DNA of 64,000 nt, taken from positions 1,216,001 to 1,280,000 of the forward strand of contig JASGHG010000001.1 of assembly GCA_047602425.1 (NCBI GenBank). Reading direction: 5' to 3'. Below are positions 1 to 64,000 of the stretch, piece by piece. Positions within the stretch are counted from its first letter, which is position 1. The number at the start of each line of letters is the position of its first letter. The notes beneath the pieces are model-generated. The model was not told the origin of the DNA. It saw nothing but the letters and a program-made list of their open reading frames with translations, and searched no databases. This DNA is from Nibricoccus sp. (GTDB lineage Bacteria; Verrucomicrobiota; Verrucomicrobiia; Opitutales; Opitutaceae). The translations under genes were made by a program, and so were the position numbers.

Positions 1-269
1 GGGCCGAGTTGGGCCTGCAATTCAGCGGCCTCGATCGCGCGAAGCGCAGCATCGAGGAGAGCTTGGAGGTTACCCTTGGTTTCGTTGATCAACTTGCCGA
101 CGACCGGCTTTTGCTCCTTCGGCACCAAGCCCATCTGTTTCATGAGGGCGGTGAGTTCGCCGTTGGGGCCGACGTAACGGGCTTTAGCAGCCTCGAACTC
201 GGGGCGGGTTTTCAGCGCGGGGAGTTCCGTTTGAGCCTTGGCCAGAAGGGCGTTGAGTTGGTCTTGCAT
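1..269 (-). CDS. pheS: Phenylalanyl-tRNA synthetase alpha subunit, N-terminal part (runs off window)
   Basis: Manual translation MQDQLNALLAKAQTELPALKTRPEFEAAKARYVGPNGELTALMKQMGLVPKEQKPVVGKLINETK resembles the PheS N-terminal coiled coil; canonical position after rpmI-rplT. Confidence 0.85.
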   Translation of the reverse strand, partial: MQDQLNALLAKAQTELPALKTRPEFEAAKARYVGPNGELTALMKQMGLVPKEQKPVVGKLINETKGNLQALLDAALRAIEAAELQAQLG

Positions 270-300
270 GAGAAGTGGGCGGCGCAGATGTGACGGTTAG

Positions 301-385
301 TTTTCTTTTTTGTCCTAATCCTTGGTCATTCTCTGCCTGATCGAATAAAGAGAAAGAGTACGAGAAAGATAAAGAAGAACGAAAA
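301..385. repeat. Pyrimidine-rich/purine-rich imperfect inverted low-complexity tract
   Basis: TTTTCTTTTTTGTCCTAATCCTTGGTCATTCTCT faces GAATAAAGAGAAAGAGTACGAGAAAGATAAAGAAGAACGAAAA, which has ~6-nt periodicity. Confidence 0.4.
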
Positions 386-403
386 GCTTGATGGAACGAA
401 AAT

Positions 404-436
404 AAAAAAGGACGGCACCTCAGAGAGGCCCGTCCT
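404..436 (-). terminator. Intrinsic terminator after rplT
   Basis: Minus strand AGGACGGGCCTC-TCT-GAGGTGCCGTCCT followed by a T run. Confidence 0.7.
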
Positions 437-477
437 CGGGAAATGAGGCGAGCCTGCGAGGCTCGCGTTTTTCAGAA

Positions 478-855
478 TTAGGCCTTTGCGCCGGCCTTGG
501 TCTTCAACGCGTCCTGGGCTTTCTTGACCAAGGCGTTAAAGGCGACTTCATCGCGAATCGCGAGGTCCGAAAGGACCTTGCGGTCGAGGCCGATGTTGGC
601 GGCCTTGAGACCTTCGATGAAGCGGCTGTAGCTGATGCCAGCGTTCCGGCAGGCGGCGTTGAGACGCACGATCCAGAGAGAGCGGAAATCGCCCTTCTTT
701 TTCTTGCGATGATCGTAGGCGTACTGCCACGCGTGGTGGACAGCCTCTTTCGCATAGCGGAAGAGCTTGGATTTACTTCCGAAGTAGCCCTTGGCGTACT
801 TCAGTACTTTTTTGCGGCGCTTGCGCGACGCGGGGGAGTTGGTTGCACGAGGCAT
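478..855 (-). CDS. rplT: 50S ribosomal protein L20
   Basis: MPRAT...KGYFG...FRSLWIVRLNAA...YSRFI..LK...LDRKVLSDLAI. Confidence 0.98.
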   Translation of the reverse strand: MPRATNSPASRKRRKKVLKYAKGYFGSKSKLFRYAKEAVHHAWQYAYDHRKKKKGDFRSLWIVRLNAACRNAGISYSRFIEGLKAANIGLDRKVLSDLAIRDEVAFNALVKKAQDALKTKAGAKA

Positions 856-936
856 GTTATTGTATGTTTTTTAGAGGCCGCCGGGTCGTCTCGTTAAGAT
901 TCACCCAGCTGGCGCAGTTATGGTTGAGCTTCTTTA

Positions 937-1131
937 TTAGAGGCCGTACGGCAGGCAGCGTTTGAGCGGCTCTGCATGGCCATCAGCCACGAGCTTGTCT
1001 TTGGTAGCACGGCGTTTCTGCTTGGTGCTCTTGGAGGCAAGCAAATGACGGAAGCCGGGCGTGCGGCGGATCAGCTTGCCCTTGGCGGACAATTTGAAGC
1101 GCTTGGCGACGGACTTTTTGGTCTTTTGCAT
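937..1131 (-). CDS. rpmI: 50S ribosomal protein L35
   Basis: MQKTKKSVAKRFKLSAKGKL, 64 aa; start trimmed to the ATG at 1131. Confidence 0.97.
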   Translation of the reverse strand: MQKTKKSVAKRFKLSAKGKLIRRTPGFRHLLASKSTKQKRRATKDKLVADGHAEPLKRCLPYGL

Positions 1132-1359
1132 GTGAAGAGCGGAAGAAAACAGAGAAGCCGCGGGTCCTTGGCAAGGGGAAATTTCCAAGGAAGCGATTTG
1201 GCCAAAAAATCCGCCTTTCCACAACAGATGCAATTACGGCGTTGACAGGCTTCCGCCAGCCTGAGATTCGATCCGGCTCCGCAAAATCTTTCATCGTAAA
1301 AACCCGCGTGTCACATCCTCACCGATCAGCCCGCAATCCACTTTAAACATACATCCATC

Positions 1360-1908
1360 ATGGCTCACAGCGAAGTACTCCTCCTCCAGCCCGTCGAAGG
1401 TCTCGGCTCCGAAGGCGACCAAGTCAAAGTCCGCGCCGGCTACGCCCGCAATTTCCTCCTCCCGCGCAAGATCGCGGCCCCGCTCACCACGGCCAATCGC
1501 AAACAGGTCGACGCCCTCAAGAAGCGCCGCGCCGAGCGCGAAATCAAGGAGCTCTCCGGCGCCCAGGAACTCGCCAAGAAGATCGAGAAGGTCAGCCTCG
1601 CTTTCGCCGTGAAGACCGGTGAAGGTGGCAAAATGTTCGGTGCGATCACCGCCCAGGACCTCCACGACAAGCTCGTCCAAGCCGGCATCGAAATCGAAAA
1701 GAAGCGCATTCACCTCCACACGCCGGTCAAGACCCTCGGCAAGCACGAGACTTCCATCAAGCTCCACTCCGACGTCTCCGTCACCGTGAGCTTCGACGTC
1801 GTTTCGGAAAACCCGATCGAAGTCGCTCCCGCTCCCGAAGCTCCCAAGGGCGAACACACCGAGAAGAAGTCCGCTCGTCGTCCGAAGGCCGAAAAGAAGA
1901 GCGAATAA
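1360..1908 (+). CDS. rplI: 50S ribosomal protein L9
   Basis: LG..GD.VKVRAGYARNFLLP; KMFGAIT; acidic/basic C-terminal tail. Confidence 0.98.
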   Translation: MAHSEVLLLQPVEGLGSEGDQVKVRAGYARNFLLPRKIAAPLTTANRKQVDALKKRRAEREIKELSGAQELAKKIEKVSLAFAVKTGEGGKMFGAITAQDLHDKLVQAGIEIEKKRIHLHTPVKTLGKHETSIKLHSDVSVTVSFDVVSENPIEVAPAPEAPKGEHTEKKSARRPKAEKKSE

Positions 1909-1939
1909 GCCCCAAAGGTTTTCGCCGATACAACATTTC

Positions 1940-1977
1940 AAAAGCCGCACCCGCACCGGTGCGGCTTTTTTATTTTT
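1940..1977 (+). terminator. Intrinsic terminator after rplI
   Basis: AAAAGCCGCACC-loop-GGTGCGGCTTTT followed by a T-rich tail. Confidence 0.8.
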
Positions 1978-2067
1978 CTACCTGCTGTGAACAGTTTGAG
2001 GACAACAAAAAATAAGCTGCGCTTGCACACAATTGCTGGTGCCGATCTGCTCTCCGTTTCCCTGTAA

Positions 2068-3483
2068 ATGTCCGAAGAAGCGCCCAGAACTAACCGTCGT
2101 CCACGCCCCAACGGCGACCGCGACGCCGTCGCCAACTCCCCTCTCCTCGTCGGCCGCACTGCTCCGCACAGCATCGAGGCGGAAGAGTATCTGCTCGCCT
2201 GCTGCCTGCTCGATGGCAACGACACCATTGCGCGCTGTCTCGAGGGCAAACTCCTGCCCGCCGCCTTCTACAGTCCGGCCAATCGACTCGTTTACGAAAA
2301 GCTCGTCGAGCTCTACAACAAAGGCACCGCGATCGACCTCGCTATCCTTTCGGAAGAACTAAAAACTTCCAAACAGCTCGACGAGATCGGCGGTTATGCC
2401 TTTCTGACTCAAATCAGCGGACGCATTCCCACGACGGCGCAGGCCGGCTATTTCATTGAAAAAATCCGCGAGCTCTACCTCCTGCGCGAGCTGATCAAGG
2501 TCGCCACGGGCGCGGTGGAAAATTGCTACAGTTACCAAGGCGGCCTTGAGGAGTTCATCGACAAGGTCGAACAGGACCTTTTCAAAGTCACCCAGGATCG
2601 CATTTCCGACGCCGCGAAATCGATGAAGGAGCCCACCATGGAAGCCATGGGTGTCATCAACAAAATGATGATGAAAAAGGGTGAGCTCACAGGCGTCACT
2701 TCGGGCTTCAAGGACCTCGATCAACTCACCTACGGATTTCAGAAATCCGAAATGATTATTTTAGCTGCGCGTCCTTCGATGGGTAAAACCTCGCTCGCGC
2801 TCAACATGGCTGAGTCCGCCGCCATGCCGAAAAAAGGCCCGCAGGTCACCACGCTCGTTTTCAGTTTGGAAATGAGCGCCGCCCAACTCGCCATGCGTAT
2901 GCTTTGCTCCCGCGCTCGCGTGAACATGAAGCTCCTACGCGACGGCTTACTTTCAAAAAATGGCGACGAACAGCAGCGCCTGCTCCAAGCCGCCGACGAG
3001 TTTTCCAAATCCGCCATCTACATCGACGATTCCAGCCATCTCACGATCATGGAACTGCGCGCCAAAGCCCGCCGCCTCCACGCGCGTCACCCCATCGGCT
3101 TCATCGTCGTCGACTATCTCCAACTTCTCAGCCCAACCGATCCCAAAGTCCCGCGCGAACAACAGGTCGCCGAAATGTCCCGCGGATTGAAGTCACTTGC
3201 GAAGGAACTTGAGGTGCCCGTTCTTGTATTAAGTCAGTTGAACCGTTCAGCAGAAAAAGAAAATCGCACGCCCAAACTCTCCGACCTCCGTGAATCCGGC
3301 TCCATCGAACAGGACGCCGACGTTGTTTTAATGCTAGCACGCCCCAAAGACGCCGACGAAAAATTCCAAGTCGCCGCCGACTCTGCGGAGTTAATAGTTG
3401 CCAAGCAACGAAACGGCCCGGTAGGAGAACTAAAGCTCACTTTCCTCCGAGACATCACCCGCTTTGAAAACTTCACCCAGTAA
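2068..3483 (+). CDS. dnaB: Replicative DNA helicase
   Basis: Walker A ARPSMGKT, FSLEM, VVDYLQL, LSQLNR, DLRESGSIEQDAD, KQRNG; no intein. Confidence 0.98.
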   Translation: MSEEAPRTNRRPRPNGDRDAVANSPLLVGRTAPHSIEAEEYLLACCLLDGNDTIARCLEGKLLPAAFYSPANRLVYEKLVELYNKGTAIDLAILSEELKTSKQLDEIGGYAFLTQISGRIPTTAQAGYFIEKIRELYLLRELIKVATGAVENCYSYQGGLEEFIDKVEQDLFKVTQDRISDAAKSMKEPTMEAMGVINKMMMKKGELTGVTSGFKDLDQLTYGFQKSEMIILAARPSMGKTSLALNMAESAAMPKKGPQVTTLVFSLEMSAAQLAMRMLCSRARVNMKLLRDGLLSKNGDEQQRLLQAADEFSKSAIYIDDSSHLTIMELRAKARRLHARHPIGFIVVDYLQLLSPTDPKVPREQQVAEMSRGLKSLAKELEVPVLVLSQLNRSAEKENRTPKLSDLRESGSIEQDADVVLMLARPKDADEKFQVAADSAELIVAKQRNGPVGELKLTFLRDITRFENFTQ

Positions 3484-5848
3484 CCCCCTCTGCGGGGTCA
3501 CTCGCCTTTTTATTACCCTTGTCGTCCTCGCCACCGCGAGCCTGCGCCTTTCCGCGCAATTACCTGCTACCGAGGAGAATGCGCAACCTTATAAAATTGG
3601 CACCATTGCCGTACGCTTCGTCGGCGTCGCCAACGTCAGTGAGCAGGTCGTCCGCGCAAACATGCAGATCCGCGAAGGCGCGGAGCTCAACGACACTTAC
3701 ATCGATCGCGATATTCGTTCTCTCTATAAGACCGGCCTTTTTGAGTTTATTGAAGTCAAACGCGAGGTGCTTCCTGACCGGGTGGTAAATCTCGCAGTCG
3801 AAGTCACCCCGAAATATCGCATCCTCACCGTCCGCTTTGAAGGAACCAAAAAGGTAAAGCCCCACCGCCTCGAAAAGGAAATCAAGAGCAAGACCAACGA
3901 GTCGCTTGATGAACGTCAGGTCAAAGAAGACGCCGAGAAGATCAAAGAATATTATCAGAAAAATGGCTACAACCAGGCGACCATCAACTACGTGGTCGAG
4001 CGCGATCGCACCACCGGCTTCGGCACGATCATCTTCAAGATCAACGAAGGCGCGAAGGTCAAAATCTCCGACATCCGCTTCATCGGAAACAACAACGTCA
4101 AAGCACACGTTCTTTGGGGCCACTTCGACGGTCCTCTGATCAAAGCCATGGAAACCCGCCGTTACTGGTGGCTTTCCTGGCTCACCGGCACTGGACGCCT
4201 GAAGGACGAAGTTTTTGAAGACGACCTCGACAAGCTCCGCGACTATTATCGCGAACAGGGTTACCTCGACGTCGAAATCCCGCAGGACAAAATCATTTAC
4301 GACTATCCCACGCCCAAAAAGCTCGTGCTCACCATCCAGATCGAGGAAGGTCGCCAGTACAAGGTGGGTGAGATTACTTTTACCGGCAACAAGCTCCATT
4401 CGTCGCGCATGCTGAAGCGTCTTGTGAAGCAGAAGACCGGCATGATTTTCACGCCTTCGAAAATCGATAAGGACGTTGAAACGCTCGAAGATTTTTACGG
4501 CAAGGACGGTTACCTCGAGACCCGCATCCATCCGAACCGCAAGCCCAACATTGCCACCGGCAACATCGATCTCGAATACGAGGTCAACGAAAGCGAAAAG
4601 TTCTACGTCGAATCCATTCACATCGAGGGCAACACCAAGACCAAGAGCCTCGTCATCCTCCGCGAACTGACCCTCGGCCCCGGCGAAGTCTTCAATTCCG
4701 TCCGCATGAAGATCAGTAAAATGCGTCTCGAAAACACGCGTTTCTTCAGCGACCAAAACCTTTCGCCAGAAACCACCAACATTCCGGGTCGCCGCAATCT
4801 TAAGGTCTCCGTAAAGGAAGACCGCACCGGCAATCTTTCTTTCGGCGCCGGTTATAGCTCGTTGGAGAAACTTGTTTTTTTCGCCGAAGTCACCCAGTCG
4901 AATTTCGACATCTTAAACCGCAAATCCTTCTTTCAAGGCGACGGTCAGAAATTTCGCCTCCGACTCCAGACCGGTTCTTACTCGAAGGAAATCACCCTCT
5001 CCTTTGAAGAACCTTGGGTGATGCAAAAGCAGTTGGCGCTGGGCTTCGAATTTTTTCACACCAGCAGCAACTACGACAATCAGTACTATAACCTGATGCG
5101 CACCGGCGGCACCGTTTACTTGCGGAAACGCCTTTTCGAACTCGTCGAAGGCACCCTCTCTTACACATTCGAAAAAGATAAAATTTCCGACGTCTCCAGC
5201 TCCAACATCACTGCGGCGACCAACAGCTCCTATCAAATCTCCAAAGTGGGCTTTCAACTTTTGCGCGACACCCGCGACAAAATCGTCAACACCACCAGCG
5301 GAAATCGTATCGAGTTTAACACCAATGTCGCCGGCGGTTACCTCAAGGGCGACCTCGATTATTACAGCCTCGAACTACGCACCTCGCAATTTCTTCCCAT
5401 CTTCGAGGCTCAAGAACAAGTCATCGCCATCATTGCCCGTGGTGGCGTCGTCAACGGTTATGGTCGCACCCGCGGCTACGAAAACTACTACTTCGAAGGT
5501 TTTTACCTCGGCGGCCCGTACTCGTTGCGCGGCTTTGAAAACCGCGACGTCGGTCCCAAAAATTCCGGCGGCTACCCTATCGGCGGCAAAAGCTACGGCT
5601 TCCTCAGCATCGAATACTCCGCCGATATCGTCAGCCCCGTCCGCTTCGCCATCTTCTACGACGCCGGCTTCGTCAACTTCGACGCCTACGACTTCAACCC
5701 CATCAACTATAACGACAATTTCGGCTTCGGTCTCCGCATGTTCGTTGCCGGCGCGCCTCTCAGTCTCGACTACGGCATTCCTCTCACGACGGATAAATAT
5801 AACAAAAAAGGCGGACAGTTTAACTTTTCATTCGGCACCCGTTTCTGA
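3464..5848 (+). CDS. bamA: Outer membrane protein assembly factor BamA (start uncertain; TTG overlapping dnaB)
   Basis: Signal peptide, POTRA-like repeats (YREQGY, YGKDGY, IEGNTKT), LRGF loop-6 motif, C-terminal FNFSFGTRF. Confidence 0.95.
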   Translation: MKTSPSNPLCGVTRLFITLVVLATASLRLSAQLPATEENAQPYKIGTIAVRFVGVANVSEQVVRANMQIREGAELNDTYIDRDIRSLYKTGLFEFIEVKREVLPDRVVNLAVEVTPKYRILTVRFEGTKKVKPHRLEKEIKSKTNESLDERQVKEDAEKIKEYYQKNGYNQATINYVVERDRTTGFGTIIFKINEGAKVKISDIRFIGNNNVKAHVLWGHFDGPLIKAMETRRYWWLSWLTGTGRLKDEVFEDDLDKLRDYYREQGYLDVEIPQDKIIYDYPTPKKLVLTIQIEEGRQYKVGEITFTGNKLHSSRMLKRLVKQKTGMIFTPSKIDKDVETLEDFYGKDGYLETRIHPNRKPNIATGNIDLEYEVNESEKFYVESIHIEGNTKTKSLVILRELTLGPGEVFNSVRMKISKMRLENTRFFSDQNLSPETTNIPGRRNLKVSVKEDRTGNLSFGAGYSSLEKLVFFAEVTQSNFDILNRKSFFQGDGQKFRLRLQTGSYSKEITLSFEEPWVMQKQLALGFEFFHTSSNYDNQYYNLMRTGGTVYLRKRLFELVEGTLSYTFEKDKISDVSSSNITAATNSSYQISKVGFQLLRDTRDKIVNTTSGNRIEFNTNVAGGYLKGDLDYYSLELRTSQFLPIFEAQEQVIAIIARGGVVNGYGRTRGYENYYFEGFYLGGPYSLRGFENRDVGPKNSGGYPIGGKSYGFLSIEYSADIVSPVRFAIFYDAGFVNFDAYDFNPINYNDNFGFGLRMFVAGAPLSLDYGIPLTTDKYNKKGGQFNFSFGTRF

Positions 5849-5882
5849 TCTAGTCACCCCTTCACTCTCCTAAACCACCTCT

Positions 5883-6554
5883 ATGAAGACATCGTTCAAA
5901 ACCCTCCTGGCCCTCGCGGCCGTCAGCGCCACTGCGCTGATCAGTCAGGCCCAAACAGCCCCAAAAATTCTTGTCCTCGACATAGGCAAGGCCTTCCAAA
6001 GCCACTACAAAACGGCTGAGATGGACGAGTCTCTTAAGGGCGATCAACAAAAAGCCCAACAGGAATACACCGCCAAGGAAAAGGAACTCGTCGACCTCTC
6101 CGAAAAGATCAAGGGCCTTGACGAACAGACCAAGAATCCCGCCCTCACCAAGGAAGCCCAAGCCAAGATCATGGCCGATGGCGAAAAGTTGGTTCAGGAT
6201 TTCCAAGGCAAACAGCAGGAGCTCCAGGCTTTCGCCAATGACGCCCGCCGCAAGATCGGTGAAAAACAACAGAACATCACCAATCTTCTGATCGAAGACA
6301 TCACCAAAAAAGGTCAGGAAATCGGCAAGAAGCGTGGCGCCGATCTCGTTCTCCCGAAGAACACCATCGTCTTCAGCAACCCGGCTTGGGAAATCACCGA
6401 CGAGGTGATCGCCGAAATCAACAAAGACAAACCCGCCGGCGCTCCCGCCGCCAAGCCCACCGCCGCCGCTCCGGCTCCCGCCGCGAAGCCCGCCGGTCAG
6501 GCCCCCGCCGCTGAAGGCGCTCCCACGATCGTCTTCCCTGGTGCCAAGAAATAA
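5883..6554 (+). CDS. skp: OmpH/Skp periplasmic chaperone
   Basis: Signal peptide, KILVLD, long coiled coil, EITDEVI; lies between bamA and lpxD. Confidence 0.88.
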
Positions 6555-6579
6555 GCTTCTCGCAATACGACTCTCCTTC

Positions 6580-6609
6580 AAACCCTGCTCCTTCGAGCGG
6601 GGTTTTTTT
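6580..6609 (+). terminator. Intrinsic terminator after skp
   Basis: AACCCTGCTC-CTTC-GAGCGGGGTT followed by a T run. Confidence 0.7.
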
Positions 6610-6666
6610 GTGCCCGGAGGCCGCTGCGCCATTGCCATGCAAGCCAAGCCCTGCACGCTGCGCACC

Positions 6667-7698
6667 ATGGAGTTTTCCTTCACCGCCGCTGAAATCACCG
6701 CCCTCGTCCAAGCAACCAATACCCGTGGCTCGACCACCGAGACGCTTCGAGGCATAGCCTCCCTCAACTCCGCGCGGCCCGGAGACGTTTCCTTCCTCGG
6801 CAACCCCAAATACAAACCTGAGGTCGCCGCCACCGCCGCCTCCGTCGTTCTTCTTCCGCTCGATTACGTTGGAGATCCCAAGCCCAACCAGCTCTTTCTT
6901 CTGCTGGAAAAACCCTCCGTGGGTCTCGCACTTCTCTGCGCCCGCGTCGAACAACTCCTTTGGCCCAAACCCACTCCCGGCGTCCATCCTTCGGCGATCG
7001 TCGCTCCCGACGTTAAAATCCCCGCCTCGGCCACCGTTGGCCCGCTTTGCGTGATCGAGTCCGGCGCCGTCATCGGGGAACGCGCCCATCTTCAAGCCCA
7101 CGTCTTCATCGGACGCAACGCGCGCCTCGGCACCGATTGTTGGCTCAAATCGAATGTCGTCATCGCCACCGAATGCATTTTGCACAACCGTGTGCACATC
7201 CACCCTGGCGCCGTTATCGGTGCTGACGGTTTCGGCTACGATTTCGTCGCCGGTCGCCATGCAAAAGTCCCTCAAGTCGGTCGCGTCGTCATCCACGATG
7301 ACGTCGAAATCGGCGCCAATACGACCCTCGATCGCGCCCGTTTTTCCGAAACCGTCGTCGGTGAAGGCACGAAAATCGACAACCTCGTCCAAATCGGCCA
7401 CAACGTCGTCATTGGCAAACATTGCTTGATTTGCGCCCAAGCGGGCATCTCAGGCAGTAGCATTGTGGAGGACTACGTCGTCATCGGTGGTCAGGCCGGT
7501 CTCGCCGGACACCTGACCGTGGGACGCGGCTGTAAAATCGATGGCCAGACCGGCGTGAATTCCGATCTCGAACCCGGAACCTCCGTCAAAGGTTCTCCCT
7601 GCCTGCCCTATTCCCTCGAACAACGCGTCAACGTCCTCCGCAAGCGCCTTCCCGAACTCTTCAAACGCGTCGACGCCCTCGAGGAGAAGCTAAAATAA
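6667..7698 (+). CDS. lpxD: UDP-3-O-acylglucosamine N-acyltransferase
   Basis: SFLGNPKY, hexapeptide repeats, [17 protein letters not shown]; start trimmed to ATG 6667. Confidence 0.96.
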
Positions 7699-7738
7699 AC
7701 TTCCGCCACGCCCAAATTCATCGCAACGTTTCCGTCAC

Positions 7739-8689
7739 ATGAGCAAACGACCAGGCTTGAACATTTTTACGGGCAACTCCAACCGCCCGTTGGCTGAAGA
7801 AATCTGCAAGAGCATCGGCATCGATCTCGGCGAAGCCACTGTCACCAGTTTTCCCGATGGCGAATCGTTCGTCAAAATCAACGACAACGTCCGCGGCAGC
7901 GACGTCTATCTGATCCAGTCGACCTGCCCTCCGACGAATCATCACCTGATGGAGTTGCTCATCATGATCGACGCTGCCAAACGCGCGTCGGCCAATCGCA
8001 TCACCGCCGTCATTCCGTTCTACGGTTATGCCCGCCAGGATCGCAAGGATCAGCCCCGCGTGCCCATCACCGCGAAGCTCGTCGCCAATTTGCTCACCGC
8101 CGCCGGCGCCAATCGCGTTCTCACAATGGATCTGCACAGTCAGCAAATCCAGGGCTTCTTCGACATCCCCGTCGACCACCTCTACGCGTCACCTGTTTTT
8201 TTCAATTACCTCAACAAGCTCAACAAGGACAACCTCGTCGTCTGCTCGCCTGACGTCGGCGGAATGAAAATGGCGGCCGCGTACGCCGACACCATTGGCG
8301 CTGGTCTCGCCCTCGTTGCGAAAAAACGCACGAACGCCACCACGGTTTCCGCCATCAACGTCGTGGGTGAAGTCAAAGACCGCGACATTCTCCTCGTCGA
8401 CGACATTACCGAAACCGCCGGCACGTTGACCGCCTCGGCCAAACTGCTCCGCGAGCATGGTGCCCGCAGCATCCGCGCCGCCGTCAGTCACTGCATTCTC
8501 AACGACGTCGCCGTCACCCGCCTGAAAAGCGGCCTCATCGACGAACTGATCACCACCAACTCGACGCCGATCGACACCAAGGGTCTGCCGATCACCGTGC
8601 TCAGCATCGCCGAGTTGCTCGGTCAGGCGATCATGCGCATCCACCAGAACGAAAGCGTCACCAGCCTTTTCAAAATCAAGGGCTTCTAG
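7739..8689 (+). CDS. prs: Ribose-phosphate pyrophosphokinase
   Basis: FPDGE, PFYGYARQDRK, MDLHSQQIQGFF, SPDVGG, LVDDITETAGT. Confidence 0.98.
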   Translation: MSKRPGLNIFTGNSNRPLAEEICKSIGIDLGEATVTSFPDGESFVKINDNVRGSDVYLIQSTCPPTNHHLMELLIMIDAAKRASANRITAVIPFYGYARQDRKDQPRVPITAKLVANLLTAAGANRVLTMDLHSQQIQGFFDIPVDHLYASPVFFNYLNKLNKDNLVVCSPDVGGMKMAAAYADTIGAGLALVAKKRTNATTVSAINVVGEVKDRDILLVDDITETAGTLTASAKLLREHGARSIRAAVSHCILNDVAVTRLKSGLIDELITTNSTPIDTKGLPITVLSIAELLGQAIMRIHQNESVTSLFKIKGF

Positions 8690-8706
8690 GCGGCTCCGCT
8701 TGCCAT

Positions 8707-8729
8707 GGAGGGCGACGCAATCGTCGCCG
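8707..8729 (+). repeat. REP-like palindrome with GGAG foot (copy 1)
   Basis: GGAG-GGCGACG-CAAT-CGTCGCC-G just downstream of prs; similar copy at 30291. Confidence 0.55.
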
Positions 8730-8770
8730 GCGAGACGTCATCATTTTTTGGATACGTTTAAAACTCCCGC

Positions 8771-10207
8771 ATGAAATCCACACTCACGTTTGGACTGCTT
8801 GCCTTCGCCCTCGCATTCTCCCCGGATGTTCGCGCCGCCGTCATTAAGGAACCAACTCCTACGACCATAAAACGGCCGGAGGCGGTCCGTCCCACGCTCA
8901 ACATCGATCCTGCGCCGGTGACCGACGGCAAGGCTCCTGTCGTCGCAAGTTATGCCGATGTTATCGAGCCCGTGCAAAAGGCGGTTGTCTCCGTCTACGC
9001 TACCAAGTTCGTCCGCGAGCGCCTCCCGGCAAATCCTTTCTTCCGCCCTTTCTTCGGCGATCAAGTGCCCGCTCGCGAATCGAAAGAACAAGGTCTCGGC
9101 TCCGGCGTCATCGTTTCCCCGAACGGTTATATTCTAACCAACAACCATGTCATAGAGGGCGCCGACGAACTCAGCGTCGCGCTTCCGGAAGGGCGGGAAT
9201 TCCGCGCCCGCCTCGTCGGCACCGATCCAAAGACCGATATCGCCGTCCTCAAAATCGACGCCGAAAATCTGCCCACCCTGACTCTCGCCGACAGCGAGAA
9301 ACTTCGGGTCGGCGATATTGTTTTCGCCGTCGGCAATCCACTCGGTATCGGCCAGACCGTCACCATGGGCATTGTTTCCGCGAAAGGCCGCAACAATCTC
9401 GGTCTCCTCGGAAACGTCCATGGCTACGAGGATTTCATTCAAACCGATGCCGCCATCAACGTCGGCAATTCCGGTGGCGCGCTCGTCGACGCCAAGGGCC
9501 GCCTCGTCGGCATCAATAGCGCCATCGTCTCCACCACTCGCGGCAACATTGGCATTGGCCTCGCGATCCCCGTGAACCTCGCGGCCAGCATCATGAACAG
9601 CCTGATAGAGACAGGTTCGGTCACTCGCGGCTACCTGGGAATTTCCGTCGATCCCGTCAGCCCGGAGGTCGCGGAAACCCTCGGCCTGAAAAAGGATACC
9701 CGCGCCGTCACCATCACCCAGGTTAATCCCGGCAGCCCGGCCGAGCAGGCTGGTCTCAAACGCTACGACGTACTTCTTTCGATCAACGAAAAGCCCATCA
9801 CTTCGATCGAAGATTTGCGCCTGCTCGTTGCGAAGTTGCCACCCGAAACAGAAATTACCGCCAAAATCCTGCGCAATGGCCGGGAACTTTCCGTCAAGGC
9901 CCGCCTCGGCCGCCTCGTCGACGACAACGTGATCAACGAATTGTTGCCCGGAGTCGAAGTCATGCGGCTCACCGACGAACTTCGCCAGCGTCTCAATTTG
10001 AGCAACCAGCTCGAAGGCCTTCTTGTCACCAACGTCGACGCGAAATCGCCTCACGCCAACGTTGTAGTCCCCAACATGATCATTCTTGAGATCAATCGCA
10101 TGCCCGTGACCGATCTCGAGACAGCCCGCCAGCTCCTGCAGCCCGGCCGCAATCTTCTTTTCGTCTACAACCGCGGTTACCTTCGCTACCTCGTAGTCAC
10201 GAAATAG
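8771..10207 (+). CDS. DegP/DegQ (HtrA/Do) serine protease with PDZ domains
   Basis: Signal peptide, GLGSGVI, LTNNHV, TDIAV, IQTDAAINVGNSGG, C-terminal PDZ-like regions. Confidence 0.95.
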   Translation: MKSTLTFGLLAFALAFSPDVRAAVIKEPTPTTIKRPEAVRPTLNIDPAPVTDGKAPVVASYADVIEPVQKAVVSVYATKFVRERLPANPFFRPFFGDQVPARESKEQGLGSGVIVSPNGYILTNNHVIEGADELSVALPEGREFRARLVGTDPKTDIAVLKIDAENLPTLTLADSEKLRVGDIVFAVGNPLGIGQTVTMGIVSAKGRNNLGLLGNVHGYEDFIQTDAAINVGNSGGALVDAKGRLVGINSAIVSTTRGNIGIGLAIPVNLAASIMNSLIETGSVTRGYLGISVDPVSPEVAETLGLKKDTRAVTITQVNPGSPAEQAGLKRYDVLLSINEKPITSIEDLRLLVAKLPPETEITAKILRNGRELSVKARLGRLVDDNVINELLPGVEVMRLTDELRQRLNLSNQLEGLLVTNVDAKSPHANVVVPNMIILEINRMPVTDLETARQLLQPGRNLLFVYNRGYLRYLVVTK

Positions 10208-10319
10208 GACGAAATCGAAGAACCAAAGGGTGAATTCCTTTTCCAGTTGAGGTTCTTTTTGGCGGATAAAAACCAATCGGTAGCGCCAAAACGCAGCGAT
10301 GAACACACCGATAAATCTT

Positions 10320-10363
10320 GGTCGGTTGCTATCCTGTACTACCGCTAATAGCCCCTATTAGCG
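10320..10363 (+). promoter_or_regulatory. Candidate ECF-type promoter overlapped by a 9-bp inverted repeat
   Basis: GGTCGG-N17-CGCT; CGCTAATAG-CCC-CTATTAGCG at 10343-10363. Confidence 0.35.
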
Positions 10364-10639
10364 AAAACTAGATCCACCACTGCGCCAATTTTAAATGCAC
10401 TTATTATTGTAGGTAAAAAACTTACAGAATCGTTAAAAATTTGTGAGCTCCTAAAGTTGATTATTTGCAAATTTTTTGCAATTAGTATGCCCGCAACCCC
10501 TACCCCAGCTCGGAAAATACCCCAGCCAGTTTTTCAGCGAAAAAGCCGCCCCTTTGTTTCTGTTCACACCACGTTGTTAGCACTCACGCTAGCCGCTTGT
10601 ATGAAAGTACATACAAAGAACCCTCAACCCCAAAAATCC

Positions 10640-11866
10640 ATGCTTCAGACCTCAAAACGACTGCCCACTCTCGCCACTGTTACCCTTTTTGCTCTTCTGC
10701 AAACCACAGCTTCGGCCGCGACTTGGTACGTGGCCACCACCGGTAGCGATTCGAACGCCGGCACGCTGGCCGCGCCTTTCAAGTCCATCACCAAAGCCCA
10801 GACCGCCGCCGCCTCGGGCGACACGGTGCTGATTCGCGGTGGCACGTACAATAGTTTCACCATCGCCGCTTCGGACAGCACGTACAACTACGTCCACGTT
10901 CTCAGCAAGGCCAACGTCACTTATGGCGCCTACAACGGTGAAGTGCCGATTTTTAATTTTTCCAGCATTTCAACTTCGCTGCGTGTCTGCGGTTTTCGTA
11001 TTACAGGCTCGGGCATTATTCTCAACAGCCTTGTGGTGACCGGCGTCCCGGTCGGCAGCCAGAAACAATCCGAAGCCTTCCGCATCGATGGCAGCGCCGC
11101 GAGTTGCACCTTCAACAAATGCGTCGCCCGCGACAATGCCGCCAACGGTTTCTATTTCACCAACAAATCCACCGGCACCTGCAACAACTGCGACGCCTAC
11201 AACAACGTTGGGCCAACCAGCACTTCGATTGGTAATACCGATGGGTTCGGTGCGCACGGCAATGGCGTGACGTTCAACTATTGCCGCTCCTGGCATAACA
11301 GCGACGACGGCTACGATTGCATCGCTTCCTATGGCGCCAACACTTTCAACCATTGCTGGGCTTACGACATGACCGCTGGTGGCGACTCCAACGGTTTCAA
11401 AATCGGCGGCTGGGGCACTACCACGCCTCCGAGTTCGGTGCCCGTTCACACCGTCAAATATTGCCTCGCGGCCAACAACAACGCCCATGGTTTCTACGCC
11501 AATCACCAGCCCGGCCAGTCGGCCAATTGGACTAACAACACCGCCTACAACAACAAGGCCGCCAACTATGACATGCTTGAGCGTGTGAGCGTCACCGATG
11601 CCACCGACATTGCCGGCACCCGAGAAGTGCTTCACTACAACATCGCCTTTACTGGCACGACCATCATCAACGACAACAACCCCGCCGCCAATAAAACCAA
11701 TAACTCCTGGACCAAGAGCGGCGTGACTGTTTCCTCGGCCGATTTCCAAAGCACCGATGCCAGCCAGATGACGAGCACCCGTCCCTCCGGCAACCCCAAT
11801 TTGCCGGTGATCACCTTCATGAATCTCGTCAGCGGCAGCGATCTCACAGGCATGGGCTGCTTCTAA
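10640..11866 (+). CDS. Secreted polysaccharide lyase family 9 (pectate/RG lyase-like), copy 1
   Basis: Signal peptide, YVATTGSDSNAGT..PF, GNTDGF, NSDDGYD, GDSNGFKIGG (PL9 Ca/Lys motifs); start trimmed to ATG 10640. Confidence 0.88.
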   Translation: MLQTSKRLPTLATVTLFALLQTTASAATWYVATTGSDSNAGTLAAPFKSITKAQTAAASGDTVLIRGGTYNSFTIAASDSTYNYVHVLSKANVTYGAYNGEVPIFNFSSISTSLRVCGFRITGSGIILNSLVVTGVPVGSQKQSEAFRIDGSAASCTFNKCVARDNAANGFYFTNKSTGTCNNCDAYNNVGPTSTSIGNTDGFGAHGNGVTFNYCRSWHNSDDGYDCIASYGANTFNHCWAYDMTAGGDSNGFKIGGWGTTTPPSSVPVHTVKYCLAANNNAHGFYANHQPGQSANWTNNTAYNNKAANYDMLERVSVTDATDIAGTREVLHYNIAFTGTTIINDNNPAANKTNNSWTKSGVTVSSADFQSTDASQMTSTRPSGNPNLPVITFMNLVSGSDLTGMGCF

Positions 11867-11894
11867 GATATTGTCCCACCCACACTAACCCCGG

Positions 11895-11927
11895 CCGGGG
11901 GTGCGCTGAGCACCTCCGGTTTTTTTT
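11895..11927 (+). terminator. Intrinsic terminator after PL9 copy 1
   Basis: CCGGGGGTGC-GCTGA-GCACCTCCGG followed by T8. Confidence 0.8.
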
Positions 11928-12026
11928 GTCATCAAAAAATCACCAGTCACCGCATTTGATTTTCCGATCGTTGCCATTTGATTCACCGCCTACCCGCCAC
12001 ACCCGCTGCCGCGAATCCCCCTTTGT

Positions 12027-12053
12027 AATCGGCAACACGTTTTTGCTTTCGCC
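12027..12053 (+). promoter_or_regulatory. Candidate ECF-type promoter
   Basis: AATCGG-N17-CGCC, ~60 nt before the PL9 copy 2 start. Confidence 0.35.
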
Positions 12054-12112
12054 TTTTTCCGCCGGCAACCCCGCCGACGGTCCACAACAACCACATAAAA
12101 GAACCATACCCC

Positions 12113-13348
12113 ATGTCTGCAATGCGTCACACCACCAAGCGTCTGCCAGCCCTCGCCGCGGCAGCGCTCTTCGTCCTGCTACAAACCGCGGCCTCCGCCG
12201 CCACTTGGTACGTCGCCACCACCGGGAGCGATTCCAACGCCGGCACCAGCTCCGCGCCGTTCAAGTCCATCACTAAAGCCCAATCGGCCGCCGCCTCTGG
12301 CGATACGGTTTATGTCCGCGGCGGCACCTACAGCAGCTTCACCGTTGCCGCTTCCGACAGCACCTATAACTACGTGCACGTCCTAAATAAAGCGAATATC
12401 ACCTATGCAGCCTACGGCACCGAAGTGCCGACCTTCAACTTCTCCAGCGTTTCCACCTCGCTCCGCGTGTGCGGATTCCGTGTCACCGGCTCGGGCATCA
12501 CCATCAACGGTTTTGTTGTGACCGGGACGCCCGTCGGCAGCCAGAAACAATCCGAATGCTTCCGCATCGATGGCAGCGCCGCGAGTTGCACGTTCAACAA
12601 ATGCGTCTGCCGCGACAATGCAGCCAATGGCTTTTACTACACGAACAAGTCGTCAGGTACAGTCAATAACTGCGACGCGTACAATAACATTGGCACGAGC
12701 AGCACGTCTGTTGGGAATACCGATGGGTTCGGCGCGCACGGCAATGGCGTGACTTTCAACTACTGCCGCTCCTGGCACAACAGCGACGACGGCTACGATT
12801 GCATCGCTTCCTATGGCGCAAATACCTTCAACCATTGCTGGGCCTACAACATGACGGCCGGCGGCGACTCGAACGGTTTCAAAATCGGCGGCTGGGGCAC
12901 TTCGACGCCACCCAGTTCCGTGCCGGTCCACACCGTCAAATACTGCCTCTCGGCCAGCAACAACTCGAACGGTTTTTACGCCAATCATCAGCCCGGCCAG
13001 TCCGCCAATTGGACTTACAACACCTCGTACAACAACAAAAGCGCCAACTACAACATGCTCGAGCGTGTGAGCGTGACCGATGCCACCGATATCGCCGGCA
13101 CCCGCGAAGTATTCCACTACAATATCGCTTTCACCGGCACCACGATCTCGAATGATAACAATCCCGCGGCCAACAAGACCAACAACTCCTGGACCAAGAG
13201 CGGCGTCACAGTCTCCTCAGCCGATTTCCAAAGCACCACGGCCAGCCAAATGACCAATGCACGCGGCACTGGTTCGCCCAATTTGCCCACTATCACCTTC
13301 ATGCACCTCGTGAGCGGCAGCGACCTCACCGGCATGGGCTGCTTCTGA
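12113..13348 (+). CDS. Secreted polysaccharide lyase family 9, copy 2
   Basis: Same motifs as copy 1 and colinear with it, both ending SGSDLTGMGCF. Confidence 0.88.
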   Translation: MSAMRHTTKRLPALAAAALFVLLQTAASAATWYVATTGSDSNAGTSSAPFKSITKAQSAAASGDTVYVRGGTYSSFTVAASDSTYNYVHVLNKANITYAAYGTEVPTFNFSSVSTSLRVCGFRVTGSGITINGFVVTGTPVGSQKQSECFRIDGSAASCTFNKCVCRDNAANGFYYTNKSSGTVNNCDAYNNIGTSSTSVGNTDGFGAHGNGVTFNYCRSWHNSDDGYDCIASYGANTFNHCWAYNMTAGGDSNGFKIGGWGTSTPPSSVPVHTVKYCLSASNNSNGFYANHQPGQSANWTYNTSYNNKSANYNMLERVSVTDATDIAGTREVFHYNIAFTGTTISNDNNPAANKTNNSWTKSGVTVSSADFQSTTASQMTNARGTGSPNLPTITFMHLVSGSDLTGMGCF

Positions 13349-13382
13349 GCATACATAAAACGAACCTCTGTTGACCATCTTC

Positions 13383-13420
13383 AGCCGGGGCCGCTTACCG
13401 TCGTACGTCCCCGGCTTTTT
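13383..13420 (+). terminator. Intrinsic terminator after PL9 copy 2
   Basis: AGCCGGGG...CCCCGGCT followed by TTTT. Confidence 0.6.
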
Positions 13421-13424
13421 ACTT

Positions 13425-14228
13425 ATGAAACGCGCCCGCTCTCTTCCCCTCCTGTTTGCCTTCTGTGTTATTAGTACTGTTGTATGTTTCGGTCAGAAAC
13501 TTCCGCAGGAAGCCCGGCCCCAGGCGCTCAGCCTCGATCTTGGCGGCGGCATCATGATGGATTTCGTCCTCATCCCTGCGGGCAGTTTCCTCATGGGCGG
13601 CGATGAAAACTCCGGCGATGGCGACGAATACCCTGCCCACAAAGTCATTTTCTCAAGACCCTTTTACCTCGGCAAATACGAGGTCACTCAGGAGCAATGG
13701 TCGCTCCTTATGGGCAAAAACCCAAGCCAGTTTAAAGGGCCAAAGCTTCCCGTGGAAACCGTCAGCTGGAATGACTGCCAGATTTTCCTTTCCCGGCTCG
13801 CCGAAAAGACCGGCCGCCACGCGGTCCTGCCCACCGAAGCTCAATGGGAGTACGCCTGCCGCGCGGGGACTTCCTCTTCCTGGTTCCACGGCGTCTCCGA
13901 CCGGCTCGCCGCCGATTATGCCTGGTATGGCGAGAATTCCGAAAACAAAACCCACCCCGTAGGGCTAAAGAAACCAAATCCGTGGGGACTTTACGACATG
14001 ACTGGCAATGTCTGGGAATGGTGCGCGGATTTTTACCAAAAACACGCGTATACAAAGGGCGAAGCCATCGATCCCACGGGTCCAGCGAAGGGCGAAGCCC
14101 GCATCACTCGCGGCGGCGCCTGGGGTGATAATACCGAATTACTGCGCTCCTCCGCCCGCAATTGCGCGGGCCCTGAAATCGCAAACCAAGGCCTAGGTCT
14201 AAGGTGCGCGATTCTCCTTCCAGACTGA
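13425..14228 (+). CDS. Formylglycine-generating-enzyme (SUMF1/FGE-sulfatase) fold protein, secreted
   Basis: IPAGSFLMG, YEVTQ, LPTEAQWEYACRAG, NPWGLYDMTGNVWEW, RGGAW, GLRC; lacks the CxxxxC catalytic pair of true FGE. Confidence 0.9.
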   Translation: MKRARSLPLLFAFCVISTVVCFGQKLPQEARPQALSLDLGGGIMMDFVLIPAGSFLMGGDENSGDGDEYPAHKVIFSRPFYLGKYEVTQEQWSLLMGKNPSQFKGPKLPVETVSWNDCQIFLSRLAEKTGRHAVLPTEAQWEYACRAGTSSSWFHGVSDRLAADYAWYGENSENKTHPVGLKKPNPWGLYDMTGNVWEWCADFYQKHAYTKGEAIDPTGPAKGEARITRGGAWGDNTELLRSSARNCAGPEIANQGLGLRCAILLPD

Positions 14229-14255
14229 TCTTGTTTTTAAAATCCCACGCGAGAT

Positions 14256-15353
14256 TTACTCCTTCGGACGTTCGCGTTCCGCCTGTTCCTCTTTCAGCAT
14301 TTTTTCCACGCGCTCTTTTTCCGGCAGCGTCCTGATCCAGGCTTGGGCGGCGTTTGCGTCCACTTTCAGCCAGGCGCGCGCCAACGCATCGACTGCATCG
14401 GAGCGCAAGTTGATATCCGTCGAATGAGAAAGCCAATTCGCCGCGTCCGCCGGCGATTTTTCCGACCAGATTTCGACGATGGACTGCGCCGTCTCTTTGA
14501 GCGCGCCTTCCGTCTTCACCGCGTTCGAAAGCCATTGTGCGCCAAGATCGGGATCGCCCATCGCAATCGCCTTGGCGGTCATGACCAGCGTTTTTTCACG
14601 CAATGCCGGATCGGCAATGGTGCCAACCAAACCAATCGCACCCGACAAATCCCGCGTCGCCCAGTCATAAACAATGGTCTCAAGCGCATTCGTTTGCTCC
14701 TTTCCGGGTTTCATCTGTCTGGCCAAAGCCGCGGCTTGGGGCGGACTTTTCGCGACCGCGATCAAACTGGCTTCGCCCAAAAAGGTCTGTTTCCAGCCTG
14801 TATCCGGCAAATCGTTACAATACAAATTAAGCGTCTGTTCGTCAGACAAGAGCTGTTGCGCGACGAGTCTCGCCTGCAAATCCGTGGCGCTCGGCTGGCT
14901 CGACATCCAGTTCGCCGCTTCCGAGGGATTGACCTTCAACCATTGTTCGAATGCCAGCAGGCCAAAAGGCGAACTCAGCTCGTCGTCAGAGAGCATCCGG
15001 GTAAGCTCGGCCGCGTTTTCCTTGGTCAGCAAGGCCTTCATCGTCTCCAACAAACGTTCCCGTGCAGCTTCGTCTTCGGTTTGGGTCTGTCCCCATTGGG
15101 TTAATTTCAACCGGATCAGCGCCTTCACGTCGCTCAGCGGAATTCCTGCCGTCTCATCGTCCTTGCGTTCGACGATAAGAGCAGGCGTTTCCTTCGCATC
15201 CGGTTTTTGAATACTGGCCGTTGACCTCTCAGTTGGCGGTTCGGCCTGGGGTCGAACTTTCGGCCCATCCGTGCGGAACCAATAGGCTACGCCAAGGGCC
15301 AAAACGATGACAGCCGAAATCAACCCTGCAATTTTGGGCTGGTGGTTTTTCAT
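14256..15353 (-). CDS. Hypothetical N-terminally anchored helical-repeat protein
   Basis: N-terminal TM (IAGLISAVIVLALGVAYWF), repeated W..xDPxxAxxW-like units. Confidence 0.7.
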   Translation of the reverse strand: MKNHQPKIAGLISAVIVLALGVAYWFRTDGPKVRPQAEPPTERSTASIQKPDAKETPALIVERKDDETAGIPLSDVKALIRLKLTQWGQTQTEDEAARERLLETMKALLTKENAAELTRMLSDDELSSPFGLLAFEQWLKVNPSEAANWMSSQPSATDLQARLVAQQLLSDEQTLNLYCNDLPDTGWKQTFLGEASLIAVAKSPPQAAALARQMKPGKEQTNALETIVYDWATRDLSGAIGLVGTIADPALREKTLVMTAKAIAMGDPDLGAQWLSNAVKTEGALKETAQSIVEIWSEKSPADAANWLSHSTDINLRSDAVDALARAWLKVDANAAQAWIRTLPEKERVEKMLKEEQAERERPKE

Positions 15354-15422
15354 AGGGTAACGTTTCCAAAAATCCATGGCACTTTGCGGGTTTGCAAGCG
15401 CCATGAACAGATGACACGCCCG

Positions 15423-17816
15423 CTATGGTTTTTTCAAAAGACGGATGCCGTAAATCGATCCTGTACGAGAGCCTGATTTGGCCACGAACTTCACCTCCAG
15501 CGTGCCATCGTCCTTTGCAAGAGAATCAGGAATTGAATAACTGACGTCATCGAATTTGTCGGGAGTGCGGCCGTTGAGTTTCACGGTGGAAACGACGACG
15601 CCGTTGACCACGAGATCGAATTCGCGGCGGTTCTCACCCAAAGAATACGTCACGAGCAGTTCGGCGCTGCAGCCTTTCTCGCCGCGCAGGGTGTAACCGA
15701 ACCATTTGCCAGAATCCCGCCAGCGTCGGCCGAGGCTTGCGCCCGTGGCGGAATCGTCCCCCGCATAGGCATGTTCCACCTCAGGTTGCTGCTCGCCCGG
15801 ATTAACCTGGTCAAGCGTGCGGGCCTCGAGCGCGAGTCGTGCATTTTCCTGCACGGCAAGTTCCGAGAGCAGTTTGGCGTGTCCTTCCGGCGTCACCGTG
15901 CGCCAGTAAATCATGTAGCGCGAATCGTGCACGCGGAAGAAAGGCACGAGTTCAAGTTTACCCGCTTCGACCGGCCGGATGAGATCCTGCGCGGTAAAAG
16001 TCATGGGATGGCCTTTGACGGGAACAATATGTTCGGCAAGATGCGCGGGATCCCCCACCAGCATCGGCGCGCGATCGAGCGGAAGCATCGGACCCTCCGT
16101 GCGGTGCCCCATGCGGCCATCGTTGGCGATGAGGTCGGTCAATGGTTCGGTTTCCGTCTTCGCCGCGAGCACGATCGGACCGCGCAGCACCGCGACATAG
16201 TCGGAGCCATCGGGCAGACGTTCTGTTGTAGTCTGCATCGGCAGCTCAATCTCGACGCAATCGCCGTTGTTCCATTCCCGGTCGATGACAACGAATTCGC
16301 CGGGCTTCGTGCCGGACAAGGCTCGCACCTTGCCGTTTATGCGCACGACAAAATCGCCAGATCGCACCCAAGACGGCTGACGGAGTTTCAACTCAAAGCG
16401 CTGCGATTTCTTCAACGATAAAACAAGCCGCGTGCGCTCTTCGTCGGGGAATTTCGTTTCCTGCCGCAGCTTCAAGTCGCGCTCGATCCAGTTGAGTTCG
16501 GAGGCGATGAATAGGTTCACATAAAGCGCGTCATTGGTACGCGCGTAGATGAATTGCCCGTACTTTCCGTGATTTTCGATGCCGCTGCCCACACAACACC
16601 AGAAGCATTCTGTCGGTTGTGAATAGTTTCGGTAATGACGCGGACGGATCGGCGTGAAGTAAACGAAGCCGCCGCGTTCCGGATGCTGCGAAGACAGAAT
16701 GTGGTTAAAAAGCGCCCGTTCGTAATAGTCCGCATAGCGGGCTGATGGGTCGCTGCGAAACAATTGCTCGGTGAGCCGAAGCATATTGTAGGTATTGCAG
16801 GTTTCGGGACCTTCGCGGGTCTCGACCATCGATGAAAAATCCTCAGCCGGGTGAAAATGTTCGCGCACGCTGTTCCCGCCGAAAGCGACGCTGCGCCGTT
16901 CCACCACGGTCTGCCAAAAGAATGCGGCCGCGCTATTCCACGCCGGATCGCCACGAAGTTCCGCGATGCGCGCGAAACCGATGACCTTGGGAATTTGGGT
17001 GTTGGCATGAAGCCCGGTGAGCGGATCGGAGTTTTTCAGCAGCGGATCGAGCAGAACGCGGTGCGAAAACCGTTTTGCCAGTGCGAGGTATTTCGCGTCG
17101 CCGGTAATTGCACAGACATCGGCAAGCACTTCGTTCATTCCGCCGTGCTCGCAACGCATCATTTGTTGGAGCTGTTCATCGGTTAGACCTGCCAGCAGGC
17201 GGTCGCACCAATCCGCGAGCGCGACGAGCACATCCCGCGCCTGGGCGTTGCCGGCGATGGTCCAAGCATCGCGCAAACCGGCAAAGGTTTTGTGCAGGTT
17301 GTACCAGGGCACCCATTTTCCGTTGATGGAAAAGTTGTCGACCTTCAGCTTGCCCGCCGCGAGTTCCCGCCAAAGTTCGCGGTCCCCGGGGCAACCGCCG
17401 ACATAGCCGTCGCCATTGGCGCGCTGACAGGCGGCCATTTCGCTCACCATATAATCGAGCCGCCGCACGATCTCCGCGTCTCCCGTCGTCACCGCCATCT
17501 GCGCGAGCGCCGTCAAATAGTGGCCGGCGGAATGGCCATCGAGACCCGTGCTTTCCCAGTTGGGATATTTTTTCGCCTTCGAGGGAAGACCGGATTCCGC
17601 GCGAAATGGTGCCATGAAACGGTCCACATCGAGCGCCAGCATGTAGCGCAAATCGACCTCTTGGGCGGACTTGAAGGGGCCGTCGAGCAGTCGCACGTCG
17701 CGCAAACCGAACTCTTTTACAGAGGCAATTGCGGGTTGCCCGCCGACGCCGAAGGCGCGAATTGCGAGGCTGGCGATGGCAAAAAAGGCGGCAATGCGCA
17801 GGGGCAGTTTCTTCAT
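15423..17816 (-). CDS. GH127/GH146-type beta-L-arabinofuranosidase, secreted
   Basis: WESTGLDGH, PWYNLHK, EHGGMNE, HANTQIPK, GGNSVREHF, ETCNTYN, FWCCVGSG; start trimmed to ATG 17816. Confidence 0.9.
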   Translation of the reverse strand: MKKLPLRIAAFFAIASLAIRAFGVGGQPAIASVKEFGLRDVRLLDGPFKSAQEVDLRYMLALDVDRFMAPFRAESGLPSKAKKYPNWESTGLDGHSAGHYLTALAQMAVTTGDAEIVRRLDYMVSEMAACQRANGDGYVGGCPGDRELWRELAAGKLKVDNFSINGKWVPWYNLHKTFAGLRDAWTIAGNAQARDVLVALADWCDRLLAGLTDEQLQQMMRCEHGGMNEVLADVCAITGDAKYLALAKRFSHRVLLDPLLKNSDPLTGLHANTQIPKVIGFARIAELRGDPAWNSAAAFFWQTVVERRSVAFGGNSVREHFHPAEDFSSMVETREGPETCNTYNMLRLTEQLFRSDPSARYADYYERALFNHILSSQHPERGGFVYFTPIRPRHYRNYSQPTECFWCCVGSGIENHGKYGQFIYARTNDALYVNLFIASELNWIERDLKLRQETKFPDEERTRLVLSLKKSQRFELKLRQPSWVRSGDFVVRINGKVRALSGTKPGEFVVIDREWNNGDCVEIELPMQTTTERLPDGSDYVAVLRGPIVLAAKTETEPLTDLIANDGRMGHRTEGPMLPLDRAPMLVGDPAHLAEHIVPVKGHPMTFTAQDLIRPVEAGKLELVPFFRVHDSRYMIYWRTVTPEGHAKLLSELAVQENARLALEARTLDQVNPGEQQPEVEHAYAGDDSATGASLGRRWRDSGKWFGYTLRGEKGCSAELLVTYSLGENRREFDLVVNGVVVSTVKLNGRTPDKFDDVSYSIPDSLAKDDGTLEVKFVAKSGSRTGSIYGIRLLKKP

Positions 17817-18153
17817 TAAAGAGCACAAAATCCGCACAACCAGCGGGTTCAAGCCCGCCTCCACATGACTGTACAGTAAATGACGCATCCGCGAGCGGTC
17901 CGACAACTTGACTCTCCTCTGAAAACTGCCAGTTTCATCACACCACACCCATAGGTTCCGAGCTTCCCATCGGGACCGAATAAACCAGCCCCCAAACGAC
18001 TTCCCGCCAGGACATTGTGTACCCGCAAATCCAGCAGCTTCTGCGTCTGCGAATCGCAAAGTCCGCCCCAAAAATGAACTTCCCTCATCCGCAGTCGACC
18101 GTGCTTTTGCCCTCCAAAGCGCGTGCCGCGAATGAACAGAGTTTTCCCCAGCC

Positions 18154-18711
18154 ATGAGCGAAATCACCCTCTTGCTCGAAGCCAATGCCCGTGGCGATGG
18201 TTGTGCCGCCGGCGAACTTCTTCCCCTCGTCTACGACGAACTTCGACGGCACGCCTCCGTCCGCATGTCGCACGAACTCGCCGGACAAACCCTGCAACCC
18301 ACCGCTTTGGTGCATGAGGCCTGGTTGCGGTTATTTGGCACAGGCGACCAGCGCTGGATGAATCGCGCGCACTTTTTCGGCGCCGCCGCAGAGGCGATGC
18401 GCCGCATCCTGATCGAAAAAGCCCGCAGCAAGCTCCGTCTGAAACGTGGCGGCGTGCAGACCCGCCTCGACATCAACGAGGTGGAACTGGCCTCAAGCAT
18501 GCCCGAGGAAAAAGTGCTCCTGATCGACGACGCGCTTGAGCAGTTGAAAATTCAGGATCCGGAAAAAGCCCGCGTGGTCGTGCTGAAATTTTTTGGCGGA
18601 TTATCCAACCAGGAAGTTGCCGAGACCATGGGCGTGACCGAACGCACCATCGAGCGCCACTGGGCTTATGCCAAGGCTTGGTTGTTCCAATGCATCCGCG
18701 CCCAGAAATAA
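18154..18711 (+). CDS. ECF sigma factor, TIGR02999/kinase-associated type
   Basis: LLPLVYDELRR, TLQPTALVHEAW, RAHFFGAAAEAMRRILI, FFGGLS..EVA, W..AKAWL. Confidence 0.93.
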   Translation: MSEITLLLEANARGDGCAAGELLPLVYDELRRHASVRMSHELAGQTLQPTALVHEAWLRLFGTGDQRWMNRAHFFGAAAEAMRRILIEKARSKLRLKRGGVQTRLDINEVELASSMPEEKVLLIDDALEQLKIQDPEKARVVVLKFFGGLSNQEVAETMGVTERTIERHWAYAKAWLFQCIRAQK

Positions 18712-18735
18712 GGGCGCTCACGCAACGGCCCGCCC

Positions 18736-20946
18736 ATGGAAAACGCTTTTGAGCGCGAAGAGGACCTTTTTGAAGCCGCGCGCAAATTGCCCCACAATGC
18801 CCGTCGCGAGTTTTTGAACCGACAGTGCGAGGGCGACAATGCTCTGCGCCGCCGCATTGAGGACTTGCTCGCCGCGAGCGCGGAAGCCGAACGCTTTTTC
18901 GACGATGGTGGCTCCGTTCGGATCTCACAGGAAGTGGCAGCGCAATTCACCCAAAGCGTTCGCGCCGCCTCCGGCCAGCCCGCCCATCCTCCCGGCGAAG
19001 AACCGCTCGGCAGCCGCATCGGCCGCTATAAACTCATCGAAAAACTCGGCGAAGGCGGTTGCGGCGTCGTCTACCGCGCGGAACAGGAAGAGCCCGTGCG
19101 ACGCAGCGTCGCCCTCAAGATCATCAAGCTCGGCATGGAAACCAAAAGCGTCATCGCGCGCTTCGAAGCCGAGCGTCAGGCCCTCGCCCTGATGGATCAC
19201 CCCCACATCGCCCGCGTCTACGACGCGGGCGCCACCGACCGAGGTCCACCGTACTTCGTGATGGAACTCGTGCAAGGCGTGAAGATCACCGACTATTGCG
19301 AACGCAACCGCCTTACCCTGCGCGAACGGCTGGAGATGTTCGTGCAGATTTGCCACGCGATTCAGCATGCCCATCAAAAAGGCGTCATTCACGGCGACAT
19401 CAAACCCTCGAACATCCTGGTTGCCGAACAAGACGGCACTCACATGGCCAAGGTGATCGACTTCGGCATTTCCAAAGCCACCGAAGCGCGTCTTACCGAC
19501 AAAGCGCTTTTCACCACCTATGCCCAGCTCATCGGCACGCCCGCCTACATGAGTCCCGAGCAGGCCCAGATGGGCGGCGTCGACATCGACACCCGGAGCG
19601 ACATCTACAGCCTCGGCGTGCTGCTCTACGAACTTCTCACCGGCCGCACGCCCTTCGATCCGAAGGATCTGATCAAACTCGGCCTCGACGAAATGCGCCG
19701 CATTCTTCGCGAACAGGAGCCCGCTCGCCCCTCCGTCCGGCTCAACAGCCTGTCCGATGCCGAACTTTTTAAAACCGCCAGTACGCTTTGGATGGAACCG
19801 GCGCGCCTCGTTTCGTCGATCAAGGGCGATCTCGACTGGATCGTGATGAAGGCCTTGGAAAAAGACCGCCGCCGCCGCTATGAAACCGCCAATGGCCTGG
19901 CGATGGATATTCAGCGTCATCTCGACAACGAACCCGTCATCGCGCGCCCGCCGAGCTGGGGTTACCGTTTGGAAAAACTGGTTCGTCGCAACCGCGTGGT
20001 CTTCATCGCCGGTGCCGCCGTGACCGCGGCGCTCGTGACGGGTTTGAGCATGTCGACCTGGTTGTTCTTCAAGGAACGCGAGGCCCGCGAACGCGCCGTC
20101 GCCGCCGAGCAGCAGCAAACGCGGCTCCGCCACGAATCGGAGGTTCGCGAAAAAATCACTTTCGCGTCCCTGCTCGTCAGCAAGGACAAGTTCGAAGAAG
20201 CCGATCGTTTGCTGAACGACATCGACCTCGTCACGCCCACCGTCGAAGGCGCTGCGCTTTTTCGCGCCGTCGGCGAATGGCATGCGCTTCACGGTCGCTG
20301 GCCGGATGCGGCCAAGCGCCTTTCACGCTTGATGCAACTCAATCAGCTCGATGGTTGGGATTTTGCGACGCTCGACGCTCTGCGCATCGGGCCAGCCTTG
20401 ATCGAAGATGGTGACATCGCGGCTTTCGATCGTTTTCGCGAAGAAGCCATTGCCCGTTTCATCAGCGATTCCAGCTGCCCATTTCCCGACCGTGTAATCA
20501 AAATTGTTCTCTTGGTGCCGGCCAGCCCGCAAGTTCTCGGCTCTCTGAGTCGGGCCAGCGAAGCCAATTTGAAATCTTACAAGGAAGCCGTCGCCGCCGG
20601 TGATGTTTTCCAGTCGTCGTGGCGCGCCCTTTCCCTCGGTCTTTGGGAGTATCGTCGCGGCAACCACGCCCAAGCTGTTGAGTGGACTCAAAAATGTATC
20701 GCCTGCCCCGAGTTCAATGCTCCGCGAACCGCCACCGCGCGCCTCGTCCTCGCGTTGAGTCTCTATGCGTTGGGACGCGAAGCTGAAGCCCGAGAAGAAC
20801 TGGCCGCCGCCAACGAGCTCATTGAGAGCAAACTCAAACCTCTTACCGATCGCGGCACCCCCATCCAGGGTTTTTGGTTTGATAATGCGTTTGTCCGCAT
20901 TCTCTGGCGGGAAGCTGAAAGCCATCTCAACCGCTCGCCGAAATAG
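18736..20946 (+). CDS. Membrane Hanks-type Ser/Thr kinase with extracytoplasmic helical domain
   Basis: GEGGCG, VALK, HGDIKPSN, DFG, GTPAYMSPE, one TM segment, C-terminal TPR-like helices. Confidence 0.93.
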   Translation: MENAFEREEDLFEAARKLPHNARREFLNRQCEGDNALRRRIEDLLAASAEAERFFDDGGSVRISQEVAAQFTQSVRAASGQPAHPPGEEPLGSRIGRYKLIEKLGEGGCGVVYRAEQEEPVRRSVALKIIKLGMETKSVIARFEAERQALALMDHPHIARVYDAGATDRGPPYFVMELVQGVKITDYCERNRLTLRERLEMFVQICHAIQHAHQKGVIHGDIKPSNILVAEQDGTHMAKVIDFGISKATEARLTDKALFTTYAQLIGTPAYMSPEQAQMGGVDIDTRSDIYSLGVLLYELLTGRTPFDPKDLIKLGLDEMRRILREQEPARPSVRLNSLSDAELFKTASTLWMEPARLVSSIKGDLDWIVMKALEKDRRRRYETANGLAMDIQRHLDNEPVIARPPSWGYRLEKLVRRNRVVFIAGAAVTAALVTGLSMSTWLFFKEREARERAVAAEQQQTRLRHESEVREKITFASLLVSKDKFEEADRLLNDIDLVTPTVEGAALFRAVGEWHALHGRWPDAAKRLSRLMQLNQLDGWDFATLDALRIGPALIEDGDIAAFDRFREEAIARFISDSSCPFPDRVIKIVLLVPASPQVLGSLSRASEANLKSYKEAVAAGDVFQSSWRALSLGLWEYRRGNHAQAVEWTQKCIACPEFNAPRTATARLVLALSLYALGREAEAREELAAANELIESKLKPLTDRGTPIQGFWFDNAFVRILWREAESHLNRSPK

Positions 20947-21064
20947 CTCTTGCGATTGTTTCGGCTGCCAAACGCCTGAAAAGTGAATTCCGAGTCGGGG
21001 TAATTGCCGCCGAGTTGCAAAACTGCGCCATTAAAGCAATTTAACGGGTTTATCTGCGTCGGCA

Positions 21065-21091
21065 TGTCGGCTTTTGGCCTCCATCGGCGCA
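21065..21091 (+). promoter_or_regulatory. Candidate ECF-type promoter for the TonB-dependent receptor
   Basis: TGTCGG-N17-CGCA, 57 nt before the ATG; weaker AGTCGG-N17-TGCA at 20993-21019. Confidence 0.5.
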
Positions 21092-21147
21092 ATAGAATAA
21101 GCGGGGTACGTTCCAGGGTGCCTCTTTCACCAAGAAACCCTAAAACC

Positions 21148-23955
21148 ATGTCATCAAACGAAACCTTATCGGTATCGCGTGCCGCACTATGCACGCATGC
21201 CTTCTCGCTGCGCGGAAAGTCCATTTCGCTCTGCTCCGCCCTCGTCCTCAGCCTCAGCCTCGCTGTCGGCTCCGCCCACGCTCAGGATAACCCGACCGAC
21301 AAAAAAACTGCCGATGAGCCGGTCGTGCTTGAAGAAGTTGTCGTGAAGGGCGTGCGCGCCAGCTTGATCACCGCTCAGGAGATCAAACAACAATCGCCAA
21401 CGTTCGTCGATTCCATCGTGGCCCAGGATATTGGCAAACTGCCCGACAACACGGTCGCGGATGCCCTTCAACACGTGCCCGGCATTCAAGTTGCCCGAGC
21501 CGAGGGCGAAATTGGCGGTCCAAACTCCGTCGTCATTCGCGGCTTGCCGAACATCGAGACCACCATCAATGGCTACGAAGTGTTCACCGGCACTAGTCGT
21601 GGCGTGGCGCTTCAGGATATTCCCGCGGAAATGATTTTCAGCGTCGACGCGTACAAAACAGTCGGGCCCGACCAACTCGAAGGCGGCACCTCTGGCTCGA
21701 TCGATATCCGGCTACGACGTCCGTTTAATTTCAAATCCGGGCTCAGCGTCAACGCAAACGCGCGGGGAATGCGTGGCGATCAATCGAAGAAAAACAGCTT
21801 TTTCCTGAGCGGTCTCGTGAACAATCGCTGGAAGACGTCGCTGGGAGAATTTGGCGCCTTGTTCGATTTCTCGTATGCAAAACGTCGATACGAAGATCAG
21901 GTCTTCGACAACTGGGTTCATTATCCTGAATTTTTCGACATCGCCTACGACGGCTCCGGCCAACCTGGCTATTTCGCCGACAATTTCGGTTTCCAGATTC
22001 GCCGCGGCGATCGCACACGTCCCGCCGCCCAGCTCGCACTTCAATGGAAAACCAACACCGATATCGAGCTCTATACCGAAGGCACGTACACCGGTTATAA
22101 GAACAGACACGACGTCGACTTTTTCATCGGAATCCCGAGTTGGGGCGGTTCGCGCAGCAACGTCGTCCTCTATCCTGCCGGCTACATGGGCGTGAACATT
22201 CCTGTCCGCGCACTGAATCCCGATGGCTCTCCGTCCGGACTCCCCCAAGCCGGACAACCCGCCCGCTGGGTAAAAAGTTTCACCGCCCAGGGCACCAACA
22301 CCATCATCAGCAAGCAGGCGTTCGACGATTACACGAACACTTTCCAAGGGGCAACCGGCATCAAATGGGGGAAAGACGCCCTCAAGCTCTACGGGGAAGT
22401 CAGCTACAACATCAGCATGGTCAAAACCCGCGGCGCGATCCTCGACACCATCGCGCAAAATAACAACCAGGTCTGGAACATCACCTACAACGACGGTTCG
22501 AATCCTTCGGTGCAAAGCACTGGCCTGGATTTCACTAACCCCGCCAACTTTGTCGCTACTAACTTGTTCGACCAATGGTCGAAGGCCTACAGCGCCCAAT
22601 ACGCGGGGAAGGTCGACGCCCTCCTGACGCTGCAAAACGAATTTATCAAATCGCTGAAGTTCGGCACGCGCTACGGAAGCCGCACCGTGCATTTCCACCA
22701 GGCAAATCCTGCCGCCAACTGGCGTAGCGGTTGGATCCCGGTCAACTCGGTCAGCCCGAACCTCGGCGTTGTTACCTCTAACAACCTGTTCGTTTCAACC
22801 GGCGACATGAACGTGCGCACGTGGTGGTCGCCCTCCACTGACTTCCTCCTCGACAACACCGATGCGGTGCGCGTCGCAGGCGGTTTGTCCCGGGGCAGCC
22901 CGCCAGCGGATCCCGCAAGCACCTTCAACGATGACGAAAAGACTTTGGCGTTCTACGGACTCGCCAATTACAAATTCGATATCGGTTCGTTGCCGGTCGA
23001 TGGCGTGGTCGGCGCGAGAGCCGTTCAAACCAAGCAGACGCTGGGCGCTTATCAGAACCCCGTGGACGCCAACGGAAGCAGCATCCCGGACCAGTTCAGA
23101 CCGGTATCCATCAGCAATTCGTATTGGGACACTATTCCGACGGTGACCGCCCGACTGCACTTCACGGAGAAATTGCTGTCCCGTTTTTCGTTCACGAAAA
23201 CCCAAACGCGTCCGAATTTCGGCGATCTGAATCCTGCGCTTGCGCTGTTCCACTCCGGCCCGACTTCTCAAGTTGGCACCGGCACCGGCGGCAACCCCAA
23301 GCTGGATCCGATCAAATCCACCAACTACGACCTTTCGCTGGAATACTACTTCACAAAAACGAGTCAGGCCTCGGTCACTCTTTTCGATCACAAACTCACG
23401 GGCTACGTACAAAGTTTCGCGAAGCTCGAAAACGTTGGCGGTACAAACTACCTCATCACGCGGCCCCAAAACACCGGCAAGGGCAAGCTCCGCGGCTACG
23501 AACTGAGTTATCAACAGTTCTTCGATTTCCTCTCCGTCGACGCGCTCAAGGGCCTTGGATTCCAAATCAATTACACCGGCATCACCGGCACCACCGAAAG
23601 CCCGACCACCAAGCAGCAACAGGACATCACGCAGGTCGCAAAAAAGAACTACAACGCGATCCTGATCTATGAAATCGGCGCCTTTTCCAGCCGGTTCGCG
23701 TACACCTATCGCGGTACCTATATCGACTCCTACAACCAACCGGGATTTCAACCCTCAACGGTTTACGTAGAACCGACCAAGACCCTCGATTTCTCCGCCA
23801 GCTACGCGATCACCAAACAGCTCACCCTCACCGTGGATGCCACCAACATCCTGAAAGACAAATACAAGGACCATTTTGGTCCGACGCAGATGTTCGGTCG
23901 CGATGTGCGAAACTACGATCAAACCATCGCCCTTGGTATGCGCTACAGCTACTAA
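21148..23955 (+). CDS. TonB-dependent receptor (Xanthomonas/Caulobacter sugar type)
   Basis: Signal peptide, TonB box LEEVVVKGVRASL, plug DIGKLPDNTVADALQHVPGIQ, GNPKLDP..S.NYDLSLEYYF, terminal MRYSY; start trimmed to ATG 21148. Confidence 0.93.
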   Translation: MSSNETLSVSRAALCTHAFSLRGKSISLCSALVLSLSLAVGSAHAQDNPTDKKTADEPVVLEEVVVKGVRASLITAQEIKQQSPTFVDSIVAQDIGKLPDNTVADALQHVPGIQVARAEGEIGGPNSVVIRGLPNIETTINGYEVFTGTSRGVALQDIPAEMIFSVDAYKTVGPDQLEGGTSGSIDIRLRRPFNFKSGLSVNANARGMRGDQSKKNSFFLSGLVNNRWKTSLGEFGALFDFSYAKRRYEDQVFDNWVHYPEFFDIAYDGSGQPGYFADNFGFQIRRGDRTRPAAQLALQWKTNTDIELYTEGTYTGYKNRHDVDFFIGIPSWGGSRSNVVLYPAGYMGVNIPVRALNPDGSPSGLPQAGQPARWVKSFTAQGTNTIISKQAFDDYTNTFQGATGIKWGKDALKLYGEVSYNISMVKTRGAILDTIAQNNNQVWNITYNDGSNPSVQSTGLDFTNPANFVATNLFDQWSKAYSAQYAGKVDALLTLQNEFIKSLKFGTRYGSRTVHFHQANPAANWRSGWIPVNSVSPNLGVVTSNNLFVSTGDMNVRTWWSPSTDFLLDNTDAVRVAGGLSRGSPPADPASTFNDDEKTLAFYGLANYKFDIGSLPVDGVVGARAVQTKQTLGAYQNPVDANGSSIPDQFRPVSISNSYWDTIPTVTARLHFTEKLLSRFSFTKTQTRPNFGDLNPALALFHSGPTSQVGTGTGGNPKLDPIKSTNYDLSLEYYFTKTSQASVTLFDHKLTGYVQSFAKLENVGGTNYLITRPQNTGKGKLRGYELSYQQFFDFLSVDALKGLGFQINYTGITGTTESPTTKQQQDITQVAKKNYNAILIYEIGAFSSRFAYTYRGTYIDSYNQPGFQPSTVYVEPTKTLDFSASYAITKQLTLTVDATNILKDKYKDHFGPTQMFGRDVRNYDQTIALGMRYSY

Positions 23956-23974
23956 TCGCGTTTCCTCCAATCTG

Positions 23975-24013
23975 ACGCCTGACAATCAAAGCCTTTGGTT
24001 GTCAGGCGTTTTT
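23975..24013 (+). terminator. Intrinsic terminator after the TonB-dependent receptor
   Basis: ACGCCTGACAATCAAA-GCC-TTTGGTTGTCAGGCGT followed by TTTT. Confidence 0.8.
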
Positions 24014-24177
24014 GTTTTCACAAAAGCCTTGGATGTATTCGACAGCTGGGGGCCGAGGGCTGCATCGGTTCGTAAAGCGAGGTGCGTCCACACAAAACCG
24101 GATCAACCACCAGCCAAAAAACAGCAAAATCGGCATCATTGACGGCTTCGATTCGTTGAATCGATTTCGCCCCAAAT

Positions 24178-24204
24178 TGTCGGGTTTCGCCGCTCGATAT
24201 CGCA
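24178..24204 (+). promoter_or_regulatory. Candidate ECF-type promoter for the GH43 operon
   Basis: TGTCGG-N17-CGCA, with boxes and spacing identical to the 21065 site. Confidence 0.5.
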
Positions 24205-24578
24205 TGGAGAGATGAGGCTATATTCCCCGTTTAACCTCACACACCAACCCTGTCGGCCAAGGGCCTCCCCCGAAAGCCGATGGACACCCTTCAACACCCA
24301 AGCCAATCCCCGCCATTTTTTTAGATACTAATCACTGTTCGGCGTTTCATCCCAGCTTCGCCCTTAACACCAACGCCGTTCGCAAATTACCGTTTTCGCC
24401 GGCCCCCGCGATCACGATAAGTCTCAATTTGTAAGTTATTTATTGCTATTAAATTTGGGGAGCTCAAGGGAAACTCCATGGGCGGGCCGGGGCTCGTCCA
24501 TGGAGCCAATTTCAAAACTATCCACAGCGATTCCAAAACCTCCGCGATAAAACCTGCGCCCATCCGCACAACGCACCA

Positions 24579-25610
24579 ATGTTGCCCATCTTCCACACCG
24601 TCGCCCGCCTGACCTTGGCCGCCCTTTGCGTCGCCACCAGTTTAGGCACTTCGAGCGCAAAACAAGTGAGCCCTCATGACCCCGTCATGGCGAAGGAAGG
24701 CAACACCTACTACCTTTTCAGCACCGACCCGGGCATCCGTTTCTACGCGTCGACCGACATGGTCACTTGGAAACTTGCCGATCAAGTTTTCCATACCGAA
24801 CCCACTTGGGCCAAAAAAGTTGCCCCCGGATTCAACGGACATCTCTGGGCGCCCGACATCATTCAGAAGGACGGAAAATTCTACCTTTACTACTCCGTTT
24901 CCGCCTTCGGCAAAAATACCTCCGCCATCGGAGTCACCACGAACAAAACCCTCAACCCCGCTTCACCTGATTACAAATGGGAAGATCAGGGCATCGTAAT
25001 CGAATCCGTTCCTGGCCGCGACAATTGGAACGCCATCGATCCCAACGTCGTGGTTGACGACCAAGGCACAGGTTGGATGAGCTTCGGCTCTTTTTGGGGC
25101 GGGCTGAAACTCTTCAAGCTCGACGCTAGCTGGACCAAGCCCGCCGAACCACAAGAATGGCACACAATCGCCCGCCGTGAACGCCCGGCTTTCACGGACG
25201 ATCGCACCGGCGGCCCCGCTGCCCTCGAAGCCCCTTTCATCTACAAAAAAGGCGAGTATTTTTACCTCTTCGTTTCGTGGGACCGCTGCTGCGCCGGCAA
25301 AGATAGCACCTACAAAATGGTGATCGGACGTTCGAAGGATGTTCGCGGCCCCTACCTCGACAAAACCGGCAAAGACATGGCCAAGGGCGGAGGCACGCTT
25401 CTCCTCGCCGGCAACGAAAAATGGCCCGGCCTTGGCCACAACGGCGTGTACAATTTCGACGGTAAGGACATTATAGTTTTCCACGCTTACGAAACCGCGG
25501 ACCGCGGCCTGCAAAAACTAAAAATCGCCGAACTCCTCTGGGACCAAGATGGCTGGCCCTTCATCGATCCCGCCGTGCTCGATACCTACCAAAGCGTGCT
25601 CGTGAAATAA
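24579..25610 (+). CDS. GH43 endo-1,5-alpha-L-arabinanase (ArbA/AbnA-like)
   Basis: Signal peptide, HDP, LWAPD, YYSVSAFGKNTSAIG, NAIDP, FGSFWGG, LEAPFI, WDRCC, GHN. Confidence 0.9.
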   Translation: MLPIFHTVARLTLAALCVATSLGTSSAKQVSPHDPVMAKEGNTYYLFSTDPGIRFYASTDMVTWKLADQVFHTEPTWAKKVAPGFNGHLWAPDIIQKDGKFYLYYSVSAFGKNTSAIGVTTNKTLNPASPDYKWEDQGIVIESVPGRDNWNAIDPNVVVDDQGTGWMSFGSFWGGLKLFKLDASWTKPAEPQEWHTIARRERPAFTDDRTGGPAALEAPFIYKKGEYFYLFVSWDRCCAGKDSTYKMVIGRSKDVRGPYLDKTGKDMAKGGGTLLLAGNEKWPGLGHNGVYNFDGKDIIVFHAYETADRGLQKLKIAELLWDQDGWPFIDPAVLDTYQSVLVK

Positions 25611-25661
25611 TTTTTCCGCTCTCTCGCCGCTCGTTCTCCCTGCTCCCCCGCTCCCCGCTCA

Positions 25662-27242
25662 ATGAACAACTCCCCGTCCTCGCAAAAACTTTCTTTCATC
25701 GAGAAACTCGGCTTCGGCGCCGGCGACCTCTCCATCAACGTCGTCGTCTACTCGCTCTTCATGCTCCTTCTGATTTTTCAGACGGACGTGTTCGGCCTGA
25801 CACCTGCCGACGCGGGTAAACTTGGACTACAAATTAGAGCGCTGGATGCACTGCTGGACCTGACGATGGGCGTCATCACCGACAAGTTTAATACGCGGTG
25901 GGGACGTTACCGGCCCTACCTCCTGCTCTTCGCCATTCCTTTTGGACTTTCCATCGTTCTGCTCTATACCACGCCTGATTTCACTAGCTACGCGAGCAAA
26001 CTAGTTTGGGCTTACGCGACATACGCGTTCACCATGGTTATGTTTACGGCAGTCGTGATCCCGTACATTTCGCTGCCTGGGGTCATTACCAATAGTCCTC
26101 AGGAACGGCTCTCCGCCAATGGCTATCGCCTCTTCATGGCTAAAGTTGGCGCAACCGCCTTAGCGTTCGCTGTGCCGCTACTCGTGAAAGAATGGGGCAT
26201 GGGTAATCCAGCAAAAGGATACCAACTCGCGATGGGACTAATGGGGGTTGTTGCAGCGGTTCTTCTGTTATTCTGCTTTTTTACTACAAAAGAACGAGTT
26301 CAGCACACAGCCGATAAAATCTCGCTATGGGCACAGTACAAAATGCTCATGAAAAACGATCATTGGCTTATCCTGTGTGCAGTTTGCGTTATAGGTACCA
26401 TCGGCTACGTCATCCGGACCGGCGTTGCCGCTTACTATGCTAAATACTATTTAGGCGGGGACGAAAAAGTTCTAGCGACGTTTTTAACCGTCAGCACTGT
26501 CGCATCGATTCTCGCGATGGTCGCCTCGACGTGGATCACAAAGCGCATCTGTAAACTCCAGCTCTTTCGTTGGAGCCAAATTATCGCGATGTTGATCAGC
26601 GTCGCGATGTATTTCGTGGTCAAACCAGGCGACACGATGCTGGCTTTCGTTTTCTTCTTCGTAATTTTCTTTGTCGTAGATCTCCATGCGCCCGTCTTCT
26701 GGTCATTGATCTCCGAATCCATCGACTATGGTGCCATCAAAACCGGCGAACGTGTCACGGGCCTAGCCTACGGCGGTATTTCATTTTACCAAAAAGCAGG
26801 TGGTGGTTTGGCGACTTGGATCACGAGTTATTTGCTGACGTATTGCCACTACGTGCCAAACCAAATCCAAAGTGATGGCGCGCTAAGAATGATCGCGCTG
26901 ACCACAGCAGTCATCCCGGCCATCTTTAATCTCCTTATGGCTTTGGTCATGTTTAAATACAAAATCACTGACAAATATTACCACCTGATGCTTTCGAATC
27001 CTGCCTCTGTCGATCTGCATGGCGGCAAACTAACACGCGCGACAAATCATATCCTGGCAATTGGTATCATCGCCCTGACCTGCATGTTTTTCTATTTCAT
27101 TTTGGATTCTACCGAGCTTGTGGCGTTCATGCCTCGTTGGATAGGCCTTTCGATTACCACGGCCGGGATCATCTGGCTCGTTGTCGACTACTTTAAAAAT
27201 CAGTCCGATAAGGCGCGTTCTTCCCCCGCGGTCAATAGCTAA
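25662..27242 (+). CDS. Glycoside-pentoside-hexuronide (GPH) MFS cation symporter with C-terminal extension
   Basis: EKLGFGAGD, GVITDKFNTRWGRYRPYLL, IDYG..KTGER..G, many TM segments. Confidence 0.92.
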   Translation: MNNSPSSQKLSFIEKLGFGAGDLSINVVVYSLFMLLLIFQTDVFGLTPADAGKLGLQIRALDALLDLTMGVITDKFNTRWGRYRPYLLLFAIPFGLSIVLLYTTPDFTSYASKLVWAYATYAFTMVMFTAVVIPYISLPGVITNSPQERLSANGYRLFMAKVGATALAFAVPLLVKEWGMGNPAKGYQLAMGLMGVVAAVLLLFCFFTTKERVQHTADKISLWAQYKMLMKNDHWLILCAVCVIGTIGYVIRTGVAAYYAKYYLGGDEKVLATFLTVSTVASILAMVASTWITKRICKLQLFRWSQIIAMLISVAMYFVVKPGDTMLAFVFFFVIFFVVDLHAPVFWSLISESIDYGAIKTGERVTGLAYGGISFYQKAGGGLATWITSYLLTYCHYVPNQIQSDGALRMIALTTAVIPAIFNLLMALVMFKYKITDKYYHLMLSNPASVDLHGGKLTRATNHILAIGIIALTCMFFYFILDSTELVAFMPRWIGLSITTAGIIWLVVDYFKNQSDKARSSPAVNS

Positions 27243-27271
27243 GCCCATACGATCTCTAAATCGCCTAAACC

Positions 27272-28225
27272 ATGGCCAACCTCCAAGCCCTTCTTCCTCT
27301 CATCCAGCAGCGCGCCGATCCGTGCATCCGCAAGCACACCGACGGCTATTATTATTTCGTTGCGTCGTACCCCATCTACGACCGCATCGAACTGCGTCGC
27401 GCCAAAACCATCGCCGAGCTCGCCATCGCGCAGACATCCGACGTCTGGAAAAAACCGGACATCGGTCCCTACAGCGAGCTCATCTGGGCTCCGGAAATTC
27501 ATTTCAACATGGGAGCATGGTACATCTATTTCGCCGCAGCCCCTTCGCGTGCCATCAAGGACGACCTTTTCCAACACCGCATGTACGCGATCACCACCAA
27601 CGCGGAGAACCCGTTGTGGGGAGAGTGGAAATTTTGCGGTCAGATCAATACGGGCTTCGACACGTTCTGCCTCGATGCCACGACGTTCACCCACAAAGGC
27701 GTGCTCTACTACGTCTGGGCGCAAAAAGAGCCCGGCATTCACGGCAACTCCAACCTTTACATCGCGCGCATGGAGACGCCGTGGAAACTCACGGGCAAAC
27801 ACGTGCGCATTTCCATACCCGAATACGATTGGGAAACGCACGGTTTCTCCGTCAACGAAGGCCCGTCGGTGCTCATTCGTCGCGGCCGCGTGTTTATCAC
27901 CTATTCGGGCAGCGCCACCGACGAAAACTACGCCATGGGCCTGCTCCACGCCGACGAAAACGCCGATTTGCTCGACCCAAAGAGTTGGACCAAATCGCCC
28001 AAGCCGGTCTTCCTGACCAACTTCGAGCTCGGCCTGTACGGCCCCGGCCACAACTCCTTCACCGTCGCCGAGGATGGAGTCACCGATATGCTGGTCTACC
28101 ATGCCCGCACTTATACCGAGATCAAAGGCGACCCGCTGTGGGACCCCAACCGCCACACCTATGTCAAAGCATTGAAATGGGGTTCCGATAATATGCCCAT
28201 TTTCGGCCGCCCCGGGGAAGCCTGA
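27272..28225 (+). CDS. Cytoplasmic GH43 alpha-L-arabinofuranosidase
   Basis: QRADP, IWAPEIH, FCLDATTF, VNEGP, GPGHNSF, DPNRHT; no signal peptide. Confidence 0.9.
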   Translation: MANLQALLPLIQQRADPCIRKHTDGYYYFVASYPIYDRIELRRAKTIAELAIAQTSDVWKKPDIGPYSELIWAPEIHFNMGAWYIYFAAAPSRAIKDDLFQHRMYAITTNAENPLWGEWKFCGQINTGFDTFCLDATTFTHKGVLYYVWAQKEPGIHGNSNLYIARMETPWKLTGKHVRISIPEYDWETHGFSVNEGPSVLIRRGRVFITYSGSATDENYAMGLLHADENADLLDPKSWTKSPKPVFLTNFELGLYGPGHNSFTVAEDGVTDMLVYHARTYTEIKGDPLWDPNRHTYVKALKWGSDNMPIFGRPGEA

Positions 28226-28291
28226 CTACAACCCGTCCTCGCCGAACCGATACCCAATTTACAGCACCCACAGCCTAGTTCCTTCTTCGCC

Positions 28292-30283
28292 ATGAAAGTC
28301 TTCAGCCTTCTTGCCCTCAGCCTCGCCGCAGCCCTCTCACTACGCGCTCAAACCACTCCGACGTTCGCCGACGTCACCGTCCACGATCCTTCTGTCATCA
28401 AGGAAGGCACTCGTTGGTATGTCTACGGCTCCCACGGAGCCTCGGCTTGGACAACCGACCTGATGCATTGGAACCAAGTTGCGGTCAGCGTAAACTCGGG
28501 CAGCCCCGCACATTTCAATACTTTTCAAACCGAGTTGTCGGACCTCATCAGTTGGACAAGCGCCACCACGCTTTGGGCGGCCGACATCAAAAAGCTCAAC
28601 GGCAAATTCTATTACTACTACAACGTCTGGAATAACCCCGGCGGCGCGTACCGCAGCTACATGGGACTAGCAACCTCCAACACCATCGAGGGTCCTTACA
28701 CCAACACCGGCAATCTCCTGAAAGGCGGCGATACGGGCTTCAATGCAGCGATCCATCCCAATACGGTCGATCCTGCCGTTTTCTACAATGCCGACAGTAG
28801 TAAATTGTGGATGCTCTATGGTTCGTACTCCGGAGGCCTGTTCATACTCGAACTCGAAAACGACACCGCCTCAGCCAATTTCGCCAAACCCAAAGCTGGA
28901 CAGGCGAATCTCGGCTTTGGCAAAAAACTTTTCGGCGGCAACCATGCGCAAATCGAGGGTGGATACGTGGTCTACGATCCGGATACGCAATTCTACTATT
29001 TGTTCATGTCCTTCGGCGGCCTCGGCGCAGAAACAGGCACTTACAACATGCGCGTAGCCCGGTCGGTTAACGCCGATGGTCCTTTCCTGGACTCGGCTGG
29101 CACTGACCTCTCTACCCTCACAACAAGCGGCACTTTGTCGACGATCGCTCCCTATGGCGTGAAGCTCATGGGCAATGTGCAGTTTGCGCATGTGGCCGCT
29201 GACAAGGGCGCGACCGCCTCCGCCGGTTACGTCTGCCCGGGCCACTGCTCCGTCTATCGTGATCCGACAACGAAACAGTATTTCCTGATCTTCCACACGC
29301 GATTTTTCTCCACAACCGCCGACCAGGGACATTCAGTCCGCGTACATCAGATGTACATGAATGCAGATGGCTGGCCAGTCGCCTCGCCCCATCGTTATGC
29401 CGGCGAAACGATAGCCATCACCCCCACCGCCAACCTCCTTGGCGATTTCAAAGTGATCGTTCAAAACAAGTCGATGCCCACCACCACTCAAAGTGGTTCG
29501 GTTTACACGATTCCAATGAACACGTCGTCGGTCGCCACGTTCCACGCCGACGGCACCATCACAGGCACTTACACGGGCACGTGGTCCATAACCAATGACA
29601 CCGGCAACACCAAATCCTATGCTACCATCGTGATCGGCGGGACCACTTACAAGGGCGTCTATTCCACCCAATGGGATAACGACAACCAGGCGTGGGTGCC
29701 CTGCTTCAGCGCGATTTCCACCGGTGCGGCCGCCGCCATCGACAATGGCGTCGCGCTTTGGGGCAGCAAAGTTTCCGCCACCCCCGTTGCCCCTGTCTTC
29801 ACTACGCAGCCCACCAGCAGCGTGGCTTTGAATGTCGGCAGTTCCCTCTCGCTCAACGCAGTCGCCTCTGGCGTCTTCACTCCCGACTATCAGTGGTATA
29901 AGGACGGCGCGCTCATCAGCGGTGCGAACACCAATACCTACACCGTAAACAACGTTACGACTGGCCACGCGGGTGTTTACTACGTCACTGCTGTCAACAC
30001 CGCCGGCATCGCCACCAGCAACACCGCTACGGTCACCATCACGAGCAGTTCCTCGTCGTCATCGAGCTCGTCTTCCTCCTCGAGCTCCTCGTCCAGTTCG
30101 TCCTCCTCCAGTTCAAGCAGCAGCTCATCGAGCTCCTCTTCGTCCTCGAGCAGTTCGAGCGGCAGCCCCAATCCCCCGGCTCCCGCCCCGAGCGGTGGCG
30201 GCGGTGGTGGCGCTCCAAGTCTCTGGTTCCTCAGTGCCATCTTTGCCTTGGGCCTCCTGCGCCGAACCATAACCCGTCGCTAA
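28292..30283 (+). CDS. Secreted GH43 arabinanase-like enzyme + C-terminal domain + Ig-like domain + poly-Ser + GlyGly-type anchor
   Basis: VHDPS, LWAAD, NTVDP, YGSYSGG, IEG, FHTRF; P.FTTQP..YQWYKDG Ig domain; 39 Ser; GGGGGAPSLWF-TM-RR. Confidence 0.88.
   Translation: MKVFSLLALSLAAALSLRAQTTPTFADVTVHDPSVIKEGTRWYVYGSHGASAWTTDLMHWNQVAVSVNSGSPAHFNTFQTELSDLISWTSATTLWAADIKKLNGKFYYYYNVWNNPGGAYRSYMGLATSNTIEGPYTNTGNLLKGGDTGFNAAIHPNTVDPAVFYNADSSKLWMLYGSYSGGLFILELENDTASANFAKPKAGQANLGFGKKLFGGNHAQIEGGYVVYDPDTQFYYLFMSFGGLGAETGTYNMRVARSVNADGPFLDSAGTDLSTLTTSGTLSTIAPYGVKLMGNVQFAHVAADKGATASAGYVCPGHCSVYRDPTTKQYFLIFHTRFFSTTADQGHSVRVHQMYMNADGWPVASPHRYAGETIAITPTANLLGDFKVIVQNKSMPTTTQSGSVYTIPMNTSSVATFHADGTITGTYTGTWSITNDTGNTKSYATIVIGGTTYKGVYSTQWDNDNQAWVPCFSAISTGAAAAIDNGVALWGSKVSATPVAPVFTTQPTSSVALNVGSSLSLNAVASGVFTPDYQWYKDGALISGANTNTYTVNNVTTGHAGVYYVTAVNTAGIATSNTATVTITSSSSSSSSSSSSSSSSSSSSSSSSSSSSSSSSSSSSSSSGSPNPPAPAPSGGGGGGAPSLWFLSAIFALGLLRRTITRR
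30044..30160 (+). repeat. Poly-serine linker (39 codons, mixed synonymous)
   Basis: Mixture of AGC/AGT/TCN codons. Confidence 0.95.
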
Positions 30284-30290
30284 TACCCCC

Positions 30291-30315
30291 GGAGGGCGAC
30301 AGCCCATTGTCGCCG
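30291..30315 (+). repeat. REP-like palindrome with GGAG foot (copy 2)
   Basis: GGAG-GGCGACA-GCCCAT-TGTCGCC-G; compensatory change relative to the 8707 copy. Confidence 0.55.
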
Positions 30316-30395
30316 CTTAGCTTTTCAAAATCCTCTCCTTCACAGAGGCGCAGTCTTTCCATGCGCCTCCGTAGCTCTCTTTCTCTGTTTTCCCG

Positions 30396-32501
30396 ATGAA
30401 ATACCTCGCCTTGCTGGCCGCCACCATCGTCGCCCTAACGAACTACCTGCCAGCGGCCAATCCGATCATTACCAGCATCTATACCGCCGACCCCGCGGCG
30501 CTCGTGTACGGCGACAAGGTTTATCTCTACACCGGGCACGACGAGGGTTCCACCAGCTACGTCATGAAGGACTGGCGGTGTTTTTCCTCTTCCGACATGA
30601 TCAATTGGACGGCCGAGGGCTCCGTCATGTCGCTGGCAACTTTTCCCTGGGCCAATCAGGTCATTGATGCCTGGGCCGGTCATGTCGTCGAGCGTGGCGG
30701 CAAGTTCTACTTCTACGCCCCCGTCAACCATGGCTCAGCGGCGCTAACCGGCTTCGCCATCGGCGTCGCCGTGGCCAATTCCCCCACCGGGCCTTTCGTC
30801 GATGCCAAAGGCTCCGCCCTCATCACCAACAACATGACGCCTGATCCAAACGGTCGCACCGATGTCTGGAGTTGGGACGACATCGATCCTGCCGTCTTCA
30901 TCGACGACGATGGCCAGGCCTACCTTTTTTGGGGCAACACCATCCTGCACTACGTGAAATTGAAGGCCAACATGATCGAACTCGATGGCACGATCCAAAC
31001 CATTTCCCTGCCCCAATTCACCGAGGCGCCGTGGATCCATAAACGCAATGGCATTTACTATCTCACCTACGCCTATGGCTGGTTTGAGAAAATCGCCTAC
31101 GCCACCGCCACCAACATCAATGGTCCGTGGACTTTCCGCGGCGTCATCTGCGAAACCGTCCAGAACTCCAACACCGTCCACCAATCCATCATCGATTTCA
31201 AAGGACGCTCCTACTTCATCTACCACAACGGCGCTCTTCCCGGCGGCGGGAGCTACCGGCGTTCCGTTTGTGTCGAATTTCTCAACTACAACGCGGACGG
31301 CACGATCGTCCCCATCGCACAAACCACCACCGGCATTGTCGCCAACTCCATCTTCGCCAACCCCACCAGCGTGGCGCTCGATAGCAGCGGCAACCTTTTC
31401 GTCGCCGATTCGACCCGGCATACCGTGGGCAAAATTTCCACCACCGGCCAATTTTCTCTTTTTGCTGGTTCCCCTGATGCGCAGGGCTCGACCGATGCCA
31501 CTGGCATCGCCGCCAGTTTCCGCCAGCCCACCGGCCTTGCGATCGACTCCAACAATAATCTCTACGTTTCCGACACCGGCAATTCCACCGTACGTAAAAT
31601 ATCCGCTGCCGGCGTCGTGACGACATTGGCTGGTTCGGCTTCCAACTCCGGTTCTATCAATGGCACCGGCTCAGCCGCACGCTTTTCCTCGCCAACAGAC
31701 GTTACCGCCAAAGCCGATGGCACGCTCTACGTCGCCGATACGGGCAATCATATCCTGCGCGCCGTCACTTCCGCCGGCGTGGTCTCCACCGTTGCAGGTT
31801 CGGCGGGGACCTCGGGCACCGCTGACGGCACGGGCTCGGCCGCACGTTTTAACGGCTCCGCTGGCGTCGCGGTCAATTCCACGTCTGGCGTCGTTTACGT
31901 GGCCGACACCACTAACAACACGCTGCGCGCTTCCACTGCCGCCGGCGTCGTCTCTACACTTGCCGGCACCTACGGCATTGCCGGATATGCCGATGGCACC
32001 GGCGTCAACGCCACGTTCTCGGGACTCACTGGTTCGGCTGTCGCCTCCAATGGCGACATCTACGTCGCCGATACCCAAAATTCCACCATCAGAAAAATTT
32101 CCTCCATGGGTGTGGTAACCACAGTGGCTGGAACTGCCGGTGTCGCCGGATACAAGGACGGCACCGGCACCAGCGCGTGGTTCAACAAGCCTCGCGATGT
32201 CGTCGCCGATACTTCCGGCAACCTCTACGTCGCCGATACTGGCAACGCCGTCATCCGCAAAATCGATGGCAATGGAATCGTGACCACGATCAGCGTCAGT
32301 TCTTCGTCCAGTTCCTCAAGCAGCAGTTCCTCGTCGAGTTCGTCCAGCTCTTCCAGCTCTGGCAGCGGAAGTTCCAGTTCCGGCGCCGCTCCTGCACCTG
32401 CGCCCGCCACCGGCGGTGGAGGCGGTGGTGGTGCACCTAGCCTCTGGTTCGTCTTTGCGCTTTTCTCGCTCGCCAGTCTGCGCAAGTTCGCCCGCCGATA
32501 A
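30396..32501 (+). CDS. Secreted GH43 (xylosidase/arabinofuranosidase-like) + NHL repeats + poly-Ser + GlyGly-type anchor
   Basis: YTADP, YTGHD, AWAG, DIDPAVFIDDDG, FTEAPW; repeated LYVADTGN..IRKI; 21 Ser; GGGGGGAPSLWF-TM-RK. Confidence 0.88.
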   Translation: MKYLALLAATIVALTNYLPAANPIITSIYTADPAALVYGDKVYLYTGHDEGSTSYVMKDWRCFSSSDMINWTAEGSVMSLATFPWANQVIDAWAGHVVERGGKFYFYAPVNHGSAALTGFAIGVAVANSPTGPFVDAKGSALITNNMTPDPNGRTDVWSWDDIDPAVFIDDDGQAYLFWGNTILHYVKLKANMIELDGTIQTISLPQFTEAPWIHKRNGIYYLTYAYGWFEKIAYATATNINGPWTFRGVICETVQNSNTVHQSIIDFKGRSYFIYHNGALPGGGSYRRSVCVEFLNYNADGTIVPIAQTTTGIVANSIFANPTSVALDSSGNLFVADSTRHTVGKISTTGQFSLFAGSPDAQGSTDATGIAASFRQPTGLAIDSNNNLYVSDTGNSTVRKISAAGVVTTLAGSASNSGSINGTGSAARFSSPTDVTAKADGTLYVADTGNHILRAVTSAGVVSTVAGSAGTSGTADGTGSAARFNGSAGVAVNSTSGVVYVADTTNNTLRASTAAGVVSTLAGTYGIAGYADGTGVNATFSGLTGSAVASNGDIYVADTQNSTIRKISSMGVVTTVAGTAGVAGYKDGTGTSAWFNKPRDVVADTSGNLYVADTGNAVIRKIDGNGIVTTISVSSSSSSSSSSSSSSSSSSSSSGSGSSSSGAAPAPAPATGGGGGGGAPSLWFVFALFSLASLRKFARR

Positions 32502-32647
32502 TCGCCGGCCTCTGGCTTCTCGCCGCGCGCAGTGAATTTTTGCCTCTAATGGCCCATCGCTCGGCCGACCTTCACACGAAAGAATTCCGCGTGTCGCGTT
32601 TGCCGTCCTCCATTACCTCCGTTTGCTCCTGTGCAAACGAACCTTCC

Positions 32648-33304
32648 ATGAAAATCACCTACTTCGTCGAAATGATGTCCTCTTGGTGCTATTGGGCCGA
32701 ACCAGCCTGGCTTGAGCTAAAAAGCCGCTACGCCGGCCGTGTCGATTTTCAATGGAGGATCGCATTGATGAATCCCGGCGACTTCCCCGCTTCGCCTGCC
32801 CATTGCGATTGGTTTTACCAGCGCAGCGGCACAATCATGCGTTCGCCGTTCAAGCTCAACCCCAATTGGGTCGAACCAGAGCTTAAAGGTAATTACACCG
32901 CGGCAAATTTCGTCGCCGAAGCCGGCCGCGATCTCGGCATCACCGATGACCGCCTGCGGCTTGCACTCATGCATGCCGGTATGCGCGAAGGTCGCAAAAT
33001 CGGCCGCATCGAGGAGGCCGTCACCGTCGCCGCCCAGACCACGGGATTCGAAGCGTCGAAAATCCGTGCCCTCGCCGAATCTGACTCCGTGCAACAGCGC
33101 GTACAGGAATCCACCGCCGAATTTCACTCGCTCAAGGTCAACCAACGCCCCGCTTTTCTGCTCGAAGACAGCATCGGCGATCGCGCCGTCTTTTCCGGAC
33201 TCGTCGCGATTGCTCCGTTCGCCGCCACGATTGACGCCATGCTTGCCGACGCGGCAGCCTACGCCAGTTACGCCACCCACCACGGCCCGCCGCCCAAGGC
33301 CTGA
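32648..33304 (+). CDS. DsbA/DSBA-like thioredoxin-fold protein (SSWC motif)
   Basis: KITYFVEMMSSWCYW at the usual CxxC position; cis-Pro-like QRPAF; start trimmed to ATG 32648. Confidence 0.75.
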   Translation: MKITYFVEMMSSWCYWAEPAWLELKSRYAGRVDFQWRIALMNPGDFPASPAHCDWFYQRSGTIMRSPFKLNPNWVEPELKGNYTAANFVAEAGRDLGITDDRLRLALMHAGMREGRKIGRIEEAVTVAAQTTGFEASKIRALAESDSVQQRVQESTAEFHSLKVNQRPAFLLEDSIGDRAVFSGLVAIAPFAATIDAMLADAAAYASYATHHGPPPKA

Positions 33305-33333
33305 CTAACGTCCGCCGCGCGGTTGATTTCAAC

Positions 33334-33374
33334 CCAATCATGTTTGTCATCTATTAGATGACAAACATGATTGG
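33334..33374. repeat. Perfect 20-bp inverted repeat with 1-nt spacer
   Basis: CCAATCATGTTTGTCATCTA-T-TAGATGACAAACATGATTGG. Confidence 0.9.
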
Positions 33375-33506
33375 CGAAGGGCCTTCGTTCGTCTTTTGTC
33401 CAATTGCCTTTCGGGAATTCCATTGCCCTTCGGAGTTCGGCAGATGCCGATGTGTGAGCTAAGTTTCCGCCTGCAAATTTTCCGCCGTGTCTTCATACTC
33501 CGTTCA

Positions 33507-33983
33507 ATGCAGCTGAAATGGCGCCTCTCGCACGTTCGCGGATACCTTGAGCTCGGTATGGTCGAGGAAGCCGCCGCCGAGCTTGATTTGATTCCTGCAA
33601 CTTCAGCGGATGACTTCGATGTTCGTGCGCTGCGTGCCCTCGTGCTCCAGGAAAAGCAGGCTTGGACTTCCCTCGTGCCGATTGCCGCCCGGTTGGTTCG
33701 CGACTGCCCGGCGGATCCGGGGTGGTGGGTCATGTGGGCCTATGCCGTCCGACGTGCCGATTCGCTGCTTGCCGCCGAAAAGATCCTTCGCGAAGCCGCG
33801 TCGAACCATCCGAAGGAGGCCACAATCCAGTTCAACCTCGGCTGCTATGCCTGTCAAAACGGCAATCTAACCAAAGCACGCGCCTACGTGGATTGCGCGA
33901 TTGCGCTCGACGAACGTTTCCGCGAAGCTGCCGCCACCGATCCCGATCTCGCTCCGTTGCGAAATCATGACGCAAAAACCTAG
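33507..33983 (+). CDS. Small TPR-repeat protein
   Basis: GYLELGM..EA, FNLGCYAC..G, A..DPDL..L; start trimmed to ATG 33507. Confidence 0.8.
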   Translation: MQLKWRLSHVRGYLELGMVEEAAAELDLIPATSADDFDVRALRALVLQEKQAWTSLVPIAARLVRDCPADPGWWVMWAYAVRRADSLLAAEKILREAASNHPKEATIQFNLGCYACQNGNLTKARAYVDCAIALDERFREAAATDPDLAPLRNHDAKT

Positions 33984-34085
33984 ATTCCTCCCGGGAAGCC
34001 CCGCATCGGCGGTGTTTACTATTTAAAACCGCCAACCCGCCGCATCTAGCCTTGGCCCCCACCTCAATTCTGGCCCCCTGTCCCC

Positions 34086-35792
34086 ATGCGCTCAAACACA
34101 TCCCTGTTCTGCCTGATATCTGCCCTCGCTGTTGCTACCGGCGCAATCCGCGGTGACGAAGCCCTTGGTGAAAAAATCATCCGTCTGCCGGAGCTCGCCG
34201 TTAATGAGACAATGAAACTTCGCCCGAGGGAAAAATGGCTCACCGGCCAGCTCGGTAGTTTCGAGATCTACAGCACCGCATCGGAAAGCGAAACCAAAGA
34301 CTTCGCCACAAAACTTCAGAAATTCCACCAAACATTTGCCTTGTTGTTTCCGAAGTTGATCGGCAACTCCGGTGACAAAATCACCCTGGTGCTGTGCGGC
34401 ACGCGCGACAAATATCTCGCCCTCGCTCCCACGGACGCGGGGCAGGTCGATGAGCGTTACGGCAATCTCGCCTATGCAACGCTCAAGGACGGTTTCGGTA
34501 CGACTTTCCTTATCAACTTCGACGCAAAAGCCTTTTTCGGCGATGGCACATCCGCAGGCATGAACACGGGCGGCGGGGAAAACGCCGCTCCAACCATGAA
34601 TTTTTCGCAATCCACCGGCGCGGAATTTGTCGATGGCGAAACGTTGCTTCGCCAGCAGTATCTCCGACTCCTGCTCAGCCGCAGCCAATCCCGTCCGCCC
34701 GCCTGGCTGGAGGAAGGCGTGGTGCGCTACTTCGATTCGCTCAAAGTCCAAAAAGATAAAATCACGTTCGCCCAGCTCGACATGAGTCTCACGCGCTATT
34801 TCAGCCGCGAACGACTCAATACGCGCCGCATGATGGACATGAAAGACTTCTTCGCCGTGACGTATGACTCGCCTGAATACAGGAAAGTTGTGGGCGGCAC
34901 GTTTTCCCATCAAGCCCTCGCGTTCGTTCACTACGCCATGCTGAGCCACAAAGGACGGTACCGCGCGACCTTCCTCAAGTTCATCGATCAAGCCAGCAAG
35001 GAGCCCGTGACCGAAACCATTTTCAAGAACTATTTCAAGATGAGCTTCAGTGATATGGAGGCCGTTTTGGACGATTATGTCCAGGGAGGTTTCTACCGGC
35101 ATGTCGTTGCTCCGAAACCGGCTGAACTTCCTCCGGCGCCCCCTCTGGTCTTGCGCGAAACCACCGATGCCGAGTCCGGCCGCATCAAGGGTGACGTGCT
35201 TCGCCAGGTCAAACGCTACGAAGACGCCCGCCTCGAACTTGTCTCGCCGCTCATGCGCAAACAAGCCGATGCCCGGCTGCTGGCCTCGCTCGGCCTCCTC
35301 GGCTATGAAACCAACAGCCTCGCGGCCGCCCGCAAATTTCTCGAAGAAGCCATCGCCGCGAAAGTCGATAACCCGATTGCCTATGTGACCCTCGCCCGTC
35401 TTCGCCTCGAGGACGCTCAACACGGCTCTCCTGAAACGAAACTTACACCCGCGCAGCTCAACGGGGTTCTCACACCACTCTTCGCCGCTCTGTCGCAAAA
35501 ACTTTCCCACGTCGAAATATACACCTTGATTGCCGACGCCTGGCTTTGCTCCAAAACCGCGCCCACACTCGACAACCTCGCGATCCTCGATGAGGGCGTC
35601 CTTTCCTTCCCCCGCAATGCCGACCTTATCTACAAAAATGCCACGCTCAAAGCCCGCCATGGTTTCACCGACGATGCGCGCTCGCTGGCTGACCTCGGCC
35701 TGAAAATCGCCCGCGACACCGCCAACCGCAACCGCTTCGAACAACTAAAAGCTTCCCTGCCCGCCAGCCAGCTGCCTGCGACCAAATCCTAA
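34086..35792 (+). CDS. Secreted hypothetical protein with degenerate zincin-like region and TPR-like C-terminus
   Basis: Signal peptide; PAWLEEG motif with no HExxH upstream. Confidence 0.7.
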   Translation: MRSNTSLFCLISALAVATGAIRGDEALGEKIIRLPELAVNETMKLRPREKWLTGQLGSFEIYSTASESETKDFATKLQKFHQTFALLFPKLIGNSGDKITLVLCGTRDKYLALAPTDAGQVDERYGNLAYATLKDGFGTTFLINFDAKAFFGDGTSAGMNTGGGENAAPTMNFSQSTGAEFVDGETLLRQQYLRLLLSRSQSRPPAWLEEGVVRYFDSLKVQKDKITFAQLDMSLTRYFSRERLNTRRMMDMKDFFAVTYDSPEYRKVVGGTFSHQALAFVHYAMLSHKGRYRATFLKFIDQASKEPVTETIFKNYFKMSFSDMEAVLDDYVQGGFYRHVVAPKPAELPPAPPLVLRETTDAESGRIKGDVLRQVKRYEDARLELVSPLMRKQADARLLASLGLLGYETNSLAAARKFLEEAIAAKVDNPIAYVTLARLRLEDAQHGSPETKLTPAQLNGVLTPLFAALSQKLSHVEIYTLIADAWLCSKTAPTLDNLAILDEGVLSFPRNADLIYKNATLKARHGFTDDARSLADLGLKIARDTANRNRFEQLKASLPASQLPATKS

Positions 35793-35830
35793 CCAGTCGT
35801 CAGCGACTTTCAGGCTTTCCCGCGTTCGGT

Positions 35831-36763
35831 GTGAAAATCCTCTTCTTTTTCCTGCTACCGTTCTGCTTTCTTCCTGCATTCAGTTTCGCCTTCGACCCGC
35901 CTTCCGCTTTCGACCGCTCCGAGGCGCTCGGCCCTCTCGATAACGAGCCTGCCATCCTCCGACGCCTCTTCACACCTGATGTCGATTTCGCTCCCATCCG
36001 CGTCCCCGAAATTGGCGACTGGCTCTCCCTGCATGATGAACCCGGCCAACCATACGGGGCTTATGTCTCGTCCGGTTTCAATCGCCCCAATTCCGCACGC
36101 AAAATCATCTATCTGCTCCCACTCGGCAACTTCCCTCAGGGAAAAAGTCCGCCGCTCGAAGACCTGCGGGCTTACGCTGAAGCCTTCTTTCAGCTCAGCG
36201 TCAAAATCCTCCCCGCAGCCGCCATCGACGAAAGGAAATTTAAGCCTCGCACCAATGAAAACACCCGGCAGCTCCAGCTTCACACCCTTTCCATACTCCA
36301 ACACCTAAAAACTCAGCTCCCTTCCGATGCCTACTGCCTTCTCGGCATCACCATGGAGGACCTCTACGTCTTCGGCCAGGCCTCGCTCGCCGAGCGTGTC
36401 GGCATCTACAGTTTCGCCCGCTACGACCCCGCTTTTTTCAGCCAGGATCGATCCGTCGATTACCGCCAAATTATTTTGAAGCGCAGCTGCAAGGTTCTCG
36501 CCCACGAAACCGCCCACATGTTCGGCCTGCATCACTGCATCTATTTCGACTGCCTAATGAACGGCGCCAACAACCTCGCGGAGTCCGACTCGCACCCGCA
36601 ACATCTCTGCCCCGTCTGCCTGCGCAAACTTCACTACAACGTCCAGTTCAACCCCGTCACCCGCTACGAGGAACTAAACAAGTTCTACAAAACCCACGAC
36701 TGGGATGACGAAACCCTCTGGACCGAGCGGCAGCTGAAAAAAATCAAACCTGACCATCCCTGA
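35831..36763 (+). CDS. Archaemetzincin-family (M54) zinc metalloprotease
   Basis: HETAHMFGLHHC...CLMNG...LCPVC; VFGQA; signal-like N-terminus. Confidence 0.88.
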   Translation: MKILFFFLLPFCFLPAFSFAFDPPSAFDRSEALGPLDNEPAILRRLFTPDVDFAPIRVPEIGDWLSLHDEPGQPYGAYVSSGFNRPNSARKIIYLLPLGNFPQGKSPPLEDLRAYAEAFFQLSVKILPAAAIDERKFKPRTNENTRQLQLHTLSILQHLKTQLPSDAYCLLGITMEDLYVFGQASLAERVGIYSFARYDPAFFSQDRSVDYRQIILKRSCKVLAHETAHMFGLHHCIYFDCLMNGANNLAESDSHPQHLCPVCLRKLHYNVQFNPVTRYEELNKFYKTHDWDDETLWTERQLKKIKPDHP

Positions 36764-36834
36764 AGCATCAAAAAAACCAGCGGTACAAACTTCTGATTTC
36801 GCTCCGGGAAATTTATTTCCCGGGAATCACCAGC

Positions 36835-37866
36835 TCAGGGTTGCGCCAGCTTGGCCGCGAGATCGCGCCTCCGTTGCAGGTACTGTTCGGTTTTTTTCAG
36901 CTCCTCGGGCGGCGTGTTCGGATCGGTACGCATTTTGGCGAGTCGCTCCTCCGTTCTCTTGATGTCGAAACCAACGGGGTCGTTAAACATGAATAGCGTG
37001 CGCTCGTGGTAGTTGTTTTGCGACTCGTAGTACTTTTCCAAGAACTGAATTTCCTCGCCGGAGAAGCCCATTTCCTTGGCCTTTTGTATCGCAGCGGCCG
37101 CGTTGAGCGCGAGCGTAGCCTGCTCTTCTTCAACCGCCTGCACGGCCTGTTCGTTACGCAAAGGTTTTCGAGGCTCGTTGAACGGCCCGCCGTAGTCCGC
37201 CAGCGTGGGCCCAGAATACGCGTTGTGCGATTGGATGAGCTCGAGGAGCGAGGCCGACCGTTCGGGAGCAATGCCAGGAAGCGAGGACTTCTTGGCAAAT
37301 TCCTCCATGAGGCTCGTTTCTTTGCGCGCCTTCCAGCCATCCTCAAAGTGCTTGTATTCGCCATATTTCTCGCCGAGCAGGCCTTTCATGCGTTTATCGT
37401 ATTCGCCTTGAGCATTGAACAATTGGACAAGGTTTTTCTTTGCATCCAACTTCGCCTGGCAGATGAGTTCAATATGTCGCAGCAATTGTTCGCGCTGTTT
37501 CGCCCCTACTCCCATCTCTACGAACATTTTTTCGTAAACGGGACCATAAACCTTCATGAATTCAGCGATCCCTTCGCGATCCATTTCTGCGCGACGTTTT
37601 ACGTAGTCCGGAATTTGCAGATCCAAGACGTAGTTGCCGAGGAGTCGTTCCTCTCGCGCAAATTTCGAAGTTTCCTCCACCGATACAGAGGGGCTCGTGG
37701 AGTTCTGCGACCTACCATCGGTTGGCAGCGACTTCTCCGTTCGTCCAGCCATGCTTGCCGCCGCAACCGGTCGCGACCGGTAAAACCAGACCATTGAGGC
37801 ACTACCGAGGGCCGCTCCCAAGCAGATCAACAGCGTGGAACGAGCGAGATTTCCCGTGGTAGCCAT
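36835..37866 (-). CDS. Hypothetical N-terminally anchored helical protein
   Basis: 343-aa ORF with N-terminal TM, Ser/Thr linker and charged helical body. Confidence 0.7.
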   Translation of the reverse strand: MATTGNLARSTLLICLGAALGSASMVWFYRSRPVAAASMAGRTEKSLPTDGRSQNSTSPSVSVEETSKFAREERLLGNYVLDLQIPDYVKRRAEMDREGIAEFMKVYGPVYEKMFVEMGVGAKQREQLLRHIELICQAKLDAKKNLVQLFNAQGEYDKRMKGLLGEKYGEYKHFEDGWKARKETSLMEEFAKKSSLPGIAPERSASLLELIQSHNAYSGPTLADYGGPFNEPRKPLRNEQAVQAVEEEQATLALNAAAAIQKAKEMGFSGEEIQFLEKYYESQNNYHERTLFMFNDPVGFDIKRTEERLAKMRTDPNTPPEELKKTEQYLQRRRDLAAKLAQP

Positions 37867-37884
37867 AAGATTGGAAAAGGTTTA

Positions 37885-38259
37885 TCAGCCACTCTGTGCT
37901 TCCGCCCTTGCATACGAGTCGAGGTGATCGACCCGCCCTTCCACATAAGAGTAGCCTGTTTCAGTAAGCGTATAATAGAAATCTACGTAGGCTCCATATA
38001 CGTTTTCCTTGTAAACCTGAGGCTTTGGAACGCCTCGCTCACAAAGTGTGAACTGACGACAACCATTTCCCTCCCAGAAAGATTCAATTTTACCTTCAGC
38101 CGTTACCCAGCTTCCCTCCACACTGGACGCAACGCTGCCCTTGCTCCCATTTTGCAGGTACATATCTTCAGTTACCTGTCATGTGGCCAAGGCAATCAAT
38201 GGCGAACCAAGAAGAACGAGGGCAAGAGGAAGCCTGAAGACTTTTGCATTCAATTTCAT
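37885..38259 (-). pseudogene. Small secreted protein interrupted by an in-frame TGA
   Basis: MKLNAKVFRLPLALVLLGSPLIALAT*QVTEDMYLQNG...; TGA at 38179-38181 in frame with the 92-aa ORF. Confidence 0.65.
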
Positions 38260-38578
38260 TTTCAGAAGGTTTTAAGGGTTATACTAACCGAACCGTGCCG
38301 CCAAAGCTGGGATGTCTCGTTTCTTGCGAGTCCTAGGGGGGGGGTGTCAACTGGAAACATGACAAAAACTTAAACCCGCCGTAGGCCGCTTTCGAGCCTT
38401 CCTGAACTTAATGCGCAACAATTCGGTGTCATCCGGCGTCATGGATTTACCCAGTGATGTCGGGTCACGTAGAAACCGAACCAAAAACCAAGCAAAAATC
38501 TTCTCCCCTTTCGAGCCTCCCGGAGTTCCAGATTAACAAACGCCCAGCTTCCTGTATTTATCCCCGCGTCCGACACCC

Positions 38579-41500
38579 ATGACCTTTCTACGTGCCGTCC
38601 TGCTGCTCAGCGCCCTCGCCTCGCCATGCTTTGCCGCCTTCACTGCCGGGCTCTCTCCCAATCTTGAAGGCCAGCTCGATCGCCCGCTGCGTTATCGCCC
38701 CGAAGGCACCGACTTTGTCATCGAGAATGGTTCTGAATTTTTCAACCGCCCACTCTACGGTGGCAACACCGCTTTTCGCGTCGACGCTGGCGACAAGCCC
38801 GAGTTTTCCCTCTATCTACCCGGTCGCGGCGGCAATCTCCGCATCGGCCTGCGTTCTTCTGCCGGTATTAAGTGGTTGATCGACGCGCAAAACATCGTCT
38901 CCCGCTACCGTCCGGGCTCGATGATCTATATGATCCGCGATCCGCTGCTCGGTGATGCCACGCTCACCCTTACCGCCCTCGCCCTCCACGATCGCGAGGG
39001 CTTGATCGTCAAAGTCGAACCATCCGACAACGCCTTGCCCGTCGAACTTGTCTGGGCCTACGGTGGCGTCACTGGTGCGCGCGGCAAACGCGACGGCGAC
39101 ATCGGTACCGAGGACGTGCCCATCGGCGCGTACTTCCAGCTCAAGCCTGAGTTTTGCCGCAACAACGTTTTCGAGCTCACACCCACTTCCTTCACCCTTC
39201 GCAGCAAGCCCGCCGTCTTCGTCGGCCTCGCCACCGGCCATACGCAGTTCGCTCTCGCCGATGCGGCCGAATGGTCCAACCTCAGCCGCCTGCTTTCCTC
39301 TGCCGACAAGTCGACAGAAATCCCCGTCGTGCTCGGCCGAACAAATCTGACATCGGGAAATTCAACCTACATTGCCATTTTGCGCGTGCCGGGAAAAACC
39401 GACGACCGCAGCGAACTCGCCACTTACCGCGAGGTGAAGGGCGAGATCAACAGCCTCACCAGCACTGAGCCAAAACCTTCCTCCCCGCCCCCGACGCTCG
39501 ACGTCGCGAATCTTCCGCAATTATTCACCGCTGCCGAGCAACACTTCGCCCAGCTTCGACAACAAATCACTATCGACACGCCTGATCCGTTTCTCAATGC
39601 CGCCGCCGGTGCCCTCAATGTCGCCGCCGATGCCGTGTGGGACGAGCCTCAAGGCGTCGTCATGCACGGCGCCATTGCCTGGCGCTCCAAGCTCCTTGGC
39701 TGGCGCGGTCCCTATTCGATGGATGCGCTCGGCTGGCATGATCGCGCGCGCCGCCACTTCATCTACTGGGCCGGCCGCCAAAACACCTCGCCGATCCCCG
39801 ACAACGTTCCGCCCGCCGACGAAAATGCCAACCTCGCCCGCAGCGAAGCCGCCCTCCACAGCAATGGCGACCTGTCGAATTCCCACTACGACATGAACCT
39901 AGTCTACATCGACGCACTCTTCCGTCATCTGCTGTGGACCGGCGATCTCGGCTTTGCGCGTCAGGTCTGGCCCGTGATCGAACGTCATCTCGCGTGGGAA
40001 CGCCGCCTCTTCCGCCGAGAATTCACCATCGCCTCCGGCGAAAAACTCCCGCTCTACGAAGCCTACGCCGCCATCTGGGCCAGCGACGACCTGCAATACC
40101 ACGGCGGTGGCACCGCGCATGCCTCGGCCTATAATTTTTATCACAATAAGATGGCCGCGCGCCTCGCCCGCCTGCTTGAAAAAGATGCCTCGCCCTACGA
40201 GCACGAAGCCGAACTGATCGCCAGAGGTATGCGCGAGCTCCTTTGGATGCCCGACAAGGGCATGTTCGCCGAGTTCAAAGACTACCTCGGTCTTCAACGC
40301 ATCCACCCCAGCGCCGCCCTTTGGACGTTTTACCATACGATCGATTCCGAAGTCACCACGCCCGAGGAAGCCGTGCAAATGAGCCGCTACGTCGACCAGG
40401 AAATACCACACATTCCCGTGCGTGGCCCTGGCGTACCCGAAAATCTCCACGTCCTTTCCACATCCAACTGGATGCCCTACACGTGGTCGATCAACAATGT
40501 CGTCATGGGCGAGATCAATCACAGCGCCCTCGCTTTCTGGCAAGCCGGCCGTGCCGACGAAGCTTATCAACTCCTCAAGAGCGCCCTGACCGCCAGTATG
40601 TTCATGGGCATCTCGCCCGGCAATGTCGGCTCGATGAATTACCTCGACGTTTACCGCCGTGAAGCCCAGCGCGATTTCGCCGATGGTTCCGGTGTCACTT
40701 CACGCGCGATCATCGAAGGCCTTTTCGGTCTTAAACCCGATTTATTGGCCGACGAATTGGCGATTGCACCAGGTTTCCCTTCCGAATGGACCCACGCACG
40801 GCTTCAACATTCGGATTTAGATTTCAGTTTCGAGCGAGAAAGCAATACCGACACTTACCGCATCGTCTCGCGCTTCCCCAAACCTGTCCGGCTTCGTGTA
40901 ACACTCTTCACAAGCCACAACGCCTCGCTCATGAGCGTCAACGCACAGCCAATCGAGCTCAACTCGCGTCACTACTCGTCTGACCGCGTCGAGTTTACCG
41001 CTCCAGCTGCCACTTCATTCGAAATCAAAATTGTCTGGTCAGAAAAATCTCTCCCCACTGCATCGCTAACCTCGCCCAAGCGTCTGGCTGTACCCCAAAA
41101 ACAAGCCAAGAAGTTCGTATCATGGGACAGTCCGATCTCCTCCGAAACCCGCCTCGACCCAGTCAACCTCGCTCCCTTCTTCAACGATTCCGTCACGCAG
41201 ATTTTCAAAAACGAATATCGCTCGCCGCGCTCGCCGTTCGCTTCGCTCGCGATTCCAAAGCAAGGTATTGGCGCTTGGGCTGGATTCGTGAATGCCACCG
41301 CCGAAATCGATGACTCCGGCCTGCGAGCCGTCACAAAAGCCAACAACGGACGCCTCGTCATGCCCAATGGCGTTCCCTTCGCCACGCCCGCCGAGGGAAA
41401 AAACATCGTCTTCACCTCACAGTGGGACAACTACCCGCGCGAAGCCACGATCCCGCTCAATGGCCACGCCTCGCATATCTTCCTTCTCATGGCTGGTTCG

Positions 41501-41863
41501 ACCAATTGGATGCAGAGCCGCATCGACAATGGCGATGTCATCGTCACCTACGTCGATGGCTCCATGGATCGCCTGGCGCTTCACAATCCTACGACGTGGT
41601 GGCCCCTCGAGCAGGACTATTTCATCGACGACTATCAGTTCAAAAACAACGCGCCGCTGCCGCCGCGTATCGACCTAAAAACCGGCAAAGTTCGCCTGCT
41701 AGATCCAAAAACCTTTAAAGGCCAGGGCCGCGAAGTCCCCGGCGGCGCCGCGACCGCTCTAAAACTCCAGCTAGATCCAAAAAAGGAACTGCGCTCACTG
41801 ACGGTGCGCACTCTCTCCAACGAAGTTGTCATCGGACTGATGTCAGCGACGCTTCTTAGATAA
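38579..41863 (+). CDS. DUF4450-family secreted protein, probable glycoside hydrolase
   Basis: Signal peptide; LRYRPEG.DFVI.NG..FNRPLYGGNTAFRVDAGD.PEF; HGAIAWR..L.GWRG; HYDMNLVYID. Confidence 0.8.
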   Translation: MTFLRAVLLLSALASPCFAAFTAGLSPNLEGQLDRPLRYRPEGTDFVIENGSEFFNRPLYGGNTAFRVDAGDKPEFSLYLPGRGGNLRIGLRSSAGIKWLIDAQNIVSRYRPGSMIYMIRDPLLGDATLTLTALALHDREGLIVKVEPSDNALPVELVWAYGGVTGARGKRDGDIGTEDVPIGAYFQLKPEFCRNNVFELTPTSFTLRSKPAVFVGLATGHTQFALADAAEWSNLSRLLSSADKSTEIPVVLGRTNLTSGNSTYIAILRVPGKTDDRSELATYREVKGEINSLTSTEPKPSSPPPTLDVANLPQLFTAAEQHFAQLRQQITIDTPDPFLNAAAGALNVAADAVWDEPQGVVMHGAIAWRSKLLGWRGPYSMDALGWHDRARRHFIYWAGRQNTSPIPDNVPPADENANLARSEAALHSNGDLSNSHYDMNLVYIDALFRHLLWTGDLGFARQVWPVIERHLAWERRLFRREFTIASGEKLPLYEAYAAIWASDDLQYHGGGTAHASAYNFYHNKMAARLARLLEKDASPYEHEAELIARGMRELLWMPDKGMFAEFKDYLGLQRIHPSAALWTFYHTIDSEVTTPEEAVQMSRYVDQEIPHIPVRGPGVPENLHVLSTSNWMPYTWSINNVVMGEINHSALAFWQAGRADEAYQLLKSALTASMFMGISPGNVGSMNYLDVYRREAQRDFADGSGVTSRAIIEGLFGLKPDLLADELAIAPGFPSEWTHARLQHSDLDFSFERESNTDTYRIVSRFPKPVRLRVTLFTSHNASLMSVNAQPIELNSRHYSSDRVEFTAPAATSFEIKIVWSEKSLPTASLTSPKRLAVPQKQAKKFVSWDSPISSETRLDPVNLAPFFNDSVTQIFKNEYRSPRSPFASLAIPKQGIGAWAGFVNATAEIDDSGLRAVTKANNGRLVMPNGVPFATPAEGKNIVFTSQWDNYPREATIPLNGHASHIFLLMAGSTNWMQSRIDNGDVIVTYVDGSMDRLALHNPTTWWPLEQDYFIDDYQFKNNAPLPPRIDLKTGKVRLLDPKTFKGQGREVPGGAATALKLQLDPKKELRSLTVRTLSNEVVIGLMSATLLR

Positions 41864-41950
41864 ATTGCGCACAACCGAAACCAGTGGAACCGACAAGATC
41901 GGCGTCCGCTCGATATTAAACGGTACGATGAGTCGTCAGCCTCAACGCAA

Positions 41951-43396
41951 TCAAGGCGCGCCGCTTGTGCGAATTTCGAAACTATCCTCGCTGATCCATA
42001 CCTTCACGTCACCGTGCAAGCCACTGACGTAGGTTGGAATTTTCCGCGTGGTGAAATATTCCCGGGCGCGCTTGCTGCGTAACGAGTACCAAAGATCCCG
42101 CGGCGAAGGCACCAAGGCGGCCTTGGGCGCCACTCGATCAAAAAATTCATTGGGAGCCAGTCCGTCCGTTCCATGATGCGGCACTTTCAACAGATCAGCC
42201 CGCAAATCGAAATCGCTCGTTGCCAGCCACGTGCCAAGCGCGGTGTTCAAGTCGCCCGTGAACAAGGCCTTGATGCGGCCGTGCCGGAGACGCAAAAGCA
42301 TGCTTGTATCATTTACATCGGTTCGGCCGATGGGAGAGTTGATCGCGTCATAGTGGCAAACGACTTCCAAAACCGAGGCCACTCCGTTCTGTGTTACTTC
42401 AACGAGCTTCTCTCCGAATTGCGGCGTCCAATATGGGATGTTGTGATCGCGGAGAAATTTCAGCATGCTTTGCACGTCGTCCCAGTTGCACCCCCAAGGT
42501 ATTTCCACGTCGGCAATTTCGCGCGAGGCGGGCAGATTGAGGACCACGCGATCGACTGTGATGCCACTATTGATGAGGTCGATCAAGCGACCGTAGTGAT
42601 CCCAATGCACGTGACTGAGCACGACCAAATCGAGATGAGCCACGCCGGCTTGCTGCAAAGAATTAAGCGCCGCACCTTGCGCGTCCCAACCTTCCGCCGC
42701 ATCGATCAAAACCTTTTTGCCATCGGGAAATTCCAATAAGTGGCAATCCGCCTGCCCTACTTTTGGACTCACGTTGAACATCGTCCAGATCGTGGCTTTT
42801 GACTGCGGCGCGGGATCCTTGCAGAACACCTTCACTTCCGACCACATGTCGGCCACCGCTTCAGAAGAAGCCAGCGAGACGGCCGCGGAAAGATCAGGCA
42901 CAGATGGAACCGCCTGCACCGCGCTGACCAGCGCCATCGGAGTCAAAACGAAATTTGTAGCGATGGCACGAGGTTCGGCCATCGTGTTAATCTGTACCGC
43001 CGACAGAGCCCGACGTCTCGTTGCGATTACTGGGGTATGGCTGCCACCCAGTGGAACCGACGTAACCTCCTTCCTCGGTGCGATGCCCCGGCTGCGCTGA
43101 ACCTCCATTGAGGCATGGAGCGCCGCGCTTCTTTCGCCAACCGTCGCCGCAGCATCGCGTGACGAAATTTCCGCAACACTGCGAGAATCCATGCGTGAAA
43201 TTTCCACCCGCTCAGCCGGTACCGCCAAAACGCGGTCAATGGCTTTTCCGGATTGGCCCACCGGCTTCAAACGGCGGATGGCCGATGTCGGCTGAGCGCT
43301 ACTTTGCCGAAAATCGGACTTTGGGTTTGGAAGATGGGCGGAGGTTAAAAGAAGGATGCCGATTCCGATGAAACCGACCGTGAAAAGTAAACGCAT
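41951..43396 (-). CDS. ComEC/Rec2-like metallo-beta-lactamase-fold hydrolase with long N-terminal extension
   Basis: VGQAD, SHVHWDHYG, NDTS, LFTGD, KVPHHG. Confidence 0.85.
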   Translation of the reverse strand: MRLLFTVGFIGIGILLLTSAHLPNPKSDFRQSSAQPTSAIRRLKPVGQSGKAIDRVLAVPAERVEISRMDSRSVAEISSRDAAATVGERSAALHASMEVQRSRGIAPRKEVTSVPLGGSHTPVIATRRRALSAVQINTMAEPRAIATNFVLTPMALVSAVQAVPSVPDLSAAVSLASSEAVADMWSEVKVFCKDPAPQSKATIWTMFNVSPKVGQADCHLLEFPDGKKVLIDAAEGWDAQGAALNSLQQAGVAHLDLVVLSHVHWDHYGRLIDLINSGITVDRVVLNLPASREIADVEIPWGCNWDDVQSMLKFLRDHNIPYWTPQFGEKLVEVTQNGVASVLEVVCHYDAINSPIGRTDVNDTSMLLRLRHGRIKALFTGDLNTALGTWLATSDFDLRADLLKVPHHGTDGLAPNEFFDRVAPKAALVPSPRDLWYSLRSKRAREYFTTRKIPTYVSGLHGDVKVWISEDSFEIRTSGAP

Positions 43397-44054
43397 GGGG
43401 AGATTTTTTGGGGTAAGGCTGCCGTTTTCGCCTTCTGCTGGACCTATAACGGCTCAATTTTTGAAAAATTTATCAAAAACTACTGCATGTCTGCCATATT
43501 CCAATCAGCAAATTTCTATTTGTATTTACCTAATATATAGCAACTTATGTACTAAATCAGCGTGTTTTATATTGCTTATAAGCAAGTACTTCGACCCTGT
43601 TTTCATATATCGTTGGCTGCCAGCTGAATCTACCTTTATTTAGGTAGCCGCCTACTAGTTTTTACGGAAATTGGTCGCCATTCCGCGCCTGCGGCTACGG
43701 GAAAAATGGCGGAAGCTCTCAATTTGAATGTCACCTGCGCATCTCAGAAATGGGTAAAATTCCGTCCTCTTTTGCCCGACCCCGCGGCTGCGATCTTCGG
43801 TTGTTTTACCTCAAGCACTTGGTTTTTGAAAGGTCGGCCCTGCGTGAGAGTCAGATACAGCAACACTTCGAAAGCGCGGAATGTCGCCCATCAATTTAAA
43901 ACGAAACGTCGGTAAATGAAGCCATCTGCGGAACATCAACTGGCCGCAAACCTAGCGAATTCGTCGGCGAAGGGCTCTTCCACGTTTGCCATTCTTTTCT
44001 GACTTCCCGGAGTTCCAGGTTTCACATTCGCCGATTTATGATACACGAGAGCCA

Positions 44055-44363
44055 ATGAAGAAAACCTTCCCTCTCAAACGGCCTGGCGTCGCCGACGCCC
44101 GTGTCGTTGATGCTGTCAAATTCGAGCTGCGCAAATATCTAAAACGCGAGCGCCGAAAAAAATTTCCTGAAGGTTTTGATCAGTGGAATTTCGCCTGCAA
44201 GGTCGGCTCGGATCAGACGGCTGCGGCAACCAAGGCCGTCGAAGAAGTTTTTTCCGCTCTCGATGCCATTGCCCAGTCCGGAAGTTCGCAGGTCTACGTC
44301 GAAATTCTCGCCAGCGCGGGCAAGCGTTTCCCGGCCAACAATACGCCAGTGCCACCAGCATAA
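44055..44363 (+). CDS. DUF6172-like small protein
   Basis: MKKTF..R..DAVK.ELRKYLKRERRK..PEG.D.W.F.CKVG...YVEILA. Confidence 0.75.
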   Translation: MKKTFPLKRPGVADARVVDAVKFELRKYLKRERRKKFPEGFDQWNFACKVGSDQTAAATKAVEEVFSALDAIAQSGSSQVYVEILASAGKRFPANNTPVPPA

Positions 44364-44421
44364 CCACCTGCCTGATTCTGGAATTGTCGAATCGCAGCAG
44401 ATTGCGAGCTCCGATATTCGA

Positions 44422-45063
44422 TCAATTTCCGACAAAGCCCAAGGCTTCCAGCTCGCTAAGATGAAACGGCGCGCTCGCAAGCACTTCTTGAAGTTTCGCC
44501 AGCGCGTCCGGCAAATTTTGTGCGTTATAGGTTGCCGCTCCGTCGTCTGAGTCGTGCAGATGAACCGTCCACGCGCCGGCGTTCATCTCATGAACAAAGC
44601 CAAAGAGATAATTCCCAGGCAGCCCCGGATGAATCCCTCCGCCCGGCACGAGAAAGAGCGAGTGCACCGGATCGTGGATGACCGCTCCGTCGTGTTTCGA
44701 GCGGTGATGCGCCGGCTTGCCCGCCACTGCGAGGCGTTTGCTTTCGGCGCGCATTCGCAGTGCGTCCGGTAGCGACGGCACGTAGCGGTCGAAAATGCGT
44801 GCATTTTTTTCGAGCGCATCGGGTGCGATCTGACCTGCGATGAGAGCTTCCAGATTTTCCGCGTGAAATGCCGGCTGCTTCGCCAGCGAGCGGGCCGTGA
44901 CGAATCCGTCCTTGTGATCCGCTGAGGCATAGACCTGCTGCGTCGAAAGCAGCCGTTTGAGCGCATCCTGATGCGTCAGCGTTCGTGGCACCGCACCGAC
45001 CGGACTGTGCTCGATCAAATCCAAAACCGCATGTTCGAACTCCGCGTGGGCATCGTGGGGCAT
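44422..45063 (-). CDS. Hypothetical protein
   Basis: 213-aa ORF filling the gap between DUF6172 and GH78; no recognised motif. Confidence 0.65.
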   Translation of the reverse strand: MPHDAHAEFEHAVLDLIEHSPVGAVPRTLTHQDALKRLLSTQQVYASADHKDGFVTARSLAKQPAFHAENLEALIAGQIAPDALEKNARIFDRYVPSLPDALRMRAESKRLAVAGKPAHHRSKHDGAVIHDPVHSLFLVPGGGIHPGLPGNYLFGFVHEMNAGAWTVHLHDSDDGAATYNAQNLPDALAKLQEVLASAPFHLSELEALGFVGN

Positions 45064-45216
45064 GCACAATGGTTAAAGTACCGCTCGCCGCATGACGAGG
45101 CCTATCTCGCGACGCGCTTTTCATCCAACGGTCAACAAGGCACGCCGTTGACGCCTGCGCCCGCGGCGATGTTGATCACCCCTGCTTCGCAATCGCCCCG
45201 CGTTTCCTTTCTTCGC

Positions 45217-48200
45217 ATGAACCCACTGAAGACCCTGCTCCCCATCCTCTGGTTTTTTCTCGCGCTGGCTGCGCCGCTCTCCGCCGCGACTGTCGCCAAA
45301 CATCTCCGCTGCGAATACCGGGTCGATCCCATGGGCATTGGCGAAACGCGTCCCCGGCTCAACTGGATCATCGCGGCCGATGAGTCCGCGCGCGGCGTGA
45401 AACAAACCGCCTTCCAAATCCTTGTTGCCTCCACGCCCGAACTTCTCGCCAAGGACAACGCCGATCTCTGGGACTCCGGCAAGGTCGCCTCCGACCGCAT
45501 GCAGGTCGAATACGCCGGCAAGCCCCTCGCCGCCCGCCAAGCCTGCGTCTGGAAAGTCCGCCTCTGGGACGAGTCCGGCCGTCCCACCGCCTGGAGCCAG
45601 CCCGCGCGTTTCTCCATCGGACTTCTCACCGTAACCGACTGGCAGGCCCAATGGATCGGCCTCGACGCCGAACCGCAATCGCTCGACGCCGCCCTCGACA
45701 ACGCCACCCGCGAAAAACTCGGCCGTCAGCCGTGGGTTTACGCCGATCTTCCCGAATCGAAAACCGGCCCGCTCTCCGCCTGCCTGCGCGGCACGTTCAC
45801 CGTCGATCCCGCTCGCAAACCCACGCAAGCGCTCCTCGCCGTCGTGCCCGACCAGCGTTGCACGGTCACGCTCAACGGCCGTGTCGTCGCTGCGCTCACG
45901 CGCTGGCAACAGCTCACACCCTTCGATGTAACCGATCAGCTCGTCACCGGCAATAACGCCATTGGTCTCGAAATCGTCCAGCACGACGGTCACCCGCCCG
46001 CCGCCCTCGGGGCTGTTTTTCTCCGGTTCGCTGACGGCACGACGCAAACCGTCGCGATCGACACGACGTGGAAATTCTCCGTCACACCCGCACCCGGCTG
46101 GACGACCGCCGACTTCGACGCCACCAATTGGAAACCCGTCGTCGCCCCACCCGCCAAACGCAACCCGTGGGATGGACCGCCGCAAACTTTCACTTACTGG
46201 CTGCCGCCCGCCGCGCAGTTGCGGAAGGATTTCGCGCTCACGAAAATCGTTCGCCGCGCCACCCTTTATGCCACCGCACTCGGCGCCTACGAGCTTCACC
46301 TCAACGGTCAACGCGTCGGCCGCGACCTGCTCACGCCCGGCTGGACCGATTTCAACAAGCGCGTGCAGTACCAAACCTACGACGTCACCGCCCAACTTCG
46401 TTCCGGGCAAAATGCCCTCGGCGCCGTCCTCGGCGACGGCTGGTATGCGAGTGTGCTCGGCTACACTGGCAAGCGGTATTTCTACGGCGGATACCCGCGG
46501 TTGCTCGCCCAACTCGACATCGAATACACCGACGGTTCGCGCGAAACTCTCGCGACCGACTCCACTTGGCGCGGCACCACGGCTGGCCCGATTCGCTCCG
46601 CTGATTTGATGCAGGGCTGCACTTTCGACGCACGTCTGAAAAACGATGATTGGGCCAACCCGAAAACCGACACGGCCGCCTGGCAACCTGTCGCCATCGG
46701 TCTTCGATCGCTCGAACCGGAAAAACCGCTCGCAAAATTCCAAATCGAGGCCGCCAACGCCGACGCCGCACGCGCCATCGAGGAACTTCCCGCCTGTTCC
46801 ATAACCGAACCACGCCCCGGAGCCTATACTTTCGACTTGGGACAAAACATCACGGGCTGGGTCCGCCTGAAAGTCTCCGGACGCCCCGGCCAGAAAATCA
46901 TGGTCCGCCATGGCGAAGCGTTGAATCCCGATGGCTCGCTCTACACTTCCAATCTCCGCGGAGCGAACGCCACCGACGTGTACTTCCCGCGCGGCGACGG
47001 CATCGAAACGCTGGAGCCATTTTCCACGTTCCACGGTTTCCGCTATGTCGAGGTCACCGGTCTCGAAACCAAACCGGCCCTCGACGCCGTCACAGGCATC
47101 GTCGTTCACTCCGCAATGGAGCGCACCGGTACCTTCGAATGTTCCAGCCCACTCGTGAACCGGCTTTTTCAAAATATCATCTGGGGCCAAAAGGGGAACT
47201 ATCTCGAAGTACCAACCGATTGCCCGCAGCGCGACGAACGCGCCGGCTGGAGTGGCGACGCGCAGTTCTTCGTTCGCACCGGCACGTACAATTTTGACGT
47301 CGCCGCCTTCATGGCCCGCTGGCTCACCACGCTCGCCGTCGACTCGCAGTTGCCCGAAGGCTCCATCGCCAACGTCGCTCCCGCTTTCGGCGGACTCTGG
47401 GCTTCGCCCGGCTGGGGCGGCGACGGCGTGATCGTCTGCGTGCACGAATTGTATCGAACTTATGGAGACACGCGCGTGATCGCTCACAACTACGACGCCA
47501 TGGCGCGCTACCTCACGTGGCTCGCCGGCGAGAAAAAGCCCGGTGGCATCCGCCTGCGCGAACTCGGGGATCACCTCAACCTCGGCGGCGGCGCCAACTT
47601 GAACGCACTTCGCGTCGCCCACCGCGCTCACCTGAACCAGCTCATGGCCGAAATGGCCGCCGCGCTCGGCCGCAACGACGACGCAGCCTCTTACTCCGCG
47701 GCCCACGCCGAGGCCAAAGCCGAGTTTCAGCGCGATTACGTTCTGCCCGACGGTTCCATCCGCGAAAGCGGCCAGACGGGTTACGCGCTCGCGTTTTCGA
47801 TGAACCTGCTCGCCGACGGAACCAAGCCGCGCGTCACGGAAAAGTTCGTCGACGAAATCAAAAAGCACAACTGGCACCTTGCCACCGGCTTCATCGGCAC
47901 GCCCCGCCTCCTGCCCGCGCTGCACCTCGCCGGTCGCGACGACGTCGCCTACAAACTTCTGCTCCAGGAAACTTTCCCCTCGTGGCTCTTTCAGGTGAAG
48001 AACGGAGCCACCACGGTCTGGGAACGTTGGGACGGCTGGACGCCCGAAAAAGGCTTCCAAACCATCGCGATGAACTCGTTCAACCACTATGCCTTTGGCT
48101 CTGTCGGCGAGTTCCTGTATCGCCAGATCGCCGGCATCGACGCCGGCTCGCCCGGCTTCCGCACCATCGTGATCCGCCCCACAATCAGCGAAGGCCTGAC

Positions 48201-48468
48201 TTCGGCTCGTGCTACCTACAACTCCGTTTCCGGCCCCATCTTCAGTGCGTGGAAACTCGACGGCAACAAGCTCACGCTCGACGTCGAAATCCCACCCAAC
48301 ACCACCGCCACGATCCGCGTCCCCGCCTCCTCCGCCGAGGTCGTGAAGGAAAACGGCCAACCCGCCGCCAAGGCCAAAGGCATCACCTTCGAGCGCTTCG
48401 AAAACAGCGCCGCTGTTTTCAGCACCGGTTCCGGCAAGTATCACTTTACATCAACGATCAGTCCGTAA
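45217..48468 (+). CDS. GH78 alpha-L-rhamnosidase-like, secreted
   Basis: LRCEY..P.G...PRL.W, TPGWTD, DLGQN, TFHGFRY, PTDCPQRDERAGWSGD, GATTVWERW, MNSFNHYA; start trimmed to ATG 45217. Confidence 0.93.
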   Translation: MNPLKTLLPILWFFLALAAPLSAATVAKHLRCEYRVDPMGIGETRPRLNWIIAADESARGVKQTAFQILVASTPELLAKDNADLWDSGKVASDRMQVEYAGKPLAARQACVWKVRLWDESGRPTAWSQPARFSIGLLTVTDWQAQWIGLDAEPQSLDAALDNATREKLGRQPWVYADLPESKTGPLSACLRGTFTVDPARKPTQALLAVVPDQRCTVTLNGRVVAALTRWQQLTPFDVTDQLVTGNNAIGLEIVQHDGHPPAALGAVFLRFADGTTQTVAIDTTWKFSVTPAPGWTTADFDATNWKPVVAPPAKRNPWDGPPQTFTYWLPPAAQLRKDFALTKIVRRATLYATALGAYELHLNGQRVGRDLLTPGWTDFNKRVQYQTYDVTAQLRSGQNALGAVLGDGWYASVLGYTGKRYFYGGYPRLLAQLDIEYTDGSRETLATDSTWRGTTAGPIRSADLMQGCTFDARLKNDDWANPKTDTAAWQPVAIGLRSLEPEKPLAKFQIEAANADAARAIEELPACSITEPRPGAYTFDLGQNITGWVRLKVSGRPGQKIMVRHGEALNPDGSLYTSNLRGANATDVYFPRGDGIETLEPFSTFHGFRYVEVTGLETKPALDAVTGIVVHSAMERTGTFECSSPLVNRLFQNIIWGQKGNYLEVPTDCPQRDERAGWSGDAQFFVRTGTYNFDVAAFMARWLTTLAVDSQLPEGSIANVAPAFGGLWASPGWGGDGVIVCVHELYRTYGDTRVIAHNYDAMARYLTWLAGEKKPGGIRLRELGDHLNLGGGANLNALRVAHRAHLNQLMAEMAAALGRNDDAASYSAAHAEAKAEFQRDYVLPDGSIRESGQTGYALAFSMNLLADGTKPRVTEKFVDEIKKHNWHLATGFIGTPRLLPALHLAGRDDVAYKLLLQETFPSWLFQVKNGATTVWERWDGWTPEKGFQTIAMNSFNHYAFGSVGEFLYRQIAGIDAGSPGFRTIVIRPTISEGLTSARATYNSVSGPIFSAWKLDGNKLTLDVEIPPNTTATIRVPASSAEVVKENGQPAAKAKGITFERFENSAAVFSTGSGKYHFTSTISP

Positions 48469-48579
48469 GACCCCGAGTCAGCATCATCAAATACCTACGG
48501 AAATATAACCCGCGAACGTGATTCACCGACTCTAAAAGACCTCACGAGCAGGCTCACAATTCTAGTATCCCAAACTCAA

Positions 48580-49218
48580 ATGGCGTCCCGTAACATCACA
48601 GATTTACTTAACGAGTTCCGGGAGTGGATAGATGCCATTTATGGCACCTACCTCGATTCAGTAGATGCATTCCCTCTGCTGAAAGCTGAGAATGAAAAAG
48701 AAAAAAAAGAAATCGCGCATGAGCTACTGGGCTTATCCGATATAAACCAAGCATCGGAAAGAATAAGGCGCTCATATCCACGTCTAGTAAAAGGCGGCAA
48801 GGCAGAGCGAGAAATTCACTTACACTGCGCGGATATCGACACGGTGATTAAACGTAACGAGAGGGGCGGAAAGAACACGATTTTCTCGGCTAAAATGGCG
48901 GTGATTTCAATATTCGGATACTGGGAAGACCACATCAGAAAAAAGCTCGAACAAACCCTCAGCTCTGAGGCTGAATCGGTAAAAGTCCAAGCCCCGGTAC
49001 TGGGTGATCTATGCCTCATTCGCAACATGATCGTGCATAATCGGTCTAGGGCAGATGAAAACACACCAAGGCTAAAGATCCTTCACTGGTTTTCAGAAAA
49101 CGATGATATCAATCCCACCAAAGATCAGATCGAAGATCTCGTTGATCGGCTATTTGAATTTTCCCGCAGTTTCGAAACTGACTGTTCACCTTTTATTGTG
49201 AAGTCACAGAAACAGTAA
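48580..49218 (+). CDS. Low-GC hypothetical protein with HEPN-like R-x4-H motif
   Basis: VISIFGYWEDHIR...LIRNMIVHN; AT-rich codons. Confidence 0.6.
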   Translation: MASRNITDLLNEFREWIDAIYGTYLDSVDAFPLLKAENEKEKKEIAHELLGLSDINQASERIRRSYPRLVKGGKAEREIHLHCADIDTVIKRNERGGKNTIFSAKMAVISIFGYWEDHIRKKLEQTLSSEAESVKVQAPVLGDLCLIRNMIVHNRSRADENTPRLKILHWFSENDDINPTKDQIEDLVDRLFEFSRSFETDCSPFIVKSQKQ

Positions 49219-49225
49219 GTCATCC

Positions 49226-51331
49226 TCACCGCCCGCGCTGGAATTTTTTGAACAGCTTTTTTCCGTGACCGTGCTTGTTCGCTGAACCGGACGGACAGGG
49301 TTTTGGCTTTGTCTGGTCGTTGTAGGTCACGCCGGGCGTGAGTTGGGTTTTGTCTTTGCCTCCATCGAGTAGTTTCGGCGCGAGGTCTTGCAGGCCGAGC
49401 TTGATCATCGACGCGCGCAGGGCGCCTTTTAGCTCGGGCTTGTACCAAAAGAAAAAGCTACGCTGCTCCTGTTTTTCCTCGGGTGTGTGTGCGCAGGCGA
49501 CGGGTTTGCCGTCGTAGGGGTGTACGCCGGTCGCGTAGATCTCCGTCGCAACCGTCATCGGCGTTGGCGTGAAGTCCTGCACTTGCTCCAACTTGAATCC
49601 GAGTTCCTTTGTTTGCACGGCAAGATCGGCCATGTCCTTCGCCTCGGAGCCGGGGTGCGAACTGATGAAATACGGAATCATCTGGAGCTGCGGCTTGCCG
49701 ACCTTCTCTTTGATCTCGTCGAACTTTTTCTTAAACTTTCGAAAGAGGGAAAATGACGGCTTGCGCATCACACGCAGCGTGGCGTCGGACGTGTGCTCGG
49801 GCGCGACTTTTAAGCGACCGGAGACGTGATGTTCGACGAGTTCCTCCATGAAGCGCTCGTGACTCTTCGCGACCTCGGGGGATTTTTTCTCGTGGAGAAA
49901 CAAGTCATAGCGCAGGCCGCTGGTCACGAAGGCGTGTTTCACACCGGGAGTTTCGCGCACGGATTTGTAGATATCGAGAAGTGCGTTGTGGTCGGTGTCG
50001 AGGTTCGGGCACATTTGCGGCCACATGCAGCTGGGACGAACGCATTCGTCGCAGATCCATTGTTCCTTGCCCTTCATCTTGTACATGTTGGCCGAAGGGC
50101 CGCCGAGATCGGTGATCGTGCCGTGGAAATCGGGCATGGCCTTCACCGCTTCGACTTCGCGCAAAATGCTTTCCTTGCTGCGGCTCGCGACAAATTTGCC
50201 CTGATGCGCCGAGATCGTGCAGAAGCTGCAACCGCCGAAACAACCGCGGTGCATGTTGATCGAGTGCTTGATCATCTCGTACGCCGGGATCGGACCGCGC
50301 TTGCGGTAGCGTGGATGCGGCAGACGCGTGAATGGCAGGTCGAAGCTGCGGTCGATTTGTTCCTCGGTCATGGTTGGGAACGGCGGATTCACCACGAGCA
50401 TGCAGTCGCCCGTGAGTTGGAGCAGGCGGCGCGCTTTCACGCGGTTCGACTCGGTTTCGATCTGCTTGAAATTTTTCGCGTAGAGCTCGCGGTCGGCGAG
50501 ACACTCGTCGTGCGAGTAGAGAATGTGGTCGTCCCAATTCGCGTTTTTTGGAACAGCCGCGCCGGGCGGAAGCAGCACGGCGGTTTGTGCGATCGTTTTT
50601 AGTGAAGAAAATGGAACGCCACGTTTGAGCAGGCGGAGCATCTCGATGAGCGGGAGTTCGCCCATGCCGTAGACAAGCAGGTCGGCGCCGCTGTCAGCGA
50701 GAATCGAGGGTTTGAACGAATCCGACCAGTAGTCGTAATGCGTCACGCGGCGCAAGCTCGCCTCAATACCGCCGACCATAACCGGCACATCGGGGTAAAG
50801 TTGCTTGAGGATTTTCGTGTAGGTTGTGACCGCGTAGTCGGGACGGAAATCGGGCGCGCCGTCGGGCGTGTAGGCGTCTTCGGAACGCGGTTTGCGCGCC
50901 GCCGTGTAGCGGTTGATCATCGAGTCCATGCAGCCCGCGGTGACGCCAAAGAAGAGGCGGGGCGCGCCGAGTTTTTTGAAATCGCGCAGGTCGTCGCGCC
51001 AGTTGGGCTGCGGCAGAATTGCCACGCGATAACCCTCGCGTTCGATGATACGTCCGACCGCCGCCGTGCCGAACGAGGGATGATCCACGTAGGCGTCGCC
51101 CGAGACGATGATCACATCGACTTGGTCCCAACCGCGCGCGTCGAGTTCGTCGCGCGAAGTCGGCAGCCAGCGCGCCGCGTCCCAGATCGGATCGCGAGTG
51201 GGTTTGGCGTGGCTGGCGGCGGGCGCGGACGGAGGCGGCGACGCCGACGGAATGTGCGGTTTCGCCGAAGTGGCAGCGGAAGTTGGCGGGTGATTTTGCA
51301 AAGACGGCGCACCTTCGCCCAAGGTCGGCAT
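49226..51331 (-). CDS. ygiQ: YgiQ-family radical SAM protein (start uncertain)
   Basis: GDAYVDHPSFG, GGIEASLRR, HRGCFGGCSFC, DLGGPSANMY, LKVAPEH, QVQDFTPTPMT. Confidence 0.93.
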   Translation of the reverse strand: MPTLGEGAPSLQNHPPTSAATSAKPHIPSASPPPSAPAASHAKPTRDPIWDAARWLPTSRDELDARGWDQVDVIIVSGDAYVDHPSFGTAAVGRIIEREGYRVAILPQPNWRDDLRDFKKLGAPRLFFGVTAGCMDSMINRYTAARKPRSEDAYTPDGAPDFRPDYAVTTYTKILKQLYPDVPVMVGGIEASLRRVTHYDYWSDSFKPSILADSGADLLVYGMGELPLIEMLRLLKRGVPFSSLKTIAQTAVLLPPGAAVPKNANWDDHILYSHDECLADRELYAKNFKQIETESNRVKARRLLQLTGDCMLVVNPPFPTMTEEQIDRSFDLPFTRLPHPRYRKRGPIPAYEMIKHSINMHRGCFGGCSFCTISAHQGKFVASRSKESILREVEAVKAMPDFHGTITDLGGPSANMYKMKGKEQWICDECVRPSCMWPQMCPNLDTDHNALLDIYKSVRETPGVKHAFVTSGLRYDLFLHEKKSPEVAKSHERFMEELVEHHVSGRLKVAPEHTSDATLRVMRKPSFSLFRKFKKKFDEIKEKVGKPQLQMIPYFISSHPGSEAKDMADLAVQTKELGFKLEQVQDFTPTPMTVATEIYATGVHPYDGKPVACAHTPEEKQEQRSFFFWYKPELKGALRASMIKLGLQDLAPKLLDGGKDKTQLTPGVTYNDQTKPKPCPSGSANKHGHGKKLFKKFQRGR

Positions 51332-51421
51332 TGGTGCAAGTGCGCCGTGCAAAGCCGTTGTCCATCACCTCTTCACACTTTCCCCTTTCCTTGTGCGCTA
51401 AGTTACTGCTGATTTTCCCAC

Positions 51422-52367
51422 ATGTCTTCCCAAGTTGAAAACGTCGTCATCGTCGGCACGGGCTGCGCGGAGCCTCACCGCCGCGGTTTACACCGGTCGC
51501 GCCAATCTGTCCCCGCTGGTCATCGAGGGCAACCTGCCTGGCGGCCAACTCACGACCACTTCGGAAGTGGAAAATTTCCCCGGCTTCCCGGAAGGCGTCG
51601 ACGGCTTTCAACTGATGGACAACCTGCGCAAGCAAGCCACGAAGTTCGGAACGCGTTTTCAGCAGGCGATGGTCAAATCCGTCGATTTCTCCAAGCAACC
51701 GCTGAAACTCGTCACCAGCGAAGGCGAAATTCTCACCAAAGCCGTCATCATTGCCACCGGTGCTTCGCCGCGCATGACCGGCATGCCCGGCGAAAAAGAA
51801 CTCTACGGCGGTAAAGGCGTGACCACTTGTGCGACGTGCGACGGCGCGTTTTATCGCAAGATGGACGTTGCCGTGATCGGCGGCGGCGACAGCGCAGCGG
51901 AAGAAGCGCTCTTCCTCACGCGTTTCGCCAGCAAAGTTTATCTCGTGCATCGCCGTGACACGTTGCGCGCGTCGAAGATCATGGCCGACCGCGCCACAAC
52001 TCATCCCAAGATCCAAATGGTCTGGGACAGCGCGCCAACCGAAGTTCTCGGCGTGCAGGAGGGCGGCGTGACCGGCCTGAAAATCAAGAACGTGAAAACC
52101 GGCGCCGAGTCCGTGCTGCCCGTGAAAGGCATCTTCGTTGCCATCGGCCATCAGCCCAATACCGGCGCTTTTGCCAGCGCGGTTGAGGTCGATGCCGAAG
52201 GCTATTTCAAACCGGTCAATGGTTCCCAAGTGCGCACCAAAACGCCCGGTGTGTACGTCGCCGGCGACTGCGCGGATCACGTTTACCGCCAAGCCATCAC
52301 TGCCGCCGGCATGGGATGCCAAGCCGCTATCGAAGTGGAACGCTGGCTCGCCGAGCATGGCGGATGA
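51422..52367 (+). pseudogene. trxB: Thioredoxin reductase with +1 frameshift near the 5' end
   Basis: [16 protein letters not shown] in one frame; [31 protein letters not shown] in the next; extra A at 51471. Confidence 0.9.
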
Positions 52368-52619
52368 GTTTCCGCGTGCTCTTGTAACTTCAGTCCAGTC
52401 ACCTCGCCCGAGTGAACTTTTGACGGTTGTCGTCTTCGGTTGCCTCAAGGCGTTTGGTTGGCTGCGCGTGCGATTGCGCGCAAGCACACAGAAGTTCTTG
52501 CGTTACAGAATATTTACTCGACGCCTTGTCGTGTGATCTCATACTGGCTCAAGCGCTTAGCTGAACGAGCCGATGGATAAGCCAATTATCCCATCGTCAA
52601 CTTGCCCGCCCCAGCCCGG

Positions 52620-55295
52620 ATGACTCACGCAAGACTCTTCGCCAGAATCTTTCGGTCAGTCCTTTGCCTAATCGCCTTCGCGGTGGGTGTGACGGTTGTT
52701 CATGCGCAAGGGAATCTCAAGCGACCGCAAGTCCTCGTAGTGCTCTCTTACCACGTCGGCATGCGCTGGGAAGACGACGTCACCCGCGGAATCGTCGATA
52801 AACTCGGTGAGCAATGCGAACTCATCATTACCCAACTCGACGTCCAGCGATACTCCGTGCTCGGTCGCGAAAAAAAGATGCTCGAGATCATGTCCAACCG
52901 GGTAAAAATGAGCCGTCCGGTGTTGGTGATCGCCGTCGACGATTTTGCCTATCGCTACGTTTTGGAAAATCGCGACGAGTTCGAAGCGGGCACTCCAATC
53001 GTTTTTGGCGGCGTGAATTTTTGGCAGGAAGAACAACCGCGCGGTGTGACCGGAGTAGTCGAGTCCATCGATTTCGGAAACACTTTTGACCTCATGAGCC
53101 AGCTTCAGCCCGAAGCCAAACGCTGGGTCATCGTGAACGACCAGAGCGGCACCGGTCAGGCCAATCGCAAAGCTTTTGAGCGCGTTCGCCCTGAACTTCT
53201 TTCCCGCTTTGGCTCACGCGAAATCCTCTGGTTGGGCGATGGCACTTACGCCGAAACAGAAGCGCGGCTGGCAAAACTCGATCCTAAACGGGATGCCGTT
53301 CTCCTGCTGACTTGGAATACCGATGGCACCGGTTTAGCCCGCTCCTACGAAGCCTCCGTTCGACGTGCGCGTGAAATCTGTCCTGCTCCGCTTTACGGGA
53401 TGTGGGGATTTTATTTTGGAAATGGCATCGTCGGCGGTTCCCTCATTGATGGACAAATTCACGGTGCGGAAATTGGCGACATCGCCCGACGCGTACTTTC
53501 CGGCGAATCCCCCGAAAGTATTCCCGTCGTCACGCAATGTCGCACCACGCTGAAAATCGACTACCGCGAATTCCAACGTCTGGGCCTCAATAAAAAACTC
53601 ATCCCCAAGAACGCCGAGGTCCACCATCGGACCCTTTCCGTCTGGGAACAGTACGCGGCGGCCATCATTGTCATCGCCGTGGTTATTGGCCTCCAAGCCA
53701 CCACCATCACCTGGCTGATCATTGTCATCCAACGCCGTCGGCAGGCCCGCGCCCGCCTGCGCGAGAGCGAAGCCCGACTACGCCATACGCTCGATTCGCT
53801 CGAGGAGGCCGTGATTGTCACCGATCCGCGCAACCACATCACACGCATCAACCCCGCGGCTGAAAAACTTACAGGCGTGCAAAACGCCGACGCGCTCACC
53901 CAGCCGCTGCACGCCATTCTCCCGCTGCAAGACTTGCAAAACGGCCTGCCCCTCGTCCTCCCCACTTTGCTGAGCCTGCAACAGGAGCAAGCAAGCCGAA
54001 CTATTCGAGCTCGCCTAAAAAGTCGCGAGGGTCCCGAATACATTGTCGTTCATAGTGCCGCGCCCATCCTGGACGACGAGGGTGCTGAACAGGGCATGGT
54101 CATGGTTCTGCGCAACGTCACCGAACAACACCGCCTCGAGGAACAACTGTATCAGGCGCAAAAAATGGAGTCGATTGGCCAGCTCGCCGGCGGCATCGCT
54201 CACGATTTTAACAACATTCTCGCCGTCATTGTCGGGCACGGCGAACTTCTCCGCGAACAACTGCAAAACCAACCCGCCGCGCTCGAGGATCTCCAAATGC
54301 TCCTCCGCGGCGCCCAACGCGCCACGGACCTCGTTCAGCAAATCCTCGCCTTCAGTCGCAAGACCAAGCACGAGATGACGCCGCTCCATTTGCAGACCGT
54401 CGTGAAGGAAGCCTTAAAATTCCTTCGCTCCACCGTCCCCACGTCGATCGAAATCGCTCCCCGCATCAGCGCGGATCTTCCTCTCATTCTCGGCGACCTG
54501 ACTCAGATTCATCAGGTCATCATGAACCTTTGCACCAACGCCGCCCATGCCATGAAAGGCTCAAGCATGGGCCGCCTTGAGGTTCGTCTCGAATCCATCC
54601 ACGCCAACACGGAATTTGCGCTCATGCACCCGGGGCTTCGCGAGGGCGAATACGTTCGCCTCAGCGTCAGCGATACCGGCCACGGCATGGACGAAGCCAC
54701 CATCAAGCGTATTTTCGAACCATTCTTCACCACCAAAGCCCACGGAGAGGGCACCGGCCTCGGCCTTTCGGTGGTGCATGGAATCGTCAAGGCTCACAAT
54801 GGTGGTATCTTCGTCTACAGCCACCCCGGCGAGGGGACCATTTTTCACATCTACCTTCCAGCGCTTTCCATTTCGAAAACCACCGAGGAGGCCGCCTCCA
54901 CCGCGGTCCCAACAGGCAATGGCGAACACATTCTTTTTGTCGACGACGAGCCTGCCATTGTGGTCGCCGCGCGCCGCATGATCGAGGGGCTCGGCTATCG
55001 CATCACCGTCTTTCAAGACCCTTTGCTCGCGCTTGATCACTTGCGCAAGCATGCCGCCGAATTCGATTTGATCGTGAGCGATCTCACCATGCCCGGCGCC
55101 AGCGGCATCGTTCTCTCGGACGAAGTACGGCGCATCCGCCCTGATTTACCCATCATCCTGACCACTGGTTTTGCCGCTGAACTCACCGAGGCCGACATCA
55201 AAAACCGCGGCATTCACCAATTGCTCCTGAAGCCCTTCACCACCCCGACCATCGCCCGCGCCCTCCACGCCGTGCTGCAAAATAAGTCGGCGTAA
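52620..55295 (+). CDS. Hybrid sensor histidine kinase (periplasmic binding-like domain, PAS, HisKA, HATPase, REC)
   Basis: [52 protein letters not shown]. Confidence 0.93.
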
Positions 55296-55405
55296 AGAAA
55301 CCGCCGCCCCGCGATGCACCCACCGCGACGCGCCTTTTCGATTCACGCATCTTTCCAGTCGCCAAGCCGGGGCCTTTTTGCGTTTTGAAGGTGAGCACCT
55401 TCCCC

Positions 55406-56521
55406 ATGGCCAAGGTCGTCATCGAAAACCTCGTCAAAACCTACCCCGACAAAAACGGGCCCGGCGCCACCGTCGTTCACGGTATCAACCTCGATATTCA
55501 AGAACGCGAATTCATGGTTTTAGTGGGGCCATCTGGTTGCGGTAAATCCACCACGCTGCGCATGATCGCCGGCCTTGAGGAAATTTCCAGCGGTCGCATT
55601 TTGATCGACGGCCGTGTCGTCAACGACGTCCTGCCGAAGGATCGCGACATCGCCATGGTTTTCCAAAACTACGCGCTCTACCCGCACATGAGCGTCTATG
55701 AGAACATGGCTTTCGGCCTCAAGCTGCGCAAAATGCCCAAGTCCGAAATCGATGCCCGTGTGCGCGAAGCCGCCGCCATGCTCGGACTCGAAAACTACCT
55801 CAACCGACGCCCCAAGGCCCTCTCCGGCGGCCAGCGGCAACGCGTCGCCGTCGGTCGCGCCATCGTGCGCAAACCCAAGGTCTTCCTCTTCGACGAACCG
55901 CTTTCCAACCTCGATGCCAAGATGCGCGTCTCCACCCGCGCGGAGATTTCAAAGCTCCACGCCAGCCTCGGAGTCACGATGATCTACGTCACTCATGACC
56001 AAGTCGAAGCCATGACAATGGGCGACCGCATCTGCGTCATGAAGGACGGCCGCATCATGCAAGTGGCCGAACCAATGGAACTCTACAATCGGCCCGCCAA
56101 TCTCTTTGTGGCCGGCTTCATCGGCAGCCCTCCGATGAATTTTCTTCACGGTACAATCCATCGCGACGACGGCGACCGTCTCGCGTTCGTGGAAAAAAAT
56201 TCGACAACCACACCCGTCAAAATTCCGCTCAACGATTTTCTCGCCAGCAAAGTCGGCCCGCGCTTGGGTCAACCTATCGTCCTTGGTATCCGTGCGGAAA
56301 ACGTCCACCACGCCGACGGTGATCCCAACGCAATCGTCCTTCGCGTCGACGTCGCCGAGCCTATGGGCGCGGAAACATTCCTTTATCTCAACAGTGGAGC
56401 GCACACTCTGGTCGCGCGCGTCTCGCCGAACCTGCGTTTTGAACCAGGCACTTCCCTCCCCGTCGCGCTCGATCTGGCGAATGCCCATCTTTTCGATCCC
56501 GCCACCGAACAAGTGTTATAA
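55406..56521 (+). CDS. Sugar ABC transporter ATPase (MalK/UgpC/MsiK type)
   Basis: [51 protein letters not shown]. Confidence 0.95.
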
Positions 56522-56638
56522 GGAGGACTCAATTGCCTTCATGCTTTGAGGAAAACATCGCAGAGCTTGCGGCTAAAAAACGACCGCACAGGGATACGAT
56601 TTGATCGATTGCGTATTTCCGAGCGTCCCCGCGCAGGC

Positions 56639-56669
56639 AAAAAAAAACGCGCGGCTGGCAGCCGCGCGT
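56639..56669 (-). terminator. Intrinsic terminator between convergent genes
   Basis: Minus strand ACGCGCGGCTG-C-CAGCCGCGCGT followed by a T run. Confidence 0.7.
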
Positions 56670-56693
56670 CGTGACAAAGAATTTGGTCGAAGG

Positions 56694-57509
56694 TTAGATC
56701 GTCAATTTGAGCGTCTTGTCGTCGATAACGACCGTTTTGACTTTCTTCCAAGCACCCAGCAATTCAGGCGGCAGTGCGTCGCTGGACATCGCTTTTTTCA
56801 TGATGTATTCCACCGCGTGCGGGAAGCGATGCAGCGGAAAGGAACCAATCATGAGCTCGTCGGGAACGAAAACGTACATGTCGTCTCGTTTCTCGAAACC
56901 GCCCCGAGTCTGAACGACAACCGGAAATTGATAACCAAGTGTGGTGACCACAGTCGGCACACCGACCTGCATAGCTCCGTTGCGTATCCGAAAATTCACC
57001 GCCTTGTAAGTGATAAGCTCTTCCGGAGGAGCCTCGGCTGGAGTTTCCTCAGCAGGAGCGGCTGGCGCAGCTGCGGCTGTGGCCGCGGGTTTGGGCGATT
57101 TCGCCGGCGTCTTCCCGGCAGCTTTCGCTTTGGCGGCGGCTGCGTCTGCCGCAGCCGTTTCCTTCGCCATCTTTTCGAGTTCTTTTTGGCCTGATTCCGT
57201 GCTGCTCAGGAACCACATGTTCAACTCGTCCTCGTTTAATGTGACTTCGCCCGGCGTGCTCTCGATGAGCATCTGGCGTTTGCGCATCCATTGCTTCGAC
57301 CTAAGCGCATCGGCTGTCCCCGTGACGTAGTAGGTCGCCCCGCGGATGCGTTCATCCTCTTTGGGCATTTCCTTGACGGTCAGTGCGGGTTTGAAAATCA
57401 GGAAAGAAATCGCCAGCGCCGCACCCAGCGAAATGCTGAGAATAACGCCAAACGTGATCTCGTAGATAGTGGGCCCGTAAAGGGCGCGGTCGAGTTTTCG
57501 ATTCCTCAT
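56694..57509 (-). CDS. Hypothetical membrane-anchored protein with Ala/Pro/Lys insert
   Basis: N-terminal TM segment, low-complexity central linker. Confidence 0.7.
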   Translation of the reverse strand: MRNRKLDRALYGPTIYEITFGVILSISLGAALAISFLIFKPALTVKEMPKEDERIRGATYYVTGTADALRSKQWMRKRQMLIESTPGEVTLNEDELNMWFLSSTESGQKELEKMAKETAAADAAAAKAKAAGKTPAKSPKPAATAAAAPAAPAEETPAEAPPEELITYKAVNFRIRNGAMQVGVPTVVTTLGYQFPVVVQTRGGFEKRDDMYVFVPDELMIGSFPLHRFPHAVEYIMKKAMSSDALPPELLGAWKKVKTVVIDDKTLKLTI

Positions 57510-57554
57510 GTTAGTGATGGGGTGCGCAGATTGGACATGAGGAAGACTCCAAGT

Positions 57555-57821
57555 TCAATCCGAGGTTTTCCCGGAAGACGCCGGAGGTGGCGCTTTTACG
57601 TTTTCTTTGCCACCTTCTTTTGGCGCCGGTCCACTGGTTTTTTTATAGTCGGTTATGTAGAAACCCGTGCCTTTAAATATGAGGCCGGCACCGCTTCCGA
57701 TCTTGCGGCGAACTTTGCCCTTTTTCCCACAGGTACAAACTTTAAGTGGCGTATCTTTCATCGACTGAAAGACTTCAAAATCCTTACCACATTTCAGACA
57801 GGCATATTCGTACGTCGGCAT
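57555..57821 (-). CDS. FmdB-family zinc-ribbon protein
   Basis: MPTYEYAC..C...FE..QSM.D...C.CG...FKGTGFYITDY. Confidence 0.9.
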   Translation of the reverse strand: MPTYEYACLKCGKDFEVFQSMKDTPLKVCTCGKKGKVRRKIGSGAGLIFKGTGFYITDYKKTSGPAPKEGGKENVKAPPPASSGKTSD

Positions 57822-57841
57822 AGAGAGTGAAAAGCCGGGCG

Positions 57842-58450
57842 TTATGGGTAACGCACGCCGCTTTTACGAGACTCTTCCACCGCACGAAAAAACGCTCCAT
57901 AAAAACTCCACCCCGCCGCCAAGGCCATGAAAAGGGTAAAGGTCATTAATGGGTAAACGGTTGCGATAAATCCGGCCACCGCGAATGTCGGAATCAGAAA
58001 ACGCGCTTTGCTCGATCGCAGCATCGTGATCAACAACCAGATACGAAACGCGTCCCGGTATTCTTCACGTTTCTGGTATTGATAAATACCTGCTGCCGTC
58101 AAAGGCATGGCTAACAACACGGCCGGTACCATGGGCAGATAGACAAAGACGCCGTAGTTGAAAATGCGCAACGGCCAGGTCAGCGCCCAACCGATTCCCA
58201 CCGGCAACACCCCCAGCACCAAAAAAATCAAGAAGGCCGGAATGCCGTTCACGAACAGCCGCCGCCAGTCGTCCCATTCGGGAAAGTCCAAGCTGTCGCC
58301 CCGGCGCGCCCGCGCCAGCAACTCGTACAAATACCCAAACGCAAAGAAATGCGCGACGGGCACCGCCATGAGCAGTGCGCCAATCACGCATTTCAAAAAC
58401 CAGGACGAACTCGAAAAGAGACGTTTGCAGACTTGTTCCAGGGTCGGCAT
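57842..58450 (-). CDS. DUF4013-like membrane protein
   Basis: P...GY......G..L.FPEWDDW..LF..G, several TM segments. Confidence 0.75.
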   Translation of the reverse strand: MPTLEQVCKRLFSSSSWFLKCVIGALLMAVPVAHFFAFGYLYELLARARRGDSLDFPEWDDWRRLFVNGIPAFLIFLVLGVLPVGIGWALTWPLRIFNYGVFVYLPMVPAVLLAMPLTAAGIYQYQKREEYRDAFRIWLLITMLRSSKARFLIPTFAVAGFIATVYPLMTFTLFMALAAGWSFYGAFFRAVEESRKSGVRYP

Positions 58451-58488
58451 TGAGACAGGCAATATTCATACAAGTAGGCCCCGCGCCA

Positions 58489-59370
58489 ATGGACTTCTCA
58501 AACAAATTAAACAATTTCGTCGCCCAAACTGAACAGGCCTTGGACAAGCTCCTGCCCCCACCCGGCATCCGTCCCGCTCGCCTCCACGAGGCCATGCGCT
58601 ACAGCCTGCAGGCCGGCGGCAAACGCCTCCGTCCGGTCCTCGTCCTTGCTGCTGCCGAACTCTTCCCCGGCCCCAACAAGTCCGATCCGCTGCCCGCCGC
58701 TGTCGCCATCGAATGTGTGCACACGTATTCACTTATTCACGACGACTTGCCTTGCATGGACAACGACGACCTGCGCCGCGGCCGTCCCACCTGCCACAAA
58801 CAATTCGACGAAGCCACCGCGCTGCTTGCTGGCGACGCGCTTCTCACATACGCGTTTGAAATTCTCTCCCGCCACTACCCGGCGCAACCCGGCTTCGACC
58901 TCGTTCGTGAACTCGCTTCCGCAGCCGGAAGCCAGCGACTCGTCGGCGGCCAGATGGAGGATTTGCTTGCCGAAAAAAAAGCCGATGCGACCGCCGGCGA
59001 GCTTGAGTTCATCCATCTCAACAAAACCGCCGCCATGATCGAGGCCTCCCTCGTCATGGGCGGCCTGACCGCCAATGCCGGCGAAACGGTAATTGGTGAT
59101 TTAAGGCGGTTCGGCCGCGGACTCGGCCTGACCTTCCAGATCGTCGACGACATCCTCGACGCCACAGCCGACAGCGCCACGCTGGGCAAAACCGCCGGCA
59201 AGGACGCCAAGGCCGGCAAAACCACTTTCGTGAAACTTCACGGTCTCGATGGCGCCCGCGAATATGCCCGCCAACACACCGACGCCGCGCTCGCCGAACT
59301 CTCGAAATTACCAGGCGAAACCACCTTCCTGCGCCAATTGGTCGACGCCATGCTCAGACGCAAGAGCTAG
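58489..59370 (+). CDS. ispA: Geranyltranstransferase / FPP synthase
   Basis: GGKRLRP, HTYSLIHDDLPCMDNDDLRRG, GGQ, KT, FQIVDDILD, GKTAGKD. Confidence 0.93.
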   Translation: MDFSNKLNNFVAQTEQALDKLLPPPGIRPARLHEAMRYSLQAGGKRLRPVLVLAAAELFPGPNKSDPLPAAVAIECVHTYSLIHDDLPCMDNDDLRRGRPTCHKQFDEATALLAGDALLTYAFEILSRHYPAQPGFDLVRELASAAGSQRLVGGQMEDLLAEKKADATAGELEFIHLNKTAAMIEASLVMGGLTANAGETVIGDLRRFGRGLGLTFQIVDDILDATADSATLGKTAGKDAKAGKTTFVKLHGLDGAREYARQHTDAALAELSKLPGETTFLRQLVDAMLRRKS

Positions 59371-60168
59371 GGTACGTCTTCAAATCAGTTAAGCCAGAGG
59401 AAGGCGCAGGCCAGATGGATAAAAGCACAGAAAGAAAGAACGGTTGGTCGTAACGGGTGGCGATGCGTCTGGCGGACTTTAGTTTGGCGAAGGTGTTTTC
59501 GATCAAGTGCCGGGCTTTGTAGGCGTAAGCGTCGTACACAGGTTGAGCCAACCGATGCGACGGCCTGGGTCCACGGGTTGATGTCCGGCACAGACGATTC
59601 GTTCACGCCACCAGTCTGCATTGTAACCGCAATCACACAACACGGCGGCAGCGGTGCCAGCGGGCAACAGTGCGGGAGCTTGGGTGATGTCGTTGCGTTC
59701 GCCACCGGTCACAACAAAGCGCACCGGATATCCCAGTGCATCGGTGAGCAGATGGATTTTGCTGGTCAGTCCGCGAACGGGAACGTCCGATGGCTTGGGC
59801 CGCATAACCGCCTCGCGCCCGGGTGGCGTGGGCATGCGCCCGCACATAGCTCGCATCGACTGCATAACTCTCCGGATCGTGCTCTGCGGTGAGAAACGCC
59901 AGCACCTGAGCCCAAACCTTTTGGTGCACCCAACGCCGCCAGCGCGTATAAACGCTGCGCCAGTTCGGAAAACGCTCCGGCATATCCCGCCACGGACTGC
60001 CTGTGCGCGCGATCCACATCATCGCCTCCACATACAACCGGTCATCGTGCCACGGCCGACCTCGTTGAGGACACAGTCTGGTTTTGCTCAGTACTGTGTT
60101 AATTTTTTTAGGCTCTTCCATCGAGCCTCATCCAAGTCTCTCGGTATCATCGCTGCTGTTTAACAGCC
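59371..60168 (-). mobile_element. Decayed IS5-family (IS427-like) insertion sequence
   Basis: CTAG on both flanks (59367-70 and 60169-72), GG...CC termini, ~0.8 kb, transposase remnants inside. Confidence 0.8.
59385..60150 (-). pseudogene. IS5-family transposase with multiple frameshifts
   Basis: Fragments in shifting frames: LDEARWKSL; RTGSPWRDMPERF; GLTSKIH..D..G.P; YKARHLIENTFAKLK..RRIATRYD; SFCAFIHLA. Confidence 0.88.
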
Positions 60169-60217
60169 CTAGATATCTACTGTTCCCTCGGTGTTTGAAG
60201 TATTCGGCGTTGTGACC

Positions 60218-60364
60218 GCGGTCGCGAGGCTGGATTTTACAATCGGTCAGCGGGCGAACGTGATCGCTGCCTCCGCGATTGCGCTCGCGGCGTCGGCGAG
60301 GGCGATCGCCAGAAGCAATTCCTCGCTCGCCAAGCCGGCGATCGCGCCAGCGGGTTGCAATTAT
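60218..60364. repeat. Degenerate 21-nt-period array (~7 units)
   Basis: gcggtcgcg/acaatcggt/gtgatcgct/gcgctcgcg/gcgatcgcc/tcgctcgcc/gcgccagcg start at 60218, 60239, 60260, 60281, 60302, 60323 and 60344. Confidence 0.6.
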
Positions 60365-60561
60365 CGGCGCCAAACGGTTGCGAGAAGAGGTTCCCGGTTA
60401 GCGCATCTATTAGTCGAGACCAAGCCATGCATCGCCGCATCTACTAGGCAGGGGCAAAAATGGAATGCCGGAAACGTTAGGCCCGAAATTCATAATATAT
60501 AGGCAAGGCGAGATCACAACGATACCGCCACAACCACTAAATACACAGAAAGACACACATC

Positions 60562-60933
60562 ATGGGCAAATCACCCAAAGCAAACCTCGAACGTATCACC
60601 ACCACCATCACCGCCTGACAAACTCACCGCGCTGCCAAGCAGTTCGCGAATATGACACTGGAGCAGTTTCGCGAAAAAATCGCGCCGAGCCTGACCGCAC
60701 GCACTACCATCGCCCGCCTTGAGAGCGAAACCACCGCGGCGGTCAGCCAGCGTGAAATCGCGGATATCGCGAGCCTCGATGTCATCGATGCCGTGGTAAA
60801 AGCCGTGGTCGCCGATCAGACTGAAGGCGAAGACGGCGAGTTCTACGAGGCCCTTGGCTACGTTCGCGAGAGCGAACGCAAGAGCGGCCTCCATCGCACA
60901 GCCAAGCCAGACAAAACCAAGCCAGCCGCCTAA
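60562..60933 (+). pseudogene. Small helical hypothetical protein with in-frame TGA
   Basis: MGKSPKANLERITTTITA*QTHRAAKQFANMTLEQF...YEALGYVRESERKSGL; TGA at 60616-60618. Confidence 0.65.
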
Positions 60934-60988
60934 TTACGCTGCGTTGCAACCGGTAATCGCTGTTTACGGTTGCAACGTGCTTCACTTC

Positions 60989-61021
60989 CGGCCCGCGAAA
61001 CTAGCTGCGGGCCGTTTGTTT
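60989..61021 (+). terminator. Probable terminator
   Basis: CGGCCCGC...GCGGGCCG followed by TTTGTTT. Confidence 0.55.
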
Positions 61022-61215
61022 GCCTCACCCCCGAAAGCGTCTTGAGGACAAGCCGCCCCACCTAAGGAGCCTCGGACTGAAATATGATTTTCACGCCCAA
61101 TCGCAGCACGCTCGACGGCCCATCGGAAAATTTCCGATAGACCGTCGCGAATACCACCGGGCAGCAGTTGAAGCCGTTCTTCGCAACCGCCTTCCTCGGG
61201 AGCGGTCTATGTCGC

Positions 61216-62505
61216 ATGTTTCCCCGCTTCCGGCTTAGGCGACGTTGGTTGGTTCCCCTCGGCATTGGCCTCGGCCTGCTCCTCGCCGTGATCGGGGCTA
61301 ATTTTGTTCGCAGCGAGAAAAAGATCCAGAATCTCGTCGAATCGCCGTATGGCACAGAAGATGGCCAGTTCATCCGCGCCATGAACACTCTGCTCGGACC
61401 GCCGCTCGTCGGCGGGAACACGGTGACCGAACTGGTCAATGGAGACCAAATCTTCCCCGCGATGCTCGAGGCCATCCGTGGCGCGCAAAAGACCGTCACG
61501 TTTGAAACATTCATCTACTGGTCGGGCCAAACCGGCCAGGAGTTCGCGGATGCGTTCACCGAGCGGGCTCGCGCCGGCGTGCATGTCCTTATTCTTTTAG
61601 ATTGGTTGGGCTCGGTTAAGATGGAGAGCCGTCTGCTCACCCAGATGGCCGAGGCAGGCTGTCAGATTGAACGCTATCACGCGCCGAAATGGTATCACCT
61701 GACGCGTCTCAACAACCGGACCCATCGAAAGACCCTCGTCGTCGACGGCAAAATCGGTTTTACCGGTGGCGTCGGGATCGGCGACGAATGGACCGGCAAT
61801 GCCCAGGACCCGCAACACTGGCGTGACACGCATTTCAAAGTCGTCGGCCCCGTTGTTGCGCAGATGCAGGCCGTATTCATGGTGAACTGGATCAAGGCGC
61901 GCGCGACGGTCGAACACACCATCGAGTACCTGCCGCCGCTCGAGCCCGCGGGAAATCAGTTCGCCCAGATTTTTCACAGCTCGCCTGACGAGGGCAGCGA
62001 AAACATCCGCCTCATGTACCTGCTCTCCATCGCCGCGGCTCGGCGTACCATTCTGTTGGAACAGGCTTATTTTGTCCCAGACGATTTGGTCGTTCGAATG
62101 CTCGTCGCAGCGGCGAAAAGAGGAGTGAGCATCGTCGTGATCGTTCCGGGGGAATATTCCGACACTCCGCACGTTCGCCAGGCCAGCCGTTCCCGCTGGG
62201 GCCCGTTGCTGGAAGCGGGCGTGCGCATCTTCGAATACCAGCCGACCAATCTTCATTCCAAGATCATGGTTGTGGACGGTGTTTGGTCGTCGGTTGGCTC
62301 TACCAATTTCGACAACCGCGCGTTCCGCATCAACGACGAGGCCAACCTCAATATCTACGACCGCGATTTCGCCGCTCAGATGGAACGCACCCTCGCGAAG
62401 GACCGTGCGGTCTCACGCGAAATCACCTACGCGGAATGGCAAAGCCTCCCGTGGTACGTCAGTCTCAACGATCGTTTCTGGGCTCTGTTCCGGCAACAGA
62501 TGTAG
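61216..62505 (+). CDS. cls: Cardiolipin synthase-like phospholipase D
   Basis: Two HKD motifs (HRKTLVVDG, HSKIMVVDG), WRDTH, YFVP, GSTNFD; start uncertain. Confidence 0.88.
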   Translation: MFPRFRLRRRWLVPLGIGLGLLLAVIGANFVRSEKKIQNLVESPYGTEDGQFIRAMNTLLGPPLVGGNTVTELVNGDQIFPAMLEAIRGAQKTVTFETFIYWSGQTGQEFADAFTERARAGVHVLILLDWLGSVKMESRLLTQMAEAGCQIERYHAPKWYHLTRLNNRTHRKTLVVDGKIGFTGGVGIGDEWTGNAQDPQHWRDTHFKVVGPVVAQMQAVFMVNWIKARATVEHTIEYLPPLEPAGNQFAQIFHSSPDEGSENIRLMYLLSIAAARRTILLEQAYFVPDDLVVRMLVAAAKRGVSIVVIVPGEYSDTPHVRQASRSRWGPLLEAGVRIFEYQPTNLHSKIMVVDGVWSSVGSTNFDNRAFRINDEANLNIYDRDFAAQMERTLAKDRAVSREITYAEWQSLPWYVSLNDRFWALFRQQM

Positions 62506-62610
62506 CCCTCGCAAAAGCGTCGGCACCGGAGACAGGAGGATTTCCTGTTCGCCCGGTTCGTTTGAGAAAGTGCTGCAATCTTGTTTCCTGTACGATCCGC
62601 GCCTCAACAT

Positions 62611-63483
62611 TTGAAAACATCGACCGTCCTTCTTCTCACCTGCGTCGCCATGCTGGCATTCGCGGCCAATTCGGTTTTGTGCAGGCTGGCACTGGGCTCG
62701 GGGACGATCGATGCCGCAAGTTTCACCACGATCAGGCTGGGATCGGGAGCGCTCATGTTGGCGCTGCTCGCGCAAGGCAGGAGACGGGAGATCTTTTCGG
62801 GTCAACGCGGTTCATGGCGCTCGGCTGTCATGTTGTTCGTGTACGCCGCAGCCTTTTCTTTCGCTTACCGAAACCTTAGCGCAGGGACAGGCGCGCTCAT
62901 ACTCTTTGCCTCCGTGCAGCTCACGATGCTGCTCTTTGCCATTTTTTCCGGCGAGCGACCGGGCGCTGCCGAATGGTTCGGCCTGGCGCTGGCATTTGGC
63001 GGACTCGTTTACCTAGTCTTGCCCGGACTGAGTAGTCCGCCCGCCTTGAACGCCGGCCTGATGACTCTCGCCGGCGCCGCGTGGGGCATCTATTCGCTGC
63101 GCGGACGAGGCTCGGTCGATGCGCTCGGTGTGACGATCGGGAATTTCCTGCGCGCCGTGCCTTTTGCGCTTGTCGCCACCGTTGTGACGCTCAGCGACCG
63201 ACATGCAACCCAGCGAGGAGCGCTCCTTGCCATGCTGTCCGGTGCAATTATGTCCGGGCTTGGCTACGTGGTCTGGTATAGTGCGCTTCGTGGCCTCACC
63301 TCGACACGGGCAGCCTTGGTGCAATTGTCCGTACCTGTGATCGCGGCCTTGGGCGGCGTTGTGCTTCTTCACGAGAAAGTCACAACCCGGCTCGTCATTG
63401 CGTCGCTCCTCGTTCTCAGCGGAATCGCCCTGGCGGTTTGCACACGACCGGTTCGGCAGCCACCTTCGTCGGTTTCGCGATAG
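62611..63483 (+). CDS. DMT/EamA-family transporter
   Basis: AFAANSVLCR, ~10 TM segments, QLSVPVIAALGG..LL.E; start uncertain (TTG). Confidence 0.88.
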   Translation: MKTSTVLLLTCVAMLAFAANSVLCRLALGSGTIDAASFTTIRLGSGALMLALLAQGRRREIFSGQRGSWRSAVMLFVYAAAFSFAYRNLSAGTGALILFASVQLTMLLFAIFSGERPGAAEWFGLALAFGGLVYLVLPGLSSPPALNAGLMTLAGAAWGIYSLRGRGSVDALGVTIGNFLRAVPFALVATVVTLSDRHATQRGALLAMLSGAIMSGLGYVVWYSALRGLTSTRAALVQLSVPVIAALGGVVLLHEKVTTRLVIASLLVLSGIALAVCTRPVRQPPSSVSR

Positions 63484-63580
63484 TTGGCAGCAGGCATTTC
63501 GCAATCGATTCAACCGGGAGTTCGCTTCCGAACCATCGCTCGCCTTCCGCCCCAGTTCGTGTTTGTCTCAAGGCCTTGCC

Positions 63581-64000
63581 ATGAAAGCACTCTACACGGG
63601 CTCCTTCGATCCACTCACCAGAGGCCATATAGACATCATTCAGCGAGCCTGCGGTATTTTCCAAAAAATCACCATCGGCGTGGGCGACAATCCGACGAAG
63701 AAATACATGTTCGAACGCGATGAACGCGTTGCCCTCATCCGCGAAACACTCGATATCGCGGGCTTTTCCCAAGTCGAGGTCTGCACGGTCGACGGATTAA
63801 CCATCGATTTCGCAAAACTTCAGGGCTTCACCCATCTGATCAAGGGCGCGCGCAATGGGCAGGACTTCGACTACGAGCGCCTCTTGCACGACATTAGTCT
63901 TACCCAGCAGTTGGGCATCGAGACCGTGCTCCTTTTTGCCGATCCACGGTTGAACAATGTCAGTTCCTCCGCCGCGAAGGAACTCGCGCGCCATCAGGGA
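63581..64000 (+). CDS. coaD: Phosphopantetheine adenylyltransferase (partial, runs off window)
   Basis: Manual translation MKALYTGSFDPLTRGHIDII...NPTKKYMF..ER...KGARNGQDFDYE...IETV...VSSSAAKELA. Confidence 0.9.
   Translation, partial: MKALYTGSFDPLTRGHIDIIQRACGIFQKITIGVGDNPTKKYMFERDERVALIRETLDIAGFSQVEVCTVDGLTIDFAKLQGFTHLIKGARNGQDFDYERLLHDISLTQQLGIETVLLFADPRLNNVSSSAAKELARHQG

Follow-up and report, generated by a model that had tools for sequence, protein, structure and literature searches.

The window analysed here, 64,000 nucleotides of a Nibricoccus genome (Opitutaceae), carries between positions 10320 and 32501 an ECF-type sigma factor gene and a Ser/Thr kinase gene among genes for polysaccharide breakdown and transport. 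The features of this span are as follows.

10640..13348, + strand: tandem PL9-like lyases (PF22842), 86% identical; local neighbours, placed outside the inferred regulon
13425..14228, + strand: FGE-sulfatase-domain protein; not conserved beside the sigma-kinase pair
14256..15377, - strand: membrane-anchored protein matching no family; likewise without conservation next to the pair
15423..17816, - strand: GH127/146-type beta-L-arabinofuranosidase (PF07944 plus DUF4986/DUF6805), arabinan-related, divergent from the sigma gene
18154..18711, + strand: ECF43-like sigma factor, 185 aa (TIGR02999, 204 bits against a cut-off of 126; PF07638, E 1e-56)
18736..20946, + strand: Hanks-type Ser/Thr kinase, 736 aa (PF00069, E 9e-46)
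20080..20943, + strand: predicted periplasmic all-helical TPR-like solenoid of the kinase, candidate sensor (AlphaFold2 pLDDT 91.5, pTM 0.87)
21065..21092, + strand: candidate sigma-specific promoter, TGTCGG-N17-CGCAA, ahead of the gene for the TonB receptor (24.5 bits, matrix from other genomes)
21148..23955, + strand: TonB-dependent receptor, TIGR01782 type, with Plug and barrel domains only
23974..24010, + strand: intrinsic-terminator-like hairpin of 17 pairs after the receptor gene, the top stem of a scan whose total count did not exceed that of shuffles
24178..24205, + strand: second promoter candidate, TGTCGG-N17-CGCAT, ahead of the run GH43-GPH-GH43-GH43-GH43 (29.6 bits)
24579..25610, + strand: GH43, AbnA-like endo-1,5-arabinanase with a signal-peptide-like N-terminus (NF053747, 312 bits, under the cut-off of 480)
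25662..27242, + strand: GPH glycoside:cation symporter (TIGR00792, over cut-off)
27272..28225, + strand: GH43 without evident signal peptide (PF04616), kept after the GPH gene in relatives
28292..30283, + strand: GH43, AbnB-like endo-arabinanase with GH43_C and Ig domains (NF053746, 446 bits, under the cut-off of 750)
30396..32501, + strand: GH43 with NHL repeats (profile match)

Every gene named for this span in a prior sequence-only reading was found, and its list lacked two, the FGE-sulfatase-domain protein and the membrane-anchored protein. Profile matches and a transmembrane segment bore out its description of a TIGR02999-type sigma factor adjoined by a membrane kinase without an anti-sigma gene; anti-sigma families had no match among the ORFs of the span and the neighbours scanned, and none was conserved in relatives. 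It had also called the locus SusD-less, and no SusD family match occurred among the span ORFs scanned. A TIGR01782-type receptor without SusD is the expected arrangement, as in loci of the Xanthomonas and Caulobacter type. The tandem susC-susD pair of a Bacteroidota PUL was not found. Cell-surface signalling of the FecA/FecR/FecI kind was considered and rejected, because the receptor has no match to an N-terminal signalling domain and no FecR match was obtained. The GH43 protein at 27272..28225 is likely to be a cytoplasmic arabinofuranosidase. The span is not one unit, since its left part (both PL9 genes, the FGE gene and the ORF of no family) is not conserved beside the pair.

Across the whole genome, TIGR02999 was matched above its cut-off by this sigma factor alone. 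Its QPTA motif was read at residues 48-51, with the threonine at position 50, as previously stated; it aligns opposite QAED of M. tuberculosis SigL, and Thr occupies this column in 100 of the 103 sigmas aligned. The linker contains Ser114-Ser115. We call the protein ECF43-like from its domain (PF07638/TIGR02999), its Thr motif replacing DAED in region 2.2, and its gene order, a one-TM kinase with a TPR-type domain being encoded at +1. The features described for ECF43 include the PF07638 domain and a predicted promoter with GTC at -35 and CAG at -10 (PMC7826278 supplement); the candidate promoter here includes GTC within its -35 element, TGTCGG, and has CGCAT rather than CAG at -10. In the 2021 classification the group was proteobacterial only, and it was later widened to more than 900 members. 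A sigma tree built by a quick method was unresolved inside Opitutales.

The kinase consists of an N-terminal extension, a kinase domain (98-382), a TM at about 421-445, which is its only hydrophobic segment, and an ectodomain (449-736). The Hanks motifs GEGGCG, VALKIIK, HGDIKPSN and DFG were read in its translation, the catalytic loop HGD being a non-RD variant. Its best PDB match was the PknS kinase domain (9EED; E 3e-55, residues 3-397). The TM carries a positive-inside pattern in 53 of 54 kinase orthologues, and the periplasmic side of the ectodomain is predicted from this charge bias only. Fold searches with the ectodomain returned TPR-type matches only; the top structural match, MalT domain III (PDB 1hz4; Z 14.9, rmsd 7.2, 245 aligned), was not clear of unrelated helical repeats, which scored Z 13.7 and 13.3. 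The ectodomain matched no carbohydrate-binding family, and Pfam, PDB folds and the ESM Atlas gave generic TPR matches only (Atlas scores all below 0.9), so that a new fold is not implied. Mean column identity across the ectodomain was 66%, with invariant Trp, Asp and Arg residues present. Trp515, Trp629 and Trp714 are retained in every ectodomain clade, and Asp542, Asp585, Phe625, Asn661 and Phe713/715 are fixed in the arabinan clade only.

Comparison of gene order around sigma-kinase pairs, a check suggested in the sequence-only reading, revealed the expected association with glycan genes. Arabinan GH43/GH51 or TonB homologues lay in 27/35 and 17/18 orthologous loci, as against 0/40 loci of other TIGR02999-like sigmas. 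At least two endo-arabinanase (AbnA)-like genes were present in every one of the 13 genomes that encode the ectodomain, versus 2 of the 27 that do not, and AbnA-like genes were absent from eight genomes with other TIGR02999 sigmas; because the genomes compared are kin, these counts overstate independence. GH43 was counted by catalytic domains only, and apparent matches in L006, L067 and L177 were removed as NHL or Ig repeats. In one locus with the pair (L039), the motif described below stands ahead of a TonB gene lying at a distance, and no arabinan gene is in view.

In relatives, the kinase gene is followed by a two-part motif of ECF type, TGTCGG-N17-CGCAT, which was present in 24 of 33 loci and in one more that lies at a sequence edge. 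A scan of this genome with a matrix derived from other genomes gave eight sites above 21 bits, compared with a mean of 0.3 and a maximum of 1 across 20 matrix shuffles. All eight sites are intergenic and lie 80-404 bases ahead of a gene, which is a GH43 arabinanase-like gene in five cases, a TonB receptor gene in two and a GH51 gene in one. Six of the sites are far from the window. In five genomes where the pair lies apart from arabinan genes, sites above 20 bits preceded GH43/TonB homologues in 15 of 15 cases, versus 0 of 14 for weaker sites. Pattern matches of 23-38 bits were confined to pair-bearing genomes; genomes lacking the pair yielded 12 scored matches in 10 genomes, with a maximum of 19.3 bits. 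Two genomes that have arabinanases and lack the pair had no site upstream of them (maxima of 0.7 and 6.6 bits). A second motif copy, on which the matrix was not trained, lies between sigma and kinase genes in 19 of 35 loci, and this site is missing before the kinase gene here (-9.1 bits).

Coverage of arabinan-related genes was incomplete. In this genome the 450 bases upstream were site-less for one of seven AbnA-like, three of four GH51 and all three GH127 genes, and distal GH43 genes in five pair-bearing genomes were site-less as well. Two motif-like stretches were not counted, one before GH127, with spacing two to three bases short (-8.6 bits), and one before the sigma gene (-9.3 bits). The same motif also stands ahead of non-glycan genes beside related sigmas whose kinases have WD40 or binding-protein ectodomains (L037, L044, L067), and is thus a mark of the sigma subfamily and not of arabinan itself. 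Divergent paralogues share the -35 element and have other -10 elements; near the genes of these paralogous pairs, no site scored more than 15 bits with the matrix of the arabinan clade.

Taken together, the membrane kinase and sigma factor appear, from these sequence comparisons, to control a genome-wide set of arabinan-digestion genes in Opitutaceae, the sigma probably being switched on by phosphorylation by the kinase; regulators of other types normally perform this task. We favour, with some confidence, the reading that the pair is dedicated to regulating how arabinan is broken down and taken up, combining an oligosaccharide-binding ectodomain, a Thr50 phospho-switch and the motif promoters. 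Basal endo-arabinanase activity would release arabino-oligosaccharides, which TonB receptors would carry into the periplasm, where they may bind the TPR-like ectodomain. The kinase would then phosphorylate Thr50, and perhaps the linker too, by analogy with EcfP and EcfK, and the activated sigma would transcribe from TGTCGG-N17-CGCAT promoters. Its predicted targets in this genome are the two TonB receptor genes, the GH51 gene and the five GH43 arabinanase-like genes, one of which comes first in the GH43/GPH run; in many relatives the extra copy before the kinase gene may provide positive feedback. That the sigma reads the motif and drives the arabinan genes is very likely from the distribution of sites, and its activation via phosphorylation is highly probable from the homologous systems. 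Direct oligosaccharide binding by the ectodomain is a step towards which we lean less firmly.

TPR solenoids usually bind proteins or peptides, and the ectodomain could accordingly recognize a protein of the periplasm (one of the GH43 enzymes, a binding protein or a TonB receptor in its loaded state) and not a sugar, leaving regulon and phospho-switch unchanged. The TPRs of PknS have been described as protein-interaction modules (PMC13147305). We nevertheless consider this unlikely, if worth keeping in view: no binding-protein gene or gene of no family is conserved across the orthologous loci, the receptor lacks an N-terminal signalling domain match, and the kinase gene is followed by two different receptors, or by none. 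Improbable, in our estimate, is that kinase activity is mostly constitutive or follows some general cue (arabinose, starvation for carbon or contact with a plant surface), with arabinan specificity coming from other regulators. Non-RD kinases often need no activation-loop phosphorylation, and HGD replaces HRD in 44 of the 52 orthologues read; a LacI homologue also occurs in 4 of 53 orthologous loci. However, HRD is retained in the other eight, and the high conservation of the ectodomain, its clade-specific residues and its tight co-occurrence with arabinanases argue against this reading.

We also weighed whether another ECF sigma reads the motif, the pair being no more than a companion of the arabinan cassette. 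About 40 ECF-like candidates were counted in the genome, and ECF41 and ECF42 recognize similar -35 elements (TGTCAC/TGTCGA), but their -10 element is CGTC, not CGCAT (PMC7826278 supplement). The confinement of high-scoring matches to pair-bearing genomes, the motif copy between sigma and kinase genes, and the paralogues' shared -35 and differing -10 elements make such a reader very improbable. Equally remote is control of the whole 22-kb pectin/arabinan locus, PL9 lyases and GH127 included, as the sequence-only reading had drawn it. Physical proximity speaks for it, and GH127 is divergent from the sigma gene both here and in L015; GH127 lies beside the pair in only one of 53 other loci, however, and PL9 in none of the 53, and in L015 the place of the window's PL9 genes is taken by thiamine genes and a TonB gene. 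No site was found in this genome upstream of PL9 (0/7), PL1 (0/16) or GH127 (0/3) genes, and pectin control was rejected on the absence of the motif before the PL9 and PL1 genes. Control of glycan genes by a kinase-activated ECF sigma has strong comparative backing from synteny, co-occurrence and the promoter-like motif ahead of arabinan genes both near the pair and far from it; the locus as drawn is not, the target being a dispersed arabinan regulon. The interpretation is narrowed from pectin/arabinan to arabinan.

The preferred reading, a dedicated arabinan regulator, has several known counterparts. EcfK/PknS of Xanthomonas citri, an ECF43 system, likewise has a +1 kinase gene and a Thr in region 2.2, and PknS shares the N-terminal extension, single TM and periplasmic TPR-type domain; that system controls type VI secretion used against amoebae (PMC13147305), whereas arabinan enzymes and transporters are the predicted output here. 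Unlike PknS, the present kinase has an ectodomain of a distinct family and, in most orthologues, HGD in the catalytic loop. In EcfP/PknT of Vibrio parahaemolyticus, also ECF43, STTA replaces DAED in the place of QPTA, and phosphorylation of the EcfP threonine allows RNA polymerase binding; its regulon concerns polymyxin resistance and envelope stress, not nutrients (as described in PMC8999054). The arabinan PUL BT0348-69 of Bacteroides thetaiotaomicron has a periplasmic sensor, the HTCS BT0366, which binds arabino-oligosaccharides of DP6 and longer, as well as two outer-membrane transporters and GH43 endo-arabinanases (PMC3243724), a likeness in which sensing on our side is predicted. Enzymes of the window match the BT0360/BT0367 models below cut-off. 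BT0366 is, however, a His-kinase hybrid with a DNA-binding domain, in contrast to a Ser/Thr kinase plus sigma, and its PUL has SusC/SusD pairs in one cluster, in contrast to TIGR01782 receptors without SusD in a dispersed regulon. MalT (PDB 1hz4), a maltodextrin-responsive regulator with a TPR-like solenoid domain, is cytoplasmic, unlike the predicted periplasmic ectodomain; it demonstrates no more than the presence of this type of fold in a sugar sensor.

Our searches of the open-access literature brought up no paper that connects pairs of the ECF43 type with glycan loci, and no activating molecule for ECF43 kinases was established in the literature examined. Among common regulators of CAZyme genes, a 2024 review names only HTCS, ECF/anti-sigma and catabolite repression (PMC10766802). 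The system would be a variant of the ECF43/kinase type with a predicted glycan output, new relative to the literature searched. More tentatively, and with the odds somewhat against it, the TPR-like ectodomain may represent a new family of oligosaccharide-binding receptors, and ECF43-like pairs may serve Verrucomicrobiota generally as a fourth means of controlling glycan loci: one clade would be tuned to arabinan in Opitutales, and genomes with 5-8 paralogues would use pairs with altered pocket residues and -10 elements for other polysaccharides, like the HTCS of Bacteroides. If our reading is correct, it would suggest, for a kinase family without established signals, that a defined sugar is what is sensed, explain how scattered plant-glycan genes are coordinated in Opitutaceae without SusC/SusD loci, and make available an orthogonal sugar-inducible switch. 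The system offers a purchasable candidate ligand, a foldable sensor domain of 290 residues, a defined candidate promoter and eight named targets, so that the question is directly testable. As a side observation, araBAD has a LacI of its own, and to this separate regulator arabinose catabolism would be left.

The sequence-only reading had placed a kinase-activated ECF sigma amid glycan-utilisation genes, and the genes it listed are present as described. The sigma gene and the adjacent Ser/Thr kinase gene (the pair) lie in the window together with the following neighbours:

10640-13348, two PL9-like genes in tandem, equal in length and 86% identical, from a recent local duplication
14256-15377, membrane-anchored 373-aa protein, 3' of GH127, with no Pfam or NCBIfam match
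18154-18711, sigma, with the kinase starting 24 bases 3' of it
24467-24506, palindromic, GC-rich element that precedes the first GH43 gene
34086-35792, 568-aa ORF with no family match
38579-41863, 1094-aa DUF4450 protein
44971-48468, GH78 rhamnosidase, after the DUF4450 protein

The sigma passes TIGR02999 and is the sole over-cut-off match in the 5.16-Mb genome. Its QPTA (48-51) aligned with QAED of SigL, and the Thr was present in 100 of 103 aligned sigmas. The top PDB match of the kinase was 9EED (PknS kinase domain), N-terminal extension included. Because a single hydrophobic segment, flanked by basic residues towards the kinase domain, occurs in 53 of 54 kinase orthologues, the C-terminal 288 residues are predicted to be periplasmic; the model of this region is a TPR-like solenoid made up entirely of helices (pLDDT 91.5), and it matched generic repeats only. 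The catalytic loop in the arabinan clade is mostly non-RD (HGD in 44/52); HRD was seen in 21/22 paralogue kinases and in almost all other partner kinases.

To examine neighbourhoods of the pair, we took the best 80 loci: 35 in which the orthologous ectodomain is complete, 40 that have other kinases and served as controls, and 5 left out (four end at a contig end, one has no called genes). Neighbour homologues were assigned by catalytic-domain BLAST. Among the matches listed, in which the closest named loci were from Nibricoccus, Opitutus, Lacunisphaera and Opitutaceae, arabinan-type GH43/GH51 homologues occurred in 21 of the 35 orthologous loci, a TonB homologue in 24 and either in 27, as compared to none of the 40 controls. 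A second, partly overlapping orthologue set gave 17 of 18. The proposed synteny of such pairs with TonB and glycan genes was thus borne out. In the 95 of 198 cluster representatives that were scanned, recurrent neighbours also included GH51, AraA, ribulokinase-like FGGY, sugar ABC transporters and LacI.

The association extended to whole genomes. The ectodomain was found at E < 1e-70 in 13 of 40 Opitutales genomes, all 13 of which had at least two AbnA-like (endo-arabinanase-like GH43) genes, one of them within about 15 kb; only 2 of the 27 ectodomain-less genomes had any, one each, and none was found in 8 genomes with other TIGR02999 sigmas. Since the genomes are kin, we place no p-value weight on these counts.

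A candidate promoter, TGTCGG-N17-CGCAT, was found in DNA 3' of the kinase gene. Its seed was spotted by eye in sequences that included the window; the scoring matrix was built from 24 sites at 33 other loci, with the window and L015, a related locus, left out and with L037 and one weak L024 match included. Eight sites exceeded 21 bits in this genome, versus a column-shuffled mean of 0.3 (maximum 1 in 20 shuffles), and all were intergenic, 80-404 bases upstream of a same-strand gene:

TonB receptor and first GH43, in the window
second TIGR01782 TonB receptor, outside it
three more AbnA-like GH43 genes, two with ricin-type lectin domains
one AbnB-like GH43 gene
one GH51 gene

The arabinanase names denote resemblances, because NCBIfam arabinanase scores fall below cut-offs. 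The ninth-ranked site (20.9 bits) was inside another gene. A hairpin that follows the receptor would account for the GH43-GPH run needing a site of its own. The palindrome at 24467-24506, of which a near-identical copy lies 3' of the kinase in L015, is possibly a repeat element or an RNA hairpin in a long leader. The second motif-led receptor adjoins thiamine salvage genes (L083:4582-9886; G000:C1:1568581 onward), and in L015:517-7266 this receptor/thiamine block adjoins GH127 and the sigma, in place of the window's PL9 block.

Three of the four GH51 genes lacked a site, and the sole AbnA-like gene beyond the motif's reach adjoins propeller-type histidine kinases. The araBAD run (L197:2638-10941; G000:C1:1022637-1030940), which comprises araB-araA-araD-like genes, an aldose epimerase and a sodium:solute symporter and is divergent from a LacI gene, was also without a site.

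Four sequence-based tests agree that this sigma probably recognises the motif. Among the matches listed, 19 of the 35 loci had a copy outside the training set in the interval that separates sigma and kinase; this genome has none there. In five genomes whose pair lacks arabinan neighbours, the arabinanases being elsewhere, all 15 pattern matches above 20 bits preceded GH43 or TonB homologues, as did none of the 14 weaker ones. With 30 of 49 pattern matches fetched and scored, the maximum in pair-less genomes was 19.3 bits, and the arabinanases of two such genomes had no site. The motif also flanked related sigmas with WD40- or binding-protein-ectodomain kinases and preceded non-glycan genes (L037, L044, L067); therefore, the promoter would go with the sigma and the output with the ectodomain. 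In five genomes that have the pair, distal GH43 genes had no site, which counts against completeness of the regulon. The motif agrees at -35 only with the ECF43 promoter prediction (GTC / CAG) in PMC7826278.

Among these relatives, L037:1307-11214 and L044 carry close sigma relatives with WD40-ectodomain kinases and the motif before large secreted Ig/propeller proteins. In L067, where the kinase ectodomain has a periplasmic binding-protein fold (PF12974; 10904-12922), the motif precedes the kinase and a large secreted protein. L186:4888-14457 (G009) holds two neighbouring sigma/kinase units, the first a different pair, with the motif immediately upstream of the arabinan-type kinase, GH51 and AbnB-like genes; its nearer sigma was missed by the gene caller yet appears in a separate sigma listing.

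Thus, arabinan control by the pair, supported by motif, co-occurrence and synteny, is better founded than proximity alone suggested. In contrast, pectin control was dropped, as sites were absent before the 7 PL9, 16 PL1 and 3 GH127 homologues of this genome and PL9 adjoined the pair in none of 53 orthologous loci (35 among the matches listed plus the 18 of the partly overlapping second set).

Gene content, conservation, co-occurrence and motif placement are demonstrated computationally. By analogy with EcfK and EcfP, as presented in PMC13147305 and, for EcfP, PMC8999054, the sigma would be inactive until Thr50 is phosphorylated, and a linker Ser/Thr patch conserved within the arabinan clade may correspond to EcfK T106. 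The logic of the regulon suggests that the signal would be a periplasmic arabino-oligosaccharide, as for BT0366 of Bacteroides in PMC3243724. Orthologues and paralogues alike retain ectodomain Trp515, Trp629, Trp714, Lys589 and Asp716; Asp542, Asp585, Phe625, Asn661, Phe713 and Phe715 are invariant in the arabinan clade alone. Such a pattern would be expected of a common pocket whose specificity varies. We found no link between ECF43-type pairs and glycan loci in the open-access literature, and a known phospho-switch would apparently have an undescribed output here, namely an arabinan regulon that is dispersed and has a defined candidate promoter.

A profile search of the ectodomain family returned 340 representatives at E < 1e-30. 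Of 301 genomes of the phylum, 17 had a match, and three carried 5-8 paralogues. Paralogous pairs with this ectodomain family (L159-L178; genomes G138, G148, G188, G202 and G040) had clear glycoside hydrolases in 10 of 20 loci, a raw count from 96 of 150 unlabelled ORFs scanned; the families were GH2, 3, 27, 28, 29, 31, 43, 51, 89, 97, 106 and 115. A tie of these pairs to varied glycan loci is suggestive only. Several paralogue loci had the same -35 and different -10 elements.
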